DNA of 63,733 bases, the filler included, from Reclinomonas americana ATCC 50394 (Eukaryota), in assembly GCA_048213135.1 (NCBI GenBank). It is 4 parts of 2 records of this genome, joined end to end, with 100 filler letters (N's around TTAATTAATTAA, not from the genome) between each part and the next. Parts side by side here need not be neighbours in the genome. Positions count along the whole stretch, not along the records: positions 1 to 31,610 come from PS015558.1; positions 31,711 to 45,887 come from PS015558.1; positions 45,988 to 61,095 come from PS015558.1; positions 61,196 to 63,733 come from PS015570.1. One strand, 5' to 3'. The notes under the pieces are model-generated. The model was given only the letters and a program-made list of their open reading frames with translations. It did no database searches and had not been told where the DNA came from. Made by a program: the position numbers and the translations under genes. Shown here one piece after another: positions 1 through 63,733 of this stretch (positions are counted from its first letter, which is position 1; every line of letters begins with the position of its first letter).

Positions 1-56
1 TATAAAAAAATCCGTCAGCACGAGTCATCAAGGCTGGCAAGTGTTACGATCCGCAC

Positions 57-3000
57 CGTGAATCGCACGACGCTGCTCCTCTTCCGTCTTCTCTGACGGA
101 GGCGGCTTGACGCGAGGCGTAAGCACAAAGAAGAGGCTGGTCAAGAACACCACCGGCACCACAAACAGGCCGCCTGTACGAAACAAATGCACGCGTGTGA
201 GCGGCATTCGAAAAATCGCAGCGCACTCTCCACTATGCAGTCGCACCAAGAAGCGCACGCCACAGTGCACGGAAGAGCATCAGTCCAAAGTCCGCAATGT
301 CGGTGCCGCTCAGCAAGAGGGTGTTCACCCAGCAGCACATGATGAGACCGAGCCACAGCACCTGTGCACGCAACCAGCGTGTGGATCAGCAAACACATGA
401 AGAAGACGTGGAGAGCGTGGACCACTCAACAGTCAATTTTTGCGGTCGTCTGAACGTCTCGCTGCGTCGGTCCTTCACCGCAGTGACCCACACGTGCTCC
501 GACGACAGCTCCTTCACTCGGTCCCACATCTTTCGCAGAGGTCCACGGGAACGGTTGAGTGCAATCACTTGCAGCACGGCCGCCTGGAAGCGCTGAAGTG
601 CTCGCTTATCCTGCCAGAATTTCGTCTCGCATTGAATACAAATGCAATACAATATGCGCAAAAGCAACCACCGCAACTCGGATCTTGTAGGTGCTAGAGC
701 TTGAACTCGAGCCGCCGGCACTATCCGCCTGCCCCGACTGGTCACTGCCGCCGAGGAAGAGGGAGCGCAGGCCGGAACGGTTGCTTCGTGCGTTCTTGGC
801 CGAGTTTGCCAATGCGGTCTTTCGCTTGCGTGCCTCACTGCGTCGCTTTCGGCGATTCAGGCGCGCATCCACCTCTTGCTCACACATCTGCATGAGAATG
901 GTCGCCACGTGTCAGTCACTATTGCGCCACACAAAATATAGGTGCATGCAAACTGGCTTACCGAGTCGGCACGCGTCAGTGACTCGGAAGCGGGTGGTGC
1001 TGGTGCGGGGTCGGTGTGCGATTCTCGAGGTGAGTCGGGCAGATTGTCGTAGAGGCTCTGCCGACCGGCTCGTCGCCGACCGACATGACGAGCGGTCTTC
1101 TTGGTCGCGTTGTCGGCGGCAGCATGTGCGGGCTCGACTTCTCCGTCCTCTCCCACGGCCGACCCGTGAGTACTCACAGTCACCCACTGGCCAGCGGCCT
1201 CGAGTTGCGATGCAGCTGCCCATTCGTCGGCTGACGTCACGTAACCGGGCACCCACTGCAAGCGCGCGCACGAGAGGAGTCAGACTAAAGGTAGTCATGC
1301 TGGGTGACAAGGCGCACGTGCGCGTGTGGGGGACACACCGAGTGCAAGGCCGCGCTGGGCGCATCTGGGCGGCGAAGCGGAATCGCAGCACCCTCCGCAG
1401 CCGCGCGTGCCAGGTCGTCCGCCAGGCTCATTTGGCGCAGTGACTGACGTCGGCCACGCTGTGTGCAACTAAACTTTAGAATTGACGAGCAAACGAAGTG
1501 CAACACACAAACACACATGTGCGCACCTTGCGAACAGCAGACACGTCGTCCTGATCGGTCACCAGGGTGGCCAGATTGCCACGCATACTGGAGGCAGATA
1601 CAAGTGACGAAGAACTGCCCTCACTACGAGCCAGCTGCAGCTCTGCCTCCGAGACGTGTCGAGATGGCAGTCGATGTTGCCTCTGCGTGCAGGCAGATGC
1701 GGTGAGTGAATGCGTGCGCAGACATTTGCGCAACACCAAGACCAACCACTCACCCTGGACGTGCTGCTGATTGACGATAGTGACGCATTGAGATCGACCA
1801 GATCGCCCTCCGCAGCGCTGACAAGAATACCCCGTCGGCGACTGTTCATCGAACTAACCGAGTCGCTTCGTCCGAGAGCGGCACTGTCCAGCATTGTGTT
1901 CGACTGCGGGTGCATCGCGTCAGCAGAGACGTGCATGACGATGACAGCCGAAAAGGCACTCACCGGCACTGGTACCTCAGCCGCGGCCACGTGCTGAATC
2001 TCGGCGACCGGCGGCTAAACGCAAGAAATCAAAGCGACAGTCAGTCATGATTCATCCACGAAAAAGGAGACGCCAGTGAAGACGCACTGCTTGCGGCTGC
2101 TCGTTGACCACTTCCGCCTTTTCGCGTGAGCGTGACGAGGACCGCTTGCCACTGCTCTGGCCCTTCTTCTTCTTTCTGCGACGACCCTTGGAGCGCCCTT
2201 TGCGGCTCTCGTCTTCCAACTCTTCCTCCTCCATGACTGGCAAGGCGTCGAGATCGATAGAGTCCACGTCGATTGTTGATGCCGAACGCGATGGCGCGGC
2301 CGCAGGGATGCGCGACACCAGCGGCTCAGTGATTGGCACGTCTGCATCGGCCTCTTCCTCTTCGTCGTCGGAGGCTTCTCCGGCAAAAGGAATGTCGCCA
2401 AACTTGTCCTTTTCAGCAGAACGCTTGTCGCCCACAATCTGCGCACGCACACATGTCAGTCTTTTGTGACGCGTGTGACACGGGAAAGAGTCACGCACGG
2501 CATCCCAAGCCACGGTAGAGGACCGCGAGGTCATCTTGACAATGTCGGCCAGGATGGCCTTTGTGCGCGGCAAATGCGCCGCAACATCGGCACTGGCCAA
2601 CTCGGCACGAATGCGGCTGAGGAGCTTGTCGATCTCGGAGCGTCGTTTCGAAGACGTCTCCTCCTGCGCACACGCCACACAATGACTTGCCATTGTCCCC
2701 TCACACAACGGCGCGCATCATCACGCTACCTTTTGATCCATGCGACGATCGGCGCGCCACAACAGCAGCACGCCAATGACGTACAGTCCGTGAATGGCGC
2801 ACAAAAAGTAAAACGTGGGACTCGTGAGGAGACCGTACTTGAGAATGAGTGAGGCGTCGGCGGGACTGGCAAAGTTGAAGTGTGGCAGCAAGATGCTGGT
2901 AATGTCGACCGAAAACTCGGTCATGTGAGTCGCTGCACATCGGACGGCCGTCACCTGAAACACGAGAGAGTGAATGAGTGAATGAAAGGAGGAGACGGAT

Positions 3001-6000
3001 ATAAAAAGAAAGGGCGACATCGCACCCGCGGAATGACCCCCGGCAGCAGCGGGGCCACAGTCAGCAGCGGATAGACGCCGTCGGTGGCAAAGGTGCTGTT
3101 TGCAGCGTTCCAGTACTGACACAACGGAAGCATGGTCGAGTTGATGCGCAGTACACTTGACGAGGTGGTGGTCATGTTGAACACCGCGACCGCGGTCACG
3201 TTGTCTGTCATGTTGATGAGAAACCAATTCTGAAGGTTGGTAGAACGTAATGTTACTCACCAACAAACGACGAGCAGTCTTGCAAGTGGCACAAGGCAAC
3301 GAGACCCAGCGCCCCCTGGAACTGTGTGAGTAGCACGTTCTCCTCCGGTACGCTCATCACAAACGGCTCCGGTAGTCCGGAGACGGTAACAGTGCCCGTG
3401 GGGCTCTGTGCGTTCGTGATCATCGCAGGGGGTTAATGCAACACGCTAGCAGAACGCTCGTGAGAGAATCACACACACATACAGACCACAATGGAGTACG
3501 AGTGACAAGAGGAGGTCGTGAGGTTGGCGGCGGCGGCTTGCGGTGAGACTGAACGCGACGTACACGTGGAGAAGTCGGCCTGCGTGTGCGCGGATGAGCA
3601 AATAAAGATCGTAAATACGTACTGCTTGCTCGTTCAGGCTAAACCTGCACAAAGGCGCGCATGTCTGTTGAGCCGCCAGTCACTTGGGACACCAACGAGT
3701 CCGGCAGCGTGACTGACGTCACATTGGCGGCCTGCACTGACGCCGAGCCACACACAGAGGTCGCTGTGTGCAAGTGTTTCTCCAAATGTCAGTACCAACG
3801 CATCGTGCAGGAACTTGAGTACGTTGCAACAACACAAAACTGCACGACATGGACAGCGAAGTGGCGCTGGCCGCAGTCTCGGTGGCGCGGCCGCCCAATT
3901 CGTACGCCGATATGCGCACCATCGGATTGTCAAGGCGCAGAGAGCCCGACCCCGACGTCTGTGAGAGATCAGTCATGCGAACTTGATTGATGTGGAGAGG
4001 AGACGACGACATGGGCGCACCTGCAGCGCTGACACCATCACATGCTCAGCCACGGTGGCCGCCACGGCCTGCAGAGACGAAACAGCCATTGGATCTGCCG
4101 CCTGACTCAGAAGCAGCTGGTTGACGGCCGAGCCAACAGTCTGCGACGTGAACGGTAATGTGAGACAACAATGACGAGAGAACAAGTGCACATCAAAGCG
4201 GCGACTTTGCGCACCGTCAGCTGACTTTGCGTGGTCTTGTCGGTAATTGCAGCACTCAGCAGTGCCTGTGCCACGTTGGCACGCAGCTGCCGGCCGACCC
4301 ACGATCGGACCGGCAGCAGCGTGGCTCCGACTCGGGAGAATTTGTCGGCGGCATCGTACACATTGGAGAGCACATATTGCACGGCATCTGTCGACGACGA
4401 CGATGCACGAGAGAGCGAATCACTCCACGATAACAAATTACCCTCGACCGATGGATCTGCAACAAACAAGTACCGGGGCAGGCGTGAGCACGGCATTCAG
4501 AAAGCACGCAAGCAAGGCGGACTGCTGCGTACCTGTGTCGACAGATGAAGTGCTGCCGTCCAACAATGCAGACGCGCACACTGAAAGCAGGCCGATTACG
4601 CGAGCGGCTGGTGCTTCGCCCTGCGTTACCGCCTGCAAGTCAGCATCTGCACGGGAGAAACGCGAAGGAAAGAATAAAGCAGTGACGTACTCCCGACACT
4701 GATTCAGCACGCCGAAGTCCATCAGATACCAGAGACGCCAGTTGTGACACAGAAAGATCTGCCAGAGGGCACACCGTGGCCTGACTGGAAACAGTGGAAC
4801 TGTGACATGGAACGCGAAAGAGACCGTGAGTGAGAAAAAGACAGACAGCATGCACATAGCACCACGTCGCTTACTCAACGTGGCGCCAAACTTGTCCTGA
4901 ATTCGGACGCCGACACTCAAGTCACACTTGCTTGTGCCACCCTGCCCGGCAGGCAAGAGAACGCCAGACACACTGCTCAGTGTACTATTGGTGACCGCCA
5001 GTGGAACCTCACGTTGGGTCGTGGGGTCCAGGTAGTAGAAACTGAGAATGGTCAAGCTGTCGTCGTCCCCGAAGCCAGTGGCAGAGAACGTGAATGAGGT
5101 TTGCCAGGCCGTGCCGCTGTCCGGGGATATGCGGAACTGGGCCAGCACTGGCACGTCTGTTGTGGTCGTGTTGCGTCGTGCCAGGGCTGGAAGTCAAAAG
5201 AGTGAGTCAATGTGGTTGACAATTTACGAGTCCTCTTTTCTTGCAAATGAACTGCTCACCAGAGCCTAATACCGGATGGCTGACATGCACCTCCAATGCA
5301 TACACCACATTTTCTTGCAACGAACTGGCTGGAATCGAGAGTGCATAATTGTTGCGCTGCACGTCATCTGCCAAGTCCAAAATCGATACCTCGCCCTCTC
5401 TGTTGCGCAGTCAACGACGCTGGGACACACTCAAGGCACGTGCAAAACAAGCACGCAACGCCAGGTACAAGGCCACCCACGAATAGGAGACAGCCTGAAG
5501 ATCCGTGGCTGATGCACCGCGCACCACGGAGGTGCCAGTGAGCGCATTCTGCGGGTCCACCTTGCTGCTCGCAAAGGGCTGTGGCGAGCAAAAAAAAAAA
5601 CACATAAGTCAGCCTTGGAGAGTGAGGGATGGAGGCAAGGCGAACGAAACTCTGACAGTGACGGTGAGACCGCGCGCCGTACTGCCATCAACAGTGGCCA
5701 TTGATCCCATCGACGCAATCGTACGGAAGCAGCTTGGCGGCCCCAGCGTTCCGGAGCCCCGGCTGTTCACCAACGCTGTTCGCACCCGGTACACGGTGTT
5801 GGCGCGCAGACCGCGCACTGTCGCCGACACCGGAGATGCAAGTTGCGCCGACGTAGAGAGCGCCGAAAGCGATGTAACCGCATCCCAACTGCTGCCATGG
5901 TCCACGGGGACGGCCGACTGACACAAGGCACCATCGCTAACCGCCAGTGGCTCCGCCAGGCGCACAGCTTGCACGCTAATGGCGGTGAGCGGCAGATCGG

Positions 6001-9000
6001 TGGGATCCGGCACCGCTTGCACGGACAGCATCAATCGCGACTCGGTGGCCTGCTGCAGAACAGGTGCCAGCGTGGTACCAATGGGGCCGACAACTGCACC
6101 CACAAACCCACGCAAGAGTGAACATGAGTCACCAAGGCAAGAGAGCGACAAAGAAAAACTATAGCTTGTTCAACAAACCGCCTGCCGCAGCTACAGTTGA
6201 GGAAGCCGACATGGGGCCCTGGCCGTTGCCGTTGACAGCACACACGGTGAAAACGTAGTGGCGCAACGGTAGCAGACTGGGCACGGTTACGGCGGTGTTT
6301 GGCGCAGAGACTGTCCAGCTTCCGCCGCCCACCACAGGCACGCCAGCGTCCGTCACTTCCACGACGCCAATGAGGAAGCTGGTGAGCGTGGAGTTTGGGG
6401 CCAGCGACGGCGGCCACGACACGGTTAGCTGCGCAGTCAGACCGTCCACCCTGTCGACAGAGGGAGCCGGCAGCAGACCGGGAAGGAGAACTGCGCGCAA
6501 CACGGCGGGGGGAATATGAGGAAACAACCGACATGCTTCAATAGCATGGCACCACTGCACGTACGGTACGTGGCGCACACAGGCGTCGTGGCGGTCCAAG
6601 GCCCGTCGCCAGCCGAATTTGTGGCGCGCACTCGCGCCGAGTACTCTGCGTACGGGTCGAGACCAGTGAATGCTGCTCCGGGCAGGGGAGACGCCACATC
6701 GACCGCGGCAACAAGGTCTCCAGTGGCCGAATACAGTTCCACAGAGTACGAAGTCATTGGGCAGCAGTGGTGCGCCGTCGCTGCGGCAAAGGTGATTGTC
6801 AGGGCAGTGCTCGTGCGGCTGCCAACCAGAGTCGGAACACCGGGGGCGGACGGGATGCCGCTGGCTGTGCACAGAAAGCACAATGGGGTTGATTGCGACA
6901 GCGATGATTGCTTGTGCGTGTGCACCACGGGCCACAGACAACGCAACCTGTGGGCAACGTGAAGGTGCGAGTCGCCGTGCCACTGCTGTTGTCGCTTCCC
7001 TGAATTTGAACATCCAACGCCACATCCACGAGACCATTGACACTGGACCGAAGTTCGTTCCCGTTGACAATGATGAGCGACGCCGCGCTCGCTCCCCCGG
7101 TGATGGTGAACGACGCGGTGTCACAGCAATTCGGATCCACAAGCGACAACGTGCCAACGAGGCCATTCAGCACCACCGGCGGCACAAACGTTGTCTCGGA
7201 CAACGTCACGTCTGTCGGCGGCAGTGGCACTGTGTGCGGACCACAGAGTGGGGTTGCATATTGAGAATCAAAGGAGAGTGCGTGTGAGAGAGAGAAGAGA
7301 GCGAGAAAAGAGACACACACCTTCGTTAATGACAAATGAGGCGTCGAATGTGAGCGACGCCGTGTCCGTGGCGCGCACTGTGACATGCAATCCAGTTCCT
7401 GTCTGGTGTGCGTTGCGAAGCACAAGTTGCGATCCAAACACATTGAAGAGTGCCGCGTCAGCACCACCGACTACCGTGAACGTGTGCGTGTCATTCGTAT
7501 TGGCGTCGGTGGCGGTGAGGACTCCAATCGCGACGTTGGTGGTGGCCGTGGGCGGTGCGTACGTGTTACTAGAGAGACTCACAGCCGTGGGTGCGGCCGG
7601 CGCTGTGTGCGTGGGGACAGAGACGAATGAGTCAAAAATCTGCGCGGGGTCGATTCGAAGAAGAAATACACACACCTTCGTTGATGAAGACCAGCTGATC
7701 CAGGAAAGAGCCTCCCGAGTCGGTACTGCGTATGAGCAGCGCCAGCTGACTGCCCACCAGCGACTGAGCAGTTGTCACCACCTGCAGGCCATTGATGGCA
7801 AAGCTGCCGAGCGCGGCGCCGCCGACAATGCTGTACACGAATGTATCACAGCAGTTGCTGTCGGTGGACTGCAGGGTGCCGACAACGGTGCCTTGTGGAG
7901 CCGGAGGCGTGTATTGCGACGGCGACAGAGTGATAAGTGTCGGCGGCACGCTCGCTGCGCACGAATGGAAGGCAACGGGGTGAGCACTCACGGACTCATC
8001 GAACACGTGGCAAGAGATACGTGCCTTCGTTGAGAATCAGCGTCTTGCGGAACACACCGCCACCGGAATCGACGACCTCCACCATCACTTGCAAGTTGTT
8101 GCCCGACGCGACATTGTGCGGGGCCACCACGAGCTGATTGCCGGTGATCTGGAACAATTGTTGCTGCGCGCCGCCCACGATGCTGTACGCAAACGTGTCG
8201 CAACAGTTGGCGTCGACAGCCGCCAAGGTCACCACCACTGCTCCCTGCTGGGCCTGGGGCGTGTACTGACTGGGGCTGAAACTGATGTCAGTCGGTGCGA
8301 CCGCCGCTGTTGGGAAAGCACAGTGAGCGGTCACAAGTCAAACGATGGTGGCAACCAAAGAATAGTGCGACCTTCGGCAAACGTCAGGGATTGATCGAAG
8401 GTGCCGCCAGCGCTGTCTTGCACGCGCACCACCACTTGAATGCCATTGTTGGTGATGGCTCCCTGTGCCGTCGCACGAACGACCAGCTGGTTTCCTTGGA
8501 CTGTGAAACGACTGCCGTAGGCGCCGCCGACAACCGAAAACGTGAATGTCTGGCAGCAGTTGGCGTCGACAGCAGTCAGCGTACACACGGCAGTGCCGAT
8601 GGCAGCCGGTGGCACATAGGTCAGTCTCGACGCAAGAACACCCGTTGGTGGAGAGTTGGCTGCAATACATGGAGCACGAGATCAGCAACATGTTGCGTTG
8701 CGCACGTGCAATGACTCTCAACAACACACCTTCGTCAATCGTGAACGACACCGACACAGTCAGTCCGGTCGAGTCTTGTGCAGTGATCCTTGCAGGCAGG
8801 CCGTTGCCTGTTTGGCCAGTATGCAGGAGGACTAGCGATCTTCCGACGACGGCAAATAGCGGCGTGGAGACGTCCACGGAAAAAGTGTGCGAATCGATCA
8901 CATTGCCGTCCACAGCGGCCAACAAGCCAATCACCGTGCTGGTGCTCGTCGTGGGAGGCACATAGGTGGTCGAGGTCAGTGTGATGTCCGTGGGCGCCAC

Positions 9001-12000
9001 CGGAACTGCAGGTGATTGGGAGAGTAAAGATGAGGCAAAGGACAACGCAGCATACACACACACGAGGGCACGCGCACGTGCGTGCATACGTGCCATCATT
9101 CACTTGCAGCAGCTTGTCAAAGGAGGCTCCGCGCGAGTCTGTGACGCGAATCATTACCATGAGCGCGGTACCGCGTTGTCCGGCGGCCGCCACTCGCAAA
9201 TCACTGTTGAGAATGACAAACAACGATGCGCTGGCGCCGCCCACAATGGTGTAGGTGAACGACTCGCCGCTGTTGACATCGGTCGCACTCAACGTGCCGA
9301 CGAGCACATTCGGCAGCGCCGTCGGCGGCGTGTACGTATTGTTCGACAATGTAATGTCGGTGGGCGCGACATTCACTACGCGCACGAGAGAGGTACGCTG
9401 ATGAGCGGCGACTGGAAAAACAGAAGGAAGGAAAACAAAACGCACCTTCGCTGATGAAGAACTGGCGAGTGAACGATGCGCCAGCCGAATCAGTGGTGCG
9501 GATCAGTACCCCCAGATTGTTTCCGGTGAGCGCTGCCACGCTGGAACGCAGCGTGTTGCCGACAATGGAGAAGAAATTGGGGTTGAGGCCGCTGACCACC
9601 GTATACGTAAATGTCTGGCAGCAGTTTGAGTCTTGCGTCGACAGGGTGCCGATTACAGTGTTGATGGGGCATGGTAGGGAGTAGAGCACTGACGACAGCG
9701 AGATGTCCGATGGAGCAACATTTGCTGAACGGTTCGGGGACCACACGTGAGACACACAAGTAGGGCAAAAGCACATGCATACACGTGTGACACACCTTCA
9801 TCGATCGTCAGCGTTTGTGTGAAGCTCAGTGATGTGCTGTCGGTGACGCGCACTGTCACTGATAGCCCGTTACCGCGTTGTCCTGCAGCCTTGATGACCA
9901 GCAGCGACGACGACACAATGTCAAACAGGGAAGGTGCGTTGACGATGGCGAACTGGAAAGTGTCGTTCACGTTGCCGTCGACGGCACTCAGAATTCCGAC
10001 GATAGAATTGTCACTTGCGGTGGGCGGTATATACGTGTAGGACGACAGAAGGATGCCCGTTGGTGTCGCAGGAGCTGGGCAACGTAAAACCAGCAAATCA
10101 GGTATTGACAAATAAAACCACCATTGACACACGAGCAGCCGTCACGCAACAGTCGGTAATGGTGAATGTCTGATCAACGCTCGCGCCCGCGGCATCGGTA
10201 CTGCGCACAGTAACCACGAAGCTGGCACCCGTCTGACCGTTGTTCACAAACGCCAGCACATTGGCCACAGTCGTGAAAAGTGATGCGTGAAGGCCGCCCA
10301 CCACCGAGTAGGTGAAGCTGTCGACGGCATTCACATCGGCTGTCGACAGCACGCCGACTGCAAACAGAGCGGACGACGTCGGAGGACGGTATGTGGTGGA
10401 CGAAATGGTGATGCCGGTGGGGGCCACGTTGTCTAAAATTGAGAAATAGTACGCAGTCAGAACGAGATGCACCGTGTGCGTGACAGGCTTGACCAAATGC
10501 GTGCGCAACTTTCGTTAATGACAAACGTCTGCGTAAATGTGCCCCCCTTGGCGTTGTCGGTGCGCACCTGCACCTCCAATCCAGTTCCGCGCTGACCAGC
10601 GGTCATCAAGCACAGGGAGGAGTCACTGATGGCAAAGAGGGCGGCATTCTGTCCACCAGTGATGCTGTATGTGTACACCGCGCCGACACCCGTGCTGACA
10701 GTCGTCAGAGTGCCCACGACAGTCATGGCGGCGGCCGTCGGCGGCGTGTATGTTTTTGCGGACAACAGAATGTCCGTTGGCATTGGATTCTCTGCGGATA
10801 GACAAGAACACCATCGTCATCAAAGAGTCTCGTGCACAGCGGGAGAATGACTGACACCACACCTTCATCAATCGTAAACGTCACTTGCACGGTGCCTCGG
10901 GCGCCGTCGTCACTCTGGATAATGACCTCGAGGGAACTTCCCGTCTGCTTGACGTCATTCAACAGGAGACTGGAGCCGGAGATGGAGAAGAGGTCTCCAG
11001 AACCGCCGCCGACAATGGAATAGATGAACTGCTGGCAGCAGTTGCGGTCGATCGTGGTCAACGTGCCCACCACAGTGTTGGTGGTTGCAGTTGGCGAAAC
11101 GTAAGTCTTGGACGACAGCAGAATGCCAGTAGGAATCACATTGGCTGCAACAAGTGAACAGTGAGTCACACAGAGAGGCAATGGAGAGCACAGCAACGGG
11201 GATAGATCGACGCACCTTCGTTGACAGTGAATGACTTGGAGGTGGACAGACCCGACGAATCTGTGGACTGTACAGTGACGCCCAGACCGTCACCAGTTTG
11301 GCCCACGTTGCGCAGCACCAGCATGTTGCCCACGACGGTGAACAGGCTGGCCGGTGCACCAGTGGTGCTCACAATCGAGTACGAGAAGGAGTCCTGCACA
11401 TTGCCGTCCACCGTACTGAGAGCGCCCACCACCGTGTTGGTGGTGAGGGTGGGCGGCGTGTACGTCGATGAGGAGAGCTGAATGTCAGTCGGCGCCACCG
11501 GTACTGCAGGTAAACGCAAGATTTCAAGTCAACACCAATAACACAGACACACAGTTGGCACCCTTGTCCACCCCACCATCGTTGATCACAAAGCGCTTGT
11601 CAAACGCCGCGCCTCCGTTATCCGTAGCCCGAATCACCACCTCCATATTGGTGCCCGTCTGACCAGCAGCGCGGATACGCAGCAGGTTGCCGACGGCCTC
11701 GAAAACGGAGGAAGAGCTCCCACCGGCAATGCTAAAGGTCACCGTGTCGCCCTGATTCGGGTCAGCGGCGCTCAACACACCGACCACGGTGCTGGTCGAT
11801 GATGTTGGCGGCTGGTACGTTGTGCTGGAGAGAGTGATATCAGTCGGTGCGAGGTTGACTGTGCGCACAAAACGAGTCAGCACCAGCACACAAAAGTCAA
11901 AGCGTACACAGTGAGTGATGCACCTCCGGTGAACTGGAGCGTTCGGCTGAGCGGCACATGAAAGCCATCGTCCACCGACACAGTCACTTGCAGTGCACCA

Positions 12001-15000
12001 CCCGCAAGCGGACCACCCTGACTCACTCGCAGCTGGCTGCCGACCACCTGGAATGAGCTGGCGTCCGTGCCGCCCACAATCTGATAGGTGAATGTCTGGC
12101 AACAGTTGGCATCCACCGTCGACAGATTGCAGACGAGGGAGCCAGGTGTGAGACCCAATACAAAGCTCGAGGAATCGCAGTTGAGTTGTGACGGAAGCAC
12201 GTTTTCTGAGCGATGTTGTCAGAAGCGACAAATGCGCAGACAATCTCGTCAACATCATGCACACCTTCGTTGACGGTGAAGGATGTGTCCGCCCACAAGC
12301 CGGTGGAGTCGGTGACCCGCACCACCACCGCTAGCCCATTGCCTGTTTGTCCGCTGTTCAGCAGCGCCAACTTGGCGCCGCCGACAATGGTGAAGAGCGA
12401 CGCCTGCGCGCCTCCGACCACGGTGAACGACGCCGTATCATTCACGTTGCCGTCGACAGCCGACAGCGTGCCGACCACCACATTGGCGGAGGATGTCGGC
12501 GGCGTGTACGAGTTGCGCGACAGAGTGACTCCGGTCGGTGCAACAGGAACTGCGGAGGGCGAGCATCATGAGCACATGCAACATCTTAGGAAGGCACACG
12601 CTGCATCGACCAACCGTCGTTGACGACCAGTGACACGTCGACCGACAGAGACGGTACGCCTGAATCGGAGCTGCGCACAATGACTTGGAGACCGGTGCCT
12701 CGCTGACCGGCTGCAGACAATCGCAGCTGGCCGAGTTGCGAGATGTTGAACAGCGCCGCGTCGGTGCCGCCCACAATCGAATANNNNNNNNNNNNNNNNN
12801 NNNNNNNNNNNNNNNNNNNNNNNNNNNNNNNNNNNNNNNNNNNNNNNNNNNNNNNNNNNNNNNNNNNNNNNNNNNNNNNNNNNNNNNNNNNNNNNNNNNN
12901 NNNNNNNNNNNNNNNNNNNNNNNNNNNNNNNNNNNNNNNNNNNNNNNNNNNNNNNNNNNNNNNNNNNNNNNNNNNNNNNNNNNNNNNNNNNNNNNNNNNN
13001 NNNNNNNNNNNNNNNNNNNNNNNNNNNNNNNNNNNNNNNNNNNNNNNNNNNNNNNNNNNNNNNNNNNNNNNNNNNNNNNNNNNNNNNNNNNNNNNNNNNN
13101 NNNNNNNNNNNNNNNNNNNNNNNNNCAGGTAGACACACACAGGCAGACACACAAACCCTCGTTAATAAGAAATGATGTGGTGAAGGAGGCGCTCATGGAA
13201 TCCGTGGTCCGAACGGTGACTTGTCGCTGGTTGCCGCTGAGGCCGGCAGCAGCCACACGCAGCTGATTCCCAACCAACGTGAAGCTGGCCTGGTCCGTAC
13301 CACCGACAATTGCGTAGGTGAACGTCTGGCAGCAATTGCCGTCCACAGCGGTCAGCGAGCCGACAATGGCGCCCACCGTGGCAGGAACGGCATACGTGGC
13401 AGACGACAGGATGAGACCAGAGGGCGGCACATTGGCTGCCCCCCGACGCACAATGAAATGAGACCGCACGCTCCACAGCTGACCAACAACGACGCACACG
13501 CGCAAAAAAGCTCGCCAGACCTTCGTTAATAGTAAACGACTTGGTGAAGGTGAGGTTGCTGGCGTCTGTCACGCGAATTTGCACGACCAGACCGTCGCCG
13601 GTTTGCCCGGCATTCTTCAGCAACAGCGACGAACCCGACACATTGAAGAGGGCTGCCGACGCGCCACCGACAATCGTGTACGTGTATGATGCCGAGCCTC
13701 CGATCTGCACGGTACTGAGCTGCCCGATGGTGATGTTCGCAGCACTTGATGGCGGCAGGTACGTGTTGGACGACAATAGTATGTCGGTAGGCATCGCCAC
13801 TGGTAGCGGGTGAGGATCACCAATAATGTGATAGCACGTTGTCGCGCACAGCACTCACCAGCAGTAATAACAAATGACTTGGTAAACGTGAGCTGCGACG
13901 AATCCTGCACTTGCACTTGCACGGCAAGATTGGTACCCGACTGGCCAGTCGACCGCAGACACAAAGCATTGCCGATCACGGTAAACAGCGCGGCATCCGC
14001 TCCACCCACCACCGAAAACGTGAATGCATCCGTTGTATCATTGTCCACCGCCGCCAGGATGCCAACTTGCTGATTGTTCGAGGTCGTCGGCGCGGCGTAG
14101 CTTGTGGATGAGAGCGTAATGTCGGTGGGCGGATACACAGCTGTGAAACGATGAGTGGGTCGATGGGTGGTTGCACAATTGCACAGCCGACAGAGGGTAG
14201 GTGGACATACCCTGCAGAGTAAAGGTCTTGGTGTACGTGAAGCCGCCGACGGGGTCATCGGCGCCAATCGTCACCTGCAGCGACGAGCCACTGACGCCGC
14301 CGGCAGCCGAAACCCGCAGCTGATTGCCAGCGACAATGGTGACACTTGCGGCATCGAGCCCTCCCACCACGGAATGTGTCACTACAGCGGGAGTGCAAGC
14401 GGAGGCCGGGATCAAGGTTGTCACGCCCGCGCCAATCTGCCAGCCGACAGACACCCACTTGCTTCCGCTGCTCCACTTGTGTCGCACTCGCAAGTACACC
14501 ACGGTGCCGGCTTGCAACGAGAGCGGACTAGACGCTTGAGTCGCGGACTGTGTCCACTGCTGGTAGCCAGTGGCCGCAGACGTGTACGCTATTTGTGTGG
14601 CGGTGCTGCGCGATCCGGTGGCACTGAATTCAAGCACAGCGTCCTGCACAAAAATAAATGGGTGAGCGCGGCTCACGAGAAGAGAAAAAGAGAGGGGCGC
14701 ACAGCACGCAACATTGCTGGCGGCCACGTAAAACGTGTACGTGGCAGTGGAAGGTATGGTGACAAAGGCTTGGAGGCGAGCGGCGAATGGAAGCGATTCC
14801 GAAGAGGTGCCCTCGAAGCCATTTGTGACCACACGGCACACATTGGGGGTGGTTATCCACGAGAAGCTCGCCACCGTGGAGCCACTGGCATTTTGCCACA
14901 CCTCTTCGTAGACGCCGTTGGAGCCGTTCGCCTGTGAGTGACACCAGTTGGCGTCCGTTGCCGTCAGCGTGCCGAGCAACACGCCAGAGGCTGTCGGCGA

Positions 15001-15671
15001 CACAAAAGTCGAGGTCGACAGTGAAATGTTGCTCGGCGACACATTCGCTGTGGTATTGTACACGCAAAAACGATAAGGGACACATTGTGGAGGAGCAGCG
15101 AGTGATATGCACGGCGCACGAAACTCTCGGCGATCGTAAACACCGACTCGGAGTACAGGCCACCGAGGTCGGTGACGCGCACCGTGACCGACAGGTTCGT
15201 ACCCGAGACGCCGGTATTCGCGATGAGCAACTGAGTGCCGACAATGATGAACTGGCCGGTGGTGCTCTGCGCGGTGATGCTGTACGTCAGCTGGTCATTG
15301 CTGTTTGTGTCGGTTGCCGACAGCGTGCCAACGACAGTGTTGGTCATCGTGGTTGGGGCGGTGTAGAACGTGTTGGAGAGAGCCGGAGCCGTGGGAGCAG
15401 AGTTGGCTGTCCATTACACAGCGATGAGTGGTGACGCGATGGGAAAAGGGGAAGCAGCAAAAACAAGCAACGCACCGACGGTCACGTAGACGGTCTCCAG
15501 GCGGCGGTACGGCGTCGATGGAGCAAAACGCAGGCACACGTCGTAGGCTCCACTTGCGGCTGCAAGAGAGAGAGCGACTCGATGAGATGCTCCACATGAT
15601 GGGTGCACAGAGGGAGAGAGTGGGTAGTACGGGGCAAGGAGTACTTGAAATGCAACTAGGCATGACAAAAG

Positions 15672-15712
<41 letters not shown>

Positions 15713-18323
15713 ACAACGCACTTGACGAGGTATTGGCCAGCAAGATAATGGTCGGATACGTGCAAGCCGACTGAGTGATTGAGAACACGGGCGAGCCACT
15801 GCACGGCGTCGCACTGGCAGCGTATCCTCTGGCCGCGGTCGTGTCGATGGGAACATACAGCAAGCCAACGCCCGTCAACGTAATGGCCACAGAACTCGAG
15901 GCGGCGATGTTGCGCGGCGATATCGCGGTCACCGAGACTGTTGGTGCGAGGCAGGGTGAGCGAGAACGGCGAAGGGAAACAGGTGGGTGAGACGAAAAAG
16001 GCGCAACAAACAGAGAACGGATAGGCCGTCATGTACGCCTTGGTCGATGCCCAGCGAATGCACAGCTGGTAGTTGCCTGCCATTTTTGCATTCCCACAAA
16101 GTGAGTGTGAAAGTGTCGCTGCAGACAGCGTTCTTTCTTGCTGCTCACCTCCAGTGGCGCCCGTGGCCACCACAGACAACACCATGGACGTCGGCAGGGT
16201 GGCAGACGTCACCGAGATGGATATGTTGGGCACGATTCTCGGCGCCGAACAGGCCGTACTGGAGATGATGGCACCATTTGCGTCGCCGGAGATGCTAGTC
16301 ATGCCACAGCCGGTGATAGTGACACTGGTCGTGCTGGTCGCCGCAATCACTCGCGGCTGCACGACATACACAGCGGCTGCAATGCGGGTGAAGGCGAGAA
16401 TGTAAGCACTGCAGTACGCAAGAGAGGATGAGACACGGCATGCCACGTACCCGGATCGGCCAGAATCTGCATGTAGTGCTCTCCCTGTGGTGTGTGGCAG
16501 GCACAGGTGAGTTTAAGCGCGGCGTATTTATGATGGAGGCAGCGAGCACGACGCACCTGTTGTGCGTAGATCAGTGCATTTGAGCCCGGGAACGCGGCAA
16601 CACCAGACGGGTTGGTGACGGTGCCACTGCGCAGTAGGTGCATAATATTGAGTATTCTTGTGATTAGCATCATGTTTAACCAACATGTACCTCGCAGGCG
16701 ACAGTGTGTCGACGTAGTTGATCGCGTATCGCAGGCGTCGAATGGCAGATGCGCCCTGCGAAGCACAGTAGCAGTGAGCGATCGCGGAGAGTCAAACATC
16801 GGACGGTGGCGTGAACGCAACTCTGTCGGCAATAAACACATCGCCACCACTGTTCACATCTACATCGTCCGGCTGTACAAACATGGCCGTCGTCGTGGCC
16901 GGACCGTCCAGGTATCCACTCCCGCTGGTGCCAGCCACAGTCGAGACCGTGGCTAATCAACACAGTGTCATTTTTCGGGTGAGTGTTTGAGAGAAGGAGA
17001 ATACACGCACCAGTGGTGGATGTCAGCAGACGAATGAGATAGTCGCTGCCGGTCGTCAGCAACTGCGTGGTCGACTGGAGGGCGACGGAGATCGGGCCGG
17101 CAAAGGTGGCTGACGTGAAGGAGCCGTCAGCAGAGCCCGAGGAACCGTTGCCGGCATATGTGTACACAGTGGATGACAGGAGGTCGATGCGGCGGATCAC
17201 CCGCGACGCCTGCAGTGGCGGAAGTGAGAAAATTGCAAAAGGAGTTGAGAGAGACAGGAGGAGGGAGAGAAAGGGAGAGAATGATAGGGAAAGAGGGAGG
17301 CGACAGCATATCTACACACACGCACACACACACACTCACCGGATCAGCAATATACAGGTTGCGTGATGTCGAGTCGAGCACCATGCCGCGCGGTGACCTG
17401 CAGAGTTACAGGTCGAGGTTGAGCGGTGAAGGCAAGGAGAGAACCCGAGACGAGCAAAACGCACTCAAAGCTAGCGGAGAGCACGGGGCCGTCAGTGAGA
17501 CCGCCGCCGCCGGTGCCAGCCAGCGTGGTCACCAATCGCGTGTTGAAAGACAGCGCCTTGATTTTACGGTTGTTTGTGTCCGCCACGTAAATCATGCGCA
17601 AGACCTCGTCGAGGGCGATGCCACTTGGATTATTGTAGCGCGCCGAAGTCCAGATGGCATCTGCGGTGTGTAGCGTTAGAAAAACCGTGACAGCACTTTA
17701 TGAGAGCGACGAACGCACTTGTATCGCCGGCTGAACCGTCAGTCGTTCCGGACAGTGAGCCGGTGTATCCTGCCGAACGAGAACAGCGAACTGAGTGAGT
17801 GCAACGATCGCACACAACACTTACGGCGTGAGCGCATGCCACGCACCAAACGTGGTAATAAAGCCGACATAGTTGCGTTGACTNNNNNNNNNNNNNNNNN
17901 NNNNNNNNNNNNNNNNNNNNNNNNNNNNNNNNNNNNNNNNNNNNNNNNNNNNNNNNNNNNNNNNNNNNNNNNNNNNNNNNNNNNNNNNNNNNNNNNNNNN
18001 NNNNNNNNNNNNNNNNNNNNNNNNNNNNNNNNNNNNNNNNNNNNNNNNNNNNNNNNNNNNNNNNNNNNNNNNNNNNNNNNNNNNNNNNNNNNNNNNNNNN
18101 NNNNNNNNNNNNNNNNNNNNNNNNNNNNNNNNNNNNNNNNNNNNNNNNNNNNNNNNNNNNNNNNNNNNNNNNNNNNNNNNNNNNNNNNNNNNNNNNNNNN
18201 NNNNNNNNNNNNNNNNNNNNNNNNNNNNNNNNNNNNNNNNNNNNNNNNNNNNNNNNNNNNNNNNNNNNNNNNNNNNNNNNNNNNNNNNNNNNNNNNNNNN
18301 NNNNNNNNNNNNNNNNNNNNNNN

Positions 18324-18393
<70 letters not shown>

Positions 18394-19467
18394 ATAAGCA
18401 CAGTCTTTCGAGGCACTCAAGAGATGAGCGCGCACGCACCAAGATCGGCGGGACTGGCCACATAATTACTCGTCGCAGCGATGAATGTGGTGGGCGTACT
18501 GCCAACCCCATTGCCAGCTATCCGACACAGAGAGAATGCTGTGTGACAGACAAAACAAGTCAGTCAGGCCGTTGTGGATTGTGCCCAAAGAAAACAAGGG
18601 AAACTTGCCTTCGGCGTCGATGGTGAAGGTGACATCGACGGAGGCGCCGCCGGGGTCAGTCGCGCGCAGAATGACCTACGCGAGAGGTTATTGGCGAGAG
18701 GAGAGGGGAAGGGAGGAGAAGAAGAAGAAGAAGAAGAAGAGGAGGAGGAGGAGGAGGAGGAGGAGGAGGAGGAGGAGAGTGGAGAGGAGACAACGTGAGA
18801 TGGTGAGAAAGTGAAAAGGGAGGTGGTGGTGGTGGACCAAACGAGAGCAGCGAGAGAGTGAGAGAGAAGCCTCCGCATCTCCAGTCTGCTCGCATCCACT
18901 CCCACTCTGTCTCACAACCACTTCTCCACTCTGTCTCTCCAATGCCCAGAGCGACAACATGAGCCGTCAAACGAGATCCTTCTCTCTTCCTCTCTTCCTC
19001 TCCTCATCTCCCTCGCACCTGCAACCCCGACCCTGTCAACCCCGGCGCCGCCGCGACATTCGACACCAGTCTATTGGTCGACGCAATGGCAAACTTGGCG
19101 GCGTCGGTGCCACCGACGACTGCAATCACATGCAGACCGGCGTCACCCGCATCTGGATCAGTGACACTCACAGTGGCAATAACGTAGCCGCTGGTGGCGA
19201 ATCCATCGGCGCGGTACGTCGATCGCGAGAGGTAGATGGCAGAGGGAGCAGAGTTGACGATCCCTGAATGTGTGGGCAAATGCGTGATCACGATTTACGC
19301 GCCAAAAATCAGTGACCAGAGAACATGACGGATGGACGCAGTGCGCGTGTGTGTGCGTGTGAGGGTGGGTGATTCCACTCACCAGTGGCACAGACAGTGC
19401 ACGCGAGAGAGAGGAGCAGCAGCAGCAGCAGCAGTGAGAGTAGTCTACACAAGCGTACTCTACACAT
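57..19467 (-). CDS. Giant multi-exon polycystin-1/REJ-like receptor: signal peptide, cadherin-like, NHL repeats, IPT-like, cadherin-like array with PA14, FN3 x3, REJ, GAIN/GPS, TM helices. 3' end runs off the window; two internal gaps
   Basis: The ATG at 19467 starts MCRVRLCRLLSLLLLLLLLSLACTVCATG. About 55 GT/GC-AG introns keep the frame. Motifs: NHL (IYVADTNNRKIK, LYIADPASRVIRRID, VFIADRGASAIRR), FN3 (YSARVRATN, YVFTVCAVN, YRVRTALVN), REJ (ISPDSGTAWQTSFTFSATGF, VRIQDKFGA), GPS (CQYWN...FATDG...CAATHMTEFSV), then a TM segment and the PKD-type EHVWVTAV...TFRRPQKLT plus further TMs. Confidence 0.85.
6950..15405 (-). repeat. Tandem array of about 22 cadherin-like exons (~290-300 nt each) separated by phase-1 introns
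   Basis: Repeated unit xAPTDITLSSxTYxPPT...VGTLxAxDxN..TFxYSIVGG..FxIxGxxL....GQxGxxLxVxVRxTDSxG..FxxxFxINE, with an intron at the same position in each copy. One further copy lies at about 18610-19264. Confidence 0.9.
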
Positions 19468-19991
19468 GCTGTGGAAGTCGAACACACACGCGCGCACACG
19501 TGCACACACACAAACACACACACTGTTGATGCGAGAATGAGTGGGGGTGTGGTGCGTTTGACTGCTGCACTTCTCGCGCGCGCGAAGTGTGTATGTGAGT
19601 TAGTCAGTTCCGTATTAGGTGAGTAGTGTAGCGGATTCGAATTCGCTCGCATGCAACGTGCAGGGTGCAATTAAAAAAGATTGCACGTGGGCCACAAGCA
19701 GCAGTGCTGATGATTGTGGTGAGGTATATGAGCCTGCTGCCCAGCTGCAGCGGCTGTCGATTTTTCTTCACTCGTCCGGAAAATGATCAGCTGTCGCTGC
19801 ATTGCCCACCAGCACACGCATGAGACAGTAAACATGCGTGTGGTTTCCTCAGCATTCGTCTCTCCCTCCCTGCCTGGTACATGCACGTGTTCACCGCGAT
19901 TGTTGTCTCTGTTTTTTCGAATCTGGCATACGCTGCGCACTCCCACACGCAAGCAAGTGCTCGAACTCCACGACACGACTGGCAAACGAGT

Positions 19992-21258
19992 CTACATTCT
20001 GTCTCCTCGCCACTCCTCTCCACTGTCACCATCAGAGAGGGACGATTCGTCAACATCGTCATGACCGCGGTCACACGATCGCGATTGTGCGGCATTCGCG
20101 CCCCCACCGCCGCCACGGGCGCGTCTCACTGAGCGCTGATAGTCCGGGTGCTGCTGCAGTGCCGACAGCACCTGGTCGTAGGTCAGACGAGGGAAGCTCA
20201 CGGGCTGCAACGGCGCCGCCAGCGCATGCATATGGGCCGCTGCTGGCGCTAGCACCGCCTGCAGCTGCGCGTCGACGTGCGAGCTCATTGCAACGGCTGG
20301 TGGTGGTGGTGGGGGTGGTGGTGGTGGTGGCGGTACTGGCATGGCAGTGTGTGGGGCCGGCCAAGACTGCAGCTGTGAAGGCGCCGAAAGTGGTGGCAGT
20401 GCTGGTGGTGGGATAATCACACGAGATTGTCGCGCCCACGTCTCAGTGCGCGATGCAGCAGCGCTAGCAGCAGCAGTGGCAGGCACAATGGGTTGCAACA
20501 CCGTCACGGTGGCCGTGGACGCGTGAGACAAGGTGGGTGTCACGGCCTGTCGCTGTTGTGGGTGGTGTGGATCCGGATCCGGATTCGAACTCGCACTGCC
20601 ACCGAGCACGTTTTGCCGCATGGCGTTGAACGAGGCTGCCTCCATCTCTGCTGGCGAACTCGGGCCAGCAGCAATGGCGGCAACGGCCAGAGGGAGAGAG
20701 ACGCCACGCTGCGCCACACACATCGCAGCGAACAATGTCAGTATCTGAACAAAGGGAAGAAAAACAAGACACACCACGCACAATAAAACAGTGTGTGATA
20801 AGCGCTCTGTGTGTGCGTGTGTGCGTGTGTGTGTGTGCGAGCTAGTGATGTGCGCTCCCAGCGTCCACAAGATGCGAGTCAACCGAAGAACAAAGCAACA
20901 AATATGGCGAAAAGCTCTGCCTCTTCGGCGAAAGGCGCTCATAACTCACCACGAATCGCTCGTCGGGCGACATGCCGGAGTCATGACACACGCGCTTCCC
21001 CACGCCGAGGTCGCCGGTGAGCAAGGAGGAAGGGCGCCGATGGCCTCCAGGCGAATCCGGCGGGCGATGTTTCCGAACATGCTTGTCATGGGTTCGAGGT
21101 GTCTGCTGTCTCTTTTTCTGTGGTGGTTCACCGCTCTCCCGCGCCGTGTCCACTGCAGGCGGCAGTGGGCGTTTGCGTCCCTGCCGTGGCCGTGCAGCCG
21201 CACTCGCTGCCGCAGGTGGTGGCGGTGGTGGCGGCGCGGATGGTGGTGGGGTGGTCAT
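19992..21258 (-). CDS. Hypothetical Pro/Ala-rich protein with at least 2 exons
   Basis: Starts MTTPPPSAPPP...PPQKKRQQ (NLS-like). GTG|GTGAGT donor near 20948, then the long ORF 19992-20942. Confidence 0.45.
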
Positions 21259-21592
21259 GTCTCGCGACAAAGCGATAAAGTATTTGAAATACCAGCCCGC
21301 GGGGGAACAGCGCGAATCTTGGACCGTCCAGCATTTCTCCGTCATCCATTCGATAGCCATTGTCGGACTGCTACTCTTTTTTCGTGAGGGGGCGGGAATA
21401 TGAGTGGCCGTGGATTCCCAGTTGTCCGCCGCGGAGGTTATCACGTCGGCTCAGTTTCGGACTCTTTGAGGAGCAATTGGTCGCCAATATCTGGCCATGG
21501 ATGCAGCTTGTCTCTGCTTCGTGGTATTGTCAATTGCAAGCAAATTCGAGTTCATTCATCTTCAGGCACGATCGACGAAAGGGGAAAACAAG

Positions 21593-21594
<2 letters not shown>

Positions 21595-21663
<69 letters not shown>

Positions 21664-21699
21664 AGAAGAACGAACGAACGACGACGTACGTACGTACGT

Positions 21700-21732
<33 letters not shown>

Positions 21733-21758
21733 TACGTACGTACGACGACGACGAGAGA

Positions 21759-21789
<31 letters not shown>

Positions 21790-21800
21790 GAGAGAGAGAT
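21595..21800. repeat. Compound microsatellite (GA)n-(GAA)-(TACG)n-(GAC)n
   Basis: Directly visible in the sequence. Confidence 0.95.
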
Positions 21801-21983
21801 AGAACAAAAAAGGCACACTCGGCACTTTGGTCAAGCGCACGAGGAGCAAGAGGACTCCTCCGTCTCCAAGGGAAAGGAGGAGGAGAAAATCGACGTGGCC
21901 CACACAGCAGCAGCTCCGACCCAGCAATATAACAAGTAACTGGAATCGATGCACGCGAAGAGGGAGGGGGGAAGCAACAACAA

Positions 21984-23394
21984 CTACACCAGTTCCATGC
22001 CCTCCAAGCGGCGCACATCCTCCTCGAACGGAACATGCCGTTGCGGCGTCGGGTGCGGCACCTCCGCGATGAATTGCTTCAGTCGGTCGGCGTTGTTGTT
22101 GTCGGAGGCCATGTCGCCTCGGTGGGTCAGCGCATGCGCCTGCAGCTGCTTCTTCAGCAGCACTTGGTGGTCGCGAGGCTCGTACCGCGCAGTGGCCATT
22201 GCCGTCACATGACTGTGGTTGCTGCTGCTGCTGGTGTTGATGGTGTTGGACAGGTGGAGGGCGGTCCGCAGGCGATGCAATGCGCGCTGCGTGTCGAGCG
22301 ACACTGTTGGGACTGGTGGCAGTGCGGCATCGGTTCCGCTGCCTGCGGCTGTAGCTGCTGTAGAAGGCGTTGCTGGTGGCGGACCCTGCGGCAACAACGG
22401 CGGCAGCGCAAACAACGCCTGCAGCCGTGCACCGCGCACACTGCAGGCGGCGACCGCGTACCGCGCCGACATGGTGCCGTTGCTGGGCAGTCGTGGCAAC
22501 GGCGTGTACGTGGGATGGAATGATGCCGACGGCGGCGGTGGCGGCAGCTTCTTGCTCTCGACCAGGACCACCTCGTGGGGTGAGGCCGGTGGTGAGATCG
22601 AGGATGAGATGCTGGACAAGTCGCTCTCCGGCATCACATCCACGCTGCTGGAGCCCGACAGTCCACAGCTGGCATCAGTGTGCGTCGCCGCGCATAGCTG
22701 ATCAAACTCCCGCCGCCCCACCACCATGGGTCCCACTTTCGGTCGGAATCCGCCGGCCATAACCTTGCTAAAGGCCGACTTGCCGAGCGAGCCAGGTGCA
22801 GCGACTTCCGCCGCATCGTCGCTGTCGACTACCACTTGCGGAGGTGGTGGCGTCGTGGCAGTGCTCCTGCACCGCGGAGTTGTCGACAGCAACGGCAGTG
22901 GTCCGCCCGTGAGACCACCGTACACGCCGAATGCTCGTGGCTGAGTGTGCATGACACGTGAGCGCTTGACGGAAAGAGGCTCCGCACCGCAAACATGTGA
23001 TCGACTCACCGTATAGTCGTCGCTGCTGTCGCAAGCGTCGCACTCGACAGGCCCATTGTAGGTCCACTTGAATGTTCCGTGTGTCGACATGAGCGAGAAC
23101 TGTGGCGGTGGAACGAAAATGAGCCATCGCTCCCTCCACGCCTCAACGTGTGCATGTCCTCTCCACTCCTCCGCCGAACCACGCACGCACCTTTGTCTTC
23201 TTCGCGCTGACTGTCGTCGTTGTCACAGTGGAGGAGGTCGTTGTTGGTGGTGCACCAGTGGTTGTCGACGATGACAGAGTGGTGGGCGTCAGAGGTCCAT
23301 GCTGTTCGCTGGCCAGCGGTTGCTGATCAAGCTTCCCTCTCCTTGACGACACCTGTCCCGACTCGACTCCCGTGCACGAGGTGCAAGCGCCCAT
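21984..23394 (-). CDS. Hypothetical protein with possible N-myristoylation start (MGACTSC); 3' end unresolved
   Basis: ATG at 23394, donors AAG|GTGCGT and ACG|GTGAGT, and the long ORF 21984-23186. Confidence 0.5.
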
Positions 23395-24185
23395 GACAGC
23401 AACAGATAAACAATGTGCGTGGCCGTTGGCTTTCCACAATGTGCGCGTGTGCGTGAGTGCTGTGCGTTGACGCGGTGGGGGAGGCGCCGAGTGACCTCCG
23501 CTTCGCGCGCGTGTCAACACAAAAACGATTTCGATGTATGACACCTCCGTTTGACGACGAGCATCGGAGAAACTTGTCGTTTGTATGTGCATGTGCGTGG
23601 ATTGCAGGTGTGTGCGGCAGGATGGCAGACAAGGAGGGAGAGAGAGAGAGGGAAAGGAGAGTGAGAGAGAAAGAGAAAGGAGGGAGAAAAATCGAGAAAA
23701 GAAGAACATCTCGGGCAGGAACGTACGAAAACAATGGGACGCGTGATCAAGTAGCAGGGACACAGAAGGCGACACTGCACATGCATGTGTGCACGTGCGC
23801 GACTACCACCACCGCAAAGTCACGATTTTGCCACACTGATGCACGCGACGTTCCTCGTCCACTGCTGCACTCCACTCCACACACACACACCATGTGTGCA
23901 CACACGCACACACACTCACACACATGCACACGCACGCACAGCGACAGCCAAGCAACGCGCATCTCCACTGCAAAAAAATCACGATTTTTGCACGCGACGT
24001 TCATCGTTCACCACACTCCACTCCACACACTCTCTCTCACACACACGCGTGCGCGCACCCTCACACACAGCCAACTACATCCGTCGCTCACACATCCTCT
24101 CTCGCACAACGCGTCAATGTCCGCGACGTCACGCGACCGTTAAACCGCTGCTTATCAATATCGAAAGCACAGCAATTGGTTTTCA

Positions 24186-24759
24186 ATGACAAGCACACGC
24201 CGTCACCAGGCTCGTGCCCCCGCATCGCATCACAAATCACATGACTCGCTTACCTCGCCACTCACAGACGACGTCCAGTGCTTCGTCGGGAAGCAGCAAT
24301 GGTCGGCTGCGAGTGACGATCGAGTCGTGTCACATTCCGCCCTTTGCCGACGACATGCCTCACGCGTTGCCGATCATTCCGGCCGCTTCCGGCTTGGTCT
24401 CTGCCTCGACGGTGCTCGATCCGGGAGAGCTGTTGCAGCGGGCGCTGATGGCAGCGGGCGGGCGGCTTATTCGCAATCGGCAGTCGAGGGAGCGTGTGGC
24501 GGTGGTGCTGCGCAAGGCCGAGTCGGTGGCGATGCTGTTGGATATGTTTTGGTGGATTGTCGCCGATGTGCAGAAGGTGGGGTGGGGAGGGGAAGGAGGA
24601 GATGAAGGGGAAGAGATGAAGGGAAGAGAGATGGCGACGAGGCAAGCGATCGTCGATGGTGTGTTGAAGCTGGAGGAGATAAAGAGAGAGAGAGGGGGGA
24701 AGGAGAGAGAGGATCAAAGCAGAGAGAGAGAGAGACAACGAAAGAAGAAGAGAGAGAGC

Positions 24760-24811
<52 letters not shown>

Positions 24812-27800
24812 GAGGAGGAGGAGGAGAGACGACGACGACGGAGGAGGAGTAGTNNNNNNNNNNNNNNNNNNNNNNNNNNNNNNNNNNNNNNNNNNNNNNN
24901 NNNNNNNNNNNNNNNNNNNNNNNNNNNNNNNNNNNNNNNNNNNNNNNNNNNNNNNNNNNNNNNNNNNNNNNNNNNNNNNNNNNNNNNNNNNNNNNNNNNN
25001 NNNNNNNNNNNNNNNNNNNNNNNNNNNNNNNNNNNNNNNNNNNNNNNNNNNNNNNNNNNNNNNNNNNNNNNNNNNNNNNNNNNNNNNNNNNNNNNNNNNN
25101 NNNNNNNNNNNNNNNNNNNNNNNNNNNNNNNNNNNNNNNNNNNNNNNNNNNNNNNNNNNNNNNNNNNNNNNNNNNNNNNNNNNNNNNNNNNNNNNNNNNN
25201 NNNNNNNNNNNNNNNNNNNNNNNNNNNNNNNNNNNNNNNNNNNNNNNNNNNNNNNNNNNNNNNNNNNNNNNNNNNNNNNNNNNNNNNNNNNNNNNNNNNN
25301 NNNNNNNNNNNNNNNNNNNNNNNNNNNNNNNNNNNNNNNNNNNNNNNNNNNNNNNNNNNNNNNNNNNNNNNNNNNNNNNNNNNNNNNNNNNNNNNNNNNN
25401 NNNNNNNNNNNNNNNNNNNNNNNNNNNNNNNNNNNNNNNNNNNNNNNNNNNNNNNNNNNNNNNNNNNNNNNNNNNNNNNNNNNNNNNNNNNNNNNNNNNN
25501 NNNNNNNNNNNNNNNNNNNNNNNNNNNNNNNNNNNNNNNNNNNNNNNNNNNNNNNNNNNNNNNNNNNNNNNNNNNNNNNNNNNNNNNNNNNNNNNNNNNN
25601 NNNNNNNNNNNNNNNNNNNNNNNNNNNNNNNNNNNNNNNNNNNNNNNNNNNNNNNNNNNNNNNNNNNNNNNNNNNNNNNNNNNNNNNNNNNNNNNNNNNN
25701 NNNNNNNNNNNNNNNNNNNNNNNNNNNNNNNNNNNNNNNNNNGGAAAGGGAGCGAGAGATATCGAGAGAGAAATGAGAGTGAGAGCAAGAGATAACGAGA
25801 AGAAGAGTGCGTGTGTGGAGAGTGAATGATCTCAGTTGTGCAGAAGGCGGACAGACAGTGGCGAAGAGAATGAACGAGAGACAAGGGGCGATAACGGCGG
25901 AGATTTGGCATCGTCTGAAGATGGGCGAGAGAGAAAGGCAACGAGGTGAGCGATTGTCGCTGGTGTATGGGGCGCTGGAGGAGGAGACAGGCAACGAGAC
26001 AACGGTGATTTGCGATCGCCTCGTACAGAAGGCAAGATAGATGGTGGAGAACAAACAGTCGAGAGGATAGAAAGAGACAAGCGAGCGATGGAGAGAAAGT
26101 AACAGCAAGACCGGTAACTTTCTTCACAACTATATGACTTCTCACCACTTTGCATCTCACTGCTCTTCTCGTTTCAGCGCCGTGGTCGGAACAAGGAGAA
26201 GCTGTTTGATCGAGTGTCGCACAACTACTGCACCATGATGATGCAGATGGATTCGCCGCAGTTCAAGCAACTGTTCGAGGAGGTCCCGCGCATGTCTTTT
26301 GTGTCGCTACTGCTTCTGGACTTCCGAGACTGATTTTCTCTTGCAGAAACATCCGCCCATTCTCGCTCACGCTCTTTACTTGGCGCTCAACGAAGTTGCG
26401 CTGCTCGTTCTCGCGGTCGCGGTCGTCGTTCTTTCACGTCGCTCACTCACCTGTTTGTTGCGAGCGCAGTCGTTTCCTGACTCGACCGCCACGATTGTCA
26501 ATCCCGATTTTCAAGAGTACCTGGTCCGACTGGTGTTCCAGTGGCTCGTTGGTGCATTCCAATGTTTTTCCTCTCCTGCGCACGCTGGCTCCTCAACCAC
26601 GAGCACTCTCCCCCACAGGCATGTCGCCGGCCACATTCGACTTTAGCCCGTGGGCTGGTGATGTGCAAATCGGTGAGTCGCCGCAGAACACTCTCCTCCT
26701 CCCTGATTTCTCGTCTGTTCATGGTGCGCCAGATGACACGCTCGCCTCTGCTCTGCGGGGACCCGTGACTTCGGTCATTACGTTTCCTGACACTGGCACC
26801 GTGCGCAAGGAAGAGGTGCTGCTGCTGCTGCTGCTGCACCCCAAGTCATCTCGGAAACTATTTTCCACTGACTCTCTTCTCCCTCAGGTGCAGTCCGTGT
26901 CGCCGAGGCCAGCAGGGGCGTCAGTGCGCTTCAGCACATCGCACCTGGCGGCTGGCGACGGCGGCGGAAGCCAGAGTGCGCGCTCCGCAGCCAGCTCGTC
27001 GTCGGTGGTGTCGTCGTCGACAACAACATCGGCGACTACAGCCGCGTCCACCATCTCCGATCCACCACCGCCCATGGGGCACACTGGAGTCGTGCACTTC
27101 GGCTCCAACCCCTCGACCGACACCCTCAGCTTCAATCTCAAGTCCCGCAGTCCGCTAGTCACGCACTTCCTGGCCAAGCACAAGTCTCGGAGGAAAGAGC
27201 ACGCACAGAAGCAAGTGGCGAGTGCGCGACCTCGGCGGTGGAGTGCGACGTCGAGAGATTCGGAACTCACCGTGTCCGTGTCGATGAAGGAGCAGGAGGA
27301 TGAGAACTTGATGGTGGTACGTTCCAGCAGCCAAGGGTTCATGCACTCCCCCTCATCTCTTTTTCTCACATATCGAATCAGGCGGATCCATATGCGGAAC
27401 TCGCCAGACTTAGCAGCGGCGGCATGCAGACCTACGTGCCCAGTCTGCCGGGCGCTGAACGGTTTGCACTGTCGTTGCGCGTGGCTGTGCGAACGAGTCT
27501 GCTGACCCAGTGTTTCTCCCTGCTTGCAGAAGAAAACGCCCAGGCAGCAATGCGCCTGTGCAACTGTCTTCGCGCTCGTCGTCCACGGTGGACAGCGAGC
27601 GGACCATGGTGGAGGTGACGGAGGGAGCCAAGCCGTCACGTGCGCTGTCGACCTCTGCACGACTGAAGGTTCACCGCACGAGTGACTCTCTTCCTTGTTC
27701 GTGCCACGGTGCCTTACACGCGACAGCAGTTGCAGCGCAACCTCTCATTTACGGGATTGCGAGGCACAGTAAGCGCTCGTGATTCGGAGTCATCGGCCAC

Positions 27801-43240: not shown

Positions 43241-45887
43241 ATGCGTTGGCTCCTCTCCATCGTGTGCCTCGTGCTCCTCGGCGCAGCCCTTTTGGCTGGT
43301 GAGTTTGCGTGTGTTTGTGACGTCAGTCAGTCTCTCTCTCCCCTCTCTCTCCCCTCTCTTGCGTGCGTGTGAATGCGTGTCTCTGTGTGCGCCTCCTGAG
43401 TGTGCGTGTGTGCGCGACAGTGGATTTGTGTTTGTGACAGTGCTTCTCTGCTCGCCTGAGCGATCTGTCCTCTCTCACTCACCCTTCATTCTCCACAACG
43501 ACGATGTGCAGACGCCCAGACCACTACTTTTGCCCCTGGCAGCTCTAACGCGCCGGAGCAATTCCAGATCATCAAGGCTGTGGGCGAGGATGGTGCGTGC
43601 ATTGCAATCTCTCTCTCTCTGTCTCTCTTTGACGCGTACATTCCTCCTCACTATCTCCCTCTCCCCCTCTCTCTCCTCCCACAGACCTCGACACCTCCTC
43701 CCCAACCGGCTCTCAGTCGGCCATCTGGGTCAACTGGACCAACCCCATCAACCAGGGTAACGCGCCGCCGTCTGAGTTCGGTGTCGACGTGGCCAGCACT
43801 GGTGGCACCACCAAGTACACTGTTGCGTCTGCTTGCCTTCTCCATCCTCTCCCCTCCTCCCCCTCACCCTCTCCTCTCCCCTCCACCAACAGTGCTCGTC
43901 GGTCAACGCCATTGCGGCCAACGGCGGCCCTGCCTCTGGTGGCGCCGGCTGCTACGGCATGATTCTGCGTTACTTTGACCAGACCATCCAGGAGGGCGTG
44001 CAGTACACCATCGCCGTTGCGTCTCTCTTCTCCTCCTTCCCTCCTCCATCCCCGCCACTCATCTCATCTCTTCCCCATCAACAGGCCTACGCTGTCAACG
44101 CGTACGGTGAGGGCGTCCGCACCTCGTCGCAGGTCGTGACAGTGCCGCTCGGTGGCACCCCGCGCCAGCCGACCAACCTGGCCATCAGCTACACGTCGGC
44201 CACCTCGTTCGTGCTGTCGTTCTACCCGCCGATCAAGCTCGGCCAGACTGGTGCCACTGGCTCCGGCAACGTCGCCAACTTCAACCAGCTGCAGACTCCC
44301 TTCTTCCAGGTGCAGATCCGCAGCTCGACTGGCGCCTCGCTGACCGCCTGGACTCCGGTGACCTTCTACACTGAGACAACCAATGGCAACAACGCCAACG
44401 CGGCAGTTGTGCCGTTCTCCTCTGGCCCGTTCTCGCAGCAGTCGTGCGTGGTGTCTGGCACTGGTGCCACCGCCTCGTCCGCCATTCTGCAGCCGAGCAC
44501 CGGCTACGTGGTGCGCGCGCGCGCTGTGGGCCAGTGGGGCTTTGGCCCGTGGAGCACTGTTGCGTTTTTACTGTCGTTCTGTGTTTGTGCATTGTGTGAA
44601 GCAGCTTGCTCACCTCTCTGTGTCTCCCCTACTCGCAGACCGCCACGGCGACCACCCAGGACGGCAAGCAGTCTCCGGGCAAGGTGCTGATCCCGACTGT
44701 TGTGGCTGCGGCCTCGGCTGGCGGCCTCATCTCGTGGACCACTCCTCAGCTGACTGGCGGTGCCATCTCTGGCTGGAAGGTGGAGGCTGCGGCCTCGGCC
44801 AACGGCGGTAACTTGTTTAACGCCTTCTCGACGCCCACGGGTACGCCGGTGTCTGACACGACCTTTGGCCGTGTGTCTGGTGGCCACGTCTTGATCTCGG
44901 CGCTGGCGACGACCCAGAACAGTGCCGCTATCACCACGTACCGCATCCGCGTGACTGCGCAGAACGCCACCGGTGACGGCACGGCCGCTCTCGACATTGC
45001 CGCGCAGCAGACTCTCACCCTCAACGCCGCCGCCAACCCGACTATTGCTGCCCCGACTCTGGTGGCTTGCTGGGCGGTGACTGGTGGCACCACCATCAAC
45101 TGCCTGGCCAACACGACTGCCGCCACGCTTATCGGCAACGGTGGCTTTGGCGCTACTCCGTACACTTTCGGCGCCAATGGCGTCGCTGGCGCCACTCTCG
45201 GCGCTCTGTCTATGGGCCCGACCGACCTCACCGGCACTGTGACCTTCAATGCCACTGCAGCTGGCACTGTGAACCTTGTGGTGACGAACGCCACCAGTGG
45301 AACAGCCAACGGCGCAATCGCGTTCGTCACTTCCCTTGCTGTGACTGCGCCGACCAATGCCGTCTGGTTCAACCGCTCTGGCACCGCCGTGACCGACGTC
45401 AACGGATACGTCACGCTCGGCAACAACTTTGTGGTGATGAACGTTGGCTCACCGACCACTCGTGGTGTGGTGGCGACCGCCGCCACTGGCACTGGCGTTG
45501 GTGGCGTGAATGCCATTACCTTCGCTTACGGCCTTACTGGCGCTGCTGGCATTACTGCTGCCACCGATGCCCAGTACCTTGACGGAAACACCTCGACGAC
45601 TGCGTTGTCTGCTTCCAAGTTTGTCGTGGCAGTCCGCATGAACCTTGCTACCACTGTTGCTGCCACCCAGATCTTTGGTGTGCAGTGGACTCTGGTGAGC
45701 GCTGGCACCGTTGCACCGCTCTTCTGCTGCGGTGCCGCCATTGTTCTTCCGAACACTGTCGGTGGTGTTGCGTCTACTATCGGCATCAATGCTGGTGCCC
45801 TCACCGCCGCCGCCTCCATCACCGTCATCGACATCACCGACACCTCGCTGACGTTCGTCATCACTATGTCCGCTGGCGGTGCACAGT
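43241..45887 (+). CDS. Secreted or surface protein with FN3 domains and an Ala/Gly/Thr-rich region; 3' end truncated by gap
   Basis: Signal peptide MRWLLSIVCLVLLGAALLA. FN3 motifs YTIAAYAVNAYGEG, YVVRARAVGQWGFGPWS and YRIRVTAQNATGDG. Strong C/T-ending codon bias. Confidence 0.85.
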
Positions 45888-46036
45888 NNNNNNNNNNNNN
45901 NNNNNNNNNNNNNNNNNNNNNNNNNNNNNNNTTAATTAATTAANNNNNNNNNNNNNNNNNNNNNNNNNNNNNNNNNNNNNNNNNNNNCAATGAGGAACAG
46001 GGACGAAAGAGAGAGAATGAGATTATGGGGACGCAC

Positions 46037-46662
<626 letters not shown>

Positions 46663-47301
46663 NNNNNNNNNNNNNNNNNNNNNNNNNNNNNNNNNNNNNN
46701 NNNNNNNNNNNNNNNNNNNNNNNNNNNNNNNNNNNNNNNNNNNNNNNNNNNNNNNNNNNNNNNNNNNNNNNNNNNNNNNNNNNNNNNNNNNNNNNNNNNN
46801 NNNNNNNNNNNNNNNNNNNNNNNNNNNNNNNNNNNNNNNNNNNNNNNNNNNNNNNNNNNNNNNNNNNNNNNNNNNNNNNNNNNNNNNNNNNNNNNNNNNN
46901 NNNNNNNNNNNNNNNNNNNNNNNNNNNNNNNNNNNNNNNNNNNNNNNNNNNNNNNNNNNNNNNNNNNNNNNNNNNNNNNNNNNNNNNNNNNNNNNNNNNN
47001 NNNNNNNNNNGCTCTCGTCAACTTTCTTCTCTCTCTTTCTCCTCCTCCTACTCATCCTTCATCCCGTGCTCCTTTTGTTCGTGCCACGTTGTGTGCATTC
47101 GCGATGCCACCATGTGTGCGCTGTACAGTCGACAGTCAACCATTCATCACGCCTCCATGTGAACCTTTTTTCGCCTTTACGAATGAGTGTGTTTGCTTGT
47201 GCAACCTATTTTTCCCCCGGCCTCTGCGGAGTAAACCATGGCAAAGAAAAAATCGCGAACCATGTCGATTGTAGTACATTCTCTTCTTGTGTGATCGATT
47301 T

Positions 47302-49886
47302 TTACAAGTCAAAGGTCAGCGTGACGACCTTGACCTTGGCCTCCGGATCACCACGCAAGCCCTGAACGTATCGCACCGTCTTCTCCGTCTGCATGTGCTT
47401 CTCCTTGACAGTCTGCACGCCCTTTTCCCTGTGGCCACCACGCTGTTGAGATGAAAGACAGGCAAAGTTGAAAGAAATGCAATTCACGCAACTTGGGCAG
47501 CCAGGCTTGCGAGCTGTTCTCGCGACGGAAGTGACTCTTGTGGGTCTGCGTCGAGTGTGTTCGCTTGGTGCGCAGGTCCGCCTGTGTTGCACCAGTGCGT
47601 AAGAAACAACTGGAGTCAACGATGGCGCATGCCGCCACGTACCAACTGCAGCGCACGCCGACGCATTGTCCACTCATTGTACTGGTACGTGGGATCAATG
47701 TGAGTCTCGACAAAGTGCGTCGGCGTCTCCGTGCTCATGTCGCACTTGGTGGGTGCACTCGGCGCCGACGGTGCCTGCATTTGCACTTGCTGCGCGTACT
47801 GTTGCGGCGGCAGCTGGTACAATGGCTGTGCTGCTGCAGCAGCAGCAGTGCTGGGGTCGGGCCCCGCACCACGCGTGGACGCCGAGTTGACGGTGGCACC
47901 GGCCGTCGATGACGGCGCGGGGCGGTAGAGATCGCGGCCGCTGGAAGAGGCGCCAGCGGCGCTGCCATTGACGGATGCGGATTCGTCGTCGCCGGCGGCG
48001 GCCGAACGCACCGCCGAGCTGGCATCGTCGACAGCAATCGATGGCTCGGAGCTGTCGTCTGCTACCGTCACCTCCACAGGCACAAGCTATCGCATCAATC
48101 GCGGTGAGAGAGGGACTCGGGGGACATTCGCGACACACATGGTTTTCAGCAGACAGCACCTGTTCGAGCCCCATAATCTCCACGAGCTCCGGTGCGGCGC
48201 CCACACTGTGCAGAGCACCATCCAAAATTCTGTCGCATGCAATCAGTGAGGAAACTCTCGCGATATGGCACACGAGTATCGTCGCTGCCACTCAACTCTT
48301 GCACATTGGCAAACAATCGCAACATGGCCGCGGGCGACGACACAGCGTACGCTCGTCCATCACACACCACGTAACCGAGATCGGGGTCGCCGGGCACGGC
48401 TGCACCAACGTATGCCACCTCCACTGGTGACACTCCCTGTGAGGTGGCGGCGATGAGGAGAGAGAGAGAGAGAGAGAAAGAGGGAAAGGGACGAAGAGCA
48501 AAGTTGTGCGCCTCACCGCCAACTCGGGCACGATTTGGGAAAAGCTGGGATCGTCTGGCGGAATAAACGACAGCGAGGCCGGCATTTCAGGCAACACAGC
48601 ATCGAGTGGAGGCGATTGCGACTTGGCCTCCTCTGCAGCCGCCAGCAGTTCGGCCGTGAGGCTAGCCGGTAGCAAGAAGCCCTCACCAGCTGGCACCCAA
48701 AGTCAGCAAAACCATTTCATCATCGTGTCGAGATGATGGACACACACTCACCGGCGTGGCCACCCTCCAGTCCAAACGGACGCAGCGGTGTGATACGTGT
48801 GCTCACAAATAGCCGCAAATCCTCCGTCAGATCGGTACTCACACACCACTCGGCACCCACATTGGCGAGCTCCTCCTGCGCAGCACCACGGGCATGAGCA
48901 ACTTGCAGAAATGATGATAACACAGGCTCGACGAACCAGCGAACTGGCACCGTCCAACGCCGCCTTGCATGCACTCTGGTGCTCACTGATGGCGGCCATG
49001 CGGTTATCAGCCTCGGTCTTCAGTTCGATAAAGTAGGCCAGATACTGGCGCAATTTGTTGTACTCGGACGCCAGCGGAGACGCCGAGTCCGCCTGCATTC
49101 GCGACCGTAAGCAACAGCAACGAGTGCGATAGTTTCTGACACAACAAGAAACTCTCACCGGTGGCGCAGCGTACGTGAGCACCAGTCCCATCTTGTGATC
49201 GGCATCGGCCAGTGCCGACAACTCCGAATCCATGCTCTGCACACACACACGCACAAAGAAAGAGTCACGACACGAATTTCGCACACGACTCCTGCGCGTA
49301 CACATACACACACACCTCACGGACTTGAATCGACAACCGTCCGCTCTCCTCCCACCACTCCAAGTCACACGCCATGATCGCTCTCGCCGTGTACGCCTCA
49401 AACCAATGCTGCAACACCTGCTGTCGATACTCCACATCGCCCTCGGCAAACACACTCCCAATCGACTCCTCACTCAACCACTCCTCCGCCGCCTCCACCG
49501 TCGACTCAATCACATCGCGACTCAGCGCAGGCGTGATGCTCTGCAGGTACTCCGAGGCCACACTCTTCACCTCGGCCACACTTGGAGTGGAGGACGAGGA
49601 AGAGGCCAGGCGGTGTGCCAGTGCTGCTCGCTCGTCGGCCCGCTGCACGCGAATGTCTGTGGCCTCGTACACTGTGCGAGAGCGCGCAAACACGTGTTGC
49701 ATGCGCAGAGTGGTGGCCACGGGTGCTTCCACCAGGCAACGAACGGCGTACTGTGTTTGGGAGGGAGAGAGGGGGAGGGAGGGAGGGAGTGAGTGAGTGA
49801 GTGAGTGAGGGAGGGAGGGAGGGAGGGAGGGAGTGAATGAGTGAGTGAGGGAGGGAGTGGGTGAGTGAGCGACAGAGCGAGGGAGC

Positions 49887-49930
<44 letters not shown>

Positions 49931-50202
49931 CACAGAGTCGTGTTCTCTCTCCTTACCTCCACCATGTCATCGACTGCGGTGCTTGGTACCTGTGCGCCCG
50001 AGGAGTACTGCAGCGAAACAATGCGCAACACAATGCCTGTATGTGTGTGTGTGTGGTGTGTGGGCACTTGTCAGCAACTCTTTCTCTCTCTCTTTCTCTC
50101 TCTGTCAGTGACACAACTGGCCGCAAAGTCATCCACATCATCGCGACCGCGTTGCTTGGCAGTGGCCACCACACGGGCCACGAGCTCTGCTGTGCTCGTC
50201 AT
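47302..50202 (-). CDS. CFAP206: Cilia- and flagella-associated protein 206
   Basis: TETPTHFVETHIDPTYQYNEWTMRRRALQLADLRTKRTHSTQTHKSHFRRENSSQ and APELVEIMGL; frame-consistent exon chain from the ATG at 50202. Confidence 0.88.
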
Positions 50203-50252
50203 TTTCTCGCTCTCTCACAAGCACAACGTCCAGGTGTGACGTCATCGCAGAT

Positions 50253-53200
50253 TTATTGTCCACCGCCTTGCACATGCTCGACCACGCGCTCCACCAGCTC
50301 GGCCTTCTTGCCTCCACGTGGCAGTTTGTGGTGCGCCAAGTAGACCTTTAGCTGGTCGATGGTCAGCTTGGTTATCTGTGCAGCAAGGAAAGGGAGAGGT
50401 GTTGAATATTCTTCTTCCTTTCTCGGAATATCGATATCGAGGAAGCGTAACTGTGCCGGTCGCCACCATGTTGGCCCAGTTGATGTCGTCGTAGCCGGCG
50501 GCGGCCTTGGCTCGCTTGGAACCGCTGGCGCCATCGGCGTCCTGTGGAGGAGTGTTTCAGCGACGAGTTGTCCTGTTTCTGCTGGTGTAAACGAAACTTC
50601 GTCGGCGCCGCGCTTTGGTGCCGCCTTCTTGGCGCCCATGGTGCGCTGCGGATCGTAGCCGGGACCCATGATGTTAACCTTGAAGTCGTCGATGCGTCGT
50701 CGAACCTCGGCCTGTTGCGGGGAGAGTGAGGGAGAGCGAGCGCCCTGCTAAATGTGTAGCGAGGGTGCACCACGAAACATCAAAGAGACCGGGGTCCGGC
50801 AGGGCCTTGTCCTCGAACGGCGGCTCGTCCTTGCTCTCCAGTGCCAGCGCCTCCAAGTGATTGCAGAACTTGGTCAGAGCTGCGCGAATGATGATGAGTC
50901 GCCCGCCACTGGTTCTGTTCACGATGTATACAAGCTTGCGAAACCTGGGTTCGGGATGCTGACTGACATGTAATCGGCGCAGAGTTTCGTGATTACGCGT
51001 TTCGCGTACGGCACCACAGCCGGATCACAGCGCGGACGCTCCTCCTGTGCATGGCAAGGCGTGTGAGCTGTCACTGTCGTCCGAGAGAACGCCCTCTCCC
51101 CACCGCACGCACCCCATCAAAGGTGAGATCGCGAATGTCGTCGCGGTACGGCAGCGGAATGCAGTGGAAGCCATTCGGCACCACCACCAAGCCATCGCGG
51201 TCGGTGACCTCGGCCTGCGCCATCAGCGCCACAAAGCGCGGCTGTGCACCGTGTCGCGGCACTGCACGGCAAATGGCAACCTGCGGTGGTGGGTGGTCAA
51301 CGAGTTGTCACGTCACGGCGTGACAGACACGAAATCAAACCCTTTGCTGCTCGATCATTTCACGATGCAGGGCCACCAGTGTCGTCGTGCTGCCATGAAT
51401 CCACTGTCGCACGAGCAGTCACACATGTCAGGCAAGCAAAGGAAAAAGAAGGGGTGGACGAAAAAGAGTACACAGAATACCTCCTCATCCGGATAGAGAA
51501 ATGTCGGTGGCTTGAGATTGTGCCACGGCTTGAGTGTGGAGACTGGCTTGAAGCCCATCAGCTTGAATCCTGCGCACACATCCACGACCGCGTGAGAGAC
51601 ACGTGCGAACGACACTGCGAAAGCGCGACTTGGCGAGCGCACCGTGCGGCACGTCGCCCAGCTTGATGCTGTCGAGTTCCTGCTTTGCAAAGTACACCTC
51701 GTCGCTTCCAAACTCGTGTGCATACGAAAAATCGCTCGGCAGCACGTAGGATGTGGTTTCTGTGCACGCAAAAAGGAGACAGTCAAGCATCTGCAGACAC
51801 TCCTTCTCCCCCTACTTCTTCACACACCAACGTCGGTGTACGTGCGCTCCAATCGAACCGACTTGTTGGTGCCCTTCTGGATCCACATGGGTGTTGGCTT
51901 CTTGGCCGGCATCACCATGTGGTAACTGCGCACGCAGGCAGAGGCACGTTGTGTCACGCATTTACTGCACAAGAGCGACACGCACAGCACGCAACACTCG
52001 CAGGCCAAGCTGGAAGCCCTCCTCGCCAATGGCCAGACTCACTCTGCCACTCGTCCGCTTCTTGCCGGCTCGATAGCGCACCACACTCTCCTCTTCCTCC
52101 AGCTGCAAGACAGAACACGTGAGACGACGCTTCTCCTCATCAAGACACTCACAGCCACACACACCGTGTCGCCAACATCACGAATGCCACACACGTCGCC
52201 GAGGAACATGGACGATGCATTGGCCTTGTTCACCACCGCCTATTATGCAAACGCGCGTAGTTGTCAGCAGCAGCAATCAATCACGACGACGACGAGTGCG
52301 TAAAAACGCACCTGCCAAAACGTCGAGCGATCGATCTTGACGCCCCGATGCCGCACCGCCAACACGTCAATGGTGACGCGGCTGTCGGCCAGGTTCTGCA
52401 GACACAACGGTCAACATGGGCCGAGAGGGAGAGAGGGAGACAGGGAGAGAGAGAGAGGGAGAGAGGGAGAGGGAAGAGGGGAAGAGAGTGAGAGATACAG
52501 TGAGGAAGAGAGGAAGTGGGAGAGAGAGAGAGAAAGGGAGACTGAGAGAGAGAAGGAGAGACGCAGAGAGGAAGAGGGTGAGGTGGACGAGGGCCGGGAA
52601 GAGAAGAGATAGCCTCAGACAGAGCACGAGGAAGAGAGAGACAGCACACACTCAAGTCTGTCTCTCTTGTGCATTCTCATGCTCTCTTCCCTTCCCCATT
52701 TGTTATCTCTCAGCAGACCTGCACACGCTCCAGCGTCAGCGTCAGCACACTGGCATCGCCCGGCTCCTCTTCGTTGGTGCACACAAAAATGCGTCGCGTG
52801 CCGATCTTGGCCGTTCTGCAAAGCATCGCGAATGAGCGACACATAACCGGCAGCCTCCATCCATCCAACCACCACAACAATAACACAACTGCTCATTGAA
52901 GAGATACGACGCCGTCCACAGCGCCTGATGCAGCGGATACGGCGTGCGGGCCGTGTACTTGCCAATCGTGGCCTCAAACGAGTCGGCGGCCACGGCATGC
53001 GCATTCTCCGAGAACTCAAGCAGTGTGCGGATGCGCCCGACACTCGGCTCCTCAAACGGCATGTGCACAAAGCTGTGCTTGAAGTCGTACGGAGACCGAC
53101 TCTCGCGCTGGCACTCGCGGAGTGAGCTCGAGAATGCAATAGAGAGAGAGAGAGAGAGAGAGAGAGAGGCACATACCGTTGCATAATAGACTACGCCCAG

Positions 53201-53692
53201 CAGATCCTTGTCACTGGTCACAATCTTGTTCTTGTGGAAGAGGGCGGCGAGACGAGTGGCCACGGAGAATCCACACTGTACATGCAATCAGTCTCTCTTC
53301 TCACTCTTTTATTCTCTTCTCTCTCTCTCTCTTACTCACCGATCCATGCTCGTCCACCTCAAACATCTTCGGGCCGCAATCAATGAGGAAGAGCAGGCAG
53401 TCGCGAGTGCTTTCGCGAAACTATTCACAGACAAGTCGATGTCGACCAAATGCGCGGGAAAAACAATAGGAAATCCGTGAGTGCACACGAGAGAAGAGAG
53501 AAGAGAGAAGAGAGAGAGAGAGGTGTGTGTGTGTCTCTCTCTCTCTGCCTTACACACCTCCTTGTCAATGTCTTCGCCGAATTCGTCCTCTTCCGCCTGC
53601 AATCACAATCACGCATTCAGTGCACACACACACACACACTCTCTCTCTCACTCTCTCGCAACATCGTCGCCGGGCTGCCACACGTCACTCAT
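50253..53692 (-). CDS. XRCC6: Ku70 NHEJ DNA-end-binding protein (vWA, beta-barrel, SAP)
   Basis: RDCLLFLIDCG, KIVTSDKDLLGVVYYAT, RRIFVCTNEE, GFKLMGFKP, FLYPDEE, PRFVAL, GFHCIPLPYRDDIR, and SAP KLTIDQLKVYL...KKAELVERV. Confidence 0.95.
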
Positions 53693-53948
53693 CTCCCTCA
53701 CACACACACTATTTTTGCAGTCTCGTATTCCACCGTCCGATCCGGCCAGCCGACGCAGCCGTTTCGCAATTGCATTCACTGCGCGCGTTCACACAGACAC
53801 ACTCTCTCTCTCGTTCTCTGTGAGCAGCAGACCGTGTGTGCGCGTGCGTGTCTCTCACACTCTCTCCTTTCTTTGTGTGTGTGTGCGCGTATAAGTGAGA
53901 GAGGAGTTGTTTTTCTTCGTCTTTGTTATCTGTTTCTGTGTGTGAAGG
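53693..53948. promoter_or_regulatory. Putative bidirectional promoter between Ku70 and HYDIN
   Basis: Divergent ATGs lie only 256 nt apart. Confidence 0.55.
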
Positions 53949-55214
53949 ATGGCGAGCGCAGCAGGCGCCGCTGATACCACTAACGGCAGCACAAGTGGCA
54001 TCAAGAGACCAGGTGGTGCGTTCTCCACTCACAATCATACTCACGCACACTCTTCCACACACACACTTTTGAGTGGGCAGTTCGCGCTCTTTTTCTGACT
54101 CTCTCTCTCTCACGCGCGCGCGCAGGCATTGTTGGTCCTGGTGCGACGGGTCGTCTGGGCATTGGCAGCAAGCACAGCTTCTCCATTGCCAAGGCGCGTC
54201 CACCTGCGCATTTGCGATACGCGCGCTTGCCACTGGCCAATGAGGACGCCCTGACTGCCACTGCTGCTGGTGGAGCCTCTGCAACGGTGTGCACGACTCA
54301 CTCTCTCTCTCTCTGTCTCACTCTATCTCTTGCTCACGTGCGTGTGTGTGTCTGTGTGCAGTTGCTGCCATCGGAGCATGCTGCGACCGTGTCACGAACG
54401 ACGATTGATGTCGTGCGCGATCCGCGGGCCATGGCATCGGTCTTGTCCACAGTCGCCGCTGGCACACCACAGCAACAGGTACATGCACCTTGCTGTTGCC
54501 TCGCTCACTCTCTCTGTCCTCAATTCGTCACTTGCACAAAGGGCGTTCGTATTGTGGAGCTGTACAATCTGGCCGACCGTGCGCCCACGCATCCGCAATC
54601 GAGTGTGCCACTCGACGTGCCGCTCTTCCAGACGTCGCCACCGTGCATTGTGTTCCAGTCGGTGGGCGAGTTTGAGACGCACACGGTGCAGCTGTCGTTC
54701 CGCAACATTGACACGGTGGCCCGCTCGTTGACGGTGCTGCCGCCGCGAGTGCCGTTTTTGCGCATGGTCCCGATTGGTGGGTTTGCCGGTGGCCGAGTGG
54801 CGCCCGGCATGGAAGTGCGTTTTGCGGTGTCGTTCACCCCCGAGTCGCGTCGTGATGTGTCGATCGACATTGAGTGCATCACGGAGCGCGAAAAGTTTGT
54901 CGTGCCGGTGGTGGCCGTGGGCGGTCGAGGTTAGTGTGCCGTGCGTGCCCCTTCTCAGAGGGAGGTGGGACGACGGCAGCTGACTGACGTGTGTTTTTTC
55001 CCCGTGCGCAGCCATGGTGGAGTTGCCTGACGAGATCGACTTTGGCGCATGCCCCGTCAAGTACCGCACCGAGAAGCGCATCGCGGTGTCGAATCGCGGC
55101 ACAGCCGCGGCTCGAATCACCCTCGCCACCTCCGACATGTTCACCGTGTCGCCGGCACACGCTTCGCTGGAAGTTGGCGAGTTTATGCAACTTATCCTCA
55201 CCTTTGCACCGCTG

Positions 55215-55252
<38 letters not shown>

Positions 55253-58200
55253 TCTCTTCCCCCTCCCTCCCCTTTCACTGACGCAGCTCGCTTCGCAGAC
55301 AAGCAATGAGACGCACACGGGCGAGCTGACAGTGACGTACGACACGGGCGAAAATGTGGTGGTTCGTTTGACGGGCACCGCCGAAGATCTGTTTGTGACG
55401 CTGTCGACGAGTTCGCTGCGCATGGAGGCGTCGTTCCTGGGCTTGACCACTCGGCGCACTTTCAAGCTGCACAACCGCAGTCGCAAGAAGGTGGTCTACG
55501 AGTGGAAGCGATTCGCCACGGAAATGGAGGAGGACCAGGCGCGTGTGCGCAAGAACCTCTTGTTGACGGTGCAGGAGAACGCAGAAGAGTCGCGCAGTGG
55601 CAACGCCGCGCGAGACTTGTCACTCATTTCCCGCAAGTACGATGTTGAGTCGCACGCACGCGCCGTTTCCGTCCATCCGTTTACCCCTTTCCTCACACTC
55701 ATCCCTCCTGCACGACAGCAACTGCGACGTGAGTTGGACAGCGATCGATTCCTCTTTGACGACGAGGTGTTCCTGATTGAGCCCATTGCCGGTGAAATTC
55801 ATCCCGGCGGCGAGCACACCTTTACCGTGACTTTCCATCCCGTGGTGCGTGTCTGTGTCTGGTGCTCATCTCCTTCCCACTCTCGTCTCCCTCATTTGAT
55901 GTACGTTTTTTTGTGTTGTGGCAGATGGCTGCGGTGTACGATCGCGTGGCCTACTGTGATGTGAGTGGTCGCGAGATGCGCTTGCCACTGGAGCTCTCTG
56001 GCGAAGGCATTGCGCCGGACGTGTGCTTCAGTTACACGTCGGTGGATCTCGGCGAAGTGTTTATCCACTCGCAGCATTCGTATGAGTTCGTGCTGGAGAA
56101 TCGCGGCCAGATCGACGCACAGTACAGGTACCAGCCGTCCGACACCGACATGAGTCGGCGTTTCCAGTTCACACCCGACTGTGGTGTGCTGGCCGCTGGC
56201 GACCAGCAGCTGATTGTGGTGTCGTTCTGCTCGGACATTCTGGGCACGGTGGATGAGGAGTTTGAGTGGCGAGTGGAGGGTCGACCGGAGAGTCTGTTCC
56301 TGCGCATGCGAGGTACCGTCATTGGACCGCGCATCTCGGTCGATCGCCACTCGCTCGATTTTGGCGACGTGTCGAACGGTTTCATGGCGACCGAGGCGTT
56401 CTACTTGGTCAACGAGTCCGACATTCCCATCAGCTACAAGCTGCACATTCCGGAAGACGGCCGCATGCTGCGCCGTGAATTTNNNNNNNNNNNNNNNNNN
56501 NNNNNNNNNNNNNNNNNNNNNNNNNNNNNNNNNNNNNNNNNNNNNNNNNNNNNNNNNNNNNNNNNNNNNNNNNNNNNNNNNNNNNNNNNNNNNNNNNNNN
56601 NNNNNNNNNNNNNNNNNNNNNNNNNNNNNNNNNNNNNNNNNNNNNNNNNNNNNNNNNNNNNNNNNNNNNNNNNNNNNNNNNNNNNNNNNNNNNNNNNNNN
56701 NNNNNNNNNNNNNNNNNNNNNNNNNNNNNNNNNNNNNNNNNNNNNNNNNNNNNNNNNNNNNNNNNNNNNNNNNNNNNNNNNNNNNNNNNNNNNNNNNNNN
56801 NNNNNNNNNNNNNNNNNNNNNNNNNNNNNNNNNNNNNNNNNNNNNNNNNNNNNNNNNNNNNNNNNNNNNNNNNNNNNNNNNNNNNNNNNNNNNNNNNNNN
56901 NNNNNNNNNTGTCGCCGTGACGACTAACTTTGTACATTTGTTCGCACAGGCTTCCTGGTGATCCCCATTCGCGCGCAGTGCACTGTGCCGTCGATCCGCC
57001 TGTCGTCGCCGGAGATCATCTTTGAGTCGTGCCTGATTGGCAAACCGCACCAGCAGTCCATTATTTTGACCAATCCCTCGCCGTTGCCGCTGCGGTACGA
57101 ACTGCAAGTGCCGACATCGGAGGCTGTGCGCTTCGAGCTGAGCGCCGAGCGTGGCATCCTGCACGGCAACTGCGAATCGGTGCTGTGGATCACGGCCACG
57201 GCACTGCACCTGGGCACCCATTTTTATCCCATTTACGTCAAGGTCATTGGCTCAATGGTCGATCCCGTGTGTTTGGGCACGCGTGTCGATGCCATTGGCC
57301 CGAAAGTCACGGTCAATGTCGAAGAGGTCAACTGGGGCAAGGTTTGTAGCCATCCTTCACCATTCAACGATTCTGCACGCTTGGTTGTTTTGCGCTCATG
57401 CTGCGTGACAGATTCCGGTGCTGGAGCGCGTGGAGCGTTCTGTCACGCTGATCAACCACTCGGATGTCGATGCGCAGTTCTCGGCTTGCGTTGAGCGCGG
57501 CGACGACACTGGGTTCACGGTGCTGCCGGAGAATGGTACGATTCCGGCCAATGGCACTCTGGATCTGGTGCTGGTGGTGCGTGGTCGACCTCTCTTTTGC
57601 TCTTTTTTTTCTGTCACGCTCCCCCCACTCATTCACGCGAATGCAGGCCTGCTGCGACGAGTCGACCAAGTTCAACGACGCCCTGATCGTGCAAGTCATG
57701 TATGGCACCGAGTGTGGTACGTCCGTCTGTCTCCTTCCATCGAATTCATGTTCTTGATTGAGTGGAACTTGAAAAAATCAATCTTGCGTTTCCCTCTCTC
57801 TTGCAGTGGTCCGTCTGATGGCCTCCGGCACCGGCAGTCCTCTGGCACCGTCGTGCGATTTGTCGCAGCTGTACCTCGGCAACCACTTTACGGCTCGTCC
57901 GATTGTGCACCGATTCACCATTGAGAATCACGGCCGCAAGCCACGTCAACTCATCTGGTCCAAGGTCCGCCCCAAGGTACATACACTTTTACCTTCAGCT
58001 CACTCTCTCCTCCCTCTCATCTCAATCATGGCGTGATCACAGAAGGCAGTGGGGTCATCGGCGGCGGCTGACGGCAGCGACTCGGAGCCGATTTTCAACT
58101 TGACGCCAGCCAAGATCACGATCCCGCCAAAGAGTAGCTGTGACTACGTACTGGAGGGTATCAGTCCGGAGCGCACGGGCCTGCTGGAGGAGCGCTTCCA

Positions 58201-61095
58201 GTGCAAGATCACTCTCGGCAAGACCACCTTTGTGGCCTACGAGCTGACCGTGTCGGCAGACGTCGGTGTGCCGCTGTTGGAGTTCTCGCACACGGAGGTG
58301 CCGTTCTCTTTCTCGTATGCACCCGACCAGGAGGAGAATACTCTGGCGCAGCCGCTGACGCTGAAGAACGTGTCTGCGCTGCCGCTGACGTTCACATTGC
58401 GACCGCCTGCGCCGTTTATTGTGGACCAGACGCACCTGTCGCTGCAGCCGCAGCAGTCGGCCAGTGTCAGTGTGGAGATGGATCCGACCTACCGAGGCGA
58501 TCGTGTGTCCCACAAGATTCGCAACAAGCTGCTCATCACCTACGCGGACCACCCGCAGCGCGATGGTGTGACACTGACGGCCGACATCAACTTCCCCAAC
58601 TTGCAGCTGGAGACCGATGTCGTCGACTTTGGCTGCATTGTCAATCAGGGCGAGAAGTCGGCCGTGCTCAACATGACGAATGTCAGCCGTCTGCCTGTCT
58701 CATACCGCTGGGTGCTGCAACGCGACATTCCCGAGGGTCGCCAAGTTGATGGTGAGTAATGTGATGGATTTGTTCTCTTCCTCTCGCGACTCATGTTTTG
58801 CGTCCTTTCAGCTGCCATGCTCGACGGCATCAGCAACTATTTTGACATTCTGCCCCTGCACAACGTGCTGCAGCCGGGCCAATCGGAACAAACGGAGATT
58901 CTGTTCAGCGGTCGTCCCAACAGCAAGCAGACCGTCAAGGCCGTGTGCGAGGTGGACGGCGGCCCCTCGTACGTGGTCTCTCTGTCGGGCTCGACGGCGG
59001 CCATGTCGTTCCGTGTGGAGAACCAGGAACTCGATTTTGGAGAGATCCAGTTCGACCGCCCCACCGACGCCGAGGTGGTACTGGTCAACACCAGCGCCGT
59101 CCCGTTCACCTACACTGTCGATCTCAGTGGCATCTCTGTGCCGGGACGGATCACAGTGCGCCCCGACAATGGTGTGTGTCTCTCTGCTGTGCGTGTGTGT
59201 GGGCCAGAAAGTGTGCGCGCCCTCACTCATATCTCGTGTGCAGCGCGTGTCGATGCCAACGCTTCGCGCCGTCTGTCTGTCAAGTTCGTGCCGTACATCC
59301 CCGACGTGGTGGTCGAGCGCTTCTACATCCAGGTGGCGCACTTTGATCCGGTGCCCATCACGATTCGCTGCATCGGCACCTTCCCGCGTGTGATGATTAC
59401 GCTGCCGCTCAAGTCGGATGAGATGAGCGGCTTCTTGCAGCGTGCCGCTGATCTGGTCTCGCGTGGCGAAACTCCGCTGCCGGTGGCCGACGCGGCTCTG
59501 GCGCACCTTGTGCGTCGTACGCAGAACCCACCGTCGCGCCAGGCCACTTCCACGGGACCGACTCCAACGCAGAGTGTGGTGGGAGTCCAGCGTGCTCAGA
59601 GGTGCGTGCGCCGCGCGAGTGCTTCCCTCATTCGTCACAATTACTTATCTTCGTGCGCCTGCCGTTCAGCCCGTCTGCACTCGGCGCCGGCTCCATGATG
59701 ATGAAGACCCCGCAGCAAGTGGAGATTGAGGCCGAAGCAGGTATGCAGGCTGACAAAGAAAGCAATGTGCGCGTGCGTGCGTGTCTGTCTCCTCACCCTC
59801 CTGTCTGTGCTGTGTCACGCCACAGAGCGCCTTGCGCTTGTCGACCTCCTCATGAACACTCCGGTGTCGTCCACCACCATGGGCGCGACAGCAGCCGCGT
59901 CACGACGGACAACGGCCGTCGCCACCGCGACTGCTGCGGGCGCGAACCGTCCGAACACGGCCACTGGATGTGCGTGTGTGATTCGCGTCTCTCCCTCTGT
60001 TTGTCTGAGTTTCTCACACCACTCATTGACTCGTGCAGTGATTCAACTGTCGACGGAGCGCCTGTCGCTGAGTACCTACGTTTGCGACTTTGGCCATGTG
60101 GTCCGCGGCTCGGTGAAGCGCAAGGCATTCCGCATCGTCAACACGGGCTACTCGCAAGTGTCGCTCAACTTTGACAAGCGCGCCATGCTGAACACTGGCT
60201 TCTCCATGGAGCCCGATAAGTTTGGCCGCATTCCCGGTGCCCCGAACAACGAAGCCGTGGAGGTGGCGCTGACGTTCCAGTCCAAGGTACTGCTGCGCGT
60301 ATGATTGTGCGACGACGGGTACAGTGAGACTCACACGGCGCACACGCTGCGCACAGAGTATTCCCGAGGGTCCACTGGAGCGTGTGGTGCCGGTGCACAT
60401 CAAGGGCTCGCCGAATGTGAATCTGCTGCTGCGCGCCAACATTGTGATTCCCGACGTGAACCTGTCCACCAGTCGACTGGACTTTGACACGTTGCGTCTG
60501 CTGTTGCTATTGTCGTTCGATGTCTGTTGCTTACGAGGATGGGTGTTGGGTTACGAATGCAGCGTTCTGTGTGGCCAGACAAAGACCATGGTGGTGCAGT
60601 TGCACAATGCCAAGAAGTTGCCGTGCGAGTGGGCCTTCAAGCCAAGCACCGAGGCGCGCAGCGACGAGTCACGCTTCCAGTGCGTGCCGTCGGAGGGCAC
60701 GCTAATGCCCGACGAGCGCATCAATGTGGCAGTCACCTTCGTGCCGAACAAGGAGCGCACCTTCCAGGCCAAGCTCACCATCAAGTGCAACCAGAGCTCC
60801 GCCAGCCACGCGATTCAGTGCCGTGGTGTCGGCGAGGAACTGCACATGGCAATCGAGCCGCCGCAGATCTCCTTCCCGCCGACCATGCCGTTCAAGGGCG
60901 AGGACTTCTTCTTCCAGCTGCAGAACCACAGCAATGTGCCAGTGGAGGTGTACTCGCTGGACTTTGATCAGCAGTACATGATCGAGGAGGAGGTGCTGCG
61001 CTCAAATGAGGCGCTGAAAACGGGACCGCTGCTTCTGCCGCCACGTCAACCGGGCGATGTGCTGCCGCAGCATCTGGTTGATGAGCACCACGAAG
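53949..61095 (+). CDS. HYDIN: HYDIN central-pair protein (ASH/MSP repeats), 5' part, truncated at linker
   Basis: VAPGMEVRFAVSFTPE, CITEREKFVVPV, LPDEIDFGACPVKY, AYCDVSGREMRLPLEL, YVCDFGHVVRG, EVYSLDFDQQYMIEEEVLR. Confidence 0.95.
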
Positions 61096-61195
61096 NNNNN
61101 NNNNNNNNNNNNNNNNNNNNNNNNNNNNNNNNNNNNNNNTTAATTAATTAANNNNNNNNNNNNNNNNNNNNNNNNNNNNNNNNNNNNNNNNNNNN

Positions 61196-61467
61196 ACCGC
61201 ATGCTTCTCAAACGTCCACGCCGCACGCGGCTCATCACCTTGCAACACAAGTCTGGTCGCATCCAGCACCACACGCGCCACTGCCACATCGCGCTCACTC
61301 GGCGCCGGCATCGGTGGCGGTAACCGCACTCGGGGACACGGCAGCGACTGCGCATGCATCCCTCGTCCACTCATCATCACCATCATCATCGGTCCACCCA
61401 CGTACAACAACACCAGCGCAAACAACAGCACCATTGCGCCGACAACAACTGCTCGTGATCGCAGCAT
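61196..61467 (-). CDS. 5' fragment of a type II membrane or secreted protein
   Basis: MLRSRAVVVGAMVLLFALVLLYVGG...; runs into a gap. Confidence 0.5.
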
Positions 61468-61542
61468 CGAGCGAATGCACACACACACACACACACACAC
61501 CCAGCGCACGGTTTACTTGTTGTGTTTGCGATGCGAGGGTAG

Positions 61543-62049
61543 CTATCTGAGAGGTCGCACGGAACCACTCAGCGGATCAAATCGAAGCTCCAGCGAGCGC
61601 AGACTGGCGTTGGTGTAATCGACAAACTTTTGCGGATCGCACACTCGCGCGTCCGCGTGGAAGTGCATGGCGCGAATGTACATCCATAGAACTAGCAGCG
61701 CTGCGGGGATGGCACAAGCCTGCAGCACTAGCGATGCAGAGATCTGTGATGCGCGTGAGCTAGTGAGAAGGCCCAGTGAGCGCGTTTCCACACAGACCTC
61801 GCTGGAGCTGTGTATCACCCATGCAGCGCGGACGGAGAGTGCACCAATCACCACCAGCAGCACGATTGACTTGACTGCGTTGTGTGTGTGAGAGAGGGAG
61901 AGTGTGCATGTGGAGGTTTGTGTGCGCGCGCAACTTGTGAACTTGATGTGTTCTCTCCTCGCCGACGAGTACTTGTGCCGCAGTCGCACCTCGAAGGCAC
62001 TAAAGTCGGCGCGTTGGTCGTCGGTCCACACCACTCCATGGGCATTCAT
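61543..62049 (-). CDS. CNEP1R1: Nuclear envelope phosphatase regulatory subunit (TMEM188/NEP1-R1-like), 3 exons
   Basis: DFSAFEVRLR, two TM helices, and VCDPQKFVDYTNASLRSLELRFDPLSG. Confidence 0.65.
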   Translation of the reverse strand: MNAHGVVWTDDQRADFSAFEVRLRHKYSSARREHIKFTSCARTQTSTCTLSLSHTHNAVKSIVLLVVIGALSVRAAWVIHSSSEVCVETRSLGLLTSSRASQISASLVLQACAIPAALLVLWMYIRAMHFHADARVCDPQKFVDYTNASLRSLELRFDPLSGSVRPLR

Positions 62050-62156
62050 CAACGCGCGCACGCGAATAAAAAAAAACACTCAGAAATTTTACTTCACAGA
62101 ATTCGCAGTCGCCGAGTGCGTGAGGTGAGCAACGCGCAGCAGGTAAATCGGGCCTC

Positions 62157-63661
62157 TCAGGCGGGACGCGAGTTTGGTGACCGTGCTCCTGCTGCTGCTG
62201 AGAGACTCTGTAGCTGCTCCCGAAGGGTTCGGTTCTCGTCGCTCAGTCGTTGCACTTCGTCGCCCAGAATTGTCATGTTTTGCTGCGGGCGACGCACACG
62301 CAGTGGGTGCGGCTGCCGGTGCACAGGGAGAGAAGCACATACACACACACATACCTGCAAGTGCGTGTTCTGCAATGTGGCCTCCTCGTACAGCGTCTGC
62401 AGCTGAAGCGTCTGCTCGTCCTTGTGCTTCTTGCGGTTGAAGAGGGATGACAGGAAGCCACCGGAGCCCTCGCCACCACCGTCGGCAGCGGCTTCCAGGC
62501 GCTTCTTGGGGCTCATTACCGCCAGCTTCTCCTTTTGCACGTAGTGATCGACAAGCTGTGTCTTGCGGTCCAGGTCCTGCGCTCAACAAACGATGAGTTT
62601 GAAGATCAAGGGCAGAAAAGTAAAGAAATCGAAATGTACTCGTGCAACGCACCGTGTGCAGCTGCGAGATGGTGGCCTGGTATCGGCGCAATTCCTCCTC
62701 GAGTCGCCACTTGTCGTTCTGAATCTCGCCCAGACGAGCAACCAGCACATTGTTCTCTTTGATCAGCGTGGCCTTGTCTTCAGTGCCCTCTGCCAAATGC
62801 CCGGATTTGCTGTCGCGCACCACGCCGGTTCGGAGGAATTCGGCTTCAGCCTCCAGCACACGTCGCATCTCAACCTCCTGTTGCAACTGCTGTTGCAACT
62901 CTCTGCGTGGACACAAGAATTAAAAAAATGCACGAGGAAGTGAGATCGATGACCGCTTTCAACGGCGCACCTGGTGAGATGCTTGTTCTTCTTCAGATTG
63001 ATCGACGCCACTTGCTTCTCTCGCGCCAACTCATCCTCCGCCCTGGCCTGCGCCTCGCGCGCCTGACGCATTTCGTTTTGCGCGACGTCAAGATCGGCCA
63101 GCTGCGACAAGGAGTGAATCATCTGACAGCGAAACTGGAGCACGCACTTCCTTCCTCCCACTCCAACTTACCGACGTATCCAATCGCTGCGAGTGGCTCT
63201 CAAAGAGTCCACGCCACACGGCCGAACTCACAAAAGCGTTCACCACTGATTTCTCGTACACCGCCAGCGTTCGCGCCAGCTTCTTCTCCAGGCGATTGGC
63301 GCGGTCGAGTTGCTCGCGTGCCTCCTTCAAACTGGTATCGAGGTTTGCTTGCGTCTGCAGCACACCAATCGAAGAGAAATATATATAAGTTGCGGGCAGC
63401 AGAACTGCAACAAAATGCACAGGCACTCGACCTCCTGCAGACGCGTTTGCAGCTCCTTCTTCTTCGCCAGTGTCTTTTCGAGGTCGGAAGTGCGCGCCTG
63501 CAGCTCCATCTGCGTTCGATCGTACACCTCTGGGGGTCTCATCAGCCACCACGCCGCACGTCCATGCCATGGGCACGCACTCACAAACCTTGCAATCCAC
63601 TGTAATCCTTCGCATGCTTCACCTCTCGAGCACGCAAATCCTCAATGGTGTGCTCCAACGC
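62157..63661 (-). CDS. GRIPAP1: GRIPAP1/CCDC186-like coiled-coil protein, 3' part
   Basis: LVARLGEIQNDKWRLEEEL, DLDRKTQLVDHYV and LQTLYEEATLQNTHLQQNMTILGDEVQRLS. Confidence 0.65.
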
Positions 63662-63733
63662 CTGTGCACACGGATCGACTTGAGCACACACTCTGCCAGC
63701 AACATGGCGCCTCTCTCTCTCACACACACGCAG

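Follow-up and report, generated by a model that had tools for sequence, protein, structure and literature searches.

About one in five predicted introns in a 64-kb portion of the Reclinomonas americana ATCC 50394 genome begins at a 5' splice site of the form GTTNNGY. These sites carry T at +3 and have lost the preference for G as the last exon base that the canonical donors display. Reading frames, homology and paralogy point to splicing at these sites. On balance we lean towards a routine +1-shifted 5' splice-site register, with intron +1G replacing exon –1G, as the explanation of the sequence pattern.

A GTTNNGY donor class in the window

The window (63,733 nucleotides, joined from four parts of two records of assembly GCA_048213135.1) was parsed with our own gene finder. 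This was a codon-potential dynamic-programming parse in which the branch/YAG acceptor term was set by hand. EM trained the donor term on intron positions +3 to +9 alone, so exon bases played no part in it. Donors reading GTTNNGY without +5G were classed as S, and donors with +5G as canonical. The sample is this single window. It carries about 20 genes, and the giant-gene region at 1–18 kb contributes 51 of the 130 predicted introns. Of the 130 introns, 29 (22%) had S donors, 84 had +5G donors and 17 had others, so that for this window the initial annotation's estimate of a mainstream class of about one in five donors was borne out. As it had also proposed, all three phases were used, by 11, 9 and 9 S donors in phases 0, 1 and 2.

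The initial annotation listed 33 positions, 31 main sites and two after G, and a direct sequence check found GTTNNG at 33/33 on the strand given. The main sites follow A (13), T (12) or C (6) and never G, in line with the claim for all 31. The pyrimidine at +7 that was part of the proposed motif is present at 29 of the 31, the exceptions being 677 (GTTGCGG) and 53662 (GTTGCGA). Positions 6947 and 50944, described as the only sites after G, do follow G, and the parse added a third, 3644. The description of the donors as frame-required does not extend to a unique frame need at 677, which has an alternative at 668, or at 50117 and 52889, both GTTGTGT, for which a donor-blind parse picked the in-frame GT 3 nt downstream. 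The exon-base-ignoring parse recovered 27/33 of the listed sites, added 48296 and 3644, and missed 26395, 60491, 677, 37564, 50451 and 53662. Among those missed, 60491 was confirmed by homologues and 50451 was supported by the SAP profile (see below), and support for the other four comes from open frames. All sites are collected in Table 1.

Table 1. GTTNNG donors in the window; a slash marks the exon–intron boundary.
Feature	Position	Strand	Evidence
S donor T/GTTGAGT	424..430	-	sequence; exon-base-ignoring parse
Candidate S-like A/GTTGCGG, +7 = G	671..677	-	in-frame alternative donor 668; not uniquely required
S-type donor G/GTTTAGC, absent from the initial list	3638..3644	-	both parses; one of three S after G
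S donor A/GTTTTGT	3834..3840	-	sequence; exon-base-ignoring parse
S donor C/GTTGAGT	4873..4879	-	sequence; exon-base-ignoring parse
S donor C/GTTGCGT	5453..5459	-	sequence; donor-blind and exon-base-ignoring parses
S donor A/GTTTCGT	5644..5650	-	sequence; exon-base-ignoring parse
S donor G/GTTGCGT (after G)	6941..6947	-	both parses; paralogue shift peak, weak
S donor T/GTTGCGT, end of cadherin-like repeat exon	10144..10150	-	both parses; paralogue shift peak at 0
S donor A/GTTGCGC, end of cadherin-like repeat exon	10503..10509	-	both parses; paralogue shift test
S donor T/GTTGCGT	14706..14712	-	both parses
S donor A/GTTTCGT, end of cadherin-like repeat exon	15118..15124	-	both parses; paralogue shift test
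S donor T/GTTGCGC	16001..16007	-	both parses
S donor A/GTTGCGT	16815..16821	-	sequence; exon-base-ignoring parse
Candidate S donor A/GTTGCGC, CFAP206 (FWWh) gene	26395..26401	+	open frame only; parse missed
S donor C/GTTGCGT	28682..28688	+	both parses
Candidate S donor T/GTTTCGC, EB1 gene	37558..37564	-	sequence, open frame; parse missed
S donor C/GTTGCGT, Yip1 gene	38195..38201	-	exon-base-ignoring parse; Pfam Yip1 continuity
S donor T/GTTGAGT, Yip1 gene	39272..39278	-	both parses
S donor T/GTTGCGT	43822..43828	+	both parses
S donor C/GTTGCGT	44016..44022	+	both parses
S donor T/GTTGCGT	44559..44565	+	both parses
S donor A/GTTGCGT	47486..47492	-	both parses
S donor A/GTTGAGT, absent from the initial list	48290..48296	-	both parses
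Ambiguous donor A/GTTGTGT	50111..50117	-	in-frame GT 3 nt downstream, 50114
S donor A/GTTACGC, Ku70, before SAP-domain exon	50445..50451	-	SAP profile, open frame
S donor A/GTTTCGT, Ku70	50591..50597	-	exon-base-ignoring parse
S donor T/GTTTCGT, Ku70	50772..50778	-	both parses
S donor G/GTTTCGC (after G), Ku70	50938..50944	-	both parses
S donor T/GTTGCGT, Ku70	51989..51995	-	exon-base-ignoring parse
Ambiguous donor A/GTTGTGT, Ku70	52883..52889	-	in-frame GT 3 nt downstream, 52886
Candidate S-like T/GTTGCGA, +7 = A, after first Ku70 exon	53656..53662	-	open frame only
S donor T/GTTGAGT, HYDIN	55644..55650	+	both parses; homologue shift peak
S donor C/GTTGCGT, HYDIN, 72-nt intron	60491..60497	+	homologue shift peak
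S donor A/GTTGCGC	61928..61934	-	sequence; exon-base-ignoring parse

In the parse that was blind to the donor beyond GT, S motifs made up 19/135 donors, whereas across the predicted gene spans they occupy 3.0% of GT sites on the sense strand (4.7-fold, p = 2.8e-8). Unsupervised EM on these donors yielded a GTTGCGt component with a weight of 0.22 to 0.29. Counting both strands of the window, 12 of 23 GTTGCGT heptamers lie at predicted donors, as do 24 of 100 copies of GTGCGT. The T at +3 is needed: in the donor-blind parse, GTTN(not G)GY sites were used in 19/96 cases, whereas the corresponding sites with A, C or G at +3 were used in 1/29, 3/86 and 2/231, against a base rate of 4.2%.

Apart from the donor, the S introns are best read from their sequence as ordinary short GT-AG spliceosomal introns, of median length 70 nt, whose CTSAY branch motif and CAG acceptor do not differ from those of the rest. 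All 29 have GT and AG at their ends, and the acceptor –3 base is C 28 times and T once, AG/YAG being part of the parser scoring. Branch motifs of the CTSAY/TTSAC type were found in 23/29 S and 73/84 canonical introns, at a median of 19 nt from the 3' splice site in both, a comparison that is not fully independent since the parser rewards the motif. U12-type introns have an extended RTATCCTT donor and a TCCTTAAC-like branch site. We rejected this minor type for the S introns, whose donors read GTTGCGT, GTTGAGT or GTTTCGT and whose branch motifs are CTSAY as in the others. An introner-like mobile family was also rejected, as the only match in an all-vs-all blastn of intron interiors was a single low-complexity pair.

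Cleavage points from homologues, paralogues and profiles

The position of cleavage was examined by a shift test, in which the donor was slid 3 to 9 nt either way and the resulting product was aligned to 150 HYDIN homologues. At 60491, 74 of 130 spanning alignments were ungapped at shift 0, compared with at most 2 at any other shift, and a second run gave 80 at shift 0. At 55644, 26 of 80 spanning alignments were ungapped at the GTT site and at most 9 elsewhere. These two were among the 7 informative junctions of the 19 HYDIN junctions tested; about 40% were unresolvable by homology. With paralogous repeat exons, the GTT site was again the peak of the shift test at 10509, 10150 and 15124, with a weak peak at 6947. 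For six donors in all, the peak therefore coincides with the GTT site, and the signal drops at shifts of +3 and –3.

Protein profiles bear on two further junctions. In the Pfam SAP profile (E 2.5e-11), the exon after 50451 starts at position 2; the intron before it is in frame and 76 nt long. The exons flanking 38201 match the Pfam Yip1 profile at 67–118 and 123–172, contiguous within about one residue. For S introns beyond these and the six above, the support is an open frame.

The gene names in the initial annotation, HYDIN, Ku70, EB1, Yip1 and CFAP206 (FWWh), agree with Pfam hits and homologue source names. Its statement that these proteins splice into expected motifs has support at 55644 and 60491 in HYDIN, at 50451 from SAP and at 38201 from Yip1; what supports 26395 in CFAP206 is an open frame. 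None of these names applies to the largest gene, a REJ/fn3/cadherin-like repeat gene lying at 1 to 18 kb and containing 13 of the listed sites.

Exon –1G and the displaced core

Exons ended in G before 3 of 29 S donors versus 57 of 84 canonical donors (p = 5.3e-8) in the parse that ignored exon bases. An association between the –1 base and the shifted donor had been suggested as a genome-wide check, and among the introns of the window it was found. The contrast was present outside the giant gene (S 1/16 vs canonical 35/50) as well as inside it (2/13 vs 22/34), and neither phase nor strand changed its direction. It was also present when cores were matched: –1G preceded 1/12 GTT+GCGT donors vs 17/24 GT+GCGT donors, and 1/22 GTT+GNGY donors vs 39/60 GT+GNGY donors (p = 5.4e-7). 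Canonical-register GTTNGT donors were preceded by G in 4/4 cases, the opposite of the S class.

The bases downstream of the extra T resemble the canonical core one position out. Positions +4 to +8 of S donors (G 76%, C 69%, G, T 83%, G 45%) mirror positions +3 to +7 of canonical donors (G 79%, C 44%/T 37%, G, T 74%, G 44%). The S profile at –1 differs from canonical –1 (p = 4e-7) and is indistinguishable from canonical –2 (p = 0.51), the latter being a weak test because the canonical –2 profile is almost flat. S donors were also in excess in phase 2 (9/29 vs 7/84, p = 0.005). The –1 profile together with the displaced core is the pattern predicted by a register shift with +1G in place of –1G. 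The –1G statistics themselves describe a lost preference for G, not a demonstration that +1G pairs with a given snRNA base.

Two proposals about the canonical donors did not hold. G-ending exons had been thought to use degenerate donors, but –1G was as frequent before GTRNGT (38/56) as before other +5G donors (19/28), and in this small sample we saw no exon/intron compensation (seesaw) within the canonical class. Exons not ending in G were said to use mostly GTRCGT, but of their 27 canonical donors just 9 have this form. Of the overall interpretation, the mainstream class, the core one base downstream and the loss of –1G therefore stand, and compensation within the canonical class does not.

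If the shifted register is in routine use, an S donor would be the canonical core (G/T, C/A/T, G, T, often G) pushed one base downstream by the +3 T, with cleavage still before GT and the recognition helix read at an offset of one base. Here +1G would fill the slot of exon –1G, +3U that of +2U, and +6G/+7U those of +5G/+6U. With these slots both classes would present the 7-mer G-(G or U)-U-G-C-G-U for recognition, and at S donors the last exon base would be free, so that introns could be tolerated where coding forbids G, which fits the phase-2 excess. U6 would then have to accept a G:C pair six, not five, bases from the cleavage site.

By analogy with the human shifted register, the partner of the shifted site would be the U1 snRNA 5' end, with U1 A7 opposite +3U. 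RNAduplex with a human-type U1 5' end, which may differ from that of R. americana, predicted the shifted register for the GUUGAGU subset. With the same U1 end the commonest core, GUUGCGU, was weak in every register (about –1 kcal/mol), so simple U1 thermodynamics does not explain the class; mean energies were –2.1 for S and –5.8 for canonical donors. A bolder proposal, which we consider unlikely, is that two registers are run routinely by dedicated hardware. This might be a U1 whose 5' end, in a second copy or in an unusual form, is contiguously complementary to GUUGCGU, or else a U6 whose ACAGA box routinely pairs six bases, not five, away from the cleavage site. Selection would in that case have favoured the class for freeing the last exon base from having to be G, in keeping with its phase-2 excess.

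Known registers and alternative modes of recognition

Shifted and bulged U1 registers have been proven in human cells, and the validated non-canonical registers together account for 1.5% of 201,541 human sites as reported in PMC4856993. The shifted (+1) U1 register at atypical human 5' splice sites (Roca and Krainer 2009, as described in PMC4856993 and PMC11162779) resembles the S class in its cleavage at GU, its core one base downstream, the displacement of the whole helix by one position and its independence of –1G. It differs in its rarity in human, compared with 29/130 (22%) in this window. The human core is AAGU and the S core is GCGT, GAGT or TCGT, with U1 the putative partner here.

An alternative that we regard as unlikely is that U1 pairs with +1G and +2U normally and loops out one U, as in the bulge +2/+3 register (Roca et al. 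2012; Tan et al. 2016, PMC4856993), the lack of –1G having some other cause. The sequence classes overlap fully, since both need GUU followed by a displaced core; a slip between two U residues would account equally for the need for T at +3, and the downstream shift of +4 to +8 is predicted equally. The bulged register is moreover validated in human, with 54 curated sites of 201,541 in PMC4856993. It retains the pairs –1G:C9 and +1G:C8, however, and beside a destabilising bulge –1G should be favoured at least as strongly as at canonical donors. In the S class the –1G preference is absent, in the full set as well as with matched cores, whereas canonical-register donors with +3 T retain –1G. This argument is a statistical test rather than a pairing assay.

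It is quite unlikely, in our view, that S donors are read without slippage by an altered or dedicated snRNA, such as a U1 5' end unlike the universal ACUUACCU, a second U1 paralogue or a U6 variant, contiguously complementary to GUUGCGU. The canonical core here (GTGCGT/GTGTGT), with A rare at +3 (13%) and +4 (18%), fits human-type U1 poorly, and the two classes differ at one position of a common 7-mer (G-G/U-U-G-C-G-U), for which one snRNA base change could suffice. Yet a search of the 64-kb window found no snRNA gene. Few eukaryotic RNA sequences are as conserved as the U1 5' end, which counts against such a change. The +4 preference may equally reflect U6 or its modification state, to judge from PMC11732430.

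We hold it improbable to a similar degree that the class arises at the tri-snRNP stage. S donors would then be an intron-driven (NN//GURAG-like, U6-favoured) class with the U6 ACAGA box on +6G/+7U in a +1 register, and –1G would be absent through a seesaw between U5 loop 1 and U6. Two 5' splice-site classes with such an exon/intron seesaw are described for several species in PMC11732430, and here too exon-end-leaning donors can be set beside intron-core-leaning ones; +6G (100% by definition) and +7T (83%) could serve U6 as well as U1. The two published classes, however, share one register, whereas here the intron-driven class has an extra base and the unshifted class lacks the seesaw, –1G being no rarer at strong GTRNGT donors than at weaker cores. 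Moreover, with identical cores –1G drops from 65% to 5% with the extra T alone. According to PMC11162779, the distance from cleavage to the downstream +5G:U6 pair is a constant 5 nt, except at the human STAT3 tandem donor (Kramarek et al. 2024), the one reported case of a U6 register shifted by –1. STAT3 is alike in that the distance from cleavage to the G-U pairing with U6 C42/A41 is not five; there it is four bases (–1), experimentally probed in one gene, and here it would be a putative six (+1) in a fifth of introns.

That the class is an artefact, with GTT retained or another GT used, or with non-introns counted, and the –1 pattern made by donor picking, is highly improbable: in-frame alternatives exist at 50117, 52889 and 677, four listed sites have open frames alone and the parser's S component could draw borderline cases to GTT, but the class emerges in a parse seeing only the donor GT, the final parse never used exon bases, moving the cut 3 nt downstream would, by the sequence check, require GC, GA, TC or AC donors everywhere except at two sites, and six donors peak at GTT with homologues or paralogues.

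We found no report of a lineage-wide shifted donor class in the open-access literature. If the routine +1-shifted register is true, gene finders with a single donor matrix would misplace about one fifth of the introns in the R. americana ATCC 50394 genome. Register flexibility could then be a mainstream, selectable part of intron recognition, and this organism would offer a natural system for the handover of a shifted site among U1, U6 and U5 with cleavage kept at GU. If U6 indeed pairs six bases away, the fixed-ruler rule of 5' cleavage would be broken. A shifted register would also account for introns persisting where the codon forbids a terminal G.

Shifted donors in an independent intron set

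All 33 donor positions listed in the initial annotation read GTTNNG on the strand assigned to them and, as claimed there, the last exon base (–1) was other than G at the 31 main sites (A 13, T 12, C 6) and G at 6947 and 50944. Position +7 was C or T at 29 of the 31 main sites, the exceptions being 677 (G) and 53662 (A). Sites 26395, 37564, 53662 and 677 are weakly supported, and 50117, 52889 and 677 are not uniquely required. Hereafter, S donors are 5' splice sites reading GTTNNGY without G at +5, and canonical donors are those with +5G.

Introns were predicted with a home-made dynamic-programming gene finder, with an error rate known for HYDIN only. Coding sequence was scored by a three-periodic, self-trained model and acceptors by a hand-set term that rewarded YAG and a branch motif, with a prior on length; parses by the coding model without splice signals were too noisy for use. 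A donor-blind parse, in which a flat donor term scored every GT alike, predicted 135 donors. Unsupervised EM on these donors returned GTtgCGtt (weight 0.29) when two components were allowed, and.a.GTTGCGt (weight 0.22) alongside aG/GTGcGt with three. S donors made up 19 of the 135, compared to 3.0% of sense-strand GT in the predicted gene spans (4.7-fold, p = 2.8e-8). The main parse used an iterated three-component donor model covering intron positions +3 to +9, so that exon bases had no influence on the choice of GT. It yielded 130 introns, of which 29 (22%) had S donors, 84 had +5G and 17 had neither, in agreement with the earlier estimate of about one in five. This parse recovered 27 of the 33 listed sites and added 48296 and 3644; the other six (26395, 60491, 677, 37564, 50451 and 53662) lie at breaks in the gene models. 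Counting both strands, the heptamer GTTGCGT lay at a predicted donor in 12 of 23 occurrences, and GTGCGT in 24 of 100. Judged on predicted introns, the S-donor observation is confirmed, at a frequency far above chance.

The analysis covers one window of 63,733 bases with about 20 genes, and 51 of the 130 predicted introns lie in the giant-gene region (1-18 kb). G+C content ranges from ~45 to 60%, and the window is densely filled with short introns (~50 to 130 nt) that have a CTSAY branch motif and end in CAG. Genes were identified by Pfam searches on 118 candidate exons and 17 further exons. For HYDIN, 1,750 proteins matched at E <= 0.001; among the matches listed, most were 4,000 to 5,000 residues long, and one cluster member carries the source name 'hydrocephalus-inducing protein'. 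Twelve masked runs of N (3,213 bases in total) interrupt or flank the giant gene, CFAP206, actin and HYDIN, and because of them some introns and exons are absent from every count.

Coordinates of genes, masked runs and S-type donors of cadherin-like repeat exons (slash, exon end)
Feature	Position	Strand	Evidence or remark
Giant REJ/fn3/cadherin-like/NHL repeat gene	~1 to 17.9 kb	minus	Pfam
CFAP206 (FWWh)	~24.3 to 26.3 kb		Pfam
EB1	~36.3 to 37.6 kb		Pfam
Yip1	38.0 to 39.6 kb		Pfam
fn3-like gene	43.4 to 45.9 kb		Pfam
Actin	46.0 to 46.7 kb		Pfam
Ku70	50.3 to 53.7 kb		Pfam
HYDIN	54 to 61 kb		Pfam and protein homologues
Masked run	12784-13125
Masked run	17884-18323
Masked run	24854-25742
Masked run	40375-40877
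Masked run	46663-47010
Masked run	56483-56909
Six masked runs			44 bases each
Repeat exon end GAAA/GTTGCGC	10509	minus	Same domain position as canonical paralogues
Repeat exon end GACT/GTTGCGT	10150	minus	Same domain position
Repeat exon end GAGA/GTTTCGT	15124	minus	Same domain position
Repeat exon end ACAG/GTTGCGT	6947	minus	Same domain position

At the gathering threshold the window matched no Rfam family, and relaxing the cutoff to E = 1 still revealed no snRNA. A low-complexity stretch (40921-41316) adjoining a masked run gave many far-sub-threshold Rfam matches (miRNA precursors, Hsp83 3' UTR), which we take as composition artefacts. Many introns bear (GA)n, (GT)n or (CT)n microsatellites, for example after 50117, 53662, 37564, 48516 (minus) and 30506 (plus); these swamped the signal in a k-mer search for the branch motif. 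About one quarter of the predicted donors fall inside GTGTGT runs, which makes their precise position difficult to assign. In Ku70, 51262-51473 (minus) is a single 212-nt intron in the final model and two introns around a short exon (~51364-51403) in the donor-blind parse, and the final model has probably missed this exon.

Dependence on the last exon base

The proposed association between the shifted motif and the –1 base was borne out in the window. Of the 29 S donors, 3 had G at –1, as against 57 of the 84 canonical donors (Fisher p = 5.3e-8), and the donor-blind parse gave the same picture (3/19 vs 44/71, p = 5e-4). S donors occurred in all three phases, as had been noted, with 11, 9 and 9 in phases 0, 1 and 2 of the main parse. 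Relative to canonical donors they were enriched in phase 2, in which the second codon position falls at –1 (9/29 vs 7/84, p = 0.005).

Frequency of G at –1 in subsets of the predicted donors
Subset	S donors	Canonical donors	p
Outside giant gene	1/16	35/50	6.7e-6
Inside giant gene	2/13	22/34	0.0034
Phase 0	1/11	27/35	9.4e-5
Phase 1	2/9	27/42	0.029
Phase 2	0/9	3/7	0.063
Plus strand	0/5	16/27	0.043
Minus strand	3/24	41/57	1.1e-6

The cleanest comparison holds the core constant. With core GCGT, –1G was present at 17 of 24 sites when the core followed GT and at 1 of 12 when it followed GTT; with core GAGT, the counts were 6 of 7 and 0 of 5. Pooling all GNGY cores gave 39/60 for GT and 1/22 for GTT (p = 5.4e-7). 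Since the matched sites differ by one T, it is this extra T that flips the exon-end preference. GTTNGT donors, which combine +3T with the canonical register, behaved in the opposite way to GTTNNGY, with –1G in all four cases (6178 and 48936, minus; 54930 and 57342, plus).

Two further statements of the initial annotation were not supported. G-ending exons had been described as using often degenerate donors, but the frequency of –1G among canonical donors was 38/56 for GTRNGT and 19/28 for the rest, with no sign of compensation. The remaining exons ending in other bases were said to use mostly GTRCGT, but of the 27 canonical donors that follow a base other than G, only 9 have this sequence. The exon/intron seesaw within one register set out in passages of PMC11732430, a two-class model of AG//GUNNN and NN//GURAG sites, was likewise not visible among the canonical donors of the window.

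The –1 profile of S donors (A 11, C 5, G 3, T 10) differed from that of canonical –1 (p = 4e-7) and not from that of canonical –2 (p = 0.51), the latter being a weak test because base frequencies at canonical –2 are fairly even. The S frequency of –1G, 3/29, fits the frequency of G at canonical –2 (p = 0.34) and is only marginally under a 30% background (p = 0.024). These figures demonstrate a lost preference for G at –1 in the S class and do not go as far as active avoidance of G.

Position of the cleavage point

The reading frame alone demands cleavage before GTT at most S sites. Cleavage 3 nt downstream can be rejected; it would need GC, GA, TC or AC donors except at 50117 and 52889, and support in the homologue and paralogue comparisons drops at +3. 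GTTGTGT donors on the minus strand create in-frame GT pairs 3 nt apart (50114/50117 and 52886/52889), which could be tandem donors adding or dropping one residue.

For the homologue comparison, the spliced HYDIN model was aligned with 150 homologues while each donor was moved in multiples of 3 nt. At 60491, 74 of 130 spanning alignments were ungapped at shift 0 compared to 0 to 2 elsewhere (5,986 bits vs <= 5,137); at 55644, the count was 26 of 80 compared to <= 9 (4,645 bits vs <= 4,346). Canonical HYDIN controls behaved in the same way. Of 19 HYDIN junctions, seven reached 25 or more ungapped alignments at shift 0 and were counted as informative. Each of the seven, both S donors among them, peaked where the model predicts the donor; the remaining 12 fall in stretches of low conservation and carry no weight either way.

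The giant gene offered an internal comparison. Between 4772 and 17874 (minus) it encodes tandem cadherin-like domains of ~93 aa, one exon each, mostly 276 to 312 nt long and nearly all of phase 1 at both ends. Most of these exons end ...GAAG/GTGYGT, and the paralogues switch between canonical and S donors at one and the same domain position. Against eight canonical junctions, the shift test peaked at 0 for 10509, 10150, 15124 and, weakly, 6947. Domain profiles add two sites: the exon after 50451 starts at Pfam SAP position 2 (E 2.5e-11) following a 76-nt in-frame intron, and the exons on either side of 38201 match Yip1 profile positions 67-118 and 123-172. The remaining S donors are supported by open frames and coding potential only. 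Ku70 contains seven S donors, of which 50451 has residue-level support, from the SAP profile. A search of a protein collection with one HYDIN exon and two Ku70 exons found no match, and phmmer against PDB with Ku70 exons (33 to 38 aa) and a 65-aa EB1 stretch gave 0 matches because the exons are too short. A metagenome scan for relatives returned two loci only, at 26% identity, of no use for comparing orthologous introns. Junctions 50944, 50778, 50451, 52889 and 37564 appear to agree with human Ku70 and EB1, which we do not count as evidence.

Recognition of the displaced core

The composition of S donors at +4 to +8 (G 76%/T 24%, C 69%, G, T 83%, G 45%) parallels that of canonical donors at +3 to +7 (G 79%, C 44%/T 37%, G, T 74%, G 44%). 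Median intron length was 70 nt in both classes. The classes also agreed in their branch motifs, which lie a median of 19 nt upstream of the acceptor, and in ending on CAG; the parser rewarded these acceptor features.

A register shift is the best supported reading of S donors, and we lean modestly towards it. In the simplest account, the helix that recognizes the 5' splice site would be shifted by one base. Both classes would present the 7-mer G-(G or U)-U-G-C-G-U, and the position of GU would set the cut, which follows the first base of the 7-mer in canonical donors and precedes that base in S donors; intron +1G would thus take the place of exon –1G. A similar shifted register is known at rare human sites, in passages of PMC4856993 and PMC11162779; the former puts all validated non-canonical registers together at 1.5% of 201,541 human 5' splice sites.

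A bulged U at +2/+3 would impose the identical sequence requirement, and passages of PMC4856993 count 54 curated human sites of this kind. This model, however, retains the –1G:C9 pair, while the S class has lost the –1G preference, and we consider it unlikely. Altered or dual snRNAs, as raised in the initial annotation, would go a step beyond a register shift, and we consider them a less likely basis of the S class. Given a U1 5' end of human type, as in passages of PMC4856993, RNAduplex predicted the shifted register for GUUGAGU donors; GUUGCGU was weak in every register. Mean energies with this U1 were –2.1 kcal/mol for S and –5.8 kcal/mol for canonical donors. These calculations suggest either a lesser role of U1 pairing here or an unusual U1 5' end in R. 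americana.

We rejected a generic bulge of one base, whatever its identity, as the displaced core was enriched with T at +3 only: donor-blind use was 19/96 for GTTN(not G)GY and 1/29, 3/86 and 2/231 with A, C and G at +3, against a base rate of 4.2%. An all-against-all search of intron interiors returned one low-complexity pair; S introns have no common interior sequence, and therefore do not form a mobile (introner) family. U12-type introns do not fit the motifs.

Canonical donors themselves read GTG(C/T)GT (+3 G 79%, A 13%; +4 C/T 81%, A 18%), in contrast to the animal and plant GURAGU. This difference might stem from an unusual U1 5' end or a lost +4A/U6 m6A preference.

Full-text searches of open-access papers turned up no lineage with a shifted donor as a major class; a tunicate paper, in the relevant passage of PMC13326754, raises a shifted register merely as a possibility. 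Cleavage normally takes place five bases upstream of the +5G:U6 pair, according to passages of PMC11162779. Should U6 also make use of +6G and +7U in S donors, a six-base cleavage spacing would be in routine use in R. americana.

Follow-up and report, generated by a model that had tools for sequence, protein, structure and literature searches.

A candidate GTTNCGY class of splice donors and its relation to the last exon base in Reclinomonas americana

Post-repeat introns of the cadherin-like array

Does the last base of an exon determine which kind of splice donor follows it? The question is raised by a 63,733-nt stretch of DNA (filler included; referred to below as the window) from R. americana ATCC 50394, which contains an intron-rich, minus-strand gene with approximately 22 tandem cadherin-like repeat exons. 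As stated in the initial annotation of the locus, each repeat exon is followed by the same phase-1 intron. These introns are 59 to 91 nt in length and end in AG. The annotation further proposed that the donor of this intron switches class with the base at position −1, with copies ending in G using unshifted donors and three copies ending in T or A using a shifted form. In the following, donors of the form GTT-N-C-G-Y are referred to as the S class and those of the form G|GT-R-Y-G-T (GTGCGT, GTGTGT, GTGAGT, and similar) as canonical. Donor coordinates such as 10150, 10509, and 15124 are given in plus-strand numbering and mark the G of GT with which the intron begins. All junctions are modelled from genomic sequence, and the hand-curated set was drawn up by eye from reading frames and domain-like motifs.

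The repeat array (R01 to R22; 6948..15406, minus strand) includes 20 complete exons of 276 to 288 nt. Their lengths are all divisible by 3, and the repeat exons have phase 1 at both ends (symmetric, 1-1). A PA14-like insert is present in R02, and R06 is interrupted by an N gap (12784-13125). The frame is open across every modelled junction of the array, the spliced translation of 15 repeat exons contains zero stops, and linker spacing is preserved at the S junctions. A protein search with repeat exons returned exclusively bacterial relatives of ≤2000 aa, the closest being planctomycete "cadherin domain-containing" proteins with 39 to 46% identity. Of five plain repeat exons scanned with Pfam, one matched Cadherin (PF00028) at 17.9 bits, four had no match, and none exceeded the curated cut-off of 28.8. 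The repeats are labelled "cadherin-like" only, because the label rests on this sub-cut-off score and on relatives with precomputed PF00028 assignments. The exon with the PA14-like insert, used as a sixth query, gave weak PA14 and StcE matches only, and the second half of the insert had no Pfam match.

Shifted donors (GTTGCG or GTTTCG) are present, as described, at all three flagged copies ending in T or A. The 77-nt intron after R12 (10433..10509, minus strand) has the donor GAAA|GTTGCGCA and the acceptor TTTTAG; the donor is the sole in-phase GT before the acceptor zone, and the alternatives are GC only. The 76-nt intron after R13 (10075..10150, minus strand; donor GACT|GTTGCGTG, acceptor GCCCAG) has a single other in-phase GT, C|GTGTGTCA at +18, the use of which would lengthen an otherwise length-conserved linker by 6 residues. 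The 77-nt intron after R01 (15048..15124, minus strand; donor GAGA|GTTTCGTG, acceptor CCACAG) has an in-phase alternative, C|GTGCATAT at +12. It has no GC at +3, and a reading as a GC donor 3 nt downstream therefore fails there. Homologous position had been held to fix the cut independently of frame. The homologous spacing (…INE | x-N-V-A-P-T-D) does favor the quoted sites, but the cut is fixed by this assumption and not by frame alone, given the in-phase alternatives at two of the three flagged copies.

A fourth GTT[GT]CG copy was found at the homologous position after the last repeat, R22, just beyond the interval covered by the initial annotation (6865..6947, minus strand; 83 nt, phase 1). 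Its donor, G|GTTGCGTT, follows a G and is thus a counterexample to a strict −1 switch; judging from its sequence, it may represent an intermediate state. The claim that G-ending copies use unshifted donors was correct for the quoted examples (GAAG|GTGTGT, GAAG|GTGCGT, GCTG|GTGAGT, and CAGG|GTATGT) and fails at 6947. Two further introns have candidate GC donors with an identical 8-mer, G|GCACGTAT. The intron after R16 (9006..9093, minus strand), also at the homologous position, has in-phase GT alternatives at +30 and +36, so its GC donor is not certain. The intron after R19 (7955..8024, minus strand) has an in-phase GT at +18 and an in-frame stop at +27.

In total, the 22 homologous post-repeat introns comprise 16 with canonical GT donors, all preceded by G, two with GC donors, both after G, and four with GTT[GT]CG donors, three of which follow a non-G base and one a G (Fisher p = 0.0026 for donor type versus −1 base). 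Several of the donors after G match poorly (GTCGCA, GTCTGG, GTGGGG, and GTGCAT).

Repeated compensatory interconversion between the two donor types had also been proposed, with a single recent clade of shifted copies as the alternative. The repeat tree left 12 of 17 inner branches unresolved, so switch events are not countable and repeated interconversion is weakly supported. In approximately unbiased (AU) tests, one clade of the three flagged copies was borderline (p = 0.045), one clade of all four GTT[GT]CG copies gave p = 0.018, and a clade of the adjacent copies R12 and R13 was not rejected (p = 0.138). A plausible path is the insertion of a T into a G|GTGCGT-type donor, which would yield G|GTTGCGT, the state at 6947, after which the −1 base would be free to drift.

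Donor class and the last exon base across the window

S donors are spread across the window and account for 8/37 hand-curated introns of the repeat gene and 17/58 introns in an automated parse whose donor score ignores exon bases. In the hand-curated set, the −1 base is G in 25 canonical GT introns and non-G in 2, compared with 1 and 7, respectively, in the S class (Fisher p = 4e-5); the two remaining introns have GC donors, both with a −1 G. The automated parse yielded 29 G and 10 non-G for canonical donors versus 1 and 16 for S donors (p = 2.9e-6), although at least 5 of the 10 "canonical, non-G" calls conflict with homologous or curated sites (9063, 11552, 13499, 17333, and 60522) and are parse errors. 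Outside the core of the repeat gene, the corresponding counts were 12 and 2 versus 0 and 9 (p = 6.7e-5). The anticorrelation between a −1 G and a strict intron-side motif that characterizes two-class 5′ splice-site systems is therefore present. The proposal that donor class goes with the −1 base thus holds as a strong association, in the repeat gene and elsewhere, but not as a switch: S donors also follow G (G|GTTGCGTT at 6947 and G|GTTTCGCA at 50944), and perfect canonical donors follow non-G bases (A|GTGCGT at 17464 and 15721 and T|GTGCGT at +59970).

Candidate donors were also evaluated by a local test that combines open flanking frames, a coding score, and a nearby acceptor; an initial, stricter filter let through too few of the known introns and was loosened. 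GTTNCGY passed in 17/79 occurrences, compared with 270/5628 for background GT, a 5.4-fold enrichment at intron-like contexts (p = 2.5e-7). One-base variants remained at background (0/40 with a purine at +7, 1/65 with non-G at +6, and 12/289 with non-T at +3). S motifs passed in 3/12 cases after G and 14/67 after non-G and are thus equally intron-like in both settings, which again argues against a strict switch. Canonical GTRNGT, in contrast, passed in 21/112 cases after G versus 15/436 after non-G (p = 2.4e-7). The relationship is an asymmetry: canonical donors need a −1 G, and S donors are indifferent to the −1 base. Since canonical donors need this G, an exon that ends in A, C, or T mostly has an S donor, or else a perfect GTGCGT. 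From these motif counts, the S class is very probably real and indifferent to the −1 base, and it includes the three flagged repeat introns as ordinary members. A depletion of G before the S motif was not supported (12/79 versus 20.9% expected from dinucleotides; p = 0.27).

The intronic motif of the S class is rigid, while canonical donors are degenerate inside the intron. Position +7 of S donors is T in 14/17 and C in 3/17, mirroring canonical +6 (T in 20/27). S donors require C at +5, whereas C and T are about equally frequent at canonical +4 (10/27 each). GTTN[AGT]GT passed the local test in only 5/63 cases, so the S motif is more restricted than would be expected from a pure shift.

Additional S introns of the repeat gene (all on the minus strand) lie within and on either side of the array. 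A 69-nt, phase-0 intron inside the PA14-like insert of R02 (14644..14712) has the donor T|GTTGCGTG, a CT-rich body, and the acceptor TTTTTGTGCAG. The weak, sub-cut-off Pfam PA14 alignment ends at the residue immediately preceding this donor. The frame reads through the interval, so the intron is suggested and not forced. Upstream, a 66-nt, phase-0 intron (16756..16821; donor A|GTTGCGTT) joins …DVFIADR to GASAIRRLRY…, which we take to be an NHL-type repeat pattern; Pfam gave no match for the short exons around it. The 70-nt, phase-1 intron at 15938..16007 (donor T|GTTGCGCC) has one in-phase GT alternative, which would leave a 43-nt intron; as its length is not a multiple of 3, its removal is needed to keep the frame. 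Downstream are a 60-nt, phase-2 intron (5400..5459; donor C|GTTGCGTG) and a 72-nt intron (5579..5650; donor A|GTTTCGTT), the latter of which is ambiguous with T|GTCAGAGT 6 nt upstream and was excluded from the hand-curated count.

The motif was found again in at least four genes besides the repeat gene. A plus-strand repeat-protein gene contains S introns at 43822..43892 (71 nt; donor T|GTTGCGTC), 44016-44084 (69 nt; donor C|GTTGCGTC), and 44559..44638 (80 nt; donor T|GTTGCGTT), and the exons flanking the first of these are open in the spliced frame. In a CFAP65-like gene, a 72-nt, phase-2 intron (60491..60562, plus strand; donor C|GTTGCGTC) joins …LDFDT to VLCGQTKTMVV…, and a parse that reads through it places a low-complexity insert in the protein. 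A protein search with a clean exon of this gene found three unnamed proteins (best identity, 38%); a search with a CFAP65 open reading frame gave no match at E ≤ 1e-10. The 3′ end of a Ku70-like gene (50376..50944, minus strand) has four successive GTT[TA]CG donors: G|GTTTCGCA (50944), T|GTTTCGTG (50778), A|GTTTCGTT (50597), and A|GTTACGCT (50451). This gene encodes a SAP domain (Pfam SAP, E = 3.8e-10), and its best match among solved structures is 1jjr, "thyroid autoantigen" (E = 0.0055). The introns starting at +43822, −50778, and −50597 lack any in-phase GT alternative, and none has a length divisible by 3 (67 and 56 nt for the latter two); they are therefore forced by frame. All of the S introns described here begin with GT and end with AG.

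Several other approaches were tried and set aside. A mobile-intron ("introner") family was rejected, as S introns are no more alike than canonical ones (mean score −0.118 for 91 S-S pairs versus −0.072 for 406 N-N pairs; −0.121 for R12-R13). Gene finding without a donor model extended exons into introns, a self-training version yielded about 1100 introns and was discarded, and stricter versions broke up genes other than those of the repeat proteins. The automated counts given above come from one parse alone, the one whose errors are listed with them. A gene finder that relies on one donor matrix for its training is expected to misplace S junctions, as our own automated parses did.

Recognition of the S donors

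S donors can be drawn as the canonical intronic block placed one base downstream (GT-T-NCGY versus GT-RYGT). The extra T after GT would push the canonical R-Y-G-T block by one base, and the snRNAs that read this block, initially U1 and at a later step perhaps the U6 ACAGA box, would engage S donors one nucleotide offset. Either a shift or a bulged +3 U could account for the offset, and the GU dinucleotide would still set the cut. In an offset register, the intron +1 G would fill the slot of the canonical −1 G, so the −1 base would be free. As judged from the motif, it is plausible, if slightly doubtful, that the S class works in this manner. The statement as a whole, that there are two kinds of GT donor, of which the S kind is indifferent to the −1 base and recognized in an offset register, appears somewhat probable from the donor sequences.

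Duplexes were computed with the canonical U1 5′ end AUACUUACCUG, which may not be the organism's own, and the mean energy was −1.7 kcal/mol for S donors (n = 8) versus −6.7 for canonical donors (n = 27). With the same U1 sequence, the wider set of S donors gave −1.1 kcal/mol (n = 17) versus −2.5 for random GT (n ∼ 400). S donors present C and G at +5 and +6 in the canonical register and are poorly complementary to this U1. In a shifted drawing made by eye, the paired bases are +1 G, +3 U, +4 G (wobble), +6 G, and +7 U; the nearest-neighbour minimum-energy duplexes adopt neither the shifted nor the bulged register. None of 16 U1 variants changed at positions 5-6 set S donors apart from random GT by >1.2 kcal/mol.

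The same data bear on four other explanations. Ordinary two-class compensation without a register shift, in which GTTNCGY is a different intronic motif and not a displaced one, is unlikely but has points in its favor. S donors would then be intron-anchored and recognized mainly by U6 or proteins, and canonical donors would be exon-anchored, with the −1 G engaging U5 loop 1. The anticorrelation of a −1 G with a strong intron side is classical 5′/3′ compensation, as described by Parker, Fica and Simpson (2025; PMC11732430). In no register does canonical U1 pair well with S donors, and the need for C at +5 is unpredicted by a simple shift of the canonical block. However, the S motif is unlike GURAG, and its invariant G and Y are found exactly one position further into the intron than the canonical +5 G and +6 T. 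The perfect canonical GTGCGT donors that tolerate non-G at −1 (17464, 15721, and +59970) also indicate that a canonical-register, intron-anchored class already exists beside the S class.

It is improbable that the genome has two U1 specificities, with S donors read by an snRNA variant of their own, such as a U1 whose 5′ end is altered to complement GUUGCGU. As inferred from the motifs, 5′ ends that differ at a single base would suffice for full complementarity to GUUGCGU and to GGUGCGU. The share of S introns (8/37 and 17/58) seems high for sites that depend on a poor duplex, and the preference of canonical +4 for C or T over A hints at a non-textbook U1 or U6 pairing surface. No snRNA gene was detected in the window by Rfam at the gathering threshold, however, and donors with T or A at +4 (GTTTCG and GTTACG) would not all fit one perfectly complementary variant. 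ARAGORN detected no tRNA gene in the window.

A wrong gene model, in which the true donor is a GC 3 nt further on (GTT|GCG…) or the following in-phase GT and the class is an artefact of forced homology, is very improbable. The junctions are modelled from sequence, in-phase alternatives exist at 10150 (+18) and 15124 (+12), GTTGCG donors have a GC at +3, and GC donors are possibly used elsewhere in the repeat gene (9093 and 8024). Against these points, GTTTCG and GTTACG donors lack a GC at +3, the donors at 10509, +43822, −50778, and −50597 have no other in-phase GT, and the alternatives would lengthen a linker that is constant in other repeats. In addition, GTTNCGY is enriched at intron-like contexts and its one-base variants are not. 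Chance, by which 3/21 introns would happen to combine a non-G exon end with GTT, is hardly credible despite the small sample in the noted range and the selection of the three copies by eye, given the association in the homologous, curated, and blind sets and outside the gene core (p = 0.0026, 4e-5, 2.9e-6, and 6.7e-5, respectively) and the same motif in at least four other genes.

Returning to the offset-register reading, a broader form of it can be put forward tentatively, with more doubt than confidence: about a quarter of introns might be spliced via a GUUNCGY class that dispenses with the exon-end G and has its recognition block offset from the cut by one nucleotide. If true, the organism would depend genome-wide on an obligatory snRNA register of a noncanonical kind, or would have a second specificity of U1 or U6, and the paralogous repeat introns would show a series of states within one gene: G|GTGCGT, G|GTTGCGT, and H|GTTGCGT. 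If a rigid, one-base-offset motif serves a large share of introns, it would offer a natural system for the division of work among U1, U5, and U6 in choosing and fixing the cut, and for how far the register can move.

Comparison with known splice-site systems

U12-type introns have the 5′ motif /RTATCCTT and the branch site TCCTTRAY. Like S donors, they combine a rigid 5′ motif with independence of the exon end, but S introns differ in having ordinary pyrimidine-rich 3′ ends and CAG acceptors. The U12 5′ motif is in no S donor, and no U12 motifs were seen on reading the inspected S-intron sequences. GC-AG introns are a minority donor type that needs a strong flanking consensus, and the repeat array holds two candidates (G|GCACGTAT). 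S donors start with GT, and the GC at +3 of GTTGCG is missing from GTTTCG and GTTACG.

Noncanonical U1 registers are known mainly from human genes, as rare exceptions, and the two splice-site classes are known as overlapping halves of one consensus. A literature search found no published report of a GTTNCGY donor type, although the organism's genome paper may describe it. In the shifted (+1) U1 register (Roca and Krainer 2009, as given by Tan et al. 2016; PMC4856993), as in S donors, the consensus block comes one base late after GU, the +1 G takes the −1 slot so that the last exon base need not be G, and the cut is at GU. S donors differ in their weak predicted duplex with canonical U1. In the bulged +2/+3 register (Roca et al. 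2012, tabulated in Tan et al. 2016), a canonical helix with a bulged U is one way to draw GU-U-RNGU, and for S sequences this drawing is indistinguishable from the shifted one. The bulge model predicts that a −1 G still helps, whereas S motifs are as intron-like after non-G as after G. According to Tan et al. (2016), shifted and +2/+3-bulged registers were validated experimentally in human cells, all validated noncanonical registers together account for 1.5% of 201,541 human sites, and predicted bulge sites number 68 (+2/+3) and 51 (+3). This rarity of the shifted register in human genes contrasts with the S class, which makes up approximately a fifth to a third of modelled introns here.

The two-class system described by Parker, Fica and Simpson (2025; PMC11732430) consists of NN//GURAG and AG//GUNNN sites, and its 5′/3′ compensation is referred to there as seesaw linkage. 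The donors of R. americana share its outline, in that one class relies on the exon end (−1 G) and is loose inside the intron, the other is strict inside the intron and leaves the exon end free, and the two properties are anticorrelated. The strict motif is GUUNCGY and not GURAG, with the conserved G and Y one base further in, and the canonical class here favors C or U over A at +4. The S class is thus a variation on known 5′ splice-site compensation and noncanonical registers.

Donors at the homologous position of the repeat array

In the window, the host genome is intron dense and GC rich (∼58%), and a large gene on the minus strand carries a tandem array of repeat exons from about 15406 to 6948. 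The exons are 276 to 288 nt long, every length being a multiple of 3, and each encodes a module of ∼93 residues that starts with …(N/P)-V-A-P-T-D… and ends with …F-x-I-N-E. Twenty repeats are complete, one further repeat bears a PA14-like insert, and one further repeat is broken by an N gap (12784 to 13125). The closest matches to a repeat exon were planctomycete “cadherin domain-containing” proteins (39 to 46% identity); Rhodopirellula and its relatives are among these planctomycete relatives of an intron-bearing eukaryotic gene, and the similarity could stem from an ancient transfer or from a bacterial-type module that both sides share. The Pfam Cadherin model matched one of the five plain repeat exons examined and reached 17.9 bits there, below the cutoff of 28.8; the repeats are therefore best called “cadherin-like.”

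After each repeat comes an intron in phase 1, 59 to 91 nt long and ending in AG. Among the 22 introns at this homologous position, 16 canonical GT donors (ordinary donors, with the consensus GTRYGT) and two GC donors all follow a G at −1, the last exon base; the remaining four donors are GTT(G/T)CG, part of the class that starts GTTNCGY (S donors), three after A or T and one after G (Fisher P = 0.0026). The three S donors quoted in the initial annotation were confirmed as GACT|GTTGCGTG (10150), GAAA|GTTGCGCA (10509), and GAGA|GTTTCGTG (15124), where each coordinate is the plus-strand position at which the intron begins, and its examples of G-ending donors were read back correctly from the sequence. 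Its strict rule that the −1 base switches the donor type is broken by a fourth GTT(G/T)CG copy just beyond the range it covered, G|GTTGCGTT at 6947. Also omitted were several weak GT donors and two G|GCACGTAT donors (9093 and 8024). The latter are an identical 8-mer at the homologous position and define candidate GC-donor introns (9006 to 9093 and 7955 to 8024, minus strand), with in-phase GT alternatives at +30 and +36 (9093) and +18 (8024); GC donor use at either site is unproven. Reading frame by itself does not determine the cut sites: no other in-phase GT is present at 10509, but alternatives exist at 10150 (+18) and 15124 (+12). Cuts at those alternatives would stretch a linker that is otherwise constant in length.

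To what extent the copies have interconverted was assessed with a maximum likelihood tree of the 20 complete repeats, which leaves 12 of its 17 internal branches open and has terminal branches of about 0.5 changes per column. The tree places the four S copies apart from one another, and its well-supported branches compel just one change. AU tests of S-copy clades gave P values of 0.138 for the adjacent repeats R12 and R13, 0.045 for the three copies reported initially (R12, R13, and R01), and 0.018 for all four. The copies have diverged too deeply, and their intron bodies are too unrelated, for a single recent clade; repeated interconversion within the array, as proposed initially, is only tentatively suggested by these data.

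S donors across the window

Many of the GTT(G/T)CG occurrences in the window precede a short pyrimidine-rich intron with a CAG acceptor. By reading frames by hand, further candidate S donors were located in the repeat gene (16821, 16007, 14712, 5459, and perhaps 5650; minus strand), in a repeat protein encoded on the plus strand (43822, 44016, and 44559), and at 60491 in a CFAP65-like ciliary gene (54500 to 61100, plus strand). The donor at 14712 opens a putative S-class intron (14644 to 14712, minus strand) that splits the PA14-like insert itself, a segment of ∼180 residues in repeat R02 (14211 to 15047, minus strand) with a weak, below-cutoff Pfam match (E = 0.00088). A Ku70-like gene with a SAP domain (its best match among solved structures is 1jjr, “thyroid autoantigen,” E = 0.0055) carries four consecutive GTT(T/A)CG donors (50944, 50778, 50597, and 50451) toward its 3′ end (50376 to 50944, minus strand); the −1 bases of these donors are G, T, A, and A, and +4 is T or A, not G. 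For several S donors, the intron offers no other in-phase GT and is not divisible by 3 in length, so that the frame needs them. Judged from sequence, S donors are a class across the window and not three oddities. Since they occur at many nonhomologous introns, the donor type arises repeatedly in the genome; copies of a mobile intron were ruled out, as S introns have no common sequence outside the splicing signals.

Other features were noted in passing. In the CFAP65-like gene, Pfam recognizes HYDIN/CFA65 Ig-like domains as well as CFAP65 Ig domains. The top database match is an unnamed protein with 38% identity, and none of the matches came from the host species itself. The lineage seems poorly sampled. 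An actin-family fragment between N gaps (46029 to 46660, minus strand; Pfam Actin, E = 3.2e−34 for one exon) has one canonical G|GTGTGTGT intron. Two longer introns of the repeat gene (about 130 to 160 nt; 15600 to 15721 and 17260 to 17340, minus strand) contain (CT)n or (GT)n microsatellites, and the GT repeat at 17339 (minus strand) yields several in-phase donor choices. Paired runs of 44 N's separated by 12 bases (31611 to 31710, with identical geometry at 45888 to 45987 and 61096 to 61195) look like assembly spacers and not biology; the 12 bases at 31655 to 31666 are TTAATTAATTAA, a six-frame stop linker.

Exon and intron requirements of the two donor types

Among 37 hand-curated introns of the repeat gene, counted beside two GC donors that both follow G, canonical donors follow G in 25 cases and non-G in 2, whereas S donors follow G in 1 and non-G in 7 (Fisher P = 4e−5; all junctions modeled). 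An automated dynamic-programming parse of the window, with a donor score blind to exon bases, gave 29 G and 10 non-G for canonical donors (at least 5 of these 10 misplaced relative to curated sites) and 1 G and 16 non-G for S donors across 58 introns (P = 2.9e−6). Outside the core of the repeat gene, the parse counts were 12 and 2 versus 0 and 9 (P = 6.7e−5). The initial interpretation is partly supported: the association with the −1 base stands in all three tests, and the switch does not, because S donors also occur after G.

The motifs were also evaluated by a local test that combined a coding score with two requirements: 25 codons left open on each side by the spliced frame and an acceptor 48 to 130 nt away. 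Of 21 known (modeled) introns, 19 pass this test. GTTNCGY passed at 17/79 sites, compared to 270/5,628 for background GT (P = 2.5e−7). Variants passed at 0/40 sites with a purine at +7, 1/65 with non-G at +6, 12/289 with non-T at +3, and 5/63 with non-C at +5. The S motif passes alike after G (3/12) and non-G (14/67), whereas canonical GTRNGT passes mostly after G (21/112 versus 15/436; P = 2.4e−7), which makes the rule asymmetric: canonical donors require G at −1, whereas any base there suits S donors. Depletion of G before the S motif was not significant (12/79 versus 20.9% expected), and perfect canonical donors do occur after non-G (A|GTGCGT at 17464 and 15721; T|GTGCGT at +59970).

Canonical donors read G|GU-R-Y-G-U (+3 G, 19/27; +4 C or U, 20/27; +5 G, 24/27; +6 U, 20/27), and S donors read GU-U-N-C-G-Y (+7 U, 14/17). 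When the motifs are aligned, the conserved G-U pair lies one base farther from the cut in S donors, and from this geometry we infer an offset register. The +1 G of an S intron is thereby aligned with the canonical −1 G, a geometry that matches a “shifted” U1 register or, equally, a +2/+3 bulge. Against a simple shift, C is obligatory at +5 in the S motif. Nearest-neighbor energies, calculated with a textbook U1 5′ end that may not be this organism's, averaged −1.7 (n = 8) and −1.1 (n = 17) kcal/mol for S donors; canonical donors averaged −6.7 and random GT sites −2.5, so S donors do no better than random sites. The S duplexes do not take the shifted register, and no change at U1 positions 5 and 6 cures their weak pairing. 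An offset register would thus need an unusual snRNA pairing surface or aid from U6, U5, or proteins. The curated canonical donors (5259 to 17464, minus strand) also point this way, with C or U rather than A at +4, and with G at +3, versus the A/A that pairs best with textbook U1.

Comparison with known 5′ splice-site systems

Compensation between the two sides of the 5′ splice site is long known, with two classes, AG//GUNNN and NN//GURAG (Parker, Fica, and Simpson 2025, PMC11732430). The S/canonical split fits this scheme, and it is already known that a strict intron side pays for a free exon end. Offset registers are likewise known as rare cases: in Tan et al. (2016, PMC4856993), the shifted and +2/+3-bulge U1 registers were both validated by suppressor U1 in human cells, the validated noncanonical registers jointly account for 1.5% of 201,541 sites, and predicted sites number 68 for the +2/+3 bulge and 51 for the +3 bulge. 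A literature search, whose reach did not extend to the host organism's own literature, found no report of such a donor type. Unlike the rare human registers, the S donors form a discrete, rigid motif offset by one base that accounts for approximately a fifth to a third of modeled introns (8/37 curated and 17/58 in the parse).
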